Program-made: the position numbers and the translations under genes
In this document: in pieces, positions 1 to 64,000 of the stretch
Layout: each line of letters opens with the position of its first letter
How positions within the stretch are numbered: position 1 is the first letter of the stretch
The notes under the pieces: generated by a model
The model's database searches: none
Told to the model about the DNA's origin: nothing
The model's input: the letters and a program-made list of their open reading frames with translations, nothing else
Assembly: GCA_026936335.1 (NCBI GenBank)
Contig: JAPMXV010000074.1
Span: 124,001-188,000 of the forward strand
Source of the DNA: Mantamonas sphyraenae STR306
Taxonomy: Eukaryota > Protista > CRuMs
Reading direction: 5' to 3'
Length of the DNA stretch: 64,000 bases

Positions 1-840
1 CCGTGTGGCCACACGGCGTGTGCTGATTGCAACCGCAAGCGTGGCCTCCGTGGCGACTGTGGCGAGTGTGGACGCGAGGTGGAAATGGCACTGCCCAATG
101 TGCATCTGGATGCGGCCGTGAGCAAGTATGTGTTCAAGGAACAGGCCACGGCGAGGCTGAAGGAGTGGCACGCGTCGTTTGAAGACGGATCCGGAGGCAT
201 CTCACACCAGGCGGCGGTGGATGCACGGGAGGAGTTGGAAGACTTGGACGGCGACGACCTGTCGGACGACGAAGGGGTGCGCAACGCACGTGCGCGACTG
301 CGCAAGATCCAACGGCAGGCGAGGGAGAAGGAGAGGGCACGGGAGAGGGAACGGGCAAAGGCACGTGGCAAGGCGGCAGTGTCGGAGGATGGAGAGTCAG
401 AGGCAGGGGACAAGGACAAGGACAAGGAGGAGGAGGAGAGGGCCAAGGAGGAGGATTTGTTGGGATTGCGCAGCGATTCGGATTCCGGATTCAAGTTGGA
501 CGTGATGCAACAGTTCAAGGCCATTGTGTACATGCAGGGCGACCTCATCATCCGCGAGGGAGACGTGGGCTCGGAACTGTTCTATCTGACGATGGGCACA
601 GTCGAAGCCATCAATGGCCAGGGCCAGGTGCTGGCTGTGATGGAGGAGGGGGCCTTCTTTGGCGAAATCGCCCTTTTGTTCGAGACAAGGCGCACCGTGA
701 GTGTGCGTGCAAAGACCATGTGTACCTGCTTCTCTCTCAGCAGGGAGGCTTTCAACAGCGTGCTTGCCAAGTATCCCGACGAGAAGCGACGGATTGAAAA
801 GGTGGCCAGGAAGCGGTTCAAGCACATGTACACGGACTGA
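1..840 (+). CDS. 5'-partial RING finger (C3HC4) + coiled coil + cyclic-nucleotide-binding domain protein
   Basis: Frame +1 is open from base 1. PCGHTACADCNRKRGLRGDCGECG...PNVHL is the C-terminal half of a C3HC4 RING (CGH-x2-C-x2-C-x9-C-x2-C). The C-terminus IIREGDVGSELFYL...GAFFGEIALLFETRRTVSVRAKT is a canonical CNBD. Stop TGA at 838-840. Confidence 0.85.
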   Translation, partial: PCGHTACADCNRKRGLRGDCGECGREVEMALPNVHLDAAVSKYVFKEQATARLKEWHASFEDGSGGISHQAAVDAREELEDLDGDDLSDDEGVRNARARLRKIQRQAREKERARERERAKARGKAAVSEDGESEAGDKDKDKEEEERAKEEDLLGLRSDSDSGFKLDVMQQFKAIVYMQGDLIIREGDVGSELFYLTMGTVEAINGQGQVLAVMEEGAFFGEIALLFETRRTVSVRAKTMCTCFSLSREAFNSVLAKYPDEKRRIEKVARKRFKHMYTD

Positions 841-920
841 GATGGGAGGAGGAGGTGGGGGTGGGGGTGATGGCGTGGGGTGCAGTGCACAATGCAGTGC
901 AACAACAACAACAACAATAG

Positions 921-2258
921 TCAGCCAGAGAGCAGGGAGCGTGCCACATGAAAGAGAATCCTGTCCATGATCTCCACTGGCTGCGTGTGCCAGGCATGCG
1001 TGGGTGTGTACTCTTGCACAGAGCCAACGGCAAACATGCGCTCTTCTTCGGTGCTGTTCATGGCCATGATGGTCTCCATGGCTGTGTCGACCGCACGTGG
1101 AAACACATGATGGCGTTCCATGGCCCACCGCACCGGGGTGCGTGTCAACACGTGCTGGTACATGATATGGAAGCGACGCAGGACATCGGAGCCATCCACA
1201 AGCATGTGCAGCGCCAGATTGGGCGCAGAGAGGGGTTTGTCCGCATCCTGACCGTGTTTGAGTCTCTCCAGCGTCGACTGTGGTGGATCTGCACCACACA
1301 TCACCAGGATGTAGCACACCTTGGGTGTTGACCATGGGATGGTGGAGTCCAACGCGTGCAGGATGGCGTGTGGGGTGTCTGGCGAGTCGACATCACCCAA
1401 GTTGACCAACACCAGCTTCAGCACCTCCAAATTGGGTTGGTACACCATCATGATCCACTGGAATATCCTGTTCATGTCCCATGCTTCGGCACAATGTCCC
1501 ATGACCAGGGACAGAACGGCGACGGGCAATCCGTTGGTGAGCACCTCCTGCACATCCTCGTCCTGGAACACAATGCCCAAATCAACCACCAATTGCATCA
1601 TTTCGATGGATCCTGCATGCATGCATGCCCGTGCGTACTCGCGCGTCTTGAAACGCACGGTGTCGCCTGCTAGCTGGCCGAGTGCAGCAGCAATCACACG
1701 TGCGCTCCCGTGTGCTCGCTCTCCAATGGCGTTGATGAGTGGATCGGTGGATGTGGAGTGTTCATCCAACACTTCGGGACGGTGTGCAATGATGCACTCG
1801 ACCATGGAGGCTGCATCGGTGGCCACAGCTCGGGAGAACGCCTGCCGCACTGTGCGTGCGTCTCCGCCTCGACTGCTGCTGCAAAGGAGGGCATTCATCA
1901 CATCTACGTTGCCCACACTCACAGCAATCATGATGGTGGACGATGCGGAGCGGTGGAGGCTGGCGTCACGCACCACGGCACCGTGTTCCAACAGCAGCGA
2001 GACCATGGCTGCGTCTGCGTTGGTGATGGCCTGGTGCAGTGGGTAGGGGTTGGGTGGGGTCGATGGGTCCGCATGGTGTGCGAGAAGGACGCGTGCCGTC
2101 TCGACGTCGCCCGTGCGGATGGCTTCCGTCAGGAGCGTGTTGCGCCGGCCAACTTTGCTGGCCAACCACACGCTCGTTTGCTCTGGACCGGCGCTCTGCA
2201 GCAGTTCATCCACAGCTGCAGCGTCACCACGCTGTACCGCCGCCAACACATCGTCCAT
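921..2258 (-). CDS. Ankyrin repeat protein with C-terminal W-x3-HH-x-FP...P-x-EI motif
   Basis: Ankyrin motifs TLLTEAIRTGDVETARVLLAHHAD and YPLHQAITNADAAMVSLLLEHGA. First ATG at 2258 (MDDVLAAVQRGD). Confidence 0.8.
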   Translation of the reverse strand: MDDVLAAVQRGDAAAVDELLQSAGPEQTSVWLASKVGRRNTLLTEAIRTGDVETARVLLAHHADPSTPPNPYPLHQAITNADAAMVSLLLEHGAVVRDASLHRSASSTIMIAVSVGNVDVMNALLCSSSRGGDARTVRQAFSRAVATDAASMVECIIAHRPEVLDEHSTSTDPLINAIGERAHGSARVIAAALGQLAGDTVRFKTREYARACMHAGSIEMMQLVVDLGIVFQDEDVQEVLTNGLPVAVLSLVMGHCAEAWDMNRIFQWIMMVYQPNLEVLKLVLVNLGDVDSPDTPHAILHALDSTIPWSTPKVCYILVMCGADPPQSTLERLKHGQDADKPLSAPNLALHMLVDGSDVLRRFHIMYQHVLTRTPVRWAMERHHVFPRAVDTAMETIMAMNSTEEERMFAVGSVQEYTPTHAWHTQPVEIMDRILFHVARSLLSG

Positions 2259-2393
2259 GACGTTGACGTTGGTTGGGTTGCGTGCAGGTGGGAGTGGGGG
2301 TGGAGGGTGGCCGGGATTTCGAGCAATCAGTTCCTGACAACCCAAATTCCATTTCTTCCTGTTTGAAGCTGTGTGCTGTGCAACCGCTCCGCT

Positions 2394-3379
2394 CTATTCC
2401 TCCTGCTGGTTGCCAAACCCATACCGCTTGGCGTACTTCTGAGGAGGGAGGGACTCGCGAGGCAAGGACTTGCCCTGGTCCTCCCACTTCTCAGGCTTAA
2501 GGTGGGCACGCAGTCCCAGTCGAGAATGGTACACTTCGGTGACAGAACCACCCTGGGCCTCGATGGCCTGACGGGCCTGTGCAGACACAGCAGCCACCTC
2601 CAGCTGCAACCCCTGCAGCGCAAAGTCCTCAGCACCCACACCCAGCACCTTGACGCCATGCTTCAGATTCTTGGACACCAGTCCAGCCTCCCACAGCGTA
2701 CGCGTGTCCACAGGCTTGCTTGTGTCCAGCCTGCCCTCAGCCGCCCAGAATGCAATCTGGTCCAGGTTCACCACGCTCAGCTTGCGTGCGTGCCGTTTGT
2801 TTGTGAACCCATGCTTCGGGATACGCTTCGTCAGTGGGATCTGTCCTCCCTCAAACCCGGGCCTGGGCTTTCCGCCTCCGCTGCGCGACTTTTGTCCCTT
2901 GTGTCCCCTCGTCGCCGTCTTTCCGCGGCCCGAACCTGGTCCACGCCCAACACGCTTGCGCTGCGTGCATACGTGCGTGATCCAATGGGTGTGTGGATCA
3001 TGCGGTTCCATCCACGTGTGTGATCGCCCCGTGGTGTGCTTTGTGTCAGCCTGCAGACGTCCGTTTCCTCTCCCGCTCCGCGCGCCTCCTCGCACGCGCA
3101 TGTCCCACCCCGCCTGCGCCTCACCTGCTTCTTGGCCCCGGGATTGTCTGCAATCGTGTTCAGCGCCAGTTGCTGCAGCCATTGGGGCTTCTGCATCGAC
3201 GCCTCGCTCTCCTCTGTGCTCTGAACCAGTGCACTGGTGTGCAGAAGCACGCCCGCCGGAGACGATTCGTGCATCGCCTCCATCAGCGGCGACGACGACT
3301 CTGCCCACAATGCATTCAGCCCACCTGCTGTAGCCACACCTGTGTTTGTTCTTGCACTCCTTACTGTGCGCACAAACAT
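2394..3379 (-). CDS. MRPL15: Mitochondrial ribosomal protein uL15m, 2 exons
   Basis: Exons 3379-3125 and 2960-2394, with a phase-0 intron CAG|GTGAGG...ACGCAG|. The join gives [39 protein letters not shown]...GFEGGQIPLTKRIPKHGF, the uL15 signature. The Arg/Ser/Thr-rich N-terminus resembles a mitochondrial presequence. Confidence 0.92.
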
Positions 3380-3556
3380 TCTGGTTTGGTTGTTTCAGCG
3401 GTGGCAATGTTGGGAGTGCGCGGCAGACGATCTTGCTTCCATACCACCGCAGTTCCAACCCCTTGAAGAGGCGTGGGTCACAACAACACCCTCCTTCCAG
3501 GAGAGAGCCCCTCAGAGTGACCTCCACTCGTGCTAGCCTACCAATGAGCACTTCAC

Positions 3557-3652
3557 GGGAATGATGCTGTAAATTTTGATTGAAATACAAATAAGTATCT
3601 GAGTAGCGCATACATATTTCGGTATGAATCAAAATTTAAACATCAAGTACCC
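3557..3652. repeat. AT-rich long imperfect inverted repeat (hairpin)
   Basis: taaattttgatt (3570-3581) is the exact reverse complement of aatcaaaattta (3627-3638). Pairing extends outward (tgatg/catca, ggg/ccc) and inward (atac/gtat, aaata/tattt, gtat/atac). Confidence 0.75.
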
Positions 3653-3704
3653 AACCCCTTCTTACACCACTCCGATCAAACCCACACTCGCTGAAAACAC
3701 CGTT

Positions 3705-6700
3705 TCATTCCGTGGCGCCATCCTCCAACTCGTCCCACAGCTCGTCAATGTCGTCCTTGGTCACATGCAGCATGGAAAAGCGCTTGAGCAGCTCCACGTG
3801 CTCTGGGAACGCAAAGCGGAAAAAGTCCAGGCGATGGATGCGGAATGCCTCGACCTTGGTGGCCGCCACCACGCTGACACTCCGCTTGAGATTGTTCACC
3901 ACATCCACCACCCCAAATGTCTCGCCCTTGCCCACTGTGCCCACTTTCAGGAACTTGGTCACCACCTGAGGCCCACCTTTGCCCGCTCCTTGCCCCTTGC
4001 CTTTCTTCCCTCCTCCACCTTTGCCGTTGTTGATGCTGCTGCTGTTTGTGAAGCCTGCGCCCTCCTTTCCCTCCCGTCCATCGTGTGATTCGTCCACCTT
4101 CTTGGACCGTGGACTCAACGATGACGCACCACCGCTGCCTCCCATCCCGGTCTTGAGATGTTTCTTGGCAATCATGGATGGCTGCCTGCGCTGCTTGTTC
4201 TTCCTCTCCTGCTTCACCTTGTTCATGGCCGAGCGCAGTTTGAGCTTGCCCGAGCTGTTGGCTTCACTCAGCGTCAGCTTTGTGCGCAACTTCCGCACGT
4301 GGTGGTCTGCATCGTTGTTGTTTGGTCCACCATCCGTCATCACACCACGCTGTTTCTGTGTCCTGCTGCTCCCATCCAGTGTGGAACCCGACGATGACGA
4401 CGACGACGACGACGACGACGACGAGCCCGCTTCCAAGGCAGACCCTGTGGCGATGACCGAGCCCCGGCCGTCCACTTGGTAGACCACGCGACGCAGCACA
4501 TTGGCCTTGCCCTCCTTGATAAAGTAGATAAAGTCACTCTCCTCGCCATGGCGCACAATCACCTCGTTTTCGTAGTACTCCTTCAGGTAGAGGTAGGGGA
4601 GAAAGTTGCGAAGGTAGTCGGGTTCGTAGCTGGCAAACAGAGGCAGTCGCACCAGAACCTGATGCAATTGGTTGTAGACATTGGTGTGTGCCAGGTACAG
4701 GGTGCTCATGTAGTCCTCTTTGCTGAGCTTCAGAAACTCGGTGGGTTCCGTGGTCATGACAGACGCACTCCTTCGCTCACCCTTCTTCAGCATGGAAATC
4801 TCCCCAAAGCTCTCCCCTGGTCCCAGCGTGTTGACACTCTGTGCCACCATGAACCCACTCTTGATCTTAAACACAAACACAGAGCCAGTCAGCACAATGT
4901 ACAGGAACTTGGCTGCGTCCCCTTCGCTGAAGATCGTGTAATCCGCAGGGTACCACTCATACACCAGCCTTGTCGACAGCTGAGCCAGGATGTCATCGTC
5001 GTAGGGCAACATGCATGGGATGCGCCTCAGCAGTGACTTGAGCACATGCACATCCGTCCCGTCCCGATCTGCCCCATTCTTCTGCATCGCCTTGCGCATT
5101 CGATTGGTTAGTGTCAACGAGATGCGTCGTGTCGCTTCCAACGACTGTGTTGCTCCTGTGCTCTCCTCCTGTGCCTTCATCTTGTCCACCTCCATCTCCC
5201 CTGCCAGCCGTTCGTCACTCGCCGTCGTTCCCATCCTCTTTCCCTTTCCTTTGCCGCCGGTGCCGTGTTGATGGTCCTCATGGTGGCGGCTGTTTGGGTA
5301 CTCTTGCTGCTGCTGCTGATGATGATGATGATGTTGGTGCTGGTGCTCGTCGTGGTTGCTGGTCCGCTTCTCACCGCTGCTCACAGGTCCCTTTGACCGC
5401 GTGCGTGGACGTACCACCGTCGAATGGGCCTGTGCATTCGATTGCATGTTGTGTGTCACCAGACGGTACGGTTTCATCTTGTCCGACGTGCGAAACGTGT
5501 TGTTCCGCCGCTTGCGCCCTGCCACCTGTGCCAAATCCCGACGAATGTACGCGTGGTTGTGCACCTCGTCCCTCTGAAGGTACGGATACAGGTTCTTCAC
5601 ACGCATGGCATGCTTCTTTGTGGCCAGCATGTAGTGTGCTGCGCTGCCCACGTGTTTGCTCACTGCCCCAGGCACTTCCCCTTCTCCCCCCGCCCCTGCT
5701 TGTCCCTGCTGTCCTCCTCCCTGTGCTCCCGATCCAGACGATGACGATCCTCCCTGTGTCTGGTCATCTCCACTTCCATACCCTTCCAACACATCCCCCT
5801 CGTCTCCCAACCGGATCCCATCCCCTGGACTCCCACCTCCACCTCCACCAGTACCACCACCACCTCCTCCTCCTCCTCCATCGTCCCCATTCCCTCCTCC
5901 TTCCTCCTCCATGGCCTTGCCCCCAGCCTGCGTTTCCTTCACCAACGCCGTGTCGTCCGTCTTCTTCTGCATGCTGGCTGGGTACATCATGTCCACATGG
6001 GCCAACATGTCGTACACCCCAGCGTCCTGCTGTTCCGACGAAAACTGCCTGCGGATGTCCATCATCAACTCGTTCTCCACCTCATCTTCATCCTCCTCCG
6101 TTCCAATCGCCTTGCGGTCCTTTTCGTTCTCACGCTGCCTATCAAAGTGGTGTGCGGGAAACGGCGACAGGTGATCCAGCTCCATCCTCACGGGCATCCG
6201 GATCCCATTCACCTCCCGTTGCGACTCGATGTGCCGTGGCGAGTACTGATGCCACACCATCTTGCTTGGCACCGGCACTCCCACCTCCAGAGGCAGGTCT
6301 GGATTGTTCAACGGGTTGCTCATGTCCACACGTGACGATGACGTCGACGATGCTGTGGACAGGGTGCTTCCAACCCCGTTGCCTCCACCGCCGCCACCAC
6401 CACCGCTGCCCCGATCCACCGATCCCGACGATGCCATGCTGCTGCTTGCGCTCAACACAGGTGTGCCGTTGGCCGCCGTCTGTGATACTGCTTGCTTCCC
6501 TGTCATGCTGTCACCACCATCAACACCATCAACACCACCACCCTCAACCTCATCATCATCCGCTCCCTCTCCATCCTCCACCCCCTCGCTACCATCCCCA
6601 TGACTCTCCACTGCCTTGAACGCATAGTCGTCCCGTCCTTCCATGCCCCCCACACGTGCTTGCAACCGGTCCATGGTTCGGTCGATCTCCAGCATGGCCT

Positions 6701-8081
6701 CTGCAGGCGACTGACCCATCCTCCTCTCCTCATGGCTCTCACCGATGTGATGCACACCCACTGTGTGACTGTCGTGGGTGGCATGGAAGCTACCCCTTCG
6801 TGCTTGATAATGAGCTGCCAGTTCCACCACGTGTTCGCTGCTATGCATGCTCTCCCACCCTTCGGCATCCCCTTGCGGCTGTCCTTCCGTCCCCTCCCGT
6901 TCAATCAACACCGGTGCTTCCCCTCCCATGCTCGCCATGCTCACCATGGCAGACATCCCCTGTTGCTCCCCTTCCACCCCTGCCACCTGCAGTTGTGCCT
7001 TGTACTCCTCCTCGTTGCGGTACCGCATCACGTGCCTCCCTTCCAGGTCCTTTACATACGCATTCAGTGCCTTTTTCGACTCTTCCCTCATGTGTTCCAT
7101 CTCCTGAAGCACATCCATGAATGTTCGACTGTCCTTGCGCTCCAGAGGCCCCTCTTCCGTCCCAAACAGCGCCCGTTTCGCCGTGATGGCCGTTGACCCC
7201 GACCCGTTCACTCCACCACTGCCTCCACCACCATCACCCTTGCCACCACTGCTACTGCTACTGCTGCGACTCATACTGTGATGTCTCCCCTTGCTCTGTG
7301 GTCGTTTGTCTCCAGGCGACGCCACCTTGAGCTTCACACTCAGCCCTTGCCGTTCCAGCAACTCGTTTTGAGCCTTGCGCGTCAACGCCACCTGCTCTCC
7401 CGTCTGCGTTGCACTCTGTCGTTCCAGATTCCTCCTTGCTGCCCGTAGGATCTTTTTGCTTGCATGGGTGGCACTCATGGTCGAAGACGTCAGCATCACA
7501 AACGACAGCAGCAGATCTTCCTCCTCCTCCTCTTCCTCTTCCTCCTGCGCCTCGTCGGCCCGACTCTTTGCCTGCCCCTGACCACTCCCATGCTTCACCA
7601 TGCCCTTGCGTTCGTCATCCGCTCCCTGTCCAGGATCGTGTTCGTTCGGCAGGTGTGCTCCGTATCCACCTCGCACTGCACTGTGTCGTCCAGAGCCCAA
7701 ACTTGGCAACGCCGAGTGCCGTTGGTGCGGATTCACACTCAGCCTCGCCGCCGGATGTATCTCTTCCTCTCCCCTCCCTTCCTTCTCCTTTGTGCTGCCA
7801 CTCTGTACAGGCGACACATTCAGTTCCTGTCGCCAGCGTTCGATGTTCTCCCGTGTGGGCTCCTCCAGCAGCGTTTCGTCTGCAATCGACGTGCTCGTGG
7901 TCTTTGCACGTGCCCGTCGCCCCTCCCCAGCGCTGTGTGACGATGCGTGGCTTTGCACAGAGCGCACACTGCCACTCCGTTCCATCATGTGCTCCTGCCA
8001 CTTGCCCAAACCACTCCTGCTTCCGTGCATGGATGCCACTCGATTTGGTTCCAACCTCGCCCACTCGCCCTTTTCTTTCAT
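3705..8081 (-). CDS. Cyclic-nucleotide-binding domain protein (CNBD1/2-like) with long low-complexity N-terminus
   Basis: Two CNBDs: IFSEGDAAKFLYIVLTGSV...GESFGEISMLKKGERRSASV, and IVRHGEESDFIYFIKEGKA...(long insertion)...GETFGVVDV...RSVSVVA. The start is uncertain (ATGs at 8081, 8030, 7988). The ORF-track start at 8123 lies in a microsatellite. Confidence 0.8.
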   Translation of the reverse strand: MKEKGEWARLEPNRVASMHGSRSGLGKWQEHMMERSGSVRSVQSHASSHSAGEGRRARAKTTSTSIADETLLEEPTRENIERWRQELNVSPVQSGSTKEKEGRGEEEIHPAARLSVNPHQRHSALPSLGSGRHSAVRGGYGAHLPNEHDPGQGADDERKGMVKHGSGQGQAKSRADEAQEEEEEEEEEDLLLSFVMLTSSTMSATHASKKILRAARRNLERQSATQTGEQVALTRKAQNELLERQGLSVKLKVASPGDKRPQSKGRHHSMSRSSSSSSGGKGDGGGGSGGVNGSGSTAITAKRALFGTEEGPLERKDSRTFMDVLQEMEHMREESKKALNAYVKDLEGRHVMRYRNEEEYKAQLQVAGVEGEQQGMSAMVSMASMGGEAPVLIEREGTEGQPQGDAEGWESMHSSEHVVELAAHYQARRGSFHATHDSHTVGVHHIGESHEERRMGQSPAEAMLEIDRTMDRLQARVGGMEGRDDYAFKAVESHGDGSEGVEDGEGADDDEVEGGGVDGVDGGDSMTGKQAVSQTAANGTPVLSASSSMASSGSVDRGSGGGGGGGGNGVGSTLSTASSTSSSRVDMSNPLNNPDLPLEVGVPVPSKMVWHQYSPRHIESQREVNGIRMPVRMELDHLSPFPAHHFDRQRENEKDRKAIGTEEDEDEVENELMMDIRRQFSSEQQDAGVYDMLAHVDMMYPASMQKKTDDTALVKETQAGGKAMEEEGGGNGDDGGGGGGGGGTGGGGGGSPGDGIRLGDEGDVLEGYGSGDDQTQGGSSSSGSGAQGGGQQGQAGAGGEGEVPGAVSKHVGSAAHYMLATKKHAMRVKNLYPYLQRDEVHNHAYIRRDLAQVAGRKRRNNTFRTSDKMKPYRLVTHNMQSNAQAHSTVVRPRTRSKGPVSSGEKRTSNHDEHQHQHHHHHQQQQQEYPNSRHHEDHQHGTGGKGKGKRMGTTASDERLAGEMEVDKMKAQEESTGATQSLEATRRISLTLTNRMRKAMQKNGADRDGTDVHVLKSLLRRIPCMLPYDDDILAQLSTRLVYEWYPADYTIFSEGDAAKFLYIVLTGSVFVFKIKSGFMVAQSVNTLGPGESFGEISMLKKGERRSASVMTTEPTEFLKLSKEDYMSTLYLAHTNVYNQLHQVLVRLPLFASYEPDYLRNFLPYLYLKEYYENEVIVRHGEESDFIYFIKEGKANVLRRVVYQVDGRGSVIATGSALEAGSSSSSSSSSSSSGSTLDGSSRTQKQRGVMTDGGPNNNDADHHVRKLRTKLTLSEANSSGKLKLRSAMNKVKQERKNKQRRQPSMIAKKHLKTGMGGSGGASSLSPRSKKVDESHDGREGKEGAGFTNSSSINNGKGGGGKKGKGQGAGKGGPQVVTKFLKVGTVGKGETFGVVDVVNNLKRSVSVVAATKVEAFRIHRLDFFRFAFPEHVELLKRFSMLHVTKDDIDELWDELEDGATE

Positions 8082-8085
8082 TTCA

Positions 8086-8130
8086 ATCCATCCATCCATC
8101 CATCCATCCACCCATCCATCCATCCATCCA
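8086..8130. repeat. (CCAT)n microsatellite
   Basis: About 11 tandem ccat units between the AK9 stop and the CNBD start. Confidence 0.85.
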
Positions 8131-8147
8131 CTGGAAGACCTCCTCCG

Positions 8148-11100
8148 TCATTGGTTGAAGCGTGCGACGTCTGCAGGACTCCTTGCCGCTTCAAAGGCAT
8201 CGACCTTTCCCTGTAGCTCGGAATAGACCTTGTCCATGCCCTGGGCATCCTGCAAGGCGGAACGCAGCTTGCTCTTGGCGGTGCGTCGTTTGCCAGTGAC
8301 ATCCAAGACACCCGGGTAGGCCACCTGAGTGGCATCCAGCTGCACACTCGCCGTCGCCTCGTCCTTGTCCATCATGGCACGCACCTCGTCACGCACCTCC
8401 TCCTCTGTGAAGCCCTTCCTCCATGGCAGGGTATCCAGTGACAGCTCCTTGCTCAGCTGCTTCACCAGTCCACACCGCTCCACATACTCCTCCAGCTTCT
8501 TGGCGTACTTTTCACGCACAAACGGCTCGTAGTGTGGGTTGTGTGCCTTGAGGTTCAGGGCAATGAACTTCAGGGCGCTCTCCTCCACGTCTAGGAATGG
8601 ATACTTGGGACGCAGTCGTCCCACGTCGGTCAGTGCGTTGATCACGGCGTTGGCCACCGCCTGCTCCAGATACCCAAGCGTGGGCATCGACTCCAACGAC
8701 ACCGTGCGCTTGGCCAGCGGCGGCAGTTTTGCAGGCAGTGTGGCATGCGTGTACTCCCATGGGTAGCGCACAAACGCCTCCATGTTGTCCTCAGAGGCAA
8801 ACACGTAGTAGCGACCCGCGTACTCCACCATCCGTTCCCGGGAACCGTGCACAAAATGAGCAAACTCATCCTCCTCCTCCTCCTCCTCCTTCTCCTCCTC
8901 CTTCCCGTTCTCCTTCTTCTCCTTCTGCAGGAACGCCACCACATCAAAGCCCTTGAGATGCACCTTGGCGTGTGCCTGCTCGCCCGCATCGTCGACACGA
9001 CGCGGCAGCGTGGCGGGCAAATCGGCCTCTGCGTAGCGTGCAGGGTCGTCCAGGAAGGCTTGGAGGGCGTCTGCGTCGCTCATGCGATAGAACATGCCCT
9101 GGTACTCGGCCACATGGACGTCTTGGCCATCGGCAGGCACGGTGGCCTCGATCAGACCACGGCCCTGCACATAGGCCACCGGACACCAGGGAGCAAAGGC
9201 ACACATGCGTGCCTGCACACTGAAGCGATTGATGCCCACCTTGTGCACGGCACTGGCACCCCCGTCGGCCGCGGCCTGTTCGCGTGCCTGGCGTCGTTGG
9301 ACGTTGGCTCGCACCAGGCCCACGGCATGGGAGGCCAAGAACCACTTGCTACGCGTGGCGTCCAGACGGTACACGTTGTCTTCGGTGGTGTCGTAGTGGC
9401 TGGCCACACTGGGCAGGTGTTCCAACGCCAAGTCCAACTCCTCCTGAAACAGATGGGCGTGCGTGCGGATGGGCACCGCACGGTTGGCCTTGACTTGCGC
9501 ACGCTGTTTGGCCACGCGTGCCTCGTACACGGCCTGTTCGGCACCCTTGGGATACTGCAGCAACAGCACCTGGTGCAAGGCCACCCTGTGTTGGCTCTGC
9601 ATGCGTTGCACGTCGTCAAACGAGCCCGGAATGCCGTCCAGCACAAAGCCCACACGTCGCACGTCTGCCATCTCCAGGATGAAGGGCAGGGCATCCATGA
9701 GCAGGGCCGACGTCACCGCACGGCCCTGGCCGAGGGCACGTTGGATGGCCTCGGCCACAGCGTGTGTCTGACCCATCATGCGACGCACCACCGTGTGCCA
9801 GGACACATACACCGCACCCAACTGGCTGGCCAGTCGTTTGGCCAGGGTGGTGCGTCCGCTGCGCGGGGGACCCAGCACAGCCACGCGTGGGGTGATGAGA
9901 GGGGGCAACGAGGCGTGGGCCACGTAGCGGATGGGATTGCGCAGAAAGAGACGCATGTTGGTGCGTGTGGACAGGTAGTAGACGTGGTGTCGATAGCGCA
10001 CCATGAAACGGGAGCTGCAGGAGTAGGCACGCAGATCGTGGGCCAGCAGCACGGGGCAGTATTGGCTCAGTTTGCTGACACTCCACAGGCCACGTGCCAT
10101 CATGGATTGGGCCTCGTCTTCGTACACGCGCACGGGCGAGGCAAACAGACTGTCACGCTCTTCCACCACGGGGGCCAGGGCTGTGCGCAACACATACGCC
10201 ATGTTTTCCATGCGCGTGTTGCCATCCACAACCACCACACGCACACGCATCTCCTCCCAGTACGCGGTGGCCTCGTCCAGGATGGCCATGGCCTCTTCGT
10301 TCCTGGCTGCAATTTCGTCCTTGCGCACCTCCAGCGCCTCCTCCATCAGGTCGTCCTGCAACGCCGCCAACTCGTCGTCGTCCAGGTCTTCGTTGCCCGC
10401 ACGCGGCACCGTGGGCAGTGCCACGTCGTTTTCGTTGTACAGTCGCTTCAGGGCAGTGTCCTCGTCCAGCACCAGGTGCAACACACGGTCCGGCCACATG
10501 CTGTACTCGGGCGTTTCCACAAGCAGTTGCAACGCAGGCACCGGCAGCGGACGGCCGTACAGCAGCCACCCACGGCCCTTGGCCTGTTCCTCTGCAAGCC
10601 TGCGATGCACCAGCAACGCAAGCAGCTCCGGTTGTTCGTACACACGCGCCAGCTGCTCCTCTTCGCTCACTGTCAGGATATCCTTGGGATTTCGAGCATA
10701 CCCGTCCTCCGCCGTTTCCTCGTAGTCTTCCACGTGCAGCGAGTGCACCACTCGCTCGGGTGCCATTTGCAACACCACCTCCTCCACCCGGATGGCTGTG
10801 AGGCCCAGTTCCGCCGCAAGCCGTCGCGCCTGCGTGTTCTTGCCGCTTCCGGACGGGCCCTGCAACAGCAAACGCAGCGGGGGCTTGGCCAGCGGTCCAT
10901 CCTCTGCAGCCTCCACGTAGTGCAGTGGATGGGCCACAAACTTGGCCCGGTAGGCCTCGCTGGCAAAGACGTACCGTTTGCGATCGTGCACCGCCAGGGT
11001 GCTGGGATCGCCTGCGGCCAGCGCGTTGTGTAGCTTCAACGTGACGGGACAGTACACGCCTGTCTCGCCCCAATCCAGCTGCTCGTCCACGTCCGATTGG

Positions 11101-13897
11101 CCAGCTGCCTCCTCGTCCACACCCTCGTAGAACGGGTTCAACGCACGCAACAGGCGACCCGTCACGTCCTCCTTGTCCCCGTGGCCGTCCACAAGCTGCA
11201 CCGCAACGCCCGCCTCACTCAGCGCCTCCAGCACACCCTCGCTGCTGGCCACGTATCCGTCCACATAGGCGTCCACAGGCGGGGTCACATTGCGAGCGGT
11301 GGCCTCCTTGACCATGCGCACACGCCGTTGCTTCTCCGTCTCCAGGGATCTCTGTGCCTCCTCGTCCACCGCACGCTTGCGCACGTGCATGGCCATGGTG
11401 AGTGGATCCAACACGAGGTCTTCCATGCGTGCCAGGATGCGGTCATCTGCACGCAGACCCACAACCACGTCGGGACGGAACAGCTCCAGCAGACGCGGCA
11501 CGCTCTCCTCGCTCTCGGGGAAGCCTGTGAGCAGGATGCGCTTGTTGCCAGCCAGCACAGTGCGCAGCTTCATGGCCAATGCTTCCATGAGCATGTCTTC
11601 GCTCAGAGCCTGGCCGCGGAACAGCGCGTCCATGGCAGCCGGATGCAGCACGTCGATGTCCTGCGCCACCTGGTGGGCACTGACCACTGTGTATGCCAGC
11701 TCCTTCTGCAGGATCTCGGCCTGTGTGTCCACGCCGGACAAGGGTGCACCCAGGAGCAGCACACGCGACGGCGTGTCCTGCACAAGCACGTCGGGCACGT
11801 CCATCAAGAAGGAACGCGGGCTGTCGATAAAGGCCTTTTGGGCGCTGAGGGTGGCACAGAAGTAGGCGTGGCCACAGTACTCCACGGGGTAGCTACCACG
11901 CACAAGTTGCCTCTTGTTCACCAGCGTCACGGGACAGAATCCCTTGTAGTTGCTCAGCCGCAACGGCACCTCGTACTCCTCCATCACAAACACAAAGATG
12001 GCCTCCACGTCACGCATCGCCGCTGTCTCTGCCTCCACCACCTCGCGTGCACGGTACGTTGGCTTGACAGCCTCTGGCTCCCTGGCGGCTGCTTCGTCCT
12101 CTTCCTCCTCCTCGTTCTCAGCAACGTTGTCCCCTTGTTCCGAGTAGCCGTCCTCCACCTCCTGACCATCCGTGACGACATCGTTGTCGCTTTGTGCGTG
12201 TTCGTCGTCCGTCTCGTGGTCCGTTTCGTGTTGTTCCTCGTTCTCCTCGCCCTCGTCCTGTTGTTCCTCATCGCCTGTCTCCTCGCCACCCACATTCTCC
12301 TCTTTGTCTGACTCTGCCTCCAATGTCTCCTCTTGCTTTGCGTCTCCCTCTTGACCCTCCTCCGTGGCAATGTCCGATTGCTCCTCCCCATCGTCTCCCT
12401 CCTCCTTCTCCTCGGTCTCCTCGGTCTCCTCGTTCTCTTCGTTCTCTTCCCTGTCCTCCTCCTGCTCCTCCTCCTCTTCGGGTTCATGCACCTCCTCCAC
12501 CTGGAAGTAGTCCACCAGGATGTCCAGGTCTTCCGGGAGCGGGATTGCGCGTGCACGTTGTACGGCCTGTACGCCGTCCAGCTGCACCAGCAACGAAGCA
12601 AGCATGCTCTCCTTGTCCATGACCCCCTGCACGTACACGTCGCGCATGGCGTGGAATGTGTTGAGCTTCTCCACCAGCGTCGCCGCCGCTGCGTTGGTCA
12701 CCGTGCTCGTGGGTGCCACCTTGACCAGTCGCTTGCGCAGTGTCTCAAACTCCTCTGGTCCCAGGTCCATCAGAGGCGAGTGGATGTACTCGGACAGGTC
12801 GCCCACAAAGTCATCCATGTTTTCCTGACTGAATGCCACGTCCAACTCCACTTCCGGTGCCTGCGCCGTCTCTTCCTCCTCCCCCTCCCCCACGCCTTGC
12901 TGTCCCTCTGCATACCCGTCTGCGCCCATCAAACTGTCCTGTGACGTGCGTCGCTGTCGTTTCTGTGTCCATGGGCCTGTGATGCGCCCTTCCTCGTCCA
13001 TTCCGGGCTCTTCCAACTCGCCCAGCTCCACCTTGCGTTCGTAGTCTGCTTTTTGACCCACCTCCACTGTGCGTCACCAGGGGGGCCGGGGGGGGGGAGG
13101 TGGCGTGTTAGTTCTCCACATGCCCTGCGTGCATTGTTGCTCTCTACCTGCGTATGTGGGATGTGTGGGATGGCCCTCTCTCTCCCCAAAACGTACAGTC
13201 TGTGTAGTGAGCCAGATCGACCGGGTCGACCCACGTCGATTCACGCTGCTGCTCTGCGTTCAGCACGTGCACCACAAACGTAGGTGGGTTGCTCCAATGC
13301 AACACCGTCTCTGCCTGCACCTTGCTGCATGGAAACTCGGACAGCACATAGCCTGTGTTCCCCCGTGTGCGCGTGTGCGTTTGCTGCGTCAGCCTTGGCC
13401 CGATGCAACGGTACAAAAATCGCGCCTGGCCCCAAGCCAGCACAAAAACCGCCATTGGCGAATGGACAACCGGATGGACAGGCATGGCATGGTCTGGTGG
13501 GTGTGTGTCTCCATGTGCACGTCCATGTGCACGTGTGCATGTGGGGACTGTGCCCATTGGGGGGGGGTGTGGCACACGGAAACGGGGGCCGCTTTCACTC
13601 ACCTGTGGAAAGCAAGCGCGGGTGTTTGCCGGCTTCATACAGCATGTCTGCGACATTGTCTTCGGTGACAACGCCACCGGCGTACAGGACATCCCTGCAG
13701 TGTGCGCTGACCTCTGTGTCCATGTCCAGGAGGAACTCAAAGGTGACTTCTGTGACGCCGAAGCGGTCGACCAGCAAGCCGACGAGGGGCTTGTTGGTCA
13801 CCACAGAACCACCCTCGATTAGGAACGAGGGTGGATTGAGACCACACTTGCGTCGCTGCTCCACCAAAAAGTTGTGATGGTCGGTGGATTTGAGCAT
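8148..13897 (-). CDS. AK9: Adenylate kinase 9 (multi-AK-domain, YHS-like, ciliary), 3 exons
   Basis: Exons 13897-13603, 13352-13197 and 13066-8148 have phase-consistent GT-AG introns (G|GTGAGT, T|GTACGT). Repeated AK P-loops (GAPLSG, GPSGSGKNT, GPPRSGRTT) alternate with YHS-like G(F/Y)CPV...F...P..Y modules. The C-terminus GYLEQAV...RPKYPFL...ALNLKAHNP is typical of AK9. Confidence 0.9.
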
Positions 13898-14039
13898 TCG
13901 TCGAGACACAAGCGAGTGCGGGTTTTCCTTTGTTTGGTTCGGCCCGGGGGGGAAAGGCAAAACGCGATGGTGCAGTGCAATGAAAGGAGGCGGTGAAAAG
14001 CACATTATCATTTCGAAAATGTCATCATCATCATCATCA

Positions 14040-15673
14040 TCAGAGCATGAGGATGGACGAGGCGATGGTGCTGACCACAGCGACCAGGGCGACAGCCATC
14101 TTGAGACCCGGAGCGGCGGCATCCCACATGATGTCGTAGGTGACATCGTTCTTGGCGAGGGCGCGGAACCAGTACTTGTTCACGGGGGTCCAGTGCGACA
14201 CAATGCCATACACGTAGGGCGGGTCGTTGTTGAAGCGATCCACGGCGTTCTGCTTGCCGCGTGCATCCACACCCAGGTAGTCGCAGGCACCCACGTGGTT
14301 GTACACGGCGGCGGCCGGGCAGTTGAGCGAGGTGGCGGAACGGGCGCCGGGCAGCGTGTTGTTGCGCACGTACAGTCCCTTGAGGGGCAGGTTGGTGGCA
14401 CTGTAGGCCGAGTTGGCCTTGATGGGCATCGTCATGTTGAATGCAGAGTCCTTCACCGTGTTGTCGTAGTAGTAGAACTTGGACTGGTCGGTCTTGAGCA
14501 TGATGTTCGACAGAGTCATCTTGCCCTTGGTCAGCAGAGCGTTCTCTGTGAGGAGGGAGGGAGGGAGGGAGGGAGGGAGGGAGGGAGTGGGTGACATCCG
14601 GCGGGGGATTGGGTGGTGTGTGTTAGCGGCATGAGAAGAGGGGAGAACGGGGGGGGGGAAAGGGTGGGGAGAGGAGGTGTGGCAAGAAGCATAAGCGTAC
14701 CCTGGTTCACTGTGTACTTGACATCGCCGTTGGAGACCGGGCGGAAGTGCACCACATACTGTCCGGTGCTGGGCCTGGCGTCCGCAGCGGTGTGGATGAG
14801 GTAGTAGGTGACACCACCGACACCCGAGGTGGGGGTGGTGGCAAATGCAGCGCCGGTCGGGTTGACATCCACCTGCACGGGCACATCAGTGGAGATCTGT
14901 GCGGTCAAACGGCGCCCGAGGTGTCAGCGAACAGGCGATGGTTCCAATTCGGAGGGTGCCAGCAGCAGCCAACCACCAGCCACAGAGAGGGACCCAAGAT
15001 CCAAGATGTGTGCCACACACCCACGCATAGGTACAGCCAACATGCGTAGCATATGCAACACCACATGGCGTGGGGCGGGGGACGTGTGGAAGCAAGGTGG
15101 GCAGGTCCGGGACGCGCGCCGCATGTTCCTCGGACCCGGAAATACCTACCTCGACGTTGTAGTACTGGTCATCCATGGTCACAGTCACCGACGCACTTGT
15201 AGTGGTGGTCAGGCCAGTGGCGGTGTTCGAGATGGAGGTACCACGTGCAGCTGCAGGCGTGAGAACGGGAGAGGAGTGTCAGCGGGAGGGAAAAAGCTCA
15301 GGTTGGGGAACGGCCCAAGGGAGACGATGGCCGACGAGGTGCCTAATCGATTGCCAGACAGGCCACAGCCACCATGGGATCATGGATTCCATACGTGTGT
15401 GCGCACATGCATGTGTACATGCGTGGGATACCGCGTACGTGGCTGTGGCATCCCTGCATGCGTGTGTGGGAGCGACGCAAGCAAGAGGCCGGGCGATTGG
15501 GCTGCGCGAGGCGCGGGTCACCGAGTTTGCGCTCGAAACGGGAAACAAGGGACCCACGCGTGCATCAACGTGGGCATGGGCATCAAGCTTGTGCACACAG
15601 ACACAATGGAATGGCACTGACCAATGGCAGAGACGCAAAGCAGGAGCACAAGCGCAGCAAGGATGATACGCAT
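14040..15673 (-). CDS. Secreted, probably GPI-anchored surface protein of unknown family, 4 exons
   Basis: Exons 15673-15622 (signal peptide MRIILAALVLLLCVSAI), 15250-15150, 14896-14701 and 14545-14040, all joined by phase-compatible GT-AG introns. The C-terminus DAAAPGLKMAVALVAVVSTIASSILML* resembles a GPI signal. Confidence 0.75.
14551..14587. repeat. (GGGA)n intronic microsatellite / polypyrimidine tract on minus strand
   Basis: aggagggagggagggaggga... lies just upstream of the acceptor of exon 4. Confidence 0.7.
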
Positions 15674-15856
15674 GGTTGGAGAAAGAGTGCCGAGTTTGGT
15701 TGGCGCCGCGGCGGACACACCTTTCCGCCCCTGTTTGCCTGTGATTGGGGCTCGCACACACACACAGACACACACACACATACACACGCATCCAGACACA
15801 TACACACGCAAACACACACATCACTGGCAACATTGCATAAAAAAAAGAATCACGTC

Positions 15857-17737
15857 ATGAGCAGAGGGCGAAGCGACACGGAGCTCAACAACGAGCTGGA
15901 CAAACTGTTGATGACCACGGCCGACTCGTTGTCGGAGAAACGGAACAACCAGAAGATGATCGACTCGATGATGAACATGGAAAGTCCACGGGACCACAGC
16001 ATGAGGGGAAAGAGAAGCGCAGCACGCGACTCGCTGGGCAGCGGCGGCAGCAGCACGAGCAGCAGGAGTGCCAAGGACAAAACCAAGCAGATGAACGATT
16101 TGGACGGCGCACTCAATGCCCTGCTCTCGCAGCTGGACGACATCATCGAGGGCACCACAACCACCATTCCCAGCACAGATATCACCCCGGCTGACTCGTC
16201 CACCGAGCATTCCACGCTCACCTCACCGGGCAGCGAGCCGGAGGACAAAAGCGGTGAGAAGGAGGCGGAGGAGGAGGAAGGGCAGAAAATTGTGCTAGAT
16301 ACCGCTCAGGTCGAATCGACCCAGGAGCACAACCAGGAGGAGGAACACAGTCAGAACGAAGACGAGGGAGGCGATGACGACGATGCGCCTCCTGTGCCTC
16401 CTCCTCGCACCACTGTGACCCCCAGCACGTCGCAGGAGGAGCTGGCAAAGGCTGAGGCGGGGACGACCCAGACAACGGAAGACGAGGAAGAAACGCCGCC
16501 TGTGCCTCCTCCAAGGGCTTCCTCTCGTCCTGTGGACGAGGACATGGATGGCAGTGACGTGGCCACACAATTGGACACTGCACAGCCTATCGCTGATGCA
16601 GAGGCAGGGCGTGGTGCAGGCGGAGGCGGCGGGAAGGGAACGGTGCCTTTGCTGAATCTCTCTCCCCTCGGCCTCGGCGGCAGCGGCATGGACGACATCC
16701 AGAGCATGCCACTCCCTGTTCCACCGCAAGACCAGGGTGCCACCGACGCCGACACCACCAGCAACACCACCACGACTGCCGCTGTGGTGACAGCGGAGGC
16801 AGGGGCAGGGGCAGGGGCTGAGAAGGTGCAGGCGGGATCACCAAAGGTCGTCACCGCACAAACACCCCCGGAACAGGAAGACACGCAGCAGGAATTGAAT
16901 GGAAAGGAGGAAGCAAGTGTGGATGAGGAGGAGGCAGACGGGGAGATGACTGCTCCAACCGCAGCTGCACCCACTCTTTTGTCCACAGGCACGTCAGCAT
17001 CAGCATCAGCATCAACATCAACATCAACATCGCCATCAGCATCAGCGTCGTCGTCGCCTGTGCCATCGCAACCTTCATCACCCACTGCAGAGGCATCGTC
17101 CTCGTCTTCTTCCTCCGCGTCTTCCTCTTCCTCCTCATCGTCATCGTCATCATCGTCATCATCATCAGTCATGCAAGGAGGTGGAAACAAGCTGGACAAG
17201 AGCAAGTTTGCAAACCTGAACATGACCCTGGGGCAGCCGCAGGGGATCCAGAGGTTCAGGCGAAACACGGCGGTGGAGGAGGGACGACCCGACCCGACCA
17301 AGGTTGTGTTTCAGGGCCAGATGAAGAAACAGGGAGGCTCACGGGGAGGCTATCGCAACTGGAAGCGACGCTTCTTTGATCTGCAGGACCAGGAGTTGCG
17401 CTACTTTGACAAGAAGAAGGATTGGGCAAACAACAAAAAGACGCTGGGCAAGCTGACGCTTGTGGGAGCCACCATCAACGAGGGCAAGGAGCACTGTGGC
17501 AAGAAGTTGAGTGTACAGATTATCACCATCGACCGACCCAACCCCTTCTACGTCGTCTGCGACAACCAACGCGACTACGAAGGCTGGCTCGAAGCCCTGC
17601 GCAACGCAGCCTTTCGCGAAGTCAAGATACTCAGCAGCGCCACAGGCAAGCGAGGACGACCCAAGAAGCGAGCACCTGCACGACGTGGACGCAATGCCCT
17701 CAATGCAGCCAAGGCAGTGGCCAAGGAGGATGAATGA
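15857..17737 (+). CDS. PH-domain protein with disordered Pro/Ser/acidic N-terminus
   Basis: C-terminal PH domain: VFQGQMKKQGG...NWKRRFFDLQDQELRYF...LGKLTL...FYVVCDNQRDYEGWLEALRNA. PPVPPPR motifs resemble SH3 ligands. ATG at 15857. Confidence 0.85.
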   Translation: MSRGRSDTELNNELDKLLMTTADSLSEKRNNQKMIDSMMNMESPRDHSMRGKRSAARDSLGSGGSSTSSRSAKDKTKQMNDLDGALNALLSQLDDIIEGTTTTIPSTDITPADSSTEHSTLTSPGSEPEDKSGEKEAEEEEGQKIVLDTAQVESTQEHNQEEEHSQNEDEGGDDDDAPPVPPPRTTVTPSTSQEELAKAEAGTTQTTEDEEETPPVPPPRASSRPVDEDMDGSDVATQLDTAQPIADAEAGRGAGGGGGKGTVPLLNLSPLGLGGSGMDDIQSMPLPVPPQDQGATDADTTSNTTTTAAVVTAEAGAGAGAEKVQAGSPKVVTAQTPPEQEDTQQELNGKEEASVDEEEADGEMTAPTAAAPTLLSTGTSASASASTSTSTSPSASASSSPVPSQPSSPTAEASSSSSSSASSSSSSSSSSSSSSSSVMQGGGNKLDKSKFANLNMTLGQPQGIQRFRRNTAVEEGRPDPTKVVFQGQMKKQGGSRGGYRNWKRRFFDLQDQELRYFDKKKDWANNKKTLGKLTLVGATINEGKEHCGKKLSVQIITIDRPNPFYVVCDNQRDYEGWLEALRNAAFREVKILSSATGKRGRPKKRAPARRGRNALNAAKAVAKEDE

Positions 17738-17780
17738 AGAATGAAGGATGGGCAACCCCTTGCGCGTGTCTCCATTGGGG

Positions 17781-18854
17781 TCACTCATCGGAATCGGTGA
17801 CCATGTCCAGATGCAATTGTGAAAAGTCGTCCTCAATGTGCCACTGTTGGATGCTGTTGGCAAAGGAGGCGGTGTAGAAGTGGCCAGCATGGTCTGGAGC
17901 ACGTGAGATGCTTGTGACGCCTCCATAGGCCGAGGGAAGGGTATACTCGGCCATGAGAGAGCCATTGTCCTCATTCCAGGCCTTGACGGAACCATCCTTG
18001 GCGCCACTGAGCACCACACGCTCGCCATGCTCGTTGAGAAGGAAACAGCAGGCCTGGGCAGCCTGGCTGTGACCCTCCATTTCCAACAACTCCTTCTGAG
18101 TGCGCAAATCAAACAGTTTCACCTCACAGCCAGCGCCATCAAAGCCATTGTGTGCAGTGCACAGGGTGAAGCCGTCGGAGGCGACGTCGAGGCAGCGCAC
18201 AATGTTGCCACCGCTGCGAAACTTCATGGCCTCCTGTTGGGAGCGAAGGTCCCACACACGCAGGTTGAGGTCTTCACTGCTCTGTGCCACCTGCTGTTCA
18301 TCATACATACACACCCAAGTGACCAGGTTGCGGAGGATGGATTGACTCCACAACTCCAGACCCGACTCCACGTCCCACAACCGCACACTGTTGTCACGGC
18401 TTCCACTGACCATGCGATCGCCTGCCGTGTTGCAATCCAATGATGCCACTCCCAGTTCGTGTCCTGTGAACATCTGTGCCGGTTGTGGTGCTTGGGTGTT
18501 GTTGCTGCTGTTGCTGCTGTTGCCACCCACGCGCCAAAACGCACACTGATGGTCCCTGGAGCCTGTGAAGAAGCCACTGCTGTCCGCCATGGCGGCTATA
18601 CTGCTCACACTGTTGCTGTGTGCCTTGTAGGACGAGTCCACCTTGCCCTCCACCCAGTCAAACAGCTGCACGGCGCTGTCCTCCCCTCCGCTCACCGTGC
18701 GGCCGTCGTTCAGCCCGCTCACCGCAAACACAGGCTCCGTATGTACAGACGGGAGCACTGTGTATGACAACCCTGCCCCCGGGGAAGATGACGATGATGA
18801 CGTCTCACCCCCCGTGGTGTATACATGGGTGCGACGTGAGCAGAGATTGCCCAT
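17781..18854 (-). CDS. WDR31: WD40 repeat protein WDR31-like, with myristoylation/palmitoylation-type N-terminus MGNLCS
   Basis: WD repeats with WDR31-like segments SRDNSVRLWDV, RNLVTWV, QSSEDLNLRVWDLR and NGFDGAGCEVKLFDLR. ATG at 18854. Confidence 0.8.
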   Translation of the reverse strand: MGNLCSRRTHVYTTGGETSSSSSSPGAGLSYTVLPSVHTEPVFAVSGLNDGRTVSGGEDSAVQLFDWVEGKVDSSYKAHSNSVSSIAAMADSSGFFTGSRDHQCAFWRVGGNSSNSSNNTQAPQPAQMFTGHELGVASLDCNTAGDRMVSGSRDNSVRLWDVESGLELWSQSILRNLVTWVCMYDEQQVAQSSEDLNLRVWDLRSQQEAMKFRSGGNIVRCLDVASDGFTLCTAHNGFDGAGCEVKLFDLRTQKELLEMEGHSQAAQACCFLLNEHGERVVLSGAKDGSVKAWNEDNGSLMAEYTLPSAYGGVTSISRAPDHAGHFYTASFANSIQQWHIEDDFSQLHLDMVTDSDE

Positions 18855-18943
18855 AGTGGGGGTGTGAGTGTGCGAGAGATGGGTTTGGTGGCACGGCGTC
18901 GCCAGCCATGCCAGCGATTCCTGTGTGTGGTGTGTGTGTTGCG

Positions 18944-20194
18944 ATGTCATCATCATCCTCCTCCTCCTCATCCTCCTCATCCTCCTCCTCCACATCGTCA
19001 TCGTCAGGGCCGTCGTCACCAGAGGCATCCTCGTCTGTGGGGGGGCAGAAGCAGGCGGGTGGTGGAGATGGCTGGGTCAAAGACAAGGAGGAGCAGCTGC
19101 GACAATTGCTGCTCCCGTCTGGTTCGGGACAGTTTACAGTGGATGTGGAACGAGTGAGGAAACTGTGTGTGTCGCAAGGGGGCCTGTTGGATGTACGCTT
19201 CCGACGTGTGGGCTGGCCTGTGTTGCTGGGCCTCTCGCCAGGATCGGGCAAGGGACCGCTGCACTGTGCCAAGGGCGACCGAGACTATGACCAAATCGAA
19301 CGGGATGTGGTGCGGTCGATGTGGCACATCCAGGACGCCAGTGAACGACGCAGACAACGCAGGCAACTGGCTGCCATTGTACACAGCATTGTCAAGGCCA
19401 ACCCGCAGGCCCATTACTACCAGGGTTTCCACGACCTGTGCATTGTCCTCTTTGCCAACTGCGAGTACAAAGACGCGTATCAGATTGCCCTGCGTATGTC
19501 CAGGGGCCACCTGGCCTGTGTCATGGCCGAGGACTTTCGCTATGTGCAAACCATGCTGGACAACGTGCTGCCACTGCTCCAACACGCCGATCGGGAGCTG
19601 TGGGCGTTTCTGGAGCAACACAACACAATGCCCCACTTTAGCATTGCGTGGATCATCACCTGGTTTGCCCACTCACTCGAGGACACCCGCGTGGTGGCTC
19701 GCATCTTTGACTTTCTCCTTGCCTCTCCTCCGCTGGCTCCCCTATACATGAGTGTGGCTCTGCTGGTCGAACGTAGGGACGGCATCATGGCCTCTGCCTA
19801 TGGGGATGATGCCATGGATGGCAATCTGCTCCCCGTCATGCTCAAGCTGCCCGTGCACATGCCCGACGTCGAGGCCGTGTTGCAACGCACGCACAAGCTC
19901 CTCAACGAGGTGGATGTGGCCCAGTTGCAGAAGCTGAGTGGCGTCTCTTTGGGAGAGGAGGATTGTGCCCTCTTTACGTATCCGTATGCATGGATGCAAG
20001 ACAGCGTCGAGGTGGAAGGGAGCTTGATCAAACTCACCCAGGCTGGGAAGCGCCGTGAGATGCACACTGGACGCAAAATGGGTGGGGTGCACATTGGCAA
20101 GGACATGCAAGAAGTGTTGGTGTTGCTGTCGGTGTTGGTGGCTATGGGAATGGTGTGGATCTGGGCGACATTGTCGAGACGTACATCAATGTGA
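18944..20194 (+). CDS. TBC1D20: Rab-GAP TBC domain protein, TBC1D20/Gyp8 type, C-terminal transmembrane anchor
   Basis: GGLL..RFRRVGWPVLL, QIERDVVRS (IxxDxxR), HYYQGFHD (YxQ), PHFSIAWIITWFAH, PLAPLYMSVA and a hydrophobic C-terminal tail. Confidence 0.88.
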   Translation: MSSSSSSSSSSSSSSSTSSSSGPSSPEASSSVGGQKQAGGGDGWVKDKEEQLRQLLLPSGSGQFTVDVERVRKLCVSQGGLLDVRFRRVGWPVLLGLSPGSGKGPLHCAKGDRDYDQIERDVVRSMWHIQDASERRRQRRQLAAIVHSIVKANPQAHYYQGFHDLCIVLFANCEYKDAYQIALRMSRGHLACVMAEDFRYVQTMLDNVLPLLQHADRELWAFLEQHNTMPHFSIAWIITWFAHSLEDTRVVARIFDFLLASPPLAPLYMSVALLVERRDGIMASAYGDDAMDGNLLPVMLKLPVHMPDVEAVLQRTHKLLNEVDVAQLQKLSGVSLGEEDCALFTYPYAWMQDSVEVEGSLIKLTQAGKRREMHTGRKMGGVHIGKDMQEVLVLLSVLVAMGMVWIWATLSRRTSM

Positions 20195-20206
20195 ATTTGT
20201 TTGTCG

Positions 20207-23200
20207 TCACGCTGTGTCTGTGCTTGCCTTTGCTGCTTCCAGCTCCTCTTCAAGTGATTTGATCTTGGCTTCTAGTTCAGCGGACTGTGCCTGCAGTTGT
20301 GCGGAGGCCTCCTTCTCCTTCTCGAGCTTGCCTTGTTGCTCAGCCAATGCTTCTTCCTTCTCCTTCTCCAGCTTGCTCTGCAACGCAGCAAGTGCATCCT
20401 CGTGAGCTTTCTTGATCTCAGCTTCGTTGTCACCGTGCTGTGATGCCATCTGCTTCTGCTGCTCAGCCAATGCATCCTCCTTCTCCTTCTCCAGCTTGCC
20501 ATGCTGCTCAGCCAATGCTTCTTCCTTCTCCTTCTCCAGTTTGCCTTGCTGCTCAGCCAATGCTTCTTCCTTCTCCTTCTCAAGCTTGCCATGCTGCTCA
20601 GCCAATGCATCTTCCTTCTCCTTCTCAAGCTTGCTCTGCAACGCAGCAAGTGCATCCTCGTGAGCTTTCTTGATCTCAGCTTCGTTGTCACCGTGCTGTG
20701 ATGCCATCTGCTTCTGCTGCTCAGCCAATGCATCCTCCTTCTCCTTCTCCAGCTTGCCTTGCTGCTCAGCCAATGCTTCTTCCTTCTCCTTCTCAAGCTT
20801 GCTCTGCAACGCAGCAAGTGCATCTTCGTGAGCTTTCTTGATCTCAGCTTCGTTGTCACCGTGCTGTGATGCCATCTGCTTCTGCTGCTCAGCCAATGCA
20901 TCCTCCTTCTCCTTCTCCAGTTTGCCTTGCTGCTCAGCCAATGCTTCTTCCTTCTCCTTCTCCAGCTTGCCATGCTGCTCAGCCAATGCATCCTCCTTCT
21001 CCTTCTCCAGTTTGCCTTGCTGCTCAGCCAATGCTTCTTCCTTCTCCTTCTCAAGCTTGCTCTGCAACGCAGCAAGTGCATCCTCGTGAGCTTTCTTGAT
21101 CTCAGCTTCGTTGTCACCGTGCTGTGATGCCATCTGCTTCTGCTGCTCAGCCAATGCATCCTCCTTCTCCTTCTCCAGCTTGCCTTGCTGCTCAGCCAAT
21201 GCTTCTTCCTTCTCCTTCTCAAGCTTGCTCTGCAACGCAGCAAGTGCATCTTCGTGAGCTTTCTTGATCTCAGCTTCGTTGTCACCGTGCTGTGATGCCA
21301 TCTGCTTCTGCTGCTCAGCCAATGCATCCTCCTTCTCCTTCTCCAGTTTGCCTTGCTGCTCAGCCAATGCTTCTTCCTTCTCCTTCTCAAGCTTGCCTTG
21401 TTGCTCAGCAAGTGCATCCTCCCTCTCCTTTGTCATGGTCTCCTTCTGCTCAGCGAGCGCATCCTCACGCTCCTTTGTCATGGTCTCCTTCTGCTCAGCC
21501 AGTGCATCCTCTCGCTCTTTGGTCATCTTCCCGTGCTGCTCGGCAAGTGCATCCTCCCTTTCCTTCGTCATCTTCCCATGCTGCTCAGCCAGTGCATCCT
21601 CCCTTTCCTTCGTCATCTTCTCGTGCTGCTCGGCAAGTGCATCCTCCCTTTCCTTCGTCATCTTCTCGTGCTGCTCGGCAAGTGCATCCTCACGCTCCTT
21701 TGTCATCTTCCCATGCTGCTCAGCCAGTGCATCCTCCCTCTCCTTTGTCATCTTCCCATGCTGCTCAGCGAGCGCATCCTCACGCTCCTTTGTCATCTTC
21801 CCATGCTGCTCGGCAAGTGCATCCTCCCTCTCCTTTGTCATCTTCCCATGCTGCTCAGCCAGTGCATCCTCCCTCTCCTTTGTCATCTTCCCATGCTGCT
21901 CAGCGAGCGCATCCTCACGCTCCTTCGTCATCTTCCCGTGCTGCTCGGCAAGTGCATCCTCACGCTCCTTCGTCATCTTCCCATGCTGCTCAGCCAGTGC
22001 ATCCTCCCTCTCCTTTGTCATCTTCCCATGCTGCTCAGCGAGCGCATCCTCACGCTCCTTTGTCATCTTCCCATGCTGCTCGGCAAGTGCATCCTCCCTC
22101 TCCTTTGTCATCTTCCCATGCTGCTCAGCCAGTGCATCCTCCCTCTCCTTTGTCATCTTCCCATGCTGCTCAGCGAGCGCATCCTCACGCTCCTTCGTCA
22201 TCTTCCCGTGCTGCTCGGCAAGTGCATCCTCACGCTCCTTCGTCATCTTTTCGTGCTGCTCGGCAAGTGCGTCACCTCCTTCCTTGCTCAAGGTTTTGTT
22301 CAGTTGAGCAAGCGCATCCTCTCGCTCTTTTGTCATGGTCTCCTTCTGCTCAGCCAGAGCATCCTCCCTTTCCTTTGTCATCTTCTCGTGCTGCTCAGCC
22401 AGTGCATCCTCCCTTTCCTTCGTCATCTTCTCGTGCTGCTCGGCAAGTGCATCCTCCCTTTCCTTCGTCATCTTTCCATGCTGCTCAGCCAGTGCATCCT
22501 CCCTCTCCTTCGTCATCTTCTCGTGCTGCTCGGCAAGTGCATCCTCCCTTTCCTTCGTCATCTTTCCATGCTGCTCAGCCAGTGCATCCTCCCTCTCCTT
22601 CGTCATCTTCTCGTGCTGCTCAGCCAGTGCATCCTCCCTTTCCTTCGTCATCTTTCCATGCTGCTCAGCCAGTGCATCCTCCCTTTCCTTCGTCATCTTC
22701 TCGTGCTGCTCAGCCAGTGCATCCTCCCTCTCCTTTGTCATCTTCCCATGCTGCTCAGCCAGTGCATCCTCCCTCTCCTTTGTCATCTTCCCATGCTGCT
22801 CAGCAAGCGCATCCTCCCTCTCCTTTGTCATCTTCTGCTCCTGAGCATCCAAATCACCAACACGACGCTTCTCCTGTGCACTCAAATCCTCCCACGACTT
22901 CTGTCGCACGTTCACCACCTCTTGCACCAGCTTGGCGCTTTCCTCGCTCACAGTCGCCACCATCCTGCTTGCGTTGGCCAGCTCCTCCTGCAATTCCTCC
23001 ATCACCCCCCTGCTGCTCGACAACACACTCTGCACCGCCTCTGCACTCTCTTTCTGCGCCTCTATGTGCTTCACCGTCTCGTCCCAACCGCTCATCACCT
23101 GCACAACCTCTTCCCGAAGTCCTTCCACCTCCAAAGTGCTCCTCACGCGTTCTTCCTGCATCGTCCTCATCTGCTTCACCATCGCCTCCATCTCCCCACA

Positions 23201-26200
23201 CAACCCCCTGTGCACCTCCATCAACGACTCCATGCTTCCCTGCAACGCCTCATTCTCGTCCACAAGTGCCTCATTCCGCTTCACAAGCGCTGCCATTTCC
23301 TCTGCACGTGCACCTTCCCGTTCCCGCATGGCCTTGATCGTCTCTGCATCATTGTGCAACTGTGCCGTGCACGCCTCCAGCGTCTCACGTTCCTCGTCCG
23401 CCTGCCGCAAGAGCGCCAGCCCCATGTCCCTCGCCTGCTCCTCGCTCACACGCAGCGCCTCGCCATGGCCCATCCACGCCTCAATCACCTCTGCACTCTC
23501 CTTGTTCAGCGCACACATGGCATCCACCTGCCCCACCGCCTCCTTGTACGCCCTTCGCAACGCACCACTCGACGCTGCTGCCTCCTGCAGTTCCCCTGCC
23601 ATCATGTCCACCTTTTCATGCTGCACCCCAAGTGCGCTCATGACCCCGTCCAACACACGCTGGATGCGCTTCTGCATCTCCACCGCCTCCTCCAGCTGGC
23701 CGTTGACCTCAAAGTGCGATCGCATCAGCGACGCCACCGATTCGTCGCGCACCTCCACGTCCGCTTGCATCCTTTCGTTCACTTCCGTGATGGCTTCCAG
23801 CTGTCGTGTCAGGTGTTCATGTGCCCCACGCACCCCGTCCACGTGTTCTCGCAGCCGCACGTGTTCCCTCGTCAGCGACTTGTGCCCCGAGCCCAGGCGC
23901 TCCACCTCCTCCTGCAGCATCACAATGTGATGGGCCTGCTTCTCCACCGCCTCACTGTCTCGTGACACCATGTTGTGTTGCACCTCCAGCTGCTTGCGCA
24001 GTCGTTCGTACCCGGAACGCAGTTCGTTCGCTTCCACATCCATGCTATTCAGCTGCCTGTTCAGATTGCTCATCACCACCTCAAACTGCTCTGCTAGCAC
24101 GTCTTGCTCCACCATCTTTGCCGTCGCACGCCGTTCCAGCACCATGTGTTCCGCCATCTTGTGTGCCAGTTCGTTCTTTGCCTCCTCCGCCTTGGCCAAC
24201 TCTGCCTTGGTGTCGTCCAACTGTCGTTCCAGCGTGTCCACCAGCTCTCCTCTATTGCGCACCAGTGCTTCCAGCATCTCCTTGGCACGCACCACCTCCT
24301 GGTACTCCTCGCTCTCCTCCACCGCACTCTCCTTTGCCTCCAGCTGATGCTGCAGCGATTCCACCTTGGCATCCACCTGGTACCTTTCAAACTCCTTCTC
24401 ACGCGCCTCTGTCTTGAGTGTCTCCACCACCCGTGCCTCCGCCTCGTATCGCTTCTTCCACTCCAGCTTCTCCTTGCGCAGCGTGCCCACCTGAGCCTCC
24501 AGCTGTCGTACCGTCTCCCGCGCGTGGTTCTCCCCACGCTGCTTCTCCACACGTCCACTCTCCACCTCTTTGGTCAGCTCGTGCACCCTGTCCTCCAACC
24601 GTTCCACCTCGATCTGCTTCCGTGCCACCTCGCTCTCCAGCTTGCTTGCCTGGTTCACGCTGCTTTCGCTGTTCTTCACCGCCTTTTCCAACTCATGCTT
24701 CACCTTGCTCACCTCGCTGTGTTCCCTCTCGATGCACCTCGCCAATTCCTTGTTCAGCATGCGCATCTTTTCCCGCATTGCCTCTCCCTCCCGCTGCGCC
24801 TCCTTTGCCCTGTGTTCCATCTCCGCCTGCAAATGCCTCACTTCCAACAGATGCGCCTTTTCCATCGATGAAACCTTGCTCTGCAGCGTGCCAATCTCCC
24901 GCTGCGCCTCTTCCAGCTCTTCTGCGCCCCGCTGCAGACTCTGCGTGGCATCCTTGTTCACTTGCACCATGGCCGTCTGGCTCGACTCCATCCCCACCAT
25001 GCGTTGCTCCTGTTCCGCCACTTTCGCCCTCAGCGACGCAATCTGTGCCTCCCTGTCCAGCACATCCTGTTTCGCATGCGCCGCCTGATTCTCTGCCAGC
25101 CGCAGCTTCACGTGCAACCCGTCCACTTCATCGCGTCGCTCCTGTTCCTTGAGCTCGTGTGTCTCCACACGGCTGCTGAGTTCCACCTCGCGTTTGTGGC
25201 TTTGCTCCTCCAGTTCCCGCAGCTGCGCCAGCGTGCGCTCGTGGTCCACGTTCAATGTTTGCAGCCGTTCGTCGCTGTCATCCAACTCGGCCACCCGTTG
25301 TTCCGCACGTTGTGCTCGCTTGTTGCTCTCTCGCAACCGCGACGTCAAATCTACAATGGCCGTTTCCTGACGCGTGTTCTCGTCCACACGTTCCCTCTGA
25401 CACCGCTCCAGTTCCGCCTTGAGACTGGCTTCGGCTTGTCGATGTGCCACCAATGCCCGCTCCTTGTCCTTGGTCAGCAGTGAGACCTGTGCCTGGAGCT
25501 CGTTGGCCATGCTTGTCCTCCTGCTGGCCTCTGCCTTGGCGTCGGACAGTTCGTCCGTCAGAGCGCTCACCTGCGCCTGCAACTGCCTCGTGTGCAGATC
25601 ACCACCGTCCACTTGCTTCTGCAGTGCCGTCACCTGCGCCTCTGCCTGTCGCAATGCGTTGCGCAATTGGTTTACGCTTGCCTCGTGGCTCACCTTGGCT
25701 TCGTTCATCTCGTTGCGAAGCAACAAGGCCTCGTGTCGTCCTTGTTCCACCTCGCCTTGCAACTGTTTGATGCGCAGTGCCGCCGCCTGTTGCTGTGTGC
25801 TCGCACTGCTGCGTGCCTCCTCCACCTCGTGTTCGCTGGCGGTCAACGCCACTCGCTTCTCCTCCAACTCGTTGCTCACCTTGAGCAGCTTGTTCTTGGT
25901 CTTTTCCAGTTCCTGACTCAGCGATTCCCTCTTTGACTGCAACGCCATACTCTTCAGTGTCGTCGCCGTCTTTGTCTTGCTCGCATGCTTCCGTGCCTCC
26001 TCCGCCTCTTCCACCGCCGCCTGTCGCAGCTTCTCCATCTCTGCCAGCTCTTGGGCGTGACGAAGCCGCTCTTCCGCCGCCTCCCGTTCCATCGCCTCGA
26101 TCTGCGACTCCAACTGGCTGATGCGCTTTGCCCGCGTCCGTGTCTCCTCCCTGTACTCTGCCGCATCCTTCCGTGCCACCTCCAGCTGCATGTTGGCCGC

Positions 26201-28098
26201 CCGTTCCTTCTCGTTTGCAGCCTCCTTTTCCGCCTTGGCTTCCTTCAGGGCCGCCTTGACGCTGTTCAGGATTTCCTGGTTCAGTTGCATCTGCAGCTTT
26301 TGCGTCTCCCCTGCCTTTTGGCTCTTGTTCAGCTCCCGTTGGGTGAGTTGCAACTGCTGCAGCAATTGCACGTCCTCCCCTCCCGTGTCCAGCCCCCCCA
26401 TGCCCATCCGTTGCAATCCGCTTGGCGAGCGAGGTGACGGCGAGGACGACGAGGATGCACGCGCAGACGCCGACGACGAGCCTCCCACACTCGTGTTTGT
26501 GCTCTCGGACATGGAGTCCATGGACATGCGCTTGAGTTCCAGGGACAGGACGTCGTCGTAGTACGTCACCTGCATGCTGCGGTCGCAGGAGGAGCCGCCG
26601 TAGACAAAGAAGCGAGCAGGTGAGTGAACACCTGCCATGGCCATTGCCATGCCCTCACGTGCCGCACTGGTGCCACTCGTCTTGGCACTGCTACTGGGCT
26701 TGTGCCAACGTGACGCCAGGATGTCCAGCACGTGAAAGTCCTTGAATGTGTGCAGGGCGTGGGAGTACGTGTACCCGCCCATCACCAGCAGGTGTGGCAC
26801 CCCAGACAGGTCCAACACAGCCATGGCATGGTTCGCACGTGCCGACGGACCCGATCCAGCGGTGATGGGTGAATGCCATCGTTTGGTGTCCAGGTCCAGC
26901 ACCGTCAGGTCGTCGTAAAAGGTGTCAAAGTAGTTGTACTTGTGGCCACCAAACATGTACAACTTGTTCTGGTGTGCACACACACTGCTGTATGCACGTG
27001 CGCCAGGTTTGCTTCCTGTGCATTGCAGCTGCGTCCACGTCCATCGCGTCGTGTCCAGCTGCCACACGTCGTCGTAGAACGTGGAATCATCCATGCCGCC
27101 AAACACGTACAGCATGTGTCCCACCATCGTTGCCGCGTGGCCCTTGCGAGGTGCAGGCGCGTTTCCCTGTGTTGCAAGCGTGAGTGTTTGTGGGGGTGTT
27201 TGTGTGTGTGTGCGTGCGTGTCAGTCGTCTTGCAGATTTGCAGCCAATTCTGCCCGTTTGCCAGACATCACTTTGCGGACTCCCTCTGGACCCAGTGGGG
27301 GTACGACGTGTGTTGTAGGCACGCATGCATGGCAATTGGCCACGAGACAAGGCGTATGCATTGTCTCGACAGGCGGTGAGGCAGGAATGAGGCGAGGTGC
27401 GTGTGGAGAAAAGGAACGCAACGAAAGGAAGAGGGACAAGCATGACTCACCTGCGCACGCTGCACGCTCCATACGCTGGACGAGGCGTTGTACAGAAAGA
27501 GGTCGTTTGTGCAAACGGCGTCGCCGTCGTCTGTGAGGGCACTTCCACCAAAGAGGAGGATGTACGAGGTGTCGTACGCGTGCATGGAGTGACCTGAGCG
27601 GGGAGCTGGGATGTCGCCGCTGGCATCCACCAGCGTCCACTGCTTTCCGTCGACCCCAAATGCCCACACGTTGCTGTCCATGGTGAGGTCCTTCTGATTG
27701 TGTGGCACGCCACCAAACATGTACAGCGAGTCCTTGGCCAGGGCCATGGCGTGGCCGTCGCGTGAACCAGGCTGAAGCAACGAGTGCGACGGCAGCTGTT
27801 GCACATCCACCACCAGCGGGTCGGTGCTCGACGACGACACACTTCCACTGGTGCTGGTGGTGCTGCTGCTGTGGAAGCGTCGGAATGACGACGGTGACGA
27901 TGGTGACGACGGTTGGAGGCGAAAGGAAGAGGCACGGGCTGACGAGGGCGAGCCCAGGCCAGGCGAACGGTAGGAAGAGGCACGTGGGGAGGCAGGCGAG
28001 ACTGAACGTGAGCTTGGTGATCGGCGTACACTCGGACTGGAGGGTGTGGATGACGATGATGAGGCCAGCCACGACCAGTTGGAGGAGGACGATGACAT
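20207..28098 (-). CDS. Giant kelch-repeat + coiled-coil protein with tandem 15-aa repeats, 2 exons (~2535 aa)
   Basis: Exon 1 28098-27451 (Ser-rich, then kelch RDGHAM...LYMFGG, PRSGHSM...LLFGG), intron CAG|GTGAGT...ACAG|, exon 2 27166-20207 (further kelch blades, ~1200 aa coiled coil, repeat tail). Confidence 0.85.
20315..21400 (-). repeat. Coding higher-order tandem repeat: alternating 258- and 168-bp units (426-bp period)
   Basis: The atgccatctgcttctgctg anchor recurs at 20443, 20701, 20869, 21127 and 21295. It encodes KEKEEALAEQQGKLE / KEKEDALAEQQKQMA / SQHGDNEAEIK / KAHEDALAALQSKLE. Confidence 0.9.
21400..22845 (-). repeat. Coding minisatellite, 45-bp unit, about 32 copies (KEREDALAEQH[G/E]KMT)
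   Basis: Near-identical 45-bp units are visible in both the DNA and the translation. Confidence 0.92.
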
Positions 28099-28445
28099 CC
28101 TCGCTGGGTTTTGGTTGGCAGCGCGGGTGGTGTGCCTGTTGTGGGCGGCAGTGCAATGGTGTCCACTGCCTTGCTTGGTTGTGTCCACGTGTGTGTGTGT
28201 GCGTGTCAGTGTGTGACTGTGTGCAGCAGCATCGACAGTGTGTCTGCGTGGCCATGCAGTGTGCTCCTGCCCAGAGGAGTGATGGGGTGTTGGTGTGTGA
28301 CACCATTGCACAATGCCAGATTCAACTGGTGTGGCTTTGTTGTTGGGTGTTCGCTCTGTCCACTCCTCTGCCCAATGGTCCAGCAGCACCATTGCCCACC
28401 TTCTCTTCATTCTCCCATCCCTGCCCACACATCCTCCAACGCTCT

Positions 28446-31400
28446 CTAAACTCCGTCATTGTCTTCTTCTGCCGCTTCCAGAGAGCCCATCGACCCTGCT
28501 CTCTCCCCACGCAGCTCTTCCAGATGCAGCTGCAGATCCACAACCACCACACGCAGTTCTTCCAACTCCTTGCCAGATGACGACGATGACCCCATCCCGT
28601 CCATCTCCTCCAGCGTCTGTGCCACCATCGATCGCACGGCGTCCATGTCTGCTGTACCCCTGGCCATTTGTTTCACCTGCAGCTCTGTCACCCAGCCCAG
28701 CAGCTGTGGATACTGCTTTGCCACTTTCTTGATCGCTTTCCATGACTTGCCCAGCCGCCGTTCCATGCTTCCGACACGCTCCTCCATGTCTTTTCGCCAC
28801 GCTTGCAGTTCCTTCAGTGCATCGTTGTCATCCAGCACACGTCCATACAGCAGCGCATGTGTATGCAAGCTGACCATGTGCACCATGCATCGCCCACAGT
28901 TCTCTTTCTCAACCTCCACCAGCGTAGACATATCCACACGCAACGTGTGCTGTGCCCAATCCATCCGCAACACCTCCTCAACATTCCCACTGCCCACACA
29001 CACGTGACACAGTGGATAGCACCGCATGCTCCCAGTCAGTCCGTCGCACAGCCCGCTCTCGGCCGCCAGCCGTCGCAAAAGCACCTCCACCTGTCCCATC
29101 GTCTCTGCCACCCCACGCCACGAGTCTTGCGCAACCACAACGTCCATGTACCGCGAGTGTGGCTCATGCACAACCACAATGTGCGGCGCATTCGCTGGCC
29201 ACACGTGCATCCAGTTGGTGTGCACGTGCTCGATGTCGATTCCTTCCGGGTATGCCTCAATCAGCCTCACCTGCACCAGGTTGAACAGCGCAGGTGGCAG
29301 CATGTGCCAATTCTCTGCCTGCCATGCCTCATCCTGCTCCTGCTCCTCGTCATCCCCTTCTCCTTCCCGGCCCGTCACCACCCACACAAACCGACGTCCA
29401 ATCCGACACCCGTTCCCACCCATCCACTCCCCAGGCATCTCCGTCTCCACCGTCCGCAGAAACGGAAACACAAGCGTGTCTGTCCCCACCCGTGCGCACA
29501 TCTCCACCTCACACAGCAGCTCCAGCAACACATCCGCCACCCCATCCTCATCACCTCCGTCACCTCCTCCTCCCCAAATCTTCCCATGCAGCTCCGCCAC
29601 CTGCTCTCGCAATCCATCATCCCATTTCAACAGCCCATGGTGCTTCCCCTCCGCAATCTGGTCCTCTTTGTCCAGCTCCTGCACCTCTGCACCGCTCACA
29701 AAGCCTCCCATCAGCTTCGCCAGCCACACAGGGTCCACCACAACCACCCCTGCCCCTCTGTGCCACACCACCTCCTGCATGTGGTGCAGTTCCTCCAGCG
29801 ATGCGGCAAAGATCCGCCCGCTCTTGCTCGGAAAATGCTCCTGTAGCTTCTCATTCCTCTTGACCATCTTCTCCAGTTCCTCCACACGCATCCACGGCTG
29901 CTCCATCCCACCATTCTTCCGCAGTCCCTGCACATACTTCTGCAGCTCCACTGTCCCGCGTGGCACCATCCTCCTCTCTGCCAGTGCCACACTCGCATCC
30001 TCCAAACTGCCCAACAACCCATCCACGTTGTCCTTCCACACATCCCCATCTACCACAAACACTCCCTTCTCTGCATCCATCCGCAGCTGCTCGTATCTCT
30101 TGCTTTCCTTCCACCCTTCCACCCACCCTTTCACCATCCCACATGCCTCTTCCCGATCCATCCTCTCCCCCACCTTCACCTTCTCTCCCAGATCTGCATG
30201 TGTCACCACAAACCACATCTGCGGCTTCTTCTTCCCTGCCACCTTGGGTGCCACCTTGCTCGCCACCATGTCCAGCCACACCTCCAGCTCCCCACGTGCT
30301 GCCTCCATGTCCACCCTGTGTCCACCTTCCACTGCATCCCACGCCACCATCGATGCCACCAGCACAAACACCCCGCCCTGGCCCATCAACAGGTACTGGT
30401 GGCCCACCCAGTACTCTGCCTGTCCGCCATAGTCACTGATACGCACACGCACATCCCCATCCCTCAGATCAAACTCATACACATCCATGCTGTGTGTCGC
30501 ATCCGTCGTCCTCTCCTCGCTGTCTAGCTTGCGTTTGGCTGTGCGCCACCTGAAGAACACCTTGCCCCACTCTCCCCACGAGCTGTTCCGCTTCATCGTG
30601 TCAATCAACGTCGTCTTGCCCTGTCCACCATGTCCCAGCACCATCCAGTTGACCCATTCCCACGCCGTGTCCATCCGTCCCAGATACTCCACCACCGCTT
30701 GCGCTCCTTTCTTCACCACAAACCCAGGCACATCGTCCAACGCCTCCTCGTGCTCCAGCAGCAAGTGCTCCAACTTCCCGAGATTCTCCATTGCTTGTCT
30801 GGGCAACACGCTGATGCCTGATCTCCGCAGATCCAGGACACGCAGATCCGCACACTGGCCAATCTCCTCAGGAAGCTCTGTCACATCACACTCACTCTCA
30901 GCCACCAAACACAGCGCCTGAGCTTGGATGCACCGAGCAGAGGACAGCTCAGCAGCCAACTGCTGCGATGTGGAGAACGACACAAGGCCATCCCGCTCAG
31001 CCCAGGCACCCAGCATGGCCAAATGTGTCGACGGGTGTCTGCTTGCTGCGATGTCCAGTGGAGTCTCTCCATAACCGGATTTGACAGTGATACTTGCACC
31101 ACGAGCGATGAGTAGCATTGCAATTTCTGTGAACCCACTCTCTGCAGCATTGAACAACGGTGTTCGTCCGTACTCATCTGCTTTGTCCACCTTTGCTCCC
31201 CTGTCCAACAGCATCTTTGCCGTCTCTGTGTGCCCATCGCGTGCTGCACTGTGCAACGGTGTCCTCCCGTGCTTACGGGGCTTGTCCACAAGTGCTCCCC
31301 AGTCGAGCAGCATCGTAGCAGTTTCTGTGTGTCCGTTTTCTGCTGCAAGGTGCAACGGTGTCGACCCGGTCCACCGCGCTTTCTCCACCTGTGCTCCCCT

Positions 31401-31766
31401 GTCCAGCAGTATCGTCGCCGTCTCTGTGTGCCCGTTCCTTGATGCATTGAGCAACGGCGTCCACCCGTCCCCGTCCGCCTTGTCCACCTCTGCTCCCCTG
31501 TCCAGCAGCAGCTTTGCCGTCTCTGTGTGCCCGTACTTTGCTGCAACATGCAACGGTATCGCTCCGTCGCCCCTCCTCGTGTTCACCTCTGCTCCCCTAT
31601 CCAGCAGTAGCTTTGCCGCAGTAGTTTGCCCCCGTTGCACCGCGTGGTGCAACGCTGTCCATCCTCGCCAACCCTCGTCGTTCACATCTGCACCCCGATC
31701 AATCAACTCCTCCATTACACGAGTATCACCCCACCTCACTGCTTCAATCAGCTCTGTGTCGCTCAT
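28446..31766 (-). CDS. Roco protein A: ankyrin (N-cap + 6 + C-cap) - short LRR - Roc GTPase - COR - coiled coil
   Basis: ANK GxTPLHxAA; LRR LPEEIGQCADLRVLDLRRSGISVLP; linker VPGFVVKKGAQAVVEYL; Roc G1 GHGGQGKTT, G2 DATHSMDV, G3 DYGGQAEYWVGHQYLL, G4 VVTHAD; COR LEELHH...VVVDPVWLAKLM, LVFPFLR, LPPALFNLVQVRL. Intronless, stop TAG. Confidence 0.9.
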   Translation of the reverse strand: MSDTELIEAVRWGDTRVMEELIDRGADVNDEGWRGWTALHHAVQRGQTTAAKLLLDRGAEVNTRRGDGAIPLHVAAKYGHTETAKLLLDRGAEVDKADGDGWTPLLNASRNGHTETATILLDRGAQVEKARWTGSTPLHLAAENGHTETATMLLDWGALVDKPRKHGRTPLHSAARDGHTETAKMLLDRGAKVDKADEYGRTPLFNAAESGFTEIAMLLIARGASITVKSGYGETPLDIAASRHPSTHLAMLGAWAERDGLVSFSTSQQLAAELSSARCIQAQALCLVAESECDVTELPEEIGQCADLRVLDLRRSGISVLPRQAMENLGKLEHLLLEHEEALDDVPGFVVKKGAQAVVEYLGRMDTAWEWVNWMVLGHGGQGKTTLIDTMKRNSSWGEWGKVFFRWRTAKRKLDSEERTTDATHSMDVYEFDLRDGDVRVRISDYGGQAEYWVGHQYLLMGQGGVFVLVASMVAWDAVEGGHRVDMEAARGELEVWLDMVASKVAPKVAGKKKPQMWFVVTHADLGEKVKVGERMDREEACGMVKGWVEGWKESKRYEQLRMDAEKGVFVVDGDVWKDNVDGLLGSLEDASVALAERRMVPRGTVELQKYVQGLRKNGGMEQPWMRVEELEKMVKRNEKLQEHFPSKSGRIFAASLEELHHMQEVVWHRGAGVVVVDPVWLAKLMGGFVSGAEVQELDKEDQIAEGKHHGLLKWDDGLREQVAELHGKIWGGGGDGGDEDGVADVLLELLCEVEMCARVGTDTLVFPFLRTVETEMPGEWMGGNGCRIGRRFVWVVTGREGEGDDEEQEQDEAWQAENWHMLPPALFNLVQVRLIEAYPEGIDIEHVHTNWMHVWPANAPHIVVVHEPHSRYMDVVVAQDSWRGVAETMGQVEVLLRRLAAESGLCDGLTGSMRCYPLCHVCVGSGNVEEVLRMDWAQHTLRVDMSTLVEVEKENCGRCMVHMVSLHTHALLYGRVLDDNDALKELQAWRKDMEERVGSMERRLGKSWKAIKKVAKQYPQLLGWVTELQVKQMARGTADMDAVRSMVAQTLEEMDGMGSSSSSGKELEELRVVVVDLQLHLEELRGERAGSMGSLEAAEEDNDGV

Positions 31767-32729
31767 CCTCCAGTTCTGCCCCACACGTCAGCCTTCCAAC
31801 CTCCCTCCCAAACGCCCACTCCCACACTCACACCCTCTCCTCCCCACCAACACATTGCACATTGTTCCCACTCACCTTTCACAATCCAATTGCCCCTCCC
31901 TGCGCACCTAGCATCCATTCCCTTTCCCTCTCTGCTCCTCTGTTCCCTCCCACTCCCAATCACCCCATTGCCACCCAACCCCCACCAGCCCTTTCCGTCT
32001 CTCATTCTTCAATCCTTCCCGTTCTGCTTCTCCTCCCCCCGGCATACCTCCATCGCAAGTGCCACCCCCACCCGGCAACTGCCAGCACACGCCTCACAGC
32101 CTTCCTCATCGAGGATTCCCACACTCTAAACCACGCTATTTCATCTTGAAACACCCTTCATCCACCCCTGGCGATGTCACGAGTCAACGGCGACGTGTGC
32201 TTCGATCTGCTCAGAGCTGGCACTGTAGATCAATATCCCAAACACCCTCATCAGCCTCCTGTCCTGCCACAACGTGCTGCCACTGCCATCATACTCATCC
32301 AGTGTGTCCACCTCGCCGATCAAGCACACAAACTGATACAGCAGTGCAACAGGGAACAGCAGCTGCCACTGCATCCACCCCAAACACCTCCACCATGCAC
32401 TTGCTGCACATTCAGTGAGTGCCACAATCTCACCTTTGCACACAATCCTCTCATCACACCGTACCACTGCCCCAGCCGTCCCTCACATGTCAGCACACAC
32501 AATCCCTCTTCCCACCCTCACATCCCACACGATCCCCCCCCCACCCCTCGCAATCAACTCCATGCCAAACCAACACACTCTCCACACCTCACGCGCGTGT
32601 ATCAATCTCAAACTACGGCAGAAAGCAGGGGGCAATCTTTGTTCTTGCTCTCTCCCTCGGTCTCTCTCTCTCTGCCCACACTGGATACAAGCAGCAGCAG
32701 CAGCAGCAGCAGCTTCACAGCTGTTCCAC

Positions 32730-33215
32730 TTACTCCTCCCACTCATCAGCAGAGTCCTCCTCCTCCTCATCGGAGCTGGAGCCCTCAGAGTAGTCATCCA
32801 CATCCTCAATGTCAGACTGCAGCAGACGCGGGCTGAACACAGCTGCCGTGGCCACGGGCATACCGCCACCGTACTGAGTGCGGAACGTACCGTCGGCCTT
32901 CTGGTGCGGCCACACGCCAGCCTTCTCCATTGTGTAGCGCACGTTGCGGAACTTCTCGCGGAAGTTGTAGTACGCCTGGCCCACCTTGGTCTGCGAGAAC
33001 TTCTTGCCAAACTCAGCACCCAGCTTCTGGCGCAGCGCCGTCTTGGCCTTGTCACCGTACTTCATCACCTGCTTCTTCAGGAAGTCGCGGGCGTCAAAGT
33101 TCTCCTTGGCCACAATCTTGTTGACCGAGTTCATCACCTCACCGTACTTCTGCGAGATCATCTGGAAGGTCTTGCTCTTGGACAGCGACTCACGGATGCG
33201 GGCCAGCACACCGTT
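32730..33215 (-). pseudogene. Duplicated 3' fragment of the cationic secreted gene (copy 1), frame intact
   Basis: Matches 45066-45551 with only three substitutions that I could see. Lacks the signal peptide and upstream exons. Confidence 0.8.
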
Positions 33216-33264
33216 GGTCACACAGTCGACGGTGGTGGACCTGAGGGCATTCTGTGGGCTTTTG

Positions 33265-33747
33265 TCACCCCTTGAGGAGGGTCAAACGGGCAGTGACCCA
33301 CACGTTGCTGTCCATGGTGAGATCCTTCTGATTGTGTGGTACGCCACCAAACATGTACAGCGAGTCCTTGGCCAGGGCCATGGCGTGGCCGTCGCGTGAA
33401 CCAGGCTGAAGCAATGAGTGCGACGCCAGCCGCTGCACATCCACCACCAGCGGGTCGGTGCTCGACGACGACACACTTCCACTGGTGCTTGCGCTGGTGG
33501 TGCTGGTGGTGTTGGTGCTGTGGAAGCGGCGGAACGACGACGGTGACGATGGTGACGACGGTTGGAGGCGAAAGGAAGAGGCACGGGCTGACGAGGGCGA
33601 GCCCAGGCCAGGCGAACGGTAGGAAGAGGCACGTGGGGAGGCAGGCGAGGCTGAACGTGAGCTTGGTGATCGACGTACACTGGGACTGGAGGGTGTGGAT
33701 GACGATGATGAGGCCAGCCACGACCAGTTGGAGGAGGACGATGACAT
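33265..33747 (-). pseudogene. Duplicated, truncated 5' fragment of the kelch/coiled-coil gene (copy 1)
   Basis: MSSSSSNWSW...LYMFGGVPHNQKDLTMDSNVW matches 28098-27663, then runs into the filler (VTARLTLLKG*). Confidence 0.8.
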
Positions 33748-34095
33748 CCTCGCTGGGTTTTTGGTTGGCAGCGCGTGTGGTGTGCCTGTTGTGGGCGGCA
33801 GTGCAATGGTGTCCACTGCCTTGCTTGGTTGTGTCCACGTGTGTGTGTGTGCGTGTCAGTGTGTGACTGTGTGCAGCAGCATCGACAGTGTGTCTGCGTG
33901 GCCATGCAGTGTGCTCCTGCCCAGAGGAGTGATGGGGTGTTGGTGTGTGACACCATTGCACAATGCAGGATTCAACTGGTGTGGCTTTGTTGTTGGGTGT
34001 TCGCTCTGTCCACTCCTCTGTCCAATGGTCCAGCAGCATCGTAGCCCAACTTATCTTCATTCTCCCATCCCTGCCCACACATCACCCAACGCTCT

Positions 34096-37000
34096 TTACA
34101 CTCCTTCCTCTTCTTCTTCTTCACCCTCCTCCTCTACTGCTTCTCCTGATCCTGATTCCTCCGTCCCTGCTCTCTCCCCTCGCAGCTCTTCCAGATGCAG
34201 CTGCAGATCCACAACCACCACACGCAGTTCTTCCAACTCCTTGCCAGATGACGACGATGACCCCATCCCGTCCATCTCCTCCAGCGTCTGTGCCACCATC
34301 GATCGCACTGCGTCCATGTCTGCAGTGCCCCCGGCCCTGTGCTTCACCTGCAGCTCTGTCACCCAGCCAAGCAGCTGTGGATACTGCTTTGCCACTTTCT
34401 TGATCGCTTTCCATGACTTGCCCAGCCGCCGTTCCATGCTTCCGACACGCTCCTCCATGTCTTTCATCCTCGTTTGCAGTTCCATCAGTGCATCGTTGTC
34501 ATCCAGCACACGTCCATACAGCAGCGCTTGTGTATGCAGGTTGACTTTGTGCACCCTGCATGACCCGCACTTCTCCTTCTTCACCTCTGCCAACTCATGC
34601 ACATCCACACGCAGCCCATGCATCCCCCAGTCCATCCGCAACACCTCATCCACCTCTCCACTTGCCAAACACCGGTGACAGAGCGGATAGCACCTCAGTC
34701 CACTGCCCAGTCCATCACACAGCCCACTCTCCTCGGCCACACTCCGCACAAGGGCCTCCACTTTGCCCATCGTCTCCACCGCATCAGCCCATCCATCACT
34801 CGCCACCACAACGTCCACATACCGTGTGTGTGGCTCATGCACAGCCACAATGTGCGGTGCATCCCTGGGCCACACGTGCATCCAGTTCACATGCACCTGC
34901 TCTGGCTCCTCCACCCCGTCTGGGAATGCCTCAATCAGCCGCACTTGCACCAGATTGAAGAGAGCAGGAGGCAGCATGTGCCACTTCTCTGCCTGCCATG
35001 CCTCATCCTGCTCCTGCTCCTGCTCCTCCTCCCCATCATCTCCTTCCCCTCCCTCCACCACCCACACAAACCGCCGTCCAATCCGACACCCGTTCCCTGC
35101 CATCCACTCCCCGGGCAGCTCCATCTCCACCGTCCGCAGAAACGGAAACACAAGTGTGTCTGTTCCCACACGTGCACACATCTCCACCTCACACAGCAGC
35201 TCCAGAAGCACATCCGCCACCCCATCCTCACCACCATCTCCTCCTCCTTCCCACAGCTCCCCATGCAGCCTCCCCACCTGCTTCCGCAATCCATCATCCC
35301 ATTGCACGAGCCCGTGATGCTTCCCCTCCGCAATCTGCTTCCCTTTGTCCAACCCCTGAACCTCTGCACCACTCACAAACCCACCCATCAGCTTCGCCAG
35401 CCACACAGGGTCCACCACAACCACCCCTGCCCCTCTGTGCCACACCACCTCCTGCATGTGATGCAGTTCTTCCAGCGATGAATGAAAGATCCGCCCGCGC
35501 CTGCTCGGAAAGTGCTCCCGGATCTCCTCATTCCCCTTCACCATCGCCTCTAGTTCCTCCTCACGCATCCACGGCTGCTCCATCCCACCACTCTCCCGCA
35601 GTCCTTGCACGAACCTCTGCAGTTCCACCGTCCCGCGTGGCACCATCCTGTCCTCTGCCAGTGCCACACTCGCTTCCTCCAGACTGCCCAACAGCCCATC
35701 CACGTTGCCCTTCCACACATCCCCATCCACAACAAACACTCCCTTCTCCCTGTCCATCCGCAGCTGCTCGTACCTCTTGCTCTCCTTCCACCCTTCCACC
35801 CACCCTTGCACCATCCCACGTGCATCCTCCCGATCCATCCTCTCCCCCACCTTCACCTTCTCTCCCAGATCTGCATGCGTCAGCACAAACCACATCTGCG
35901 GTTTCTTCTTCCCTGCCACCTTGGATGCCACCTTGCTCGCCACCATGTCCAGCCACACCTCCAGCTCCCCACGCGCCGCCTCCATGTCCAACCTGTGCCC
36001 ACCTGCCACTGCATCCCACGCCACCATCGATGCCACCAGCACAAACACCCCGCCCTGGCCCATCAACAGGTACTGGTGGCCCACCCAGTACTCTGCCTGT
36101 CCGCCATAGTCACTAATACGCACACGCACATCCCCATCCCTCAGATCAAACTCATACACATCCATGCTGTGTGTCGCATCCGTCGTCCTCTCCTCCTTGT
36201 CCAGTTTCTGCTTCCGTCTCCTCCGTCTGAAAACCACTCGCCTCCTCTCCTTCCACGAGCTATTCCGCTTCATCGTGTCAATCAACGTCGTCTTGCCCTG
36301 TCCACCATGTCCCAGCACCATCCAGTTGACCCATTCCCATGCCGTGTCCATCCGTCGCAGATACTCTACCACCGCCTTCCCTCCCTTCTTCACCACAAAC
36401 CCAGGCACATCATCCAACGCCTCGTCATGCTCCAGTCGGAGCCACTGAAGCTCTTTCAAGCTGGCCATTGTCTGCCTGGGCAACACGCTAATGCCTGATC
36501 TGCGCAGATCCAGGACACGCAGCTCCACGCACAGGCCAATCTCCTCAGGCAGTTCTGTCACACCACTGTCACTCCCAGCAACCAGACACAGCGCCTGAGC
36601 TTGGATGCAACGATCAGAGGAAAGCTCAGCAGCCAACTGCTGCGATGTGGAGAATGACACAAGGCCATCCCGCTCAGCCCAGGCACCCAGCATGGCCAGA
36701 TGTGTCGACGAGTGCCTGCTTGCTGCGATGTCGAGTGGGGATTCTCCATTCATGTTTCTGACAGTGGCATCTGCACCACGAGCGATGAGAAGCGTCGCCG
36801 TCTCTGTGTGTCCGCTGTGTGCTGCTAGGTGCAACGGTGTCCGTCCGTCCCCATCCGTCTTGTCCACCTCTGCTCCCTTGTCCAGCAGAGATGCCGCCGT
36901 CTCAGTGTGCCCGTTTGATACTGCAATGTACAACGGGGTCCATCCGACCCCATCCGTCTTGTTCACCTCAGCTCCCCTGTCCAGCAGCATCGTCGAAGTC

Positions 37001-37539
37001 TCTGTGTACCCGTTCTGTGCTGCTCTGTGCAACGGTGTCCGTCCATCCCCATCCGTCTTGTCCACCTCTGCTCCCCTTTCCAGCAGCATTGACGCCGTCT
37101 CTGTGCGCCCGTTCTGTGCTGCTTTGTGCAACGGTGTCCGTCCGTACACATCCGTCTTGTCCTCTGCTCCCCTTTCCAGCAGCATTGACGCCGTCTCTGT
37201 GTGTCCGTTGTGTGCTGCAATGTGCAACGGTGTCCGTCCGTACACATCCGTCTTGTCCACCTCTGCTCCACTGTCCAGCAGCATTGTAACTATCCCCAGG
37301 GGACCCTTGAATACTGCAAAGTGCAAAGGTGTCGACCCGTCCCTCTCCGTCTTGTCCACCTCTGCTCCCCTGTCCAGCAGCAGCTTCGCCGCGTTGGTTT
37401 TCCCCTCCCACACCGCGTGGTGCAACGCTGTCCACCGATCCTCATCCTGTTCGTTCACATCTGCACCCCCATCAATCAAATTCTCCATTGCACTCATATC
37501 CTCCCTCCTCACTGCTCTCATCAGCTCTGTGTCCCTCAT
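34096..37539 (-). CDS. Roco protein B: ankyrin (N-cap + 7 + C-cap) - LRR - Roc - COR - coiled coil
   Basis: Same motifs as copy A. The ATG at 37539 (MRDTELMRAV) aligns with MSDTELIEAV of copy A. Stop TAA. Confidence 0.9.
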   Translation of the reverse strand: MRDTELMRAVRREDMSAMENLIDGGADVNEQDEDRWTALHHAVWEGKTNAAKLLLDRGAEVDKTERDGSTPLHFAVFKGPLGIVTMLLDSGAEVDKTDVYGRTPLHIAAHNGHTETASMLLERGAEDKTDVYGRTPLHKAAQNGRTETASMLLERGAEVDKTDGDGRTPLHRAAQNGYTETSTMLLDRGAEVNKTDGVGWTPLYIAVSNGHTETAASLLDKGAEVDKTDGDGRTPLHLAAHSGHTETATLLIARGADATVRNMNGESPLDIAASRHSSTHLAMLGAWAERDGLVSFSTSQQLAAELSSDRCIQAQALCLVAGSDSGVTELPEEIGLCVELRVLDLRRSGISVLPRQTMASLKELQWLRLEHDEALDDVPGFVVKKGGKAVVEYLRRMDTAWEWVNWMVLGHGGQGKTTLIDTMKRNSSWKERRRVVFRRRRRKQKLDKEERTTDATHSMDVYEFDLRDGDVRVRISDYGGQAEYWVGHQYLLMGQGGVFVLVASMVAWDAVAGGHRLDMEAARGELEVWLDMVASKVASKVAGKKKPQMWFVLTHADLGEKVKVGERMDREDARGMVQGWVEGWKESKRYEQLRMDREKGVFVVDGDVWKGNVDGLLGSLEEASVALAEDRMVPRGTVELQRFVQGLRESGGMEQPWMREEELEAMVKGNEEIREHFPSRRGRIFHSSLEELHHMQEVVWHRGAGVVVVDPVWLAKLMGGFVSGAEVQGLDKGKQIAEGKHHGLVQWDDGLRKQVGRLHGELWEGGGDGGEDGVADVLLELLCEVEMCARVGTDTLVFPFLRTVEMELPGEWMAGNGCRIGRRFVWVVEGGEGDDGEEEQEQEQDEAWQAEKWHMLPPALFNLVQVRLIEAFPDGVEEPEQVHVNWMHVWPRDAPHIVAVHEPHTRYVDVVVASDGWADAVETMGKVEALVRSVAEESGLCDGLGSGLRCYPLCHRCLASGEVDEVLRMDWGMHGLRVDVHELAEVKKEKCGSCRVHKVNLHTQALLYGRVLDDNDALMELQTRMKDMEERVGSMERRLGKSWKAIKKVAKQYPQLLGWVTELQVKHRAGGTADMDAVRSMVAQTLEEMDGMGSSSSSGKELEELRVVVVDLQLHLEELRGERAGTEESGSGEAVEEEGEEEEEEGV

Positions 37540-38522
37540 TCTTTCTCGCTTGCTGCCCCCGACGTCAGCAGTCCAATTTCTCTCCCCAACGCCCACACTC
37601 ACACTCACCCTCTCCTCCCCACCATCACATTGCACATTCTTCCCACTCACCTTCCACAATCCAATTGCCCCTCCCTGCGCACCTTGCATCCATTCCCCTC
37701 CTCTCTGTTCCTCCGTCTCCTCCCACTCCCAATCACCCCATTGCCACCCAAACCCCACCAGCCCCTTCCCTCTTTCGTTGTTCACTCCTTCCCGTTCTGC
37801 TTCTCCTACCCCGGCCGTGTCTCCATTTCAAGCTACACCCACCCAGCAACTGCCAGCATCCCCCTCACAGCCTTCCTGACTGACATTGGATTCCCACACA
37901 CTAAACCACGCTATTTCATCTTGAAAAACCCTTCATCCACCCCTGCGGATGTCACGAGTCAACGGCGAAGTGTGTTTCGATCTGCTCCGATCTGGCAATG
38001 TTGATCAACATCCCACCCAACCTCATCTGCCTCATGACCTGCCCCAACGTGCTTCCACTGCCATCATAATCACCCAGTGTGTCCACCTCGCCGGACAAGC
38101 ACACAAACGGAAGCAGCAGTGAACATGGAGCAGCACCTGCCACTGCCTCGATCCCAAACAGCTCCACCATGCACTTGCTGCACATTCAGTTGAGAGCCAC
38201 AATCTCACCTTTGCACACAATCCTCACATCACACCGTACCACTGCCCCAGCCGTCCCTCACATGTCAGCACACACGATCCCTCTTCCCACCCTCACCCCC
38301 ACACCCACCCCACCCATCTCCCCCATCCCCCCACCCAACCCCCCCAATCAACTCCATGCCAAACCAACACACTCTCCACACCTCAAGCGCGTGGATCAAT
38401 CTCAAACTACGGCAGAAAGTGGGGGGCAATCTTTGTTCTTGCTCTCTCCCTCGGTCTCTCTCTCTCTGCCCACACTGGATACAAGCAGCAGCAGCAGCTT
38501 CACAGCTTCACAGCTGTTCCAC

Positions 38523-39008
38523 TTACTCCTCCCACTCATCAACAGAGTCCTCCTCCTCCTCATCGGAGCTGGAGCCCTCAGAGTAGTCATCCACATCCTC
38601 AATGTCCGACTGCAGCAGACGCGGGCTGAACACAGCTGCCGTGGCCACGGGCATACCGCCACCGTACTGAGTGCGGAACGTACCGTCGGCCTTCTGGTGC
38701 GGCCACACGCCAGCCTTCTCCATTGTGTAGCGCACGTTGCGGAACTTCTCGCGGAAGTTGTAGTACGCCTGGCCCACCTTGGTCTGCGAGAACTTCTTGC
38801 CAAACTCAGCACCCAGCTTCTGGCGCAGCGCCGTCTTGGCCTTGTCACCGTACTTCATCACCTGCTTCTTCAGGAAGTCGCGGGCGTCAAAGTTCTCCTT
38901 GGCCACAATCTTGTTGACCGAGTTCATCACCTCACCGTACTTCTGCGAGATCATCTGGAAGGTCTTGCTCTTGGACAGCGACTCACGGATGCGGCCCAGC
39001 ACACCGTT
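38523..39008 (-). pseudogene. Duplicated 3' fragment of the cationic secreted gene (copy 2), frame intact
   Basis: Matches 45066-45551 with two visible substitutions. Confidence 0.8.
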
Positions 39009-39057
39009 GGTCACACAGTCGACGGTGGTGGACCTGAGGGCATTCTGTGGGCTTTTG

Positions 39058-39537
39058 TCACCCCTTGAGGAGGGTCAAACGGGCAGTGACCCACACGTTG
39101 CTGTCCATGGTGAGATCCTTCTGATTGTGTGGTACGCCACCAAACATGTACAGCGAGTCCTTGGCCAGGGCCATGGCGTGGCCGTCGCGTGAACCAGGCT
39201 GAAGCAACGAGTGCGACGGCAGCTGTTGCACATCCACCACCAGCGGGTCGGTGCTCGACGACGACACACTTCCACTGCTGCTTCCTCTGCTGGTGCTGGT
39301 GGTGGTGCTGTGGAAGCGTCGGAATGTCGACGGTGACGACGGTGACGACGGTTGGAGGCGAAAGGAAGAGGCACGGGCTGACGAGGGCGAGCCCAGGCCA
39401 GGCGAACGGTAGGAAGAGGCACGTGGGGAGGCAGGCGAGGCTGAACGTGAGCTTGGTGATCGGCGTATACTGGGACTGGAGGGTGTGGATGACGATGATG
39501 ATGCCAGCCACGACCAGTTGGAGGACGACGATGACAT
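39058..39537 (-). pseudogene. Duplicated, truncated 5' fragment of the kelch/coiled-coil gene (copy 2)
   Basis: Same breakpoint and same VTARLTLLKG* tail as copy 1. Confidence 0.8.
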
Positions 39538-39880
39538 CCTCGCTGGGTTTTGGTTGGCAGCGCGGGTGGTGTGCCTGTTGTGGGCGGCAGTGCACAATGG
39601 TGTCCACTGCCTTGCTTGGTTGTGTCCACGTGTGTGTGTGTGTGTGTGACTGTGTGCAGCAGCATCGACAGTGAGTCTGTGTGGCCATGGAGTGTGCTCC
39701 TGTCCGGAGGAGTGATGGGGTGTTGGTGTGTGACACCATTACACAATGCAGCAATCAACCGGCATGTGGCTTTGTTGTTGGGTGTTCGCCCTGTCCACTC
39801 CTCTGTCCAATGGTCCAGCAGCATCGTAGCCCAACTTATCTTCATTCTCCCATCCCTGCACACACATCCTCCAACACTCT

Positions 39881-42800
39881 TCACACCCCTTCATCATCTT
39901 CATCTTCATCCTCCTCCTCTGCCACTTCTCCGGATTCCTCCGTCCCTGCTCTCTCCCCTCGCAGCTCTTCCAGATGCAGCTGCAGATCCACAACCACCAC
40001 ACGCAGTTCTTCCAACTCCTTGCCAGATGACGACGATGACCCCATCCCGTCCATCTCCTCCAGCGTCTGTGCCACCATCGATCGCACTGCGTCCATGTCT
40101 GCTGTGCCCCCGGCCCTGTGCTTCACCTGCAGCTCTGTCACCCAGCCAAGCAGCTGTGGATACTGCTTTGCCACTTTCTTGATCGCTTTCCATGACTTGC
40201 CCAGCCGCCGTTCCATGCTCCCAACACGCTCCTCCATGTCTTTCATCCTTGTTTGCAGTTCCATCAGTGCATCTTTGTCATCCAACACACGTCCATACAG
40301 CAGCGCCTGTGTATGCAGGTTGACTTTGTGCACCCTGCATGAACCACACTTCTCTTTCTCCACCTCTGCCAACTCCTGCACATCCACACGCAGCCCGTGC
40401 ATCCCCCAGTCCATCCGCAGCACCTCATCCACCTCTCCACTTGCCAAACACCGGTGACAGAGCGGATAGCACCTCAGTCCACTGCCCAGTCCATCACACA
40501 GCCCACTCTCCTCGGCCACACTCCGCACAAGGGCCTCCAATTTGCCCATCGTCTCCACCACATCCGCCCATCCAGCACTCGCCACCACAACGTCCACATA
40601 CCGTGTGTGTGGCTCATGCACAGCCACAATGTGCGGTGCATCCACAGGCCACACGTGCATCCAGTTCACATGCACCTGCTCGGGCTCCTCCACCCCGTCT
40701 GGGAATGCTTCAATCAGTCGCACCTGCACCAGATTGAAGAGAGCAGGAGGCAGCATGTGCCACTTCTCTGCCTGCCATGCCTCGTCCTGCTCCTCCTGCT
40801 CCTCATTCCCTTCCTGATCAGTCACCACCCACACAAACCGCCGTCCAATCCGACACCCGTTCTCTGCCATCCACTCCCCGGGCAGTTCCATCTTCACCGT
40901 CCGCAGAAATGGAAACACAAGCGTATCTGTCCCCACACGTGCACACATCTCCACCTCACACAGCAGCTCCAGCAGCACATCCGCCACCCCATCCTCACTC
41001 GTACATCCCCACAGCCCCCCATGCAACCTCCCCACCTGCTTCCTCAATCCATCATCCCACTGCACCAGCCCATGGTGTTTCCCCTCCCCAATCTGCTTCC
41101 CTTTGTTCAGCCCTTGCACATGTTCTCCGCTCACAAACCCTCCCATCAGCTTCGCCAGCCACACAGGATCAAGTACAACCACCCCTGCTCCCCTGTGCCA
41201 CACCACCTCTTGCATGTGGTGCAGTTCCTCCAGCGATGAATGAAAGATCCGCCCTGAACTGCTCGGAAAGTGCTCTTTCGTCACCCAATACCTCTTGACC
41301 AGTTGCATCAGCCTCTCATCCCGAATCCAAGGTTTGGCAAGCATGCTACTCTCCCGCAGTCCCTGCACATACTTCTGCAGCTCCACCGTCCCGCGTGGCA
41401 CCATCCTCTCCTCTGCCAGTGCCACACTCGCATCCTCCAAACTGCCCAACAACCCATCCACGTTGTCCTTCCACACATCCCCATCTACCACAAACACTCC
41501 CTTCTCTGCATCCATCCGCAGCTGCTCGTACCTCTTGCTCTCCTTCCACCCTTCCACCCACCCTTTCAACATCCCACATGCATCCTCCCGATCCATCCTC
41601 TCCCCCACCTTCACCTTCTCTCCCAGATCTGCATGTGTCACCACAAACCACATCTGCGGCTTCTTCTTCCCTGCCACCTTGGGTGCCACCTTGCTCGCCA
41701 CCATGTCCAGCCACACCTCCAGCTCCCCACGTGCTGCCTCCATGTCCACCCTGTGTCCACCTTCCACTGCATCCCACGCCACCATCGATGCCACCAGCAC
41801 AAACACCCCGCCCTGGCCCATCAACAGGTACTGGTGGCCCACCCAGTACTCTGCCTGTCCACCATAGTCACTGATACGCACACGCACATCTCCACCCTTC
41901 AGATCAAACTCATACACATCCATGCTGTGTGTCGCATCCGTCGTCCTCTCCTCCTTGTCCAGCTTGAGTTTGGCTGTGCGCCACCTGAAGAACACCTTGC
42001 CCCACTCTTCCCACGAGCTATTCCGCTTCATCGTGTCAATCAGTGTCGTTTTGCCCTGTCCACCATGTCCCAGCACCATCCAGTTCACCCACTCCCACGC
42101 AGTATCCATCCGTGCCAGATATTCCACCACCGCCTTCCCTCCTTTCTTCACCACAAACCCAGGCACATCATCCAACGCCTCATCATGCTCCAGCAACAAG
42201 TGCTCCAACTTCCCGAGATTCTCCATTGCCTGCCTGGGCAACACGCTGATGCCCGATCTGCGCAGATCCAGGACACGCAGCTCCACACACATGCCAATCT
42301 CTTCAGGAAGCTCTGACACATCGCTTTCACTCTCAGCAACCAAACACAGCGCCTGAGGTTGGATACAACGAGCAGACGACAGCTCAGCAGCCAACTGCTG
42401 CGATGTGGAGAACGACACAAGGCCATCGCGCTCAGCCCAGGCACCCAGCATGGCCAAATGTGTCGACGGGTGCCTGGTTGCTGCGATGTTGAGTGCAGAC
42501 CCTCCAAACGGGGTTGTGACAGTGACATCTGCACCACGAGCGATGAGAAGCGTCACCGTCTCTGTCTGTCCGTTCGCTACCGCAATGTGCAACGGTGTCC
42601 GTCCGTTCTCATCCGCCTTGTCCACCTGTGCTCCCCTGTCCAGCAGCATCGTCGCAGTCTCTGTGTACCCTTTCTCTGCTGCAACGTACAAAGGTGTCCG
42701 TCCGTTCTCATCCGCCTTGTCCACCTGTGCTCCCCTGTCCAGCAGCATCATCACCATCTCTGTGTTTCCTTTCTTTGCTGCTGTGTACAACGGTGTCCAC

Positions 42801-44089
42801 CCAATGCTGTCCGCCTTGTCCACCTCTGCTCCCCTGTCCAGCAGCATCGTCGCCGTCTCTGTGTACCCTTTCTCTGCTGCAACGTACAACGGTGTCCATC
42901 CCTTCCCCCACGCCTTGTCCACCTCTGCTCCCCCGTCCAGCAGCATCGTCGCCGTCTCTGTGTACCCTTTCTCTGCTGCTTTGTACAACGGTGTCCACGT
43001 CCCCCCCACCTTTTTCACCTGTGCTCCCCTGTCCAGCAGCATCATCACCGTCTTTGTGTGCCCGTGCTCTGCTGCAATGTACAAAGGTGTCCGTCCGAAA
43101 TCATCCCTCTTGTCCACCTCTGCTCCCCTGTCCAGCAGCATCGTCGCCGTCTCGGTGTGCCCGTGCTGTGCTGCTTTGTACAACGGTGTCCACCCGTTCA
43201 TATTCGCCTTGTCCACATCTGCTCCCCTGTTCAGCAGCATCGTCGCCGTCTCTGTGTGCCCGTTCTCTGCTGCGATGTACAACGGTGTCCTCCCGTTCTC
43301 ATCAATCTTGTCCAACGCTGTTCCCCTTTCCAGCAGCACTGTCACCGTCTCTGTGTGCCCCTCCTGTGCTGCCATGTGCAACGGTGTCCTCCCGTCCTTC
43401 TCCACCTCGTCCATCTCTGCTCCCCTGTCCAGCAGCATCATCACAGTCTCTGTGTGTCCGTACCATGCTGCAATGTGCAACGGTGTCCACCCGTCCGTCC
43501 CCGCCTTGTCCACATCTGCACCCCTGTCCAGCAGCATCGCCGCAGTCTCCGTGTGCCCGTTCGATGCTGCACTGAATAGAGGTGTCCGTCCGTCCCTATC
43601 CATCTTGTCCACCTCTGCTCCCCTGTTCAGCAGCATCGTCGCCGTCTCTGTGTGCCCTTCCTGAGCTGCAATGTGTAACGGTATGGCTCCGTACTTCGTC
43701 GGCATGTCCACTTCTGCTCCCCTGTCCAGCAGCATCATCACCGACTCTGTGTGCCCGTTCTGTGCTGCCATGTACAACGGTGTCCTCCCGCTCCTCTCCG
43801 CCTTGTCCAACGCTGTTCCTCTTTCCAGCAGCATCGTCACTATCCCCGTGTGACCCTTCAATGCTGCAAAGTGCAACGGTGTCCTCCCGTTCCTCTCCGT
43901 CTTGTCCACCTCTGTTCCCCTGTCCAGCAGCAACTTTGCCGCGTTTGTTTTCCCCTCCCACCCCGCGTGGTGCAACGCTGTCCACCCATCCTCATCCTGT
44001 TCGTTCACATCTGCACCCCCATCAATCAACTCCTCCATTACACGATTATCACCCCACCTCACTGCTTTCATCAGCTCTGCGTCGCTCAT
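39881..44089 (-). CDS. Roco protein C: ankyrin (N-cap + 15 + C-cap) - LRR - Roc - COR - coiled coil
   Basis: Same motifs as A and B. It is 296 aa longer than A, matching about nine extra 33-aa ankyrin units. ATG 44089, stop TGA. Confidence 0.9.
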   Translation of the reverse strand: MSDAELMKAVRWGDNRVMEELIDGGADVNEQDEDGWTALHHAGWEGKTNAAKLLLDRGTEVDKTERNGRTPLHFAALKGHTGIVTMLLERGTALDKAERSGRTPLYMAAQNGHTESVMMLLDRGAEVDMPTKYGAIPLHIAAQEGHTETATMLLNRGAEVDKMDRDGRTPLFSAASNGHTETAAMLLDRGADVDKAGTDGWTPLHIAAWYGHTETVMMLLDRGAEMDEVEKDGRTPLHMAAQEGHTETVTVLLERGTALDKIDENGRTPLYIAAENGHTETATMLLNRGADVDKANMNGWTPLYKAAQHGHTETATMLLDRGAEVDKRDDFGRTPLYIAAEHGHTKTVMMLLDRGAQVKKVGGTWTPLYKAAEKGYTETATMLLDGGAEVDKAWGKGWTPLYVAAEKGYTETATMLLDRGAEVDKADSIGWTPLYTAAKKGNTEMVMMLLDRGAQVDKADENGRTPLYVAAEKGYTETATMLLDRGAQVDKADENGRTPLHIAVANGQTETVTLLIARGADVTVTTPFGGSALNIAATRHPSTHLAMLGAWAERDGLVSFSTSQQLAAELSSARCIQPQALCLVAESESDVSELPEEIGMCVELRVLDLRRSGISVLPRQAMENLGKLEHLLLEHDEALDDVPGFVVKKGGKAVVEYLARMDTAWEWVNWMVLGHGGQGKTTLIDTMKRNSSWEEWGKVFFRWRTAKLKLDKEERTTDATHSMDVYEFDLKGGDVRVRISDYGGQAEYWVGHQYLLMGQGGVFVLVASMVAWDAVEGGHRVDMEAARGELEVWLDMVASKVAPKVAGKKKPQMWFVVTHADLGEKVKVGERMDREDACGMLKGWVEGWKESKRYEQLRMDAEKGVFVVDGDVWKDNVDGLLGSLEDASVALAEERMVPRGTVELQKYVQGLRESSMLAKPWIRDERLMQLVKRYWVTKEHFPSSSGRIFHSSLEELHHMQEVVWHRGAGVVVLDPVWLAKLMGGFVSGEHVQGLNKGKQIGEGKHHGLVQWDDGLRKQVGRLHGGLWGCTSEDGVADVLLELLCEVEMCARVGTDTLVFPFLRTVKMELPGEWMAENGCRIGRRFVWVVTDQEGNEEQEEQDEAWQAEKWHMLPPALFNLVQVRLIEAFPDGVEEPEQVHVNWMHVWPVDAPHIVAVHEPHTRYVDVVVASAGWADVVETMGKLEALVRSVAEESGLCDGLGSGLRCYPLCHRCLASGEVDEVLRMDWGMHGLRVDVQELAEVEKEKCGSCRVHKVNLHTQALLYGRVLDDKDALMELQTRMKDMEERVGSMERRLGKSWKAIKKVAKQYPQLLGWVTELQVKHRAGGTADMDAVRSMVAQTLEEMDGMGSSSSSGKELEELRVVVVDLQLHLEELRGERAGTEESGEVAEEEDEDEDDEGV

Positions 44090-45065
44090 CCTCCAGTTCT
44101 GCCCCACACGTCAGCCCCTCCAATCTCCCTCCCCAACGCCCACTCTCACACCCTCTCCCCCTCACCAACACATTCCACATTCTTCCCACTCACCTTCCAC
44201 AATCCAATTGTCCCTCCCTGCGCACCTTGCATCCATTCCCCTCCTCTCTGCTCCTCCGTTGCCTCCCACTCCCAATCACCCCATTGCCATCCAACCCCCA
44301 CCCACCAGCCCCTTCCTTCTCTCATTCTTCACTCCTTCCCATTCTGCTTCCCCTACCCCCGCCGTGTCTCCATCGCAACAGCCACCCGCACCGGCAACTG
44401 CCAGCATCCCTCACAGCCTTCGTCATTGACATCGGGCACCCACGCAAGAAACCAAGCAATAACGTCTTGCAACACGCTTCATCCACCCCTGGCGATGTCA
44501 CGTGTCAACGGCGACGTGTTTCGATCTGCTCAGAGCTGGCAATGTTGATCAACATTTCCAAACACCCCCATCAGCCTCATGACCTGCCACAACGTGCTGC
44601 CACTGCCATCATACTCAACCAGTGTGTCCACCTCGCCGGACAAGCACACAAACTGATACAGCAATGCAACGGGGAACAGGGACAGCAGCGGCCACTGCCG
44701 CGACCCCAACACCTCCACCATGCACTTGATGCACATTCAGTCAAGTGCCACAATCTCACCTTTGCACACAATCCTCTCATCACACCGTACCACTGCCCCA
44801 GCCGTCCCTCCCATCTCAGCACACACAATCCCTATTCCCACCCTCACCACCCCACCCATCTCCCCAACCCCCCAACCCCCCCACCATATCAACTCCATGC
44901 CAACCCAACACACTCTCCACACCTCACGCGCGTGAATCAATCTCAAACCACGGCAGAAAGCAGGGGGCAATCTTTGTTCTTGCTCTCTCCCTCGGTCTCT
45001 CTCTCTCTCTGACCATACTGGATACAAGCAGCAGCAGCAGCTTCACAGCTTCACAGCTGATCCAC

Positions 45066-46646
45066 TTACTCCTCCCACTCATCAGCAGAGTCCTCCTCCT
45101 CCTCATCGGAGCTGGAGCCCTCAGAGTAGTCATCCACATCCTCAATGTCCGACTGCAGCAGACGCGGGCTGAACCCAGCTGCCGTGGCCACGGGCATACC
45201 GCCACCGTACTGAGTGCGGAACGTACCGTCGGCCTTCTGGTGCGGCCACACGCCAGCCTTCTCCATTGTGTAGCGCACGTTGCGGAACTTCTCGCGGAAG
45301 TTGTAGTACGCCTGGCCCACCTTGGTCTGCGAGAACTTCTTGCCAAACTCAGCACCCAGCTTCTGGCGCAGCGCCGTCTTGGCCTTGTCACCGTACTTCA
45401 TCACCTGCTTCTTCAGGAAGTCGCGGGCGTCAAAGTTCTCCTTGGCCACAATCTTGTTGACCGAGTTCATCACCTCACCGTACTTCTGCGAGATCATCTG
45501 GAAGGTCTTGCTCTTGGACAGCGACTCACGGATGCGGCCCAGCACACCGTTCTTCAGAGAGTCGAACTTGTACTTGAGGGCGCCGGTGATCTTGCCCTTG
45601 ATGTTGTTGAACGTGGAGATACCCTTGTTCAGCAGCTGGCCAACCTTGCCGCGGAGCAGGTTCTGGCCGGCCTTGAACTTGCCGATGGCACCCTTGATGA
45701 AGCCGAACACGTTGCCGCTCTTCACCTTGTCGTACACAGCCTTGGCCTTGCGCACAAAGCCGATGGCAGTCTTGACAAACGGGCTGCTGGCGATCTTGCC
45801 AAAGATGGACGAGCCCTTGATGGCGCCCATCACAACACCACCGATGCCCGTGAAGGACAGAGCAGTGGTCACGATGCCAAACAGCGGCGAGTTCATCACC
45901 TTCTTGGCCACCTGTACAAGACGAGAACAGCACGCCACAGTGTGCACATGGTGTGTTAGCGCCGCAAACACGCAAACGTGTGCTGGACCCCTTTTTTTTT
46001 CCCTCGCATCCACATGCTCGTTTTCCCCGCCACACACAACTTACCGAGATGACCTTGCCGGCGACACGGCCGATGCCACGAGCGACACGGCCCACGAAGC
46101 GACCAACACGGCGGAACGCACTGCAGAGGGCACACAGCGAGGTGGGGCGTCAGCAACAACGGCGGAAAAGGGGTGCGGCGAAAGAGGGCCAAAGAAAAAA
46201 ACCGAGCCGAAAGAAAAACCACGGCGCACGTTTGGGGCTGGCACAGACGTGTGGCTGCCCTGCCACACTCTGGCATGCAAGGGCTGTCTAGACAGGGATG
46301 CAACCTACCGTCCAATGCGGCGGAAGAACTGATCGTTGTCCTCCACATCGTCCGAGTCGTCGTTGTCGCTGCGCTCCTCTTCCTCCGACTGCTCCTCGGC
46401 CTCGCTGGCCTCGGAGAGGTTGTCGTCGGTAAAGTCGGCGTCAGCCTTGGTCTCGTCCATCAGACCGGTGTCCCAGTCCGACTCGTCCGAAGAGTCCTGT
46501 GTGGGTGGTGATGGAGAAAACGAGGCGTGTGTGTGTGAGTGAGAGCGGCCCTTCAGATTCCGCACCCTCCCGTTGTCACAACGTACGACGGCAGCCAGGG
46601 CAGCGCCAAGAATGCAGAGAATCACAAACGCAAACTTCAACTGCAT
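45066..46646 (-). CDS. Secreted prepro-protein: signal peptide, acidic pro-region, cationic amphipathic Gly/Lys/Arg-rich body, acidic tail (389 aa, 4 exons); antimicrobial/pore-forming-like
   Basis: Exons 46646-46587, 46496-46309, 46120-46045 and 45911-45066, with donors GTACGT, GTAGGT, GTAAGT and CAG acceptors in phases 0/2/0. Product: MQLKFAFVILCILGAALAAV-DSSDESD...DVEDNDQ-FFRRIGRAFRRVGRFVGRVARGIGRVAGKVISVAKKVMNSPLFGIV...DEEEEDSADEWEE. The gene model is well supported; the function is inferred. Confidence 0.8.
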
Positions 46647-46769
46647 GTTGAGGAAAGGGGGGGGTTGTTTTTTTGGGGGGTTTTGTGTGCTTGCGCCAGG
46701 GCATCCACACAAGCACTCCACAAGAGGGATCCGAAAGCATACCGGGGTGGGGGAATCCTTGCTTGGATC

Positions 46770-47963
46770 ATGTCACGTGCAGGAAAAGGGGCAGGACGTG
46801 TGATTGTGGCGATGTCGGGAGGAGTGGATTCGTCGTTGGTGGCCAAGCTGATGGTGGAGAAGTACGGGCGGGAGGCAGTGCGAGGGTTGTACATGCGCAA
46901 TTGGGAAGAAGACGAGGCAGACGTGTGTCCAGCAGATGCGGATTGGGAGGATGTGCAGCAAGTGTGTGGGCAGCTGGGGATCGAAGCACATCACGTCAAC
47001 TTTGTGCAAGAGTACTGGACACACGTGTTTGCCGACTTTCTGGAAGGCCTGCAAGCAGGCATGACGCCAAACCCGGACGTGTGGTGCAACCAACACATCA
47101 AGTTCAAACACATGCTTGCTCACGCGACGCAGACGCTGGGAGGCGACGTCCTTGCCACAGGACACTACGTACGCACAGAGCGAGACACAGAGACGGGAAT
47201 CACGCGGCTACTGAGTGGTGTGGACCCAGGCAAGGACCAGGCGTACTTTCTGTCGCTAGTGCAAGGCCAAGCGCTTGGGTCGGTGGAATTTCCGCTGGGG
47301 GCCATGCACAAGACGGCCGTGAAGCAGATGGCGGCAGAGTCTGGACTAGCAACGGCCCACAAGCGAGAGAGCATGGGCATTTGCTTTGTGGGCAAGCGCA
47401 ACTTTGGTGCGTTTGTGCAAGAGTACATCCCGGTGACGCCCGGACCGTTTGTGGACCTGGAAACTGGCCGGGAACTGGGCCAACACAAGGGCCTGGCCCT
47501 GTATACGCTGGGCCAACGTGCAGGCATCTCTGGCATCAGCACCAAAATGTATGTGTGTGGCAAGGATGCAGAGCAGAACGTGCTGTACGTGGTCGACGAA
47601 CGCGATCACCCGGCTTTGTACAGCGACCGCCTCGTGCTTGCCGATCTGCATTGGATCAACGACCACGACCCGTTGCTCGACATGAGTGGCGACGGAGCAG
47701 CTGGTGAGACCGGTGAGGATGGTGGGGTGCACTCGCAGTCTCCACCCGCGCGTCATCATCCTCGTCGTCGTCGTCTGCACTTGCTTGGTGAGACACGGTA
47801 CCATGAACCAAAGGTGCCTCTGGTGTTGGACACACACAGCAAACAGGTGTTTTTGGAACAGCCTCAGCGTGCAGTGACCCCCGGTCAGTTTCTATGTTTG
47901 TACAGCGCCCAGCGGCCCGAGGTGTGTCTCGGAGCAGGGCAAATCGCAGAAACGATCATGTAA
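46770..47963 (+). CDS. TRMU: Mitochondrial tRNA-specific 2-thiouridylase (MnmA/TRMU/Slm3)
   Basis: VAMSGGVDSS PP-loop, MRNW, TPNPDVWCNQHIKF, ATGHY, KDQAYFL, ESMGICFVG, YTLGQR and QRAVTPGQ. Confidence 0.95.
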   Translation: MSRAGKGAGRVIVAMSGGVDSSLVAKLMVEKYGREAVRGLYMRNWEEDEADVCPADADWEDVQQVCGQLGIEAHHVNFVQEYWTHVFADFLEGLQAGMTPNPDVWCNQHIKFKHMLAHATQTLGGDVLATGHYVRTERDTETGITRLLSGVDPGKDQAYFLSLVQGQALGSVEFPLGAMHKTAVKQMAAESGLATAHKRESMGICFVGKRNFGAFVQEYIPVTPGPFVDLETGRELGQHKGLALYTLGQRAGISGISTKMYVCGKDAEQNVLYVVDERDHPALYSDRLVLADLHWINDHDPLLDMSGDGAAGETGEDGGVHSQSPPARHHPRRRRLHLLGETRYHEPKVPLVLDTHSKQVFLEQPQRAVTPGQFLCLYSAQRPEVCLGAGQIAETIM

Positions 47964-48106
47964 AGTACAGGTGGAAAGGGTGTGTGGTGGCACCGAGTGG
48001 CAAAGACGTGTGATTCACTCGCACGCCGAACAGAGTGCCCAAGACCCCCGTTGACGTCCATCAATCACCCCACCACCTTCACCACTACCCAATGAAACCA
48101 TTTCCA

Positions 48107-48886
48107 TTAGCACTGTTTGGTGCTGACGTCCCCCACGCCCTTGTAGGCCTTGAGATCGGCAATGATTTTCTTGACGCGCTCCTCGTTCACGCCAAAGTCG
48201 CCTCGACCAAGCCTGGACTGGCTCTGGACCCACAGCTTCTGGCAGCCGATGGCCACGTAGACATCGTCGGGATAGCCCATGACCTGAGTCAGGATCCTGG
48301 CATGCACAAAATCCTTGCGGTTTGTGATGAGCTCGGCCGTCGAGGGCAGGTTGGAGAGGATGGACACCACGGCGTCGTGCACCTTGTCGACGGTGGCGTT
48401 AAACACAGGTGGAGACAGGCCCTGGCCACGCATGGGATTGGTGGGTGCCACACGTGTGCAGTCGTAGGGCGCTTCCGCCTTGCGCAGACATTCCGAGGGA
48501 AAGCTGGTGACGCCTGCAGGGTCCGGTGCCAACAGGGGCACCAGGAAGAGAAGGGTGGTGAAGAGGAACATCACAATGGACAATGTGACCAGGCCACACG
48601 CTGCCTTGTCGTGTGTCTGTGTCTTGGACCAGCGACGCGTGGCCAGCAGCAGCATCGTCGTGGCAATCAGACTTCCTGCAGCCCATCCAATGCCAAACCA
48701 GTGCTCCCATTGGCTGGCCACCACCAACAACCCCACAGACACAATCACCTTGAGTGCCAATGTGACCAGAAGCACACGCTGCCTTCCGGTGCGCCGGGAA
48801 AAGAAGTTGCCATCACGATCGGCGTCGGCAAACAAGTCGGTGGCGCTGTCGCCATGCAATCCACGGTATGGTGCCCCTTTGCTCAT
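48107..48886 (-). CDS. DUF1499-family membrane protein (about 3 N-terminal TM helices)
   Basis: C-terminus FVHARILTQVMGYPDDVYV...VQSQSRLGRGDFGVNEERV matches the DUF1499 S-x-SR-x-G-x-x-D-x-GVN-x-x-R motif. Hydrophobic N-terminal segments. Confidence 0.8.
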   Translation of the reverse strand: MSKGAPYRGLHGDSATDLFADADRDGNFFSRRTGRQRVLLVTLALKVIVSVGLLVVASQWEHWFGIGWAAGSLIATTMLLLATRRWSKTQTHDKAACGLVTLSIVMFLFTTLLFLVPLLAPDPAGVTSFPSECLRKAEAPYDCTRVAPTNPMRGQGLSPPVFNATVDKVHDAVVSILSNLPSTAELITNRKDFVHARILTQVMGYPDDVYVAIGCQKLWVQSQSRLGRGDFGVNEERVKKIIADLKAYKGVGDVSTKQC

Positions 48887-48972
48887 TCTTCTCGAATCCT
48901 ATCCACAACTCACACAACACCACACAAGTTGCACCGGCGAGCGCTTGGCCAGCAAACGCAAGTGAGAGAGAG

Positions 48973-51900
48973 ATGTTCACCCGCACCCGTTCGTTGGCAC
49001 AGACGGGACGACGGACCATCCGGCCCTCTCTGCTGGCCCAAATGGCTCATGCAGACCCGAAGCGTGCATTGGTGGCCACACTGCAAGGTAGGAAGCGTGT
49101 GGGCAGGCAGGAGCGAAACAAAAAAAGTCGAAAAATCCGCTGACGCCCGTCGCCCCTTGCAATTTTCGGCACCCCGACGCGCAGGCGCCCTGTTCCGTCT
49201 TGGGGCAGGCCGACGGGAAGTCAACGAGGTGTTGAGTGTGGAGGAGATGGAGGCGCAGGGGGTCGATGTGCCTCTGGAGTTGCGTGTGTCGCCAGCACCG
49301 CCAGCACACGGGTTTATGGGCCTTGCGTCCGCGTTGGGGGCGGACGGCGAGGAAGGGGCGTCGAGAGCCGCCGCCGGCGTGGTTGCACGGGGCTCGTTGG
49401 GATCGATGCAGCAAAGCAATGGGACGTCTGGCACGGCCAAGGATGCATACAAGGTGGGATACAAGGTGTGCAAGAATGCCACCTGTGGCGAATTCATCCC
49501 AGCTGCGTCGCGTCAGTGTCCGCACTGCGCAGTCATGCAGCCGATGAAACGCAGGGCCACCACCGCCGCCCCCAAGCACCCTCCACTCGACCCCAGCGGC
49601 GCAGGGGCACCGCAGGCGGAAATGAGCCATGCCAGCATGGATGCACTGGAGTCTCACCTCAATGTGGGCAATCTGAGGGCCCAACTGGACAATCCCGAGT
49701 ACGTGGAGTTGCTGCAGCAACAACCGGCGACGACCCTGGAAACCAGCAGCAGCAGCAGCAGCAGCAGCACACACACCAGCACCCTGGAGGAGGGCAACAC
49801 ACAGGCACATGCGTCGTCAGGCATAGTGGAGGACAGTAGTGCAACACAAACACAGACACACACGCCTGCGTCGGAACTACTGGCAACCCCGCATAGTGCG
49901 TTCCGGCAGCAGCTGCGGTATGAAACCACGGCGGTGGAACTTGCGGTGGAACGGTACCGCAATGCCATCAAGGGGGCGGTGGAACGTGGCCAGGGGGCAG
50001 CCATGGGACCGTCGCAACAAATCATGCTGCAGTGGTTTGAGCCGTTGGAGCAGGCCATTTACGAAGAGCAGCTGCGCATCAGCCGCGACGAGTCCGGCGT
50101 CGACCGACGTGTCTACGGACCCCACCTCCAACAATTGCACTCGGACAAATTGGCCGTCATCACTCTCCACGAGATGCTCTCCATGGTCCTCAACGACCCC
50201 GTGGGCATCAAGTTTGTCGAGGCCGCCCTGGCCATCGGCAAGGCCGTCCAAGCCGAAGTCAACCTGACCAGGCTGCGCAAGGTGATTCGACAGCGCAACG
50301 CCCAACGCGTGTCCGAGGCTGAAGCTGCCGCTGCGGCTGCAGGTGTCACCCTGGATCCTGAACAGAGGCAAGCCATGATGATGGACAACATGGACAACAT
50401 GGACCAGCAGAACCAGGACCTGGACCAGGACCTGGACCTGGACGTGGATGCACAGGAGGATGCGGCTGCCCTGAGTCCCATCCCACCGCCGCCGGCAAGG
50501 GTGCGCAAGGAGAAGCTCAAGGTGAAGCAGCTGAATGTGAGCAAGGTCAACTCGTCGGCGGCTCGGGAGTTTGAAGATGCCAATTGGAGTCGCAGTGTGC
50601 AGGCCAAGGTGGGGGCGGCGTTGATCCACACGCTGTTGAACACGGTGGAGCTGAGCATGGCCGATCCGGTGGATCCCAGCCACGAACTCACCTTTCCCGC
50701 GTTCAAGCACGGCTACCACTTTGAGGGCACCAAACGCCGCACGGGCATCATCCAATGCCACCCGGACGTGGTGGAGATGATTGAGAACGGCCACCTGTTG
50801 CGTGAGAGCCTTCATCCGCGTCACATGCCCATGGTGGTGCAGCCCAAGGAGTGGAGCGACGTCGCCGTCGGTGGCTATCTGTCCCTCAGCACACAAGTCA
50901 TGCGCACGTTCAGCAAGCTGCAAACCGCAGCCTTGCGTCAGGCGACCCTGGACGATGTCTTTCGCGGACTCAACGTCCTCGGTCAGACCCGTTGGCGCAT
51001 CAACGAACGCGTGTACAAGCACATGAGTGAGGCGTGGGAACGGGGTGGCGACCTGGCCGGTTTGGTGACCCGTGTGGATGCCGTGCATCCGGAACCGCCC
51101 GCAGACGTGGAAACCAGCGCCGCCGCACGCAAGCGCTTCTACTACGAACGCTCCAAGATCCGCAAGTTGAACCGGGAGTACCACGCCCTGCGTTGTGACA
51201 TGGTCTACAAACTGGCCGTGGCCAAGGAGTTTGTGGACAAGGACTTTTACCTGCCCCACAACGTGGACTTTCGCGGACGCGCCTACCCCATCCCGCAGCA
51301 CCTGAACCACCTGGGCTCGGATGTGTGCCGTGGTCTCATGATGTTTGCCGAGGGCAAGGAGCTCGGCGAACGAGGCTTGGAGTGGATGAAGGTGCACATG
51401 GCCAACCTGTACGGCATGGACAAGCTCAACTTTGACGGCCGCGTGGCCTTTACGGAAGCACACATGGACGACATCATCCGCAGCGCAGAGGATCCCATGG
51501 GCGGTGACGATCGCTTCTGGCTGCGTGCCGAAGATCCCTGGCAATGTCTGGCTCTGTGTTTCGAGCTGAAGGAGGCGCTCTCGCTGCCGGATCCCAGCAA
51601 GTTTGTGTCCCACATCCCCGTGCACCAGGACGGCAGCTGCAACGGATTGCAACACTATGCGGCGCTGGGCAGGGACAAGTTTGGTGGCATGCAGGTGAAT
51701 CTGATGGCCAGCGAGAAGCCCGGGGACGTGTACATGGCCGTGGCCAACAAGCTCATCGACACCGTGCACAAGGAGGCCCAGGCGGGCAATCCGCTGGCTG
51801 GCATGCTGGACGGACGCATCACGCGCAAGATTGTCAAGCAGACGGTGATGACCAGTGTGTACGGCGTGACGTTTGTGGGCGCACGCAAGCAGATCCAGAA

Positions 51901-52513
51901 CAGGCTCAAGGAAATCGATCTGCCCGAGGATTCGCTGTACAAGCTGGCCACCTACTTGGCACGCCACACGCTCAACGCACTGGGCGAGACCTTTGTGGGT
52001 GCACGCGACATCATGGCCTTTCTCAAGCAGTGCGCACAGGTCATTTCCAAGGATGGTCAGCCTGTGAGCTGGTTGACCCCGCTGGGCCTGCCTGTGGTCC
52101 AGCCGTACCGTCGTGTGGCCTCGTATCGGGTGCGCACCCTTGTGCAGAACGTGATCATTGCCGATCACAACGAGGCGTTGCCCGTGAGTGTCACCAAGCA
52201 GAAGAGCGCCTTTCCGCCCAACTACGTCCACAGTCTGGACAGCACACACATGCTCATGACTGCGCTGGGCATGGAGAAGCACGGCCTGACCTTTGCCAGC
52301 GTCCACGACTCCTTCTGGTCCCACGCCGGTTCCATCGACCAGATGAACATCCTCCTGCGTGAGGCCTTTATCGAATTGCACTCGCAGCCCCTCCTCCACG
52401 ACCTGCTGGAGTCGTTCAAACAGCGCTACCCGCACCTGGAGTTCCCAGACCTGCCCGAGGTGGGTGATCTGGACATCGAAGCCGTGCGTGATGCGCCCTA
52501 TTTCTTTGATTGA
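48973..52513 (+). CDS. POLRMT: Mitochondrial single-subunit (T3/T7-type) RNA polymerase, 2 exons
   Basis: Exon 1 48973-49087 (presequence-like MFTRTRSLAQTGRRTIRPSLL), intron G|GTAGGA...GCAG| 49088-49184, then exon 2. Motifs DFRGRAY, HQDGSCNGLQHY, RKIVKQTVMTSVYG, FPPNYVHSLD, VHDSFW and C-terminal YFF. Confidence 0.95.
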
Positions 52514-52576
52514 TGAACCTGTGTGCAGAATGGAAAACAATGGATGCATTTTGTGCCTTTGACCAGAGTCTCAGTC

Positions 52577-55500
52577 TCAGTAGCCTCCCTGTCGACCATA
52601 ACCACCGTCCTGGTGGTCATCCCAGGCACCTTCCTCCTCGTCGTACTCTTCGTCGTCCTCGTCGTACTCCTCATCGTCGTCGTAGTAGTCGTCTTCATCG
52701 TCCTCATCATAATACCCATCGTCCGCAGCACCTCCTCCCAGGGCAGGTGCTGTGTGGTTGGCCCTTTCCCATTCTTCGTCGTCGTGGTCGCCACTCTGGG
52801 TGCTGCTGAGGTTGAGCCGTGGCACAGGTGCAGTGCTGCCCAGCTTGGGCACCGACGCCACACTTGCCTCAAACGGTTCCTGGTACTCGTTGAGAAGGGC
52901 CGCATGCACTCCCTTTTCCAGATTGATCAACGCCGTGGTGCTGCGCAACTCCTGTCTGCTCTTGTCCTGCAGTCCCTCGTACATGATCGGATTGACCCCA
53001 CGCACACGCGGCACCAACGAAATGATGGCTTCCGCACGCCGTGCCCTGTCCTCCGGATCCTGCACCCGTTTGCGCTCCCGCATGAGATCGTACATCTGTG
53101 CGTTCACGCCGCCGTTGGCCCTGTCCGCACTGCGGCAGTAATCCAAAAAGGCCTCGCTCAGTGCCGGCGGCCCACCCTGGCTCCCGCTCACAGGCTGCAA
53201 CGGTGCCAATCCTGCCATGCGCGGTCCCATGGCCTTGCGGAAGCGCGAACGTGCAGGCACACGGCCGCGTGGTGGGCCTCCACCGGCCGCCACCGACCCA
53301 AAGGTGACACTGCTGCGGTTGCTGTCCTGCTGCGTGCGCATTTCAATGCGTTCGGCCTCGACGCGACTGTCGCCGCCGGAGCCCAGCGAGCGCAGGTTGA
53401 GCTTGGGCAACATGGTGCGCTGGCCACGTGCGCTCTCCAAAGCCAAATCCTCCTCGAGACTGCGTGGGGTGGCCACGCCGCGGTCGTTGGCCATCGTACG
53501 TGGCGTGCGTGGACTCTTGCGTCCGTTGGCAGCGGCCTCGGCCTGCTTTTGCTGCTTGGGGGTGCGGAAGTGCACGTTGCCCATGGGATCGACGCGTCCC
53601 TCTTGCCAGCGGTGCACCCAGGGCATGATGGCAAAGAGGATGGCCACCACCAGCACAAACAGGATCATGAAGCCGGCGAGCACACGCACCAGATCCACGT
53701 CGGCCTGGAAGTGCTCGTGCGCCACAAAGTTGATCACGGCCATGACAAAGCCCACACTGAACGCGGCACTGTACAACGGGTTCAGGTAGCGGGTCTCAAA
53801 GGGCTGCACAATGGCCAACACAATGACCATGGTGGCCAACACGGCGTTGGTGAGGAGGAAGCGAAACTCGGGATTGCGAATGAACACCACCGAGGCAAAG
53901 GCAAGCAGAAACTCGGCCAGCAGCAACAGGCAGACAAACCAGTAGGCGGGCTGAGTCATGCGTTCGTACAACACACCAAAGGTGTTGCGCACGTGGGTGT
54001 TGGCCAGCGTGGACGAGCCCATCAGCAGGTTCTGCGAGTTTTTCGTCACCAGAAAGATGGTGAGGAAGAGCGGGTAGAACAGCACCAGGGCAATCATGAT
54101 GATCCAAGCCATGGCGGCCACGTCGTGATCCTGGCTGTAGCACTCCACGCTGAGTTCCACCAGCAGGAAGGAGCTGTTGCTGAAAAAGGCAAACGGCGCG
54201 GTGCAGTGCAGCGCCTGCATCGTGCGCACCGCCCACATGGGATACGCCAGCGTGACGTAGATGAGCAGGGTGCGGAAGAAGCGATTGGCAAACGTTTCGC
54301 TGAGCGGGGCCGTGTTGCGTTGGGTGTTGCTCATGGCCACAAAGCCCACCAGCATCACCACCAGATTGATGGCCAGGATGGCCGTGTTGCCCCAGAACAG
54401 CGAGGAAAACGTGGCCAGCGACGAATCCACCCCGCAGCCGGGGCGCAAAAAGTCGTAGTCCATGTCCAGGAGACCCATGGTGTGGTAGAACAGACGCAGA
54501 AACTCGGGGGCGTTGGCCGGCGACGAGTGGCCAATCACACGCAGCATCTGCAGGGGCACCAGTGCAAACAGAACATACGTTTGCACCCACGGTTCGGCGG
54601 CAAACAGGAGCCACCACATGGTCAGCCACGCCACCACATACACAATCCACGTCAGCCACAACCAGGCCTCGTGGCCACACGACACACAATACTCGTCGCT
54701 GCGGTAGTAGCCATCGGTACAGGAGCCACAAAACAGACCCTTGTAGCCTGCTCCACACGTGCCATTGCCAGCGCAGCGTGCACGCGGCACACACTCAAAC
54801 ACAAAGCCCGACGTGGGCCCACTGTTCCAGTAGCCCGCGCGTGCGTTGATGATGGAGCCTCCGGGACACTGGCCACCCGCGGGACAGGGTTGGCACTGCA
54901 GGGCGTCGGTGGCATACTGACCCGTGGTGGGGCAGGCATCGACGTAGCGCAGCACGGGGCCGGCGTCCACGGAGCCATTGTCCGGGTTGCGCAGCACCAG
55001 GCGTGCGGTGGTGGCACCCACAGTCGACACGGGGGCGGCAAAGCTGAGTGAGGCGCTGTCGTACCGAGTGACATTGGCCACGGCGACGCCGTCGAGCTCG
55101 ACACGGATGCCCGGCACAAAGTCGGCACCGTCGACGTGGACGCGCATGCCACCGGCGACGGTGACCACCGACGGATCAATGGAGGCGAAACGAGGCACGA
55201 CAATGGCACGGTTGACAAAGCTGAGTGAGCTGAGTTGGACGCCGTTGTAGCTGGGGTCGCCACTCACACTGCGTGCAAACGTGACCAGGTACGTCACGTC
55301 GGGGTCGGTGACGCCGTCGGCCAGGCCACGGATGCGCACACGGCGTGGGGTGGCCCAATCGGACGGGGTGAAGACGACGGGCGAGGAACCGGGCACCACC
55401 TCGGCCTCGGCGGTGTTGCTCACCGACACGGCCACACTCACGTCGGCACTGGGTTGCGAGGTGAGACGCATGTCAAAGCCGCCCTCAAAGCCATTCTCGT

Positions 55501-58500
55501 TGGTTTCCGGCTGCACGTTTTCCACGACAATGGAGGCGGTGTCGCCGAGGTCGAGATTGCGCAGGGGCAGGTTGTACGGCGTGGCAGGCGTGTACCCAGC
55601 AGGCGGCGACAGCACAAGGGCATAGGCCACGGTGCCATCCACCACGGTGTCGTCCACCCCTTGCACCGTCACCGATTGGAGCACATTCCAGTTGGCGGTG
55701 GTGAAGCGCAGCGTGGCGGTGCTGTTGACCAGCGTGCCCTCGGTGGGATCGCTCACCACTGCCGACACGTCAAAGGGCGACACGGAGGGCGGTTCCACAA
55801 GCTGCACCTGCACCACAATGGCAGCACCGCCCTCGCTCGTGGCATCGTTGCTCGCATGGGCCACAATCACACTGTCGCCCGATGGCACCACCTTGCGCAC
55901 CTCCACCGTCTCGGCTGCCAATCCGCCGTACCGCGGGTCGGTGCTCACCACGGGCCCAATCGTCACACTGCCAAACGCAATGCCACCCACCACCGCACGC
56001 GGGCGGATGGCGCTGCTTCTGGTGGACGTGGTCGTGTCCACCAACGCATGGTACAGCGTCTGCCGAGGGGATGAGGTTGAGGACGAGGTTGTTGTTCCCT
56101 GATGCCCGAGTGGCACGTTGACACTCTGTGCGGGGCCACTGGTCGCCGTGAGGGTGACGAGCACGGGCACGTTCCAGTTGGCAAGGGTAAAGTCGTGGCT
56201 GGTGACGGAGGAGGTGACCACGTTGACATTGGCCACACTGATGGGCACACGCACCGTGGCCGTGGGCTGCGACGTAAGCACCATCAGAAACTGGGCCGGA
56301 CGCGTGGGTGTGGCAAACTGCGGCGTGAGCCAGGTGATGTTCAGGGCCGAGGCATCCTGGTCGCTGTTGATCACCTGCACACGACGCATCTTGAGGTTGT
56401 ACTTGGGATCCGTGGTGAGACAGGGCCCAAACAGCACGTGGACCACCACGGCGCCATCGTTGAGCGTGTCCGGCACCGAGTTGAGCACAACGGCCTGGGT
56501 CACGTTCCAATTGGCGGCGGTAAAGGTGAGCTCGGCCCTGTCCACCGCAAGTTCGCTGGGGTCGTAGTTGATGACGGGCATGCGCACGTCGGCCACAGGC
56601 TCACTCTCCAGCCGCACGTACATCTCCAGGGTGGTGCCCGACTCGCTGGTGCGCATGTTGGCCAACGATCCGTTGCGGCTGAGCAGAAAGATGCCCGCGG
56701 TGTCGTCGTCCTCGTTGACCATGCGGATGGGAGGCACACTGAGCTGGTGGTACGGCGTGCTTGTGCTCGACGTGCTCACCTGCAGCCGGTAGTACTGCGA
56801 GCCGTCGTCCACCCAATCGTTGACCCCACGCACGGCAATGCTCTTGTACGTGTTCCAATCCGCCGGACTGAAGGTCATGCTGCCCGGTGCCACCACCATG
56901 CCCTCGTTCACGTTGTCGCTGCTCATCGACACCGTCACGCCACTCTGCGGGGCACTGATCAGCCGGCAGCGCACGTAGGCAATCTCGCCCGTCTCGCTGG
57001 TGGGATTCGTCGGATCAAGGCACGTCAGTCCCGCGGGGTCGTTGTCCAGGTTGATCATGGCCACGCTGGCACTGATGCCCTGGTACGCGGCGTCCGACGA
57101 GGCGGCGGCGCCCAACACCACGCTGTAGGTGATGTTGCCATCGGTGATCTGGTCGTCCACACCCGTGACCGTCACACTCTGGCGCACGTCCCAGTTGGCT
57201 GGCGTAAACACCAGCGAGGAGGGCGACACACTGCCCTCGGCCGGGTTGGACGAGCGCACAGGCAGCGTCACGTCGTGGGTGGGCCGCGAGCGCAACGAGG
57301 CCTGAAAGGTTTGCGCGCGGCCGTTTTCGTCGGTAACGCCCGGGGCGGTGTTGAAGAAGAGGACGCCCGGGACGTCGTTGTCCATGGCGGCCATGTTGAC
57401 ACTCTGTGTGAGGGTGGCATACTCGTGCCCCGTGCCGTTGGCCGGGCCGACCACGGCGGTGGTGAGGATGGTGCCGTCGGCGACGAGATCGTCGACGGCA
57501 ATGGCCTCCACGTGTTGCGGCGTGGCCCAGTTGGCCGTGGTGAACACGAGGGTGTCGGGCGACAGGGCCACTTGGTTGGGTGCCTGGCTGGCCACACGCA
57601 CCCACAGCGGCGACACCGTGGGTTGTGTGAGCAGGGACACCTGGAACGATCCGTTGGCGCCGCCCTCGGTCATGTTCAAGGAACGGGTGACGGTGACGTT
57701 GTAGCCCGCGGTGTCGTCGTCGGTGTTGATCACGTACACGGGTGTGCTCTGCATGTCGCGAAAGTTTGCGTCGGTGCTGTTGAGCGGTGCAAACTGCAGG
57801 GTGTACGCCACGTCGCCGTCGTCCATGGGGTCATCCACGCCCGTGAGGGTCACCGTGCGTGTGGTGCCAATGGCTTCGGCGGGCACAAAGCGTACGCCTC
57901 CCTCGGGTGCCACGCGGCCTTCGGTGGCGTCGCTCACCGTGTAGGCCACCACCACGTCGGCCACAGCGGCCACAGGCGACACCAGGCGCACCGTGAACGA
58001 CGCCGAGCCGCCGGCTTCCGTGGTGGACAGTGCCGTGGCCGGGGTTTGGCCACCCGAGACGACAAAGTGAGGGCAGCCCGGCAGCTGGGTCTTGGTCCAG
58101 CCTGTGGCGCAGGCAATGCCCTGGAAGTACGGGTGGGTGGAGTTGCCCTGTGCACACTGGCGCGTGGTGGGACACCATCCACACTCTGGGTTTGCGGTGC
58201 AATTCCAGCACGACGTGCGTTGCCTGCAGTCGGTGCACGCCGTGTTGTTCCACACGGGACACGTCACCTCCAGCAGGGAGAACGGCCCGTTGGCGTCGCC
58301 CTGGTAGCATTTGCGTGTGCTCTCGCACCACCCACAGCCCTCGGTGGCATTGGCCAGGCATCCGCCGCAGGTGGTGTAATTGCACTTGGGCCCGCGGCCC
58401 CAGTTGCCCTCGAGCAACGGCGATTGCGAGCGCGACGGAAAGCTGGTTTCCGCCTTGTCCAGCAGGTTGCCCGTGACATTGACGTGCCACACGCCAATCT

Positions 58501-60815
58501 GAGGCGGGGTGGCAGCTGTGGCAACAATGGTGATGTCCAACGCAGAGTCGCTGAACCAGCTGCCCCTGTAGTCGGCGCCGGGGGGTGTCAGGAACGACAG
58601 CAGGGCGTCGAGTTCGGCCTTGGTGGTTGCCGGCGGACGGTTGGTGGCCTCGGAAAAGGTGACACGGATGACGTCGTGCTTGCCGTACACGGAATCGAGG
58701 TCGTACAGATCCATGGCGGTGAGTCGCAGGATGGTGGGGCCTGCCTTGTTGCCCCAGGTGCCTGTGACCGGAGCCGACGTGAACGCCGAGGGCGACGTGG
58801 TGCCCGACGGGTCTGTCAGCCCGCCACTGGCCTTGGATGTCACTGTGAGGGTGCCCACCACGGGCGGAGCGGCGCCAGCCACATTGACCATGGTGATGCG
58901 CAGCACGCTGTCGCTGATCCAGTTGCCCGTGTAATCTGTGCCCAACGATTGCGAAAAGGTAAACAGGGCGTCCAGTTGCGCCTTGGTGGCCGCCGGTCGT
59001 CGGTTGGTGACCATGTTGAAGGACAGCGTGAGGGTGTCGCCTGCGTCAAACTTGACGCTGCTGTCGTCGGGATCGGCGGCCACGACGCTGACAAAGTTGG
59101 GGCCCGGCTTGACGCCCCAGTTGCCCAGGAGGACACCACTCTGGGTGATGGCCGGCTGCGAGGTGAGGGCCTGGTTGAGAATGCCCCCGGCAAACTTGGG
59201 GGTCATGGTGAAGGAGCCGATGGGTGGGGTGCCTGCGCCGGCAATGTTGGTGATGGTGATGCGCAGGTGGGAGGCGGTGACCCACACGCCCGTGTAGTCT
59301 GTGCCTAGGTTGGCGCTGAAGGAGAACAGAGTGTCCAGGTCGCCCTTGGTGGAGGCTGTCTTTTGGTTGGTGGCCTCGCTCCAGTACACGTCGATGACGT
59401 CGCCGTTGTCGTAGTTCACATTGCCGTTGTCCGGGTCGCTGGCCGTGATGTTGCTGATCAGCGGGCCCGGCTTGGTCCACTGGTAGCTCCACAGTTCGTT
59501 GTCCACGGCCTCATTGCTCAGGCGGCCACCGTGCAGGTAAAGGAACATGCCATTGCGAATAAAGGTGAAGCGGTGGCGTGCCGAGGGCCGTGCGGTGGTG
59601 GACGGTTCCAGGTACTCCCAGACCACGGTGTCGAGATTGAGGCGCCACAGATCGTTGAACACCAGGCTGGCACTGGCGTTGGTGTACTTGCCGCCATACA
59701 TGTACATGTAGTTGCCTGCCCAGGGTGGCCTTGTGGCCGAAGCGTGCGTGGGGCCAGGTGCCGGTGACGTTGTGTCGGATGAATGCGTTGGATGTCTTTT
59801 CGTAGTGCCACACCTCATTGTCGGGTCGCACCAGGTCCTTGCGGAAGCCCCCAAACAGCCAGGGCTTCTGGTTGTACACCACCAGGGCGCAGTCGTACCT
59901 TCGCTCGGGCCACGGATCCGTCAGTGGGCGGTCGATGTACGTAAAGGCGTCGTTGAGCGAGGTGACGTCGTCGCCAATGGTAAAGTCGTAGGTGTAAAGG
60001 TCGTCCTTGGCGTCGCCCTGCGGAGTTTGGCCGCCAAAGATCCAGACAACCGTCCCGCCTTCCTCGGCGTACGAACACGACGACGTCCAGGCCATTTTGC
60101 TGGGTCGCTTCTGGGCCCACGAATTGCTGGCAATGTCGTAGTGATACACTGTGGTGGAACCCGACCCCAATTCCGTCACAAACATCTTGCCGTTGACCAC
60201 GTGGGCGATGTGGTCGCGGGTGGCCGTCGGCACCGTTCCCGCCGCGGTGGCCTGCTTGAAGAAGCGGTCGGGGCTCGTGGTGATTGTGTATGCGTACATG
60301 TCCGAACTGGCGGTGGCCGTGCCTCCAAAGTAGTACAGGACGTCGTTGTGGACGGCCACGGTGCCGGAGGAGAGCGACGGAAGCGCAGCCAGCGGGCCTG
60401 GCGTCAGTTGCGTCCATCCCTTGAACACTGCGCGGAATTTGGGGCATGCAGGGGCGTGGCGTGTGTGTACCACAGGTGTTGGTGGTGGTGTACACCGTGG
60501 GCCATGGTGACGGGTGTGGGGACAACGTGTGAGCGTACGGGGAGCGTCGGTGCATTCCGGAGCCGGAGCTGCAACGGTTTTGCGCGCGCCGGAGCCGAGC
60601 GCGCCAAAGGACAACGACACCGCATGGGCGACGGCACTTGGAACGACACGGCCTCAACCAGAAAGTGGGCAATGGCAGTGGGCGGACACCAAAGAGATGA
60701 AACACGTACCTGCATGTGTGCAAGGGAGGAGGCCGAGAAGGAGGAGCAGCCAAGCAAAATGGACGGATTTCGCACTTCGGCTTGAGCGACAAGCGGATGT
60801 GTGCGGTCGCAGCAT
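52577..60815 (-). CDS. Giant cell-surface multi-pass receptor-like protein: signal peptide, kelch propeller, 3 beta-sandwich repeats, 2 PSI, 8 Calx-beta/cadherin-like repeats, IPT/TIG, Cys-rich, multi-TM; apparent 1-nt frameshift at ~59720
   Basis: Exon 1 60815-60710 (MLRPH...FAWLLLLLGLLPCTHA), intron G|GTACGT...GCAG|, exon 2 from 60427. Kelch motifs LYYFGG, WIFGG, WLFGG, YMYGG. PSI motifs CGGCL...CGWCESTRKC. Repeats FTxANW...VTGVDD..DG..Y. Cys-rich CGAGYKGLFCGSCTDGYY. At least seven hydrophobic helices. ORFs 59511-60620 and 52577-59854 join if one G of CTGGGCA is removed. Confidence 0.8.
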
Positions 60816-60957
60816 GGCAAAGCAAATGGATGAGAGTTGGCGAGCGGGTTGTGGATAAGATAGATAAGAGGGAGAGGGTGCGATGGGAGGAGAGTGCAAT
60901 TGCCAGTGCCGTCCGGGGGGGTTTCAGGTAGAGTTGCGCGGGTCGGGGCAGGGGCAG

Positions 60958-62130
60958 ATGACAACACGGCCTGGCTCGTCGAAGCCTGCAGGTGGAGGGG
61001 AGCAAGAGACAGTGGAGGAAAAGGCAGAGATGTGGATGCAGCAACACGAATGGGTGCACAGGGAAACATGGACGTGTGCGTTTGGGGACAAGTGTGTGGT
61101 GTGTGGGTACAAGCTGCTGGTGGAACGCAGCGACGGCATGCCCGCGAACCGGCGACCGGAACAGTGTGTGCGAGTGGCACGTGAGGCGGCGCGGGAGGCG
61201 GAGGAGAACGAGGTCCACAGGGTGGTTGAGGCGGAGGAAACGAGTGGAAGGGAGTGGTTGGGTGCATACGAGGCCGGGCAGCGGATCCTGACGGTGGGCG
61301 AAGGCAACTTTTCGTTCTCGCTGAGCCTGGCGAAACGACTGTTTGGGCGCAAGAAGGCAGGTGGGCGATTGGTGGCAACGTCGTACGAGACGAGGGAGAG
61401 TGTGTGCAGTGTGTACCCGGATGGGGAGGAGATCCTGAGGGAGTTGGAGGAGTATGGGGTGTGTGTGGTGCATGGGATCGACGCACACGATCTGGAGAGC
61501 CAACGGGAACTTGTGGACGCGGAAGCACGCGGGTTCCATCGCATTGTGTTTAACTTTCCGTGCATTGCACGGGGAGGAAACATCCAACCGGGCCAGGATG
61601 GGCAGGTGGACGAGCTGGAAGTGAATCGAGAGCTGGTGCGGAGTTTGCTGGCACGTGGACAGGCGCTGTTGTGTCGAGGCGGTGAGATACACGTGAGCCA
61701 CAAGTCGATTGCGCCGTTTTCGTTCTGGGGCATCCATGGACTTGCGGATGAGGCTGCGACAGACCTACGCTGGGTGGGACGGCTGGTGTTTGATCGCACC
61801 TGCTTCCCGGGCTATGTCAACAAGAAGGCACTGGACAAAAAGTCGTTCCCGGCCAGCGACGCACGCGTGCACGTGTTTGCGCTGCCGTGGGTGGTCGACG
61901 TGGCGGAAAGCCATGACGACGGGGTCAGCAACACGTTGGCAGATTGGTGGAGGGAGGCAGCAGAGGAGGAGGAGGAGGAAGGTGAGGAGCAGCAGCAACC
62001 GTTGTGTGTGCGTGTAACGGATGGGATGCGCAGGGCGTTGAGGGAGCAGATGGTGGGGTTGGCTGTGCGAGGCGGGAAGCAAAACAACCGCAGGCGGGAC
62101 AGGCGGGACCATGGCGGACGACGAGGATGA
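60958..62130 (+). CDS. DUF2431 / Bmt5-like rRNA (uridine-N3) methyltransferase domain protein
   Basis: RILTVGEGNFSFSLSLA, LVATSYE, VVHGIDA, FHRIVFNFP, NRELV, GEIHVSHK and FPGY. Confidence 0.85.
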   Translation: MTTRPGSSKPAGGGEQETVEEKAEMWMQQHEWVHRETWTCAFGDKCVVCGYKLLVERSDGMPANRRPEQCVRVAREAAREAEENEVHRVVEAEETSGREWLGAYEAGQRILTVGEGNFSFSLSLAKRLFGRKKAGGRLVATSYETRESVCSVYPDGEEILRELEEYGVCVVHGIDAHDLESQRELVDAEARGFHRIVFNFPCIARGGNIQPGQDGQVDELEVNRELVRSLLARGQALLCRGGEIHVSHKSIAPFSFWGIHGLADEAATDLRWVGRLVFDRTCFPGYVNKKALDKKSFPASDARVHVFALPWVVDVAESHDDGVSNTLADWWREAAEEEEEEGEEQQQPLCVRVTDGMRRALREQMVGLAVRGGKQNNRRRDRRDHGGRRG

Positions 62131-63847
62131 GTGGGTGCAGGAGGTGGACGAGTGGGAAGATGACGCCCTGTTGGACGACGGCGTGGAGGAGATTGGATGG
62201 TCTGTGTCGAGTTTCCATCAGCAGGAAGAGGCAAAGGGCAAGCAGCAGCGGGCAAGCAGCAGCAGCAGCAGCCGCAGCCACAGCGCAAGGTTAGGCGGGC
62301 GACCGGCGTCCTCGGGAGGATTCCGAGGCCGAAAGGGGGTTCCGTCGCATTTTGCACGGAACAAAGCAATGTCGAGCGTGAGCAACAGGCAATGGGCAGA
62401 GCGACGTGGGCCACACGGGAGCACCAAGGTGGGGGCGGGCTCGATGGCGGGAAAACGGCCGCAAACGGCCGCGGGCATACGTCCGCCACGTGCAGACGGG
62501 AGGCAAAGTGGGTCGGGCACAGCAGGTGGGCAGCGATGGACGAGCATGGGTGAGGAATCAGGCGTGGGGAGCAGTGGGATGAGCAAAGAGCGGCCTGGAA
62601 GCGCATCGTTGGCGGCAAGGCTCAGCAGCAGTGGCCGGCAGCGGCCGCAGAGTGCAAGTGTGGGCTCGTCACGGCGTCGCATGAGCAGAGAATGGGTGTC
62701 TGTTGCAGAGATGAACGCAGTGATTGGGCAGTGTCTGCAAGGGAGGCAGGGGTGGAGCGAAGTTGGGGCGCTGGCCAAGTTGTTTGTGGCTCAGGAAGGG
62801 GCAGGTGCCATGCAAGGGTACGGCGCGGGTGGCGATGAGAGGGACATGGAGGCATTGGAGGAAGAGGAGGACGACCTGAGTGGACTGGTGCAGATGTTGT
62901 TTGTGAAAGAGTTGCGAGAGGACGACCAGGCCGGCCTGATGTTGGCTGTGCTTCGTACGCTGAAACTGTTGTTGCGCAAGGAGAGCAATCGGAACCAGTT
63001 TGGCGACCTGGGATTTGTGGGTGTGTTAAGTTATATGCGCAAGAGCCAAACGGAGGTTGGTGACGAGGAGGAGACGGAGACGGTGGTGGAACTGGACCGG
63101 AGGTTCGCACGGGAGTGTGCCGGGGTGCTGTTGAATGTGTGCCACAGCCACCGGAGGAATGTGGAGATTGCGGTGGAAGCTGGAGCGTTGGGCTGTCTGG
63201 TGGCCATGCTGGGGTGGCAGGGCCAGACAGAGGCGCAAGGCTGCGCTGCGGGAGCGTTACAAAGCATGTTTGTGCATAAAATGGCGCGACAAGAGCTGTT
63301 GAGCAAGGACGAGGTGGCAGACGAGGCAGTGAGCCAGTTGGTGAGGCTGATGACACAGGACGATGTGGAGGTGGTGGGGCTGCGTGCAGCAGGTGCGGTG
63401 CACAATCTGTCCGTGGAGCCGTCGAGCATCCGAGTGCTGCGTAGAGCGGGTGCGATTGTGCCGCTGTTGGGACAGGTGCATGGAAGAGGTGACGACAGCG
63501 GTGTGAACGAGGAACTGGTGACCTATGTGGCGGGCACGCTGCAAAACATGTCCCGTGAGGCAGAGAGCGCCGAGGAAATGCGTGCACATCACGGACAGAG
63601 CTTGCTGGCAGATGTGTTGATGGGCCCGTACGTGGAGGCACAGGTGTGTGCCACGGGGGCGCTTTTGAATCTGCTGGAGGAGGTGGTTGGGGAGGAGGTG
63701 GACGGCGGAGCGCGTGCGGCGTTGCGGTCGTTGTTGGTGTCTGCGTTGACGCTGGGCACTGTGTACCAAGGTCTGTGGGGCGACGATGGAGGTGAGGGTG
63801 GTGAGGGAGAGGATGGCAAAGGGTTGGGACATGACGACAGGGAATGA
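62111..63847 (+). CDS. Armadillo-repeat protein with disordered N-terminus
   Basis: ARM motifs VEAGALGCLVAML, AAGALQSM, AAGAVHNLS, RRAGAIVPLL, VAGTLQNMS and ATGALLNL. The ATG sits in an accATGG context; the exact start is uncertain. Confidence 0.8.
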   Translation: MADDEDEWVQEVDEWEDDALLDDGVEEIGWSVSSFHQQEEAKGKQQRASSSSSSRSHSARLGGRPASSGGFRGRKGVPSHFARNKAMSSVSNRQWAERRGPHGSTKVGAGSMAGKRPQTAAGIRPPRADGRQSGSGTAGGQRWTSMGEESGVGSSGMSKERPGSASLAARLSSSGRQRPQSASVGSSRRRMSREWVSVAEMNAVIGQCLQGRQGWSEVGALAKLFVAQEGAGAMQGYGAGGDERDMEALEEEEDDLSGLVQMLFVKELREDDQAGLMLAVLRTLKLLLRKESNRNQFGDLGFVGVLSYMRKSQTEVGDEEETETVVELDRRFARECAGVLLNVCHSHRRNVEIAVEAGALGCLVAMLGWQGQTEAQGCAAGALQSMFVHKMARQELLSKDEVADEAVSQLVRLMTQDDVEVVGLRAAGAVHNLSVEPSSIRVLRRAGAIVPLLGQVHGRGDDSGVNEELVTYVAGTLQNMSREAESAEEMRAHHGQSLLADVLMGPYVEAQVCATGALLNLLEEVVGEEVDGGARAALRSLLVSALTLGTVYQGLWGDDGGEGGEGEDGKGLGHDDRE

Positions 63848-63878
63848 ACGAATCGAGACTGCGCGGCCTCAGCCAGAG

Positions 63879-64000
63879 ATGGGCAAACACCGGAGCAAGG
63901 GCAAGGCGTCGCGACAGAAGCGAGCAGAAATGCTTGCACCGTACCGAAAGGTGACACAGGCGGAGCGGGAGGCGGCAGAGAGGCGTCTGCAAGAGCTAGA
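63879..64000 (+). CDS. 3'-partial CDS with basic N-terminus (MGKHRSKGKASRQKRAEMLAPYRK...)
   Basis: ATG at 63879, open to the window end. NLS-like basic start; too short to assign. Confidence 0.45.
   Translation, partial: MGKHRSKGKASRQKRAEMLAPYRKVTQAEREAAERRLQEL

Follow-up and report, generated by a model that had tools for sequence, protein, structure and literature searches.

The locus considered here raises the question of what three neighbouring genes, each joining ankyrin repeats to a GTPase switch, do in Mantamonas sphyraenae STR306, a unicellular flagellate of deep-branching position, and whether the secreted cationic protein encoded beside them belongs to the same system. A sequence-only reading of the window (the whole 64,000-nucleotide stretch of contig JAPMXV010000074.1 that was analysed) had taken them for NLR-analogous sensors, possibly linked to a bactericidal effector.

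Domain architecture and identity of the three genes

The reading frames of the three copies are open and intronless and lie in tandem on the minus strand. In each, an ankyrin array is followed by about two leucine-rich repeats (LRRs), Roc, COR and a helical tail, and the ORFs stop about 135 aa past the COR, within this tail, with kinase and WD40 absent. The units align at 87–88% identity across 4–6 kb. A strong purine strand skew is restricted to the Roco cassette.

39881..44089, minus strand: Roco copy 1 (1402 aa), comprising about 16 ankyrin repeats, about two LRRs, Roc, COR and C-terminal helical module; copy-specific low-depth RNA contigs
42467..44089, minus strand: ankyrin array of copy 1, 541 aa, about 16 repeats; 99-nt repeats about 79% alike, with a hypervariable binding face
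34096..37539, minus strand: Roco copy 2 (1147 aa), comprising about 8 ankyrin repeats and the same downstream domains
36709..37539, minus strand: ankyrin array of copy 2, 277 aa, about 8 repeats
28446..31766, minus strand: Roco copy 3 (1106 aa), comprising about 7 ankyrin repeats; structure prediction used this copy
31032..31766, minus strand: ankyrin array of copy 3, 245 aa, about 7 repeats
28449..28853, about 34099-34524 and about 39884-40303, minus strand: C-terminal helical module of copies 3, 2 and 1, respectively

The ORFs, the unit alignment and the fold bear out the earlier description of three intact, intronless, kinase-less ANK-LRR-Roc-COR genes in tandem, and the ankyrin arrays differ in length between copies as described. 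The LRR stretch is too short for a sensor array.

Judged from sequence and from the predicted fold of copy 3, the three genes belong to the Roco (Roc-COR) proteins. The fold matched LRRK1 (E 4.5e-21) and the C. tepidum Roco (E 4.4e-18), and Foldseek retrieved the isolated COR 3dpt (TMt 0.71) and the RocCOR 3dpu (TMt 0.70), which places COR directly behind Roc. In the Atlas comparison, it reached TM 0.53–0.65 to Roc/COR-A/COR-B clusters, with ESM features at 0.96 to Roc/COR clusters, and a profile search matched LRRK2 residues 1254–1609 (E 1.7e-12). The Roc motifs G1–G3 are intact and invariant in all three window copies (GHGGQGKTT, the switch-I Thr in THSMD, and DYGGQ); DYGGQ aligns, with a weak E-value, with DFGGQ of M. 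barkeri Roco2. THAD and VDG appear to occupy the G4 and G5 positions, which are known to be variable in Roc domains (PMC6337361). The Pfam search returned PF08477 at E 0.29, below the cut-off, and no match for COR; as the fold and profile tests were positive, this result reflects divergence and not a missing Roc or COR.

The kinase and WD40 that an LRRK1/2 orthologue would carry after COR are missing. ORF inspection, Pfam and fold comparison found no NACHT/NB-ARC (STAND) domain in the Roco copies, in which the nucleotide switch is Roc. The copies may resemble NLRs in their working, but they are not NLRs.

Duplication structure and the secreted neighbour

The array probably originated by a single duplication whose breakpoints fell within both flanking genes, with unequal crossing-over as the next step. 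The relevant features are as follows.

20207..28098, minus strand: parent Kelch/coiled-coil gene; its first exon contains the downstream breakpoint, 27663
45066..46646, minus strand: secreted prepro-protein gene; exons 46646-46587, 46496-46309, 46120-46045 and 45911-45066; ATG at 46646
39009..39089, minus strand: junction 1 filler, 81 nt, same as junction 2; contains a stop in the Kelch frame
33216..33296, minus strand: junction 2 filler, 81 nt, identical letters to junction 1
39090..39537, minus strand: fragment from the 5' part of the Kelch gene, a passenger
33297..33747, minus strand: second Kelch 5' passenger
38523..39008, minus strand: fragment from the 3' part of the secreted gene, a passenger without signal peptide and with no ATG at the junction
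32730..33215, minus strand: second 3' passenger from the secreted gene

The upstream breakpoint, 45551, corresponds to codon 121 of exon 4 of the secreted gene, whose 3' part recurs at 39008 and 33215. The claim that this gene lies upstream on the same strand with its 3' part duplicated was therefore correct; the co-duplicated 5' part of the Kelch gene and the identical filler at both junctions had been missed. A fusion protein across the junctions is rejected, as the Kelch frame terminates within the filler, and so is the filler as a mobile-element end, as it has no further copy in the genome beyond the two junctions.

It is unlikely that assembly created part of the array, with a real duplication in which one unit is allelic or the copy number is unequal between homologues. 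The strain is diploid (PMC10492846), and the depth of the shared fragment relative to the single-copy flank (86.6 vs 38.4, or 2.3x; 79.8 vs 53.4, or 1.5x) is not 3x, with unit-1-specific spacer contigs at half depth or lower; however, contig depth is no measure of copy number, and 1.5–2.3x does not establish three units on both homologues. Contigs of both Illumina DNA libraries branch exactly at 45551 and carry the nucleotides that distinguish units 2 and 3, by which a pure haplotype artefact is rejected for the duplication itself, and the adjoining secreted gene is nearly homozygous while the units differ by 12–13%. This alternative bears solely on the number of copies and does not conflict with the explanation favoured below.

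The secreted protein appears to fit a precursor layout of signal peptide, acidic pro-region and cationic amphipathic part: exon 1 is signal-peptide-like as judged by eye, exon 2 is acidic (net charge -23), exon 3 is amphipathic (+7, hydrophobic moment 1.02), and exon 4 is cationic with an acidic tail. The RNA run shows splicing of all three introns. Exon 4 had no relative in Pfam, protein databases or the Atlas, and an exon-by-exon search found no homologue outside this genome, where at least four further loci of the family lie far from Roco matches.

This layout and the same-strand adjacency would suit a linked defence locus, with the adjoining cationic protein triggered by the Rocos, but we regard such a locus as very improbable. 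The proposed link to a bactericidal effector is unsupported because the duplicated halves are breakpoint fragments that start mid-exon without start codon or signal peptide, because the Kelch gene was co-duplicated to the same extent, because no other Roco copy has a secreted-family match within 1.5 kb, and because the RNA contigs of the secreted gene are about 1000-fold deeper (about 10^3–10^4 vs about 7 for copy-specific Roco contigs in unchallenged culture, with no RNA between them). The co-duplication is a by-product of the breakpoint, and the secreted gene is probably a bystander or passenger.

Selection, sequence exchange and the wider family

Outside the ankyrins, pN/pS was 0.27–0.41 (Roc 0.27, COR 0.40), indicating that Roc-COR is under purifying selection, and the ankyrin framework codons gave an omega of about 0.3 under every model. 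At six a-priori DARPin positions of the ankyrin binding surface, counting gave a pN/pS of 1.6 (bootstrap 1.33–2.09), rising to 2.2–2.6 in close repeat pairs, and surface codons gave pN 0.44–0.47 vs pS 0.20–0.32, estimates affected by non-independence of the repeat pairs, by a purine bias at synonymous sites and, where tree-based, by distortion through recombination. The surface omega depends on the model (1.3–2.3 with F1X4, 0.5–1.2 with GY+F3X4), and the latter range is also compatible with relaxed constraint. Thus, the suggested per-site comparison of ankyrins with Roc-COR revealed excess change on the binding face by counting and a conserved Roc-COR, while an omega above 1 holds under some models only. 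In any ankyrin array, the greatest variation falls at these binding-face positions.

The PHI test (0.348 observed vs 0.470+/-0.009, p<0.0005) indicates recombination among the paralogues, and their segment trees are mutually incongruent. These sequence comparisons show that tandem and dispersed paralogues exchange tracts; this exchange and the variation in repeat number were measured among paralogues of one genome, not isolates, this DNA being present in a single study.

The genome-wide count that the earlier reading had proposed places the three window genes in a family with 12 or more close loci, including frameshifted ones (flanks of the dispersed loci covered to 1.5 kb only, several N-termini incomplete). 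That the family has numerous copies dispersed in the genome had been overlooked. Siblings elsewhere carry other sensor repeats (RI-type LRR fronts) or caspase-like CHAT tails. The C-terminal helical module is common to 12 Roc-less TKL-type kinases and stands before CHAT in one sibling; Roco and kinase tails match at 48–53 bits, compared with at most 27.5 for heptad-block shuffles. The model of this tail is of low confidence (pLDDT 54) and too poor for a fold search. No relative was found on viral contigs, a word-indexed protein search gave no match, 1.8 billion protein representatives yielded only three distant Roc matches, and a metagenome search yielded two generic Rocos; a viral or bacterial origin is rejected on these grounds. 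A literature search found no paper connecting Mantamonas with Roco proteins.

By analogy with known families (PMC3341825; PMC11378527, brown algae; PMC8195603, bacteria; PMC4986451), we lean towards the Rocos belonging to a Mantamonas-specific family that evolves by birth and death and whose sensor-switch-effector proteins serve non-self recognition. The NLR-analogous reading gains from the CHAT siblings, sensor swapping and tract exchange outside the window; its effector link is unsupported, and its immune role would be one by analogy. These would be cytosolic proteins with a Roco GTPase in place of the NLR STAND ATPase, in which a ligand on the ankyrin array may shift the GTP/GDP-linked Roc-COR monomer-dimer cycle, as Roco biochemistry suggests. 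All three window copies lack an effector domain, and since they are without an enzyme, their output might, more tentatively, be routed through the helical module to partners with the same module, for which CHAT-bearing Rocos or Roc-less kinases are candidates; the shared tail would be a concrete possible signalling route for a kinase-less Roco. Likely ligands would be proteins from prey or from invaders, namely viruses or intracellular bacteria. A full 'split-LRRK' immune system, with ankyrin/LRR-Roco sensors, CHAT Rocos and the 12 Roc-less repeat-kinases coupled in trans by the homologous tail, much as animal death-fold adaptors join sensors to effectors, is a doubtful extension.

Somewhat unlikely, in our judgement, is an ordinary role in intracellular signalling or trafficking, comparable to that of LRRK or Dictyostelium Rocos; on this view, constraint on the ankyrin surfaces is relaxed and they drift, and gene conversion keeps the framework uniform. 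The domain order is that of the N-terminal half of LRRK1, surface omega lies around or under 1 with F3X4, and known eukaryotic Rocos serve motility and trafficking (PMC3341825, PMC6337361), characterised ones being frequently non-immune, in chemotaxis, cytokinesis or trafficking (PMC3341825); however, counted pN exceeds pS even in surface codons, and the family evolves by birth and death, swaps sensors and includes CHAT effectors. A near-neutral expansion, in which conversion spreads a recombination-prone, purine-skewed cassette whose copies are mostly redundant, could account for the confined skew, mosaicism, broken siblings and low RNA depth. We consider it improbable, and it is already weakened by the purifying selection outside the ankyrins, by G-motifs invariant in every window copy and by three of three ORFs intact across 3.3–4.2 kb.

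Comparison with known receptor systems

Rocos as protist immune receptors are already a known idea. If true, the non-self-recognition reading would extend NLR-like diversifying receptors on a Roco switch to CRuMs, a lineage assigned to the base of Amorphea, and would add ankyrin as sensor and intronless conversion as diversifying mechanism. It would also support counter-invader sensing as the recurrent role of Roc-COR, with a bearing on the immune links of LRRK2/DAPK1.

The Ectocarpus LRR-Roc-COR candidate immune receptors (PMC3341825, PMC11378527) are likewise kinase-less and expanded in one lineage; they, too, form clusters, include pseudogenes and diversify their N-terminal repeat sensor. 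Their sensor consists of shuffled LRR exons, whereas that of Mantamonas is an intronless ankyrin array changed by repeat number and conversion, with about two LRRs only and with CHAT-bearing siblings.

The bacterial AP-GTPase (Roc)-COR counter-invader systems (PMC8195603) share the order of repeat sensor, Roc-COR and variable C-terminal effector or adaptor, caspase-like domains included, with several paralogues per genome. Mantamonas differs in its eukaryotic host, ankyrin sensor and novel helical tail common to protein kinases, and transfer is not demonstrated, since a close sequence relative is absent.

LRRK1 has the same ANK-LRR-Roc-COR order, and LRRK1/LRRK2 and DAPK1 are the best structural matches; compared with these conserved single genes, the Mantamonas Rocos form a multi-copy, fast-turnover family without kinase or WD40, with about two LRRs and 14–17% identity. 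Fungal NLRs with highly conserved ankyrin repeats (PMC4986451) also have internally similar repeats of variable number, with variation on the beta-hairpin and inner-helix face; in Mantamonas, the switch is Roc-COR instead of NACHT/NB-ARC, the sensor is N-terminal, and the internal nucleotide identity of the repeats is about 75–82%.

Three tandem Roco genes

Three uninterrupted ORFs without introns lie head to tail in the window, as follows:

44089-39881, minus strand, Roco copy 1 (1402 aa, ~16 ankyrin repeats)
37539-34096, minus strand, Roco copy 2 (1147 aa, ~8 ankyrin repeats)
31766-28446, minus strand, Roco copy 3 (1106 aa, ~7 ankyrin repeats)

The encoded proteins share one layout: behind the ankyrin array come about two LRRs, then a G-domain followed by a region of COR size, and lastly ~135 aa of helical tail. 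G1, G2 and G3 are identical across the copies. The intact, intronless triplication with unequal ankyrin arrays described by the sequence-only reading was thus upheld, as was the Roco identity. Roc and COR were not detected by Pfam in these ORFs; however, three other methods point to Roco. The AlphaFold model (pTM 0.68) matched LRRK1, Chlorobium Roco, LRRK2 and isolated COR, Atlas searches recovered Roc/COR clusters, and a profile built from the family matched LRRK2 residues 1254-1609. The ORFs are Roco family members and neither LRRK orthologues nor NLRs.

Origin of the array and the neighbouring secreted gene

The diploid M. sphyraenae FALCON assembly was reported as 25.06 Mb in 78 contigs with 59.19% GC (PMC10492846); we counted 25,061,354 bases in 78 contigs, of which C74:124001-188000 forms the window. 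The array is flanked by the following features:

20207-27127, minus strand, long terminal coiled coil of the Kelch gene (built of ~34 tandem copies of a 45-nt repeat, with higher-order repeats of 168/258/426 nt)
46646-45066, minus strand, four-exon secreted cationic prepro-protein gene
46539-47963, plus strand, MnmA/TRMU tRNA thiouridylase gene, almost abutting the secreted gene in head-to-head orientation
48035-52513, plus strand, phage-type (mitochondrial-like) RNA polymerase gene, intronless

The duplicated unit starts at 45551, inside the secreted gene's exon 4, includes the Roco gene and ends within exon 1 of the Kelch gene (27663). An 81-nt filler is identical at both junctions, has no further copy anywhere in the genome, and the two junction copies share changes derived relative to the parent. 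The array probably arose by a single duplication followed by unequal crossing-over. A Kelch fusion protein at the junctions was ruled out, since the Kelch frame meets a stop within the filler.

Because in both runs the Illumina DNA contigs break precisely at 45551, where their depth also steps, and letters of units 2 and 3 are found in them, the duplication itself is real and not an artefact of uncollapsed haplotypes; this claim stops short of three units on both homologues, as the step is 1.5-2.3-fold versus 3-fold and contig depth is not copy number.

The passenger coding fragment of the secreted gene (45069-45551) is ~99.5% identical between units (0.4-0.6% difference), whereas the adjoining spacer (44090-44984), with no match elsewhere in the genome, is ~89% identical (9-12% difference); this may reflect either homogenisation of the fragment against its parent gene or a raised mutation rate around the Roco cassette. 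The sense strand of the cassettes and spacer is strongly purine-skewed (28000-45000; plus-strand GC skew to -0.56), and 86% of the fourfold sites of the ankyrins are G or A.

The secreted product, which the sequence-only reading had called a cationic amphipathic prepro-protein, begins with a hydrophobic leader; going through the exons, an acidic pro-region (-23) follows, then a cationic stretch that is strongly amphipathic, and the tail is acidic. Its gene belongs to a dispersed family, and exon-by-exon searches found no outside homologue. All three introns are spliced in run X3, indicating that this run is RNA. By the coarse measure of RNA contig depth, the secreted gene reached thousands and Roco copy 1-specific sequence ~7, and no RNA from the spacer between them was found in run X3; on this measure Roco transcription is low and no common transcript was seen. 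Further, no secreted-family gene lies within 1.5 kb of any dispersed Roco. An antimicrobial or extrusome role of the protein is plausible, but the proposed link of a bactericidal effector to the Rocos was not supported.

Family, selection and proposed signalling

At least 12 close Roco loci, which share 68-100% identity across the bulk of the core, were found in the genome besides more distant ones; several are frameshifted. Their fronts (DARPin-like ankyrins, other ankyrins, or RI-type LRRs plus ankyrins) and C-terminal ends differ among siblings. In the C3 sibling (core identity 77%), a CHAT domain scoring slightly under the Pfam cut-off follows the helical module; in the C68 cluster, CHAT exceeds the cut-off.

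Related loci elsewhere in the genome (C, contig; L, locus)
Roco siblings ending in the caspase-like CHAT domain: L011 (C3:341120-343303), L017, L018, C68:201030-232695; His and Cys motifs kept in L011 and L017
TKL-type kinases: C25 (6 copies), C2 (3), C9, C34, C58; loci L029 and L030; 81-100% identity over kinase plus tail
Larger secreted-protein paralogues: L036 (C51), L037 (C5), L038/L039 (C32, an inverted, nearly identical pair)

At C5:279567-280832 and C13:239544-240728, one open frame contains a weak NACHT match with a CHAT match directly before it; these are candidate CHAT-NACHT NLR-like genes.

The 12 TKL-type kinases, whose matched part lacks Roc, end in the helical module of the Rocos, and the L029 kinase has an ankyrin-containing front resembling that of some Roco siblings. 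The tail match is specific, scoring 48-53 bits, whereas heptad-block shuffles reached at most 27.5 and other coiled coils stayed below 3.

The tandem copies are mosaics (PHI-type recombination test, p<0.0005): where COR begins, copy 1 is nearest a C52 gene and copy 2 nearest C56 genes, and in COR-B copy 3 clusters with C51 and C56 genes. Ankyrin variation is concentrated at beta-hairpin and first-helix positions. As the surface set we took the six positions that DARPin libraries randomise, chosen independently of the present data. Their pN/pS was 1.6 (bootstrap 1.33-2.09; close pairs 2.2-2.6), against 0.27-0.41 for Roc, COR and tail, which are under purifying selection. In codon models, framework omega was ~0.3, and that of the surface was 1.3-2.3 with F1X4 but only 0.5-1.2 with F3X4; the expected excess over Roc-COR was thus seen in pN/pS, and since the models differ, diversifying selection on the surface is likely, not proven. 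The same values bear on the main rival, general signalling with relaxed ankyrin surfaces, which the F3X4 range favours and the pN/pS of 1.6 speaks against, and which we consider rather unlikely.

The reading towards which we lean, with some reserve, is that variable ankyrins would bind foreign proteins, that binding may shift the nucleotide and dimer cycle of Roc-COR (PMC6337361), and that the tail could relay the signal to CHAT-bearing or kinase partners.

The tandem Roco array is a real feature. Two things are new here: a version with an ankyrin sensor, found in CRuMs, and the tail common to Rocos and kinases. In mode of working, the Mantamonas Rocos can be likened to the brown-algal Roco candidate receptors and to bacterial AP-GTPase conflict proteins; for the behaviour of their ankyrins, the parallel is with fungal NLRs.

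Follow-up and report, generated by a model that had tools for sequence, protein, structure and literature searches.

Tandemly duplicated genes for ankyrin-repeat Roco proteins in Mantamonas sphyraenae, a candidate sensor family with variable ankyrin arrays

Three neighbouring genes on the minus strand of the analysed window (64,000 nucleotides of a contig of Mantamonas sphyraenae STR306, numbered from its first letter) each encode an ankyrin (ANK) array with a fixed framework and a few highly variable positions, followed by a divergent Roco-type module. With a probability of roughly 60%, we propose that these arrays serve as the sensor domain in cytosolic Roco GTPases that form a tandemly duplicated family specific to the lineage. 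The genes, here called A, B and C, lie in open reading frames at 28446–31784, 34096–37785 and 39881–44107, and their homologous ATG codons (31766, 37539 and 44089, respectively) agree with the starts given in the original prediction. All three frames are intact (1100–1400 aa), and their units keep strictly to a 33-residue register apart from two of 32 residues. The domain order in A, B and C is N-cap, ANK(n), short LRR, Roc, COR-A, COR-B and coiled coil (Table 1), and neither a signal peptide nor an export motif can be seen at the N-termini of the ANK-Roco proteins.

Table 1. Features of the three ANK-Roco genes, in positions of the window
Feature	Position	Strand	Basis
Gene C, ANK(17)-LRR-Roc-COR-coiled coil, 1402 aa from ATG 44089	39881..44089	-	Uninterrupted ORF; Pfam Ank E 1e-129; hhalign to Roco proteins
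Gene C, N-terminal cap, two helices, ~30 aa	44000..44089	-	Kept in paralogues and ANK-only families; AF2 helices 3-12 and 15-23
Gene C, ankyrin array, 16 units past the cap; unit 0 cap-like, final two C-cap	42419..43999	-	TRF, alignment, AF2, Foldseek
Gene C, internal units 1-13, variable core; 99 bp each, one of 96 bp	42617..43900	-	Entropy and codon analyses
Gene C, short LRR segment between ANK array and G domain	42173..42328	-	Pfam LRR_14/LRR_8 below cutoff; PDB LRR proteins E 1.5e-7; aligned to Roco LRRs
Gene C, predicted Roc-type G domain; GHGGQGKT P-loop, DYGGQ.EYW..HQYLL, THAD G4	41564..42106	-	Invariant paralogue columns; hhalign to Roc
Gene C, COR-A/COR-B-like region	40250..41401	-	hhalign columns span template COR-A and COR-B; weak LRRK2 COR match, E 0.008
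Gene C, C-terminal helical, coiled-coil-like region with acidic tail	39884..40275	-	Long helices 720-829 in low-confidence model; weak Dynamitin match
Gene B, architecture as gene C, 8 ANK units, array ~36700-37539	34096..37539	-	ORF, Pfam, alignment
Gene A, architecture as gene C, 7 ANK units, array ~31020-31766	28446..31766	-	ORF, Pfam, alignment

The ankyrin nature of the repeats is evident from both sequence and predicted fold. The units carry the G-x-TPLH...GH...LL..GA motif, Pfam Ank families match the window genes with E values from 1e-53 to 1e-129, and in all three genes PF00023, PF12796 and PF13637 exceed their cutoffs by a wide margin, placing the arrays in the Ank clan. Tandem Repeats Finder reported 99-bp arrays at 31183–31618 (A), 36796–37382 (B) and 42551–43932 (C), the last with 14.0 copies and 79% matches. 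The AF2 model of the gene C array (pLDDT 88.6) is a continuous solenoid of 17 regular helix pairs, and its Foldseek matches include ankyrin-1 and ankyrin-B, at a probability of 1.00 and TM-scores reaching 0.78, as well as DARPins; the predicted fold is thus the helix-turn-helix plus beta-hairpin of ankyrin solenoids. Designed ankyrin proteins rank among the best matches of the arrays in both sequence and fold, and the modelled ANK domain is shown to be a continuous solenoid of consensus-like 33-residue units. When every unit is counted, A has 7, B 8 and C 17; the 6, 7 and 15 internal units claimed earlier are obtained if everything between the terminal caps is included, whereas a strict definition without the cap-adjacent units leaves 22 internal units in the window genes. 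Both ends of the array are conserved in the paralogues, with the N-cap and the first, TALH-type unit on one side and the two final units (LLIARGAD..., then SRHPSTHLAMLGAW) on the other, in keeping with the dedicated caps that had been proposed. In the first unit of gene B, R replaces the anchor G.

Within the units, variation is concentrated at a few positions. Shannon entropy in the window genes is highest at unit positions 1, 2, 3, 5, 10, 13, 14 and 33 (1.65–3.05 bits) and close to zero at G4, P7, L8, A11, G15, L23, L24 and G27, so that the predicted pattern of a fixed framework with variable beta-turn and inner-helix positions was recovered; across the whole family, seven of the eight top-entropy positions are the same, with position 29 in place of 14. 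The eight-residue signatures at the variable positions are distinct in all 22 internal window units. By homology to solved ankyrin libraries and by secondary structure rather than from coordinates, the variable positions probably lie on the concave face. The scaffold had also been described as conserved even at the DNA level. This holds, most strongly over unit positions 22–31, and a 31-mer quoted as recurrent occurs 19 times at three mismatches or fewer vs. none in shuffled sequences; however, the overall conservation is only moderate, with scaffold identities of 73–80% in protein and 75–79% in DNA.

The region downstream of the ANK array is, judged by profile comparison, a divergent but clear LRR-Roc-COR-A-COR-B module with a coiled coil. 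A single-sequence search of A, B and C with Pfam Roc (PF08477), COR-A (PF16095) and COR-B (PF25497) gave no match at E ≤ 0.01, and the family is evidently too divergent in sequence for Roc and COR to be recognized in this way. An hhalign comparison of the family alignment with eight Pfam-verified Roco proteins, on the other hand, gave a probability of 99.87% and an E value of 1.8e-31 over 540 columns, running from the LRR to the end of COR-B, and this profile–profile alignment shows a Ras-like G domain followed directly by COR, as in Roco proteins. The motifs GHGGQGKT (G1), DYGGQ (G3) and THAD (G4), which fit the patterns GxxxxGKT, DxxGQ and THxD, do not vary among 10 paralogues and line up with those of Roco proteins, and the predicted G1, G3 and G4 GTP-binding motifs of a Roco protein would therefore all be present. 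All eight of the profile-search matches that were scanned are LRR-Roc-COR-A-COR-B proteins, and the nearest Atlas clusters of the family are all Roco. A word-based homologue search with the Roc-COR part returned no matches, and in an exhaustive profile search the matches to other proteins covered no more than the LRR plus the first half of the G domain, with no close relative. The AF2 model of the LRR-Roc-COR part from a 10-sequence alignment was poor (pLDDT 48) and was left out of the fold search. Outside the repeats, the paralogues show dN/dS of 0.24–0.36 with GC3 of 0.68; purifying selection on the Roc-COR part is clear from these codon comparisons, and the genes therefore appear to be in use.

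At least eight close ANK-Roco paralogues, ranging from 5 to 25 units, are present in the 25-Mb genome, and the numbers found among them (5, 7, 8, 8, 15, 17 and 25) bear out the variable repeat number claimed in the original prediction. Amplification of units within arrays could likewise be seen: in part of the array at the paralogous C3 locus the units are 97–100% identical in DNA, and one adjacent pair in gene B is 95% identical. The concerted evolution of the scaffold that was also predicted is obvious at C3 but weak in the window genes, where the DNA identities are those given above, the internal units of gene C are 69–91% identical to one another, and similarity within genes is only slightly higher than that between genes (0.83 vs. 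0.78). Elsewhere in the genome, ANK-only genes form two tandem clusters, their 8 to 36 units being of the same type as the ankyrin unit of the ANK-Roco genes; these clusters had been overlooked in the original prediction. We also looked for recent unit exchange between these ANK-only families and the Roco family and saw no sign of it: the best pair reaches 91% DNA identity, and the median of the best matches is 83%.

Diversifying selection on the variable codons finds partial support. A codon likelihood model with one synonymous rate gave an omega of 2.1–2.5 at variable codons vs. 0.32 at the scaffold (likelihood ratio test, p from 2e-6 to 2e-9), with seven sites individually above 1, whereas the ANK-only families, analysed likewise as an internal control, gave 0.81 and 0.95. 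By the NG86 method, dN at variable sites is 0.6–0.8 vs. a scaffold dS of 0.20–0.26, and parsimony counts on the tree gave a ratio of about 2, also relative to synonymous sites interleaved with the variable codons. Site-wise binomial tests on the parsimony counts found position 2 alone significant and were replaced by likelihood tests; a single tree for the units is a simplification throughout, since repeats recombine. However, when the variable codons were given their own synonymous rate, this rate was about 2 and beta/alpha fell to 0.97–1.18, which is not significant. The codon comparisons thus show a framework under purifying selection, with an omega of about 0.3, and positions 1, 2, 3, 5, 10, 13, 14 and, less so, 33 changing at about twice the framework synonymous rate. 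Diversifying selection on the paratope, as originally predicted, is therefore obtained with a shared dS and lost with a separate one, and neutral variable codons beside a slower or homogenised framework fit as well as positive selection does.

Neutral repeat turnover is the foremost alternative, although we consider it somewhat unlikely overall. It would have slippage or unequal crossover expand ordinary ankyrin scaffolds while the exposed positions drift unconstrained (omega of about 1) and the framework is kept for folding and near the family consensus, with no selection for specificities. Besides the beta/alpha value of about 1 just described, it can draw on the omega of 0.8–0.95 in ANK-only families derived from the same ankyrin unit, on the fact that natural ankyrin repeats in general vary most at these positions (PMC4308713), and on the limited homogenisation of the window arrays at 75–79% DNA identity. 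It does not readily account for nonsynonymous change about 2-fold above framework synonymous change even with interleaved codons included, for the confinement of this excess to Roco-linked arrays, for a distinct signature in every one of the 22 window units, or for genes kept in use by purifying selection on Roc-COR. A repertoire of host- or partner-directed effectors, in which a parasite or symbiont would use ANK arrays to mimic host proteins, as in intracellular bacteria and plasmodiophorids, seems improbable: the genome does hold many expanded ankyrin families, and ankyrin effectors have expanded in Plasmodiophora with allelic diversification (bioRxiv 10.64898/2026.10.14.759018), but the N-termini described above carry no visible secretion or export signal and the LRR-Roc-COR fusion is typical of intracellular signalling proteins. 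The mitochondrial RNA polymerase of the organism, moreover, shares no more than 53% identity with any database protein, so that a sequenced plasmodiophorid represented there is not the source, and the Roco family has no relatives in the databases. It is very improbable that the repeat numbers and variants come from a mis-assembled (collapsed or expanded) tandem repeat or from decaying pseudogenes. Two family members are indeed interrupted, C3 by a frameshift within its array of near-identical units and C56b by one between the ANK array and Roc, and the short Logan contigs, which come from one study, are broken throughout the array; the same independent contigs nevertheless match unique pieces of the window genes exactly, and the window genes are long intact frames in strict register, with units distinct enough (69–91% identical) for unambiguous assembly and with the rest of each gene under purifying selection.

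In the preferred reading, that of a sensor family of Roco GTPases, arrays would gain and lose interior 99-bp units by tandem duplication and loss while the caps are kept. The arrays differ in unit number and order but share their caps, and growth and shrinkage are therefore placed in the interior; unequal recombination or replication slippage would yield such gain and loss. The ANK groove would then bind protein ligands, binding may be relayed to the Roc-COR GTPase switch, and the family as a whole could form a sensor repertoire with differing specificities, by analogy with fungal NLRs and the LRR-ROCOs of brown algae. A bolder version, which we regard as unlikely and offer tentatively, is an innate-immune-like repertoire of Roco receptors with a natural DARPin-type paratope in a deep-branching protist, in which units are added, removed and diversified for specificity and the ANK-only clusters serve as partners, decoys or a reservoir; it would be a third independent invention of a repeat-plus-NTPase receptor beside NLRs and brown-algal LRR-ROCOs. 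If the ankyrin face truly serves in recognition, the principle of a fixed solenoid, diversifying residues and an NTPase switch would extend to a Roco GTPase in an unexplored eukaryotic lineage, and the brown-algal idea of Roco proteins as immune-type receptors would gain support. If the variation is neutral, the locus would represent ordinary tandem repeat turnover in a multigene family. The very long natural consensus-like arrays, which reach 36 units and offer paratope variants by the hundred, may also be of use in protein engineering and in the study of repeat evolution.

A fixed framework, fast-changing binding-face residues and a variable unit count are receptor-like features that are known from fungi and from brown algae, though not combined as they are here. 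The ANK, TPR and WD repeats of fungal NLR-like STAND proteins are described as highly conserved internally (Dyrka et al. 2014, PMC4986451; citing Paoletti 2007, Chevanne 2010). As in fungal NLRs, a repeat solenoid with a near-constant framework is fused to an NTPase switch, the few hypervariable ANK positions fall on the inner helix and beta-hairpin and on the concave face (here by homology), and multigene families show unit shuffling and amplification, with 7 to more than 16 repeats in the fungal case; the proposed role in non-self recognition is also like that proposed here. Unlike in fungal NLRs, the switch is Roc-COR of a Roco GTPase rather than NACHT or NB-ARC, which sets the family outside that class, and the ANK array lies at the N-terminus, ahead of a short LRR, where that of the fungal proteins is C-terminal. 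Unit identity within genes (63–66% in the window genes and 81% in the C56 paralogue) lies below the fungal class threshold of at least 85% over at least 100 aa, with only part of C3 at 97–100% in DNA. The fungal class is also marked by positive selection at a few binding-face positions, for which the present arrays give an omega of 2.1–2.5 under a shared dS but a beta/alpha of about 1 under a separate one. Allelic polymorphism in repeat number has been shown in fungi, whereas the variation here, from 5 to 25 units, is known between paralogues.

A close parallel on the Roco side is the LRR-ROCO family of Ectocarpus (Zambounis et al. 2012, PMC3341825), likewise an expanded, clustered family that includes pseudogenes and whose N-terminal repeat domain varies in length and has variable residues on the concave face. 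For the Ectocarpus family, positive selection was supported from individually extracted repeats and an immune-receptor role was proposed, as in the bolder reading above. In Ectocarpus, however, the variable repeat is an LRR encoded by one 72-nt exon per repeat and shuffled as exons, whereas the present family varies in its ANK repeats, which form an uninterrupted 99-bp tandem array without introns in a single ORF, and has a short, conserved LRR. With LRRK1, LRRK2 and other ANK-LRR-Roc-COR proteins the family shares this domain order and the THxD-type G4, one database protein from the profile search (P0133) being ANK-LRR-Roc-COR-A. Unlike LRRK1 and LRRK2, the present family has a coiled-coil tail instead of a kinase or WD40 domain, consists of a tandem multigene family and has consensus-like ANK arrays of variable length.

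The arrays also resemble DARPin and ANK-N5C libraries in having an N-cap, n consensus units and a C-cap, with a framework near the ankyrin consensus and variation at largely the same positions. The DARPins of Binz et al. 2003 reportedly vary at positions 2, 3, 5, 13, 14 and 33, and the variable positions of ANK-N5C (2, 3, 5, 10, 13 and 33) were picked by entropy (PMC4308713). The coincidence with randomised DARPin positions, noted in the original prediction, is thus real, but it is partly circular because the libraries were designed from natural repeat variability, and it would be expected for any natural ankyrin protein. Unlike the designed libraries, these are natural proteins whose framework is similar but not identical between units (about 76%), whose positions 1 and 10 vary too, and whose arrays are far longer, reaching 25–36 units.

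Genes A, B and C, three neighbouring minus-strand paralogues, are intron-less ORFs with homologous start codons, and it is at these ATG positions that the original prediction had placed the three starts (table). In each gene, Tandem Repeats Finder detects a 99-bp tandem array at the 5′ end, with 14.0 copies and 79% matches in gene C, and a 31-mer previously singled out as recurrent occurs 19 times with no more than three mismatches, versus 0 in shuffles. In translation, the ankyrin (ANK) units keep a strict 33-residue register, except for two 32-residue units, and Pfam ankyrin models match the three arrays at E values of 1e-53 to 1e-129. Common to all three proteins are an N-cap made of two helices, a first unit of cap-like type and, C-terminally, two cap units; the totals, counting every unit, are 7 in A, 8 in B and 17 in C. 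The N-termini show no apparent signal peptide. Across window positions 20000–46000, a strong strand asymmetry is seen, in which the GC skew on the plus strand is −0.3 to −0.49 over minus-strand genes, so that the coding strand is markedly G-rich.

The region after the array yields only weak LRR matches with Pfam, and a PDB search with the non-ANK part brings up a weak hit on LRRK2's COR domain. The non-ANK part of ten paralogues was considered as an alignment, whose profile was run against 1.8 billion representatives; no close relative was found among these. All eight scanned matches whose alignment covers the LRR plus the G domain's first half are LRR-Roc-COR-A-COR-B proteins, one of which also carries ANK repeats. 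Profile–profile comparison with these Roco proteins aligns 540 columns, spanning LRR, Roc, COR-A and COR-B, at a probability of 99.87% (E = 1.8e-31). Every sequence in the ten-paralogue alignment carries the motifs GHGGQGKT, DYGGQ.EYW..HQYLL and THAD unchanged, and the language-model neighbours are all Roco clusters. Together, the profile–profile match, the motifs and the neighbours identify the window proteins as divergent Roco GTPases, in the order ANK(n), short LRR, Roc, COR and helical tail.

A search of the 25-Mb assembly (78 contigs) with the non-ANK part found at least 12 close paralogues, several of them ANK-bearing. One of these, C56, adjoins a broken copy, C56b, which is probably a pseudogene since its ANK and Roc-COR parts lie in different frames. 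The array of C3, which was read in its two frames without repair, contains a frameshift; either the gene is broken or the near-identical repeats were misassembled. In more distant members of the Roc-COR family, other N-terminal repeats replace these ANK units; contig C6, alongside C68, also holds such members. When only ANK units served as the query, two tandem clusters of ANK-only genes came to light; their N-cap and consensus unit are those of the Roco-linked arrays, and LRR-Roc-COR is absent. Recent exchange of units between the two families was rejected, as no pair of units exceeds 91% DNA identity (mean 72%), and the unit type is therefore common by descent. A mitochondrial RNA polymerase of the phage type is also encoded in the window and marks the genome as eukaryotic. 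Its best match in a database of 5.8 billion sequences is 53% identical, so no close relative of the organism is represented in that database, and the named matches are scattered among Naegleria, dictyostelids, red algae and plants. An affiliation with Plasmodiophora, which the ankyrin expansions, GC content and genome size had brought to mind, is not supported.

Table. Positions and make-up of the window features and of the family members on other contigs
Feature	Location	Strand	Description
Gene A ORF	28446–31784	minus	intron-less; start codon 31766
Gene B ORF	34096–37785	minus	intron-less; start codon 37539
Gene C ORF	39881–44107	minus	intron-less; start codon 44089
Roc-COR segment compared for pS, A	28449–30998	minus	
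Roc-COR segment compared for pS, B	34099–36675	minus	
Roc-COR segment compared for pS, C	39884–42433	minus	
Duplicated 3′ part of a neighbouring gene	32730–33221, 38523–39014, 45066–46037	minus	two 163-aa ORFs and the 323-aa ORF
Mitochondrial RNA polymerase	48035–52513	plus	phage-type
ANK-bearing paralogue C51			5 units
ANK-bearing paralogue C52			8 units
ANK-bearing paralogue C56			15 units
ANK-bearing paralogue C3	C3:339620–348500		25 units; frameshift between units 12 and 13
C56b	within C56:191000–199239		ANK part in 395-aa frame, Roc-COR part in 774-aa frame
C77, distant Roc-COR member			RNI-type 28-residue LRRs
C13, distant Roc-COR member			divergent ANK; 2119-aa frame
C68, distant Roc-COR members			five tandem genes, 1800–2000 aa
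ANK-only tandem cluster C67	C67:249183–260020		three genes, 28–36 units
ANK-only tandem cluster C51	C51:207792–222647		six genes, 8–34 units

For the ANK domain of gene C, AlphaFold gives a confident model (pLDDT 88.6) with 17 regular helix pairs. It is structurally most similar to the long ankyrin-1 and ankyrin-B solenoids (TM up to 0.78), with DARPins next, and a PDB sequence search of the domain agrees. Entropy was calculated for the 22 strictly internal window units and for 68 units representing the whole Roco-linked family. In both sets it is close to zero at G4, P7, L8, A11, G15, L23, L24 and G27. The eight positions of highest entropy in the window genes are 1, 2, 3, 5, 10, 13, 14 and 33, seven of which recur in the whole family, where 29 takes the place of 14. 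Since helix 1 spans unit positions 8–15 and helix 2 positions 18–26 in the gene C model, the variable residues are predicted to fall in the beta-turn (33, 1, 2, 3, 5) and, within the inner helix, on one of its sides (10, 13, 14, with i/i+3/i+4 spacing). The unusual feature is the contrast between framework identity, which is 73–80% between units of the window genes and 91% in C56, and identity at the variable positions, which is only 20–39%. All 22 window units, and 58 of the 68 family units, have distinct signatures at these positions. DARPins are randomised at positions 2, 3, 5, 13, 14 and 33. In the ANK-N5C library, positions 2, 3, 5, 10, 13 and 33 were randomised and form one continuous concave surface in the crystal structure (PMC4308713). 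The proposed likeness to DARPin libraries thus holds for the positions; however, there is some circularity in this agreement, since those positions were picked for the designs as the most variable in natural repeats (PMC4308713).

Diversifying selection on this face had also been proposed. With NG86 pooled over unit pairs, dN at the variable positions is 0.6–0.8 versus a framework-codon dS of 0.20–0.26 (ratio 2.6–3.9), and in unit pairs with zero synonymous framework difference, 20% of the non-synonymous variable sites still differ. Parsimony counts on the unit tree, also taken against the synonymous sites of interleaved framework codons, give a ratio of about 2. A purpose-built codon likelihood model (fixed FastTree topology, F3x4 frequencies, one synonymous rate) returns an omega of 0.32 for the framework and 2.1–2.5 for the variable class, for which the likelihood-ratio test against omega = 1 gives p = 2e-6 (window units) and 2e-9 (family); positions 1, 2, 3, 5, 10, 13 and 14, but not 33, individually exceed 1. 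For the ANK-only clusters, the same codon analysis returns 0.81 and 0.95 at the variable positions, showing that the method does not by itself yield omega > 1. However, when the variable class is given its own synonymous rate, this too comes to about 2, and beta/alpha becomes 0.97–1.18, which is not significant. Judged by the criterion of the original prediction, and within the limits set on all of these tests by multi-nucleotide codon changes and by recombination among units, the variable sites do exceed the synonymous variation of the framework, but a dN/dS of their own beyond 1 is not borne out. For the non-repeat region, dN/dS is 0.24–0.36 and dS 0.24–0.40, with a moderate GC3 of 0.68.

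At both ends, namely the cap, units 0 and 1, and the final two units, the arrays of B and C are colinear; their interiors differ. One adjacent pair of units in gene B is 95% identical in DNA, and the C3 array contains blocks of units that are 97–100% identical. Tandem unit duplication is thereby demonstrated, with very recent amplification at C3, and these data together bear out the predicted gain and loss of units. Concerted evolution is less clear: units of the window genes are 69–91% identical, and identity within genes (0.83) is only slightly above that between genes (0.78), so homogenisation in the strict sense is weak in these genes and the question is not settled. In the Roc-COR part, synonymous divergence among A, B and C is a mosaic, with windows of pS 0.00–0.10 alternating with windows of 0.4–0.5 in a pattern that differs from pair to pair, and the near-zero patches suggest gene conversion between the tandem paralogues. 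Behind each Roco gene lies a duplicate of a neighbouring gene's 3′ part; the two 163-aa ORFs differ hardly at all from the C-terminal half of the 323-aa ORF, at whose end there is an acidic Ser/Glu tail. It follows from these passenger copies that duplication of a segment about 5.7 kb long, truncated passenger included, gave rise to the three-gene array.

The original observation of ANK arrays with a conserved framework, variable positions and differing unit numbers is confirmed; of its interpretation, the architecture, the variable face and the gain and loss of units stand, whereas adaptive diversification, like concerted evolution, is not settled. Two known systems invite comparison. Fungal NLR-like proteins carry internally highly conserved ANK, TPR or WD repeats whose numbers vary among isolates (7 to >16 for ANK), with positive selection at about five concave-face positions (Dyrka et al. 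2014, PMC4986451). The LRR-ROCO proteins of Ectocarpus form an expanded, clustered family with repeat shuffling, pseudogenes and positive selection on the concave face, and the authors propose that it is an immune receptor family (Zambounis et al. 2012, PMC3341825). Unlike the fungal class, this ANK-Roco family falls below the 85% internal-identity criterion and lacks a NACHT or NB-ARC domain. By analogy it would work like both systems, but it belongs to neither; it joins the ANK mode of the fungal proteins to the Roco switch of the Ectocarpus family in intron-less tandem arrays.
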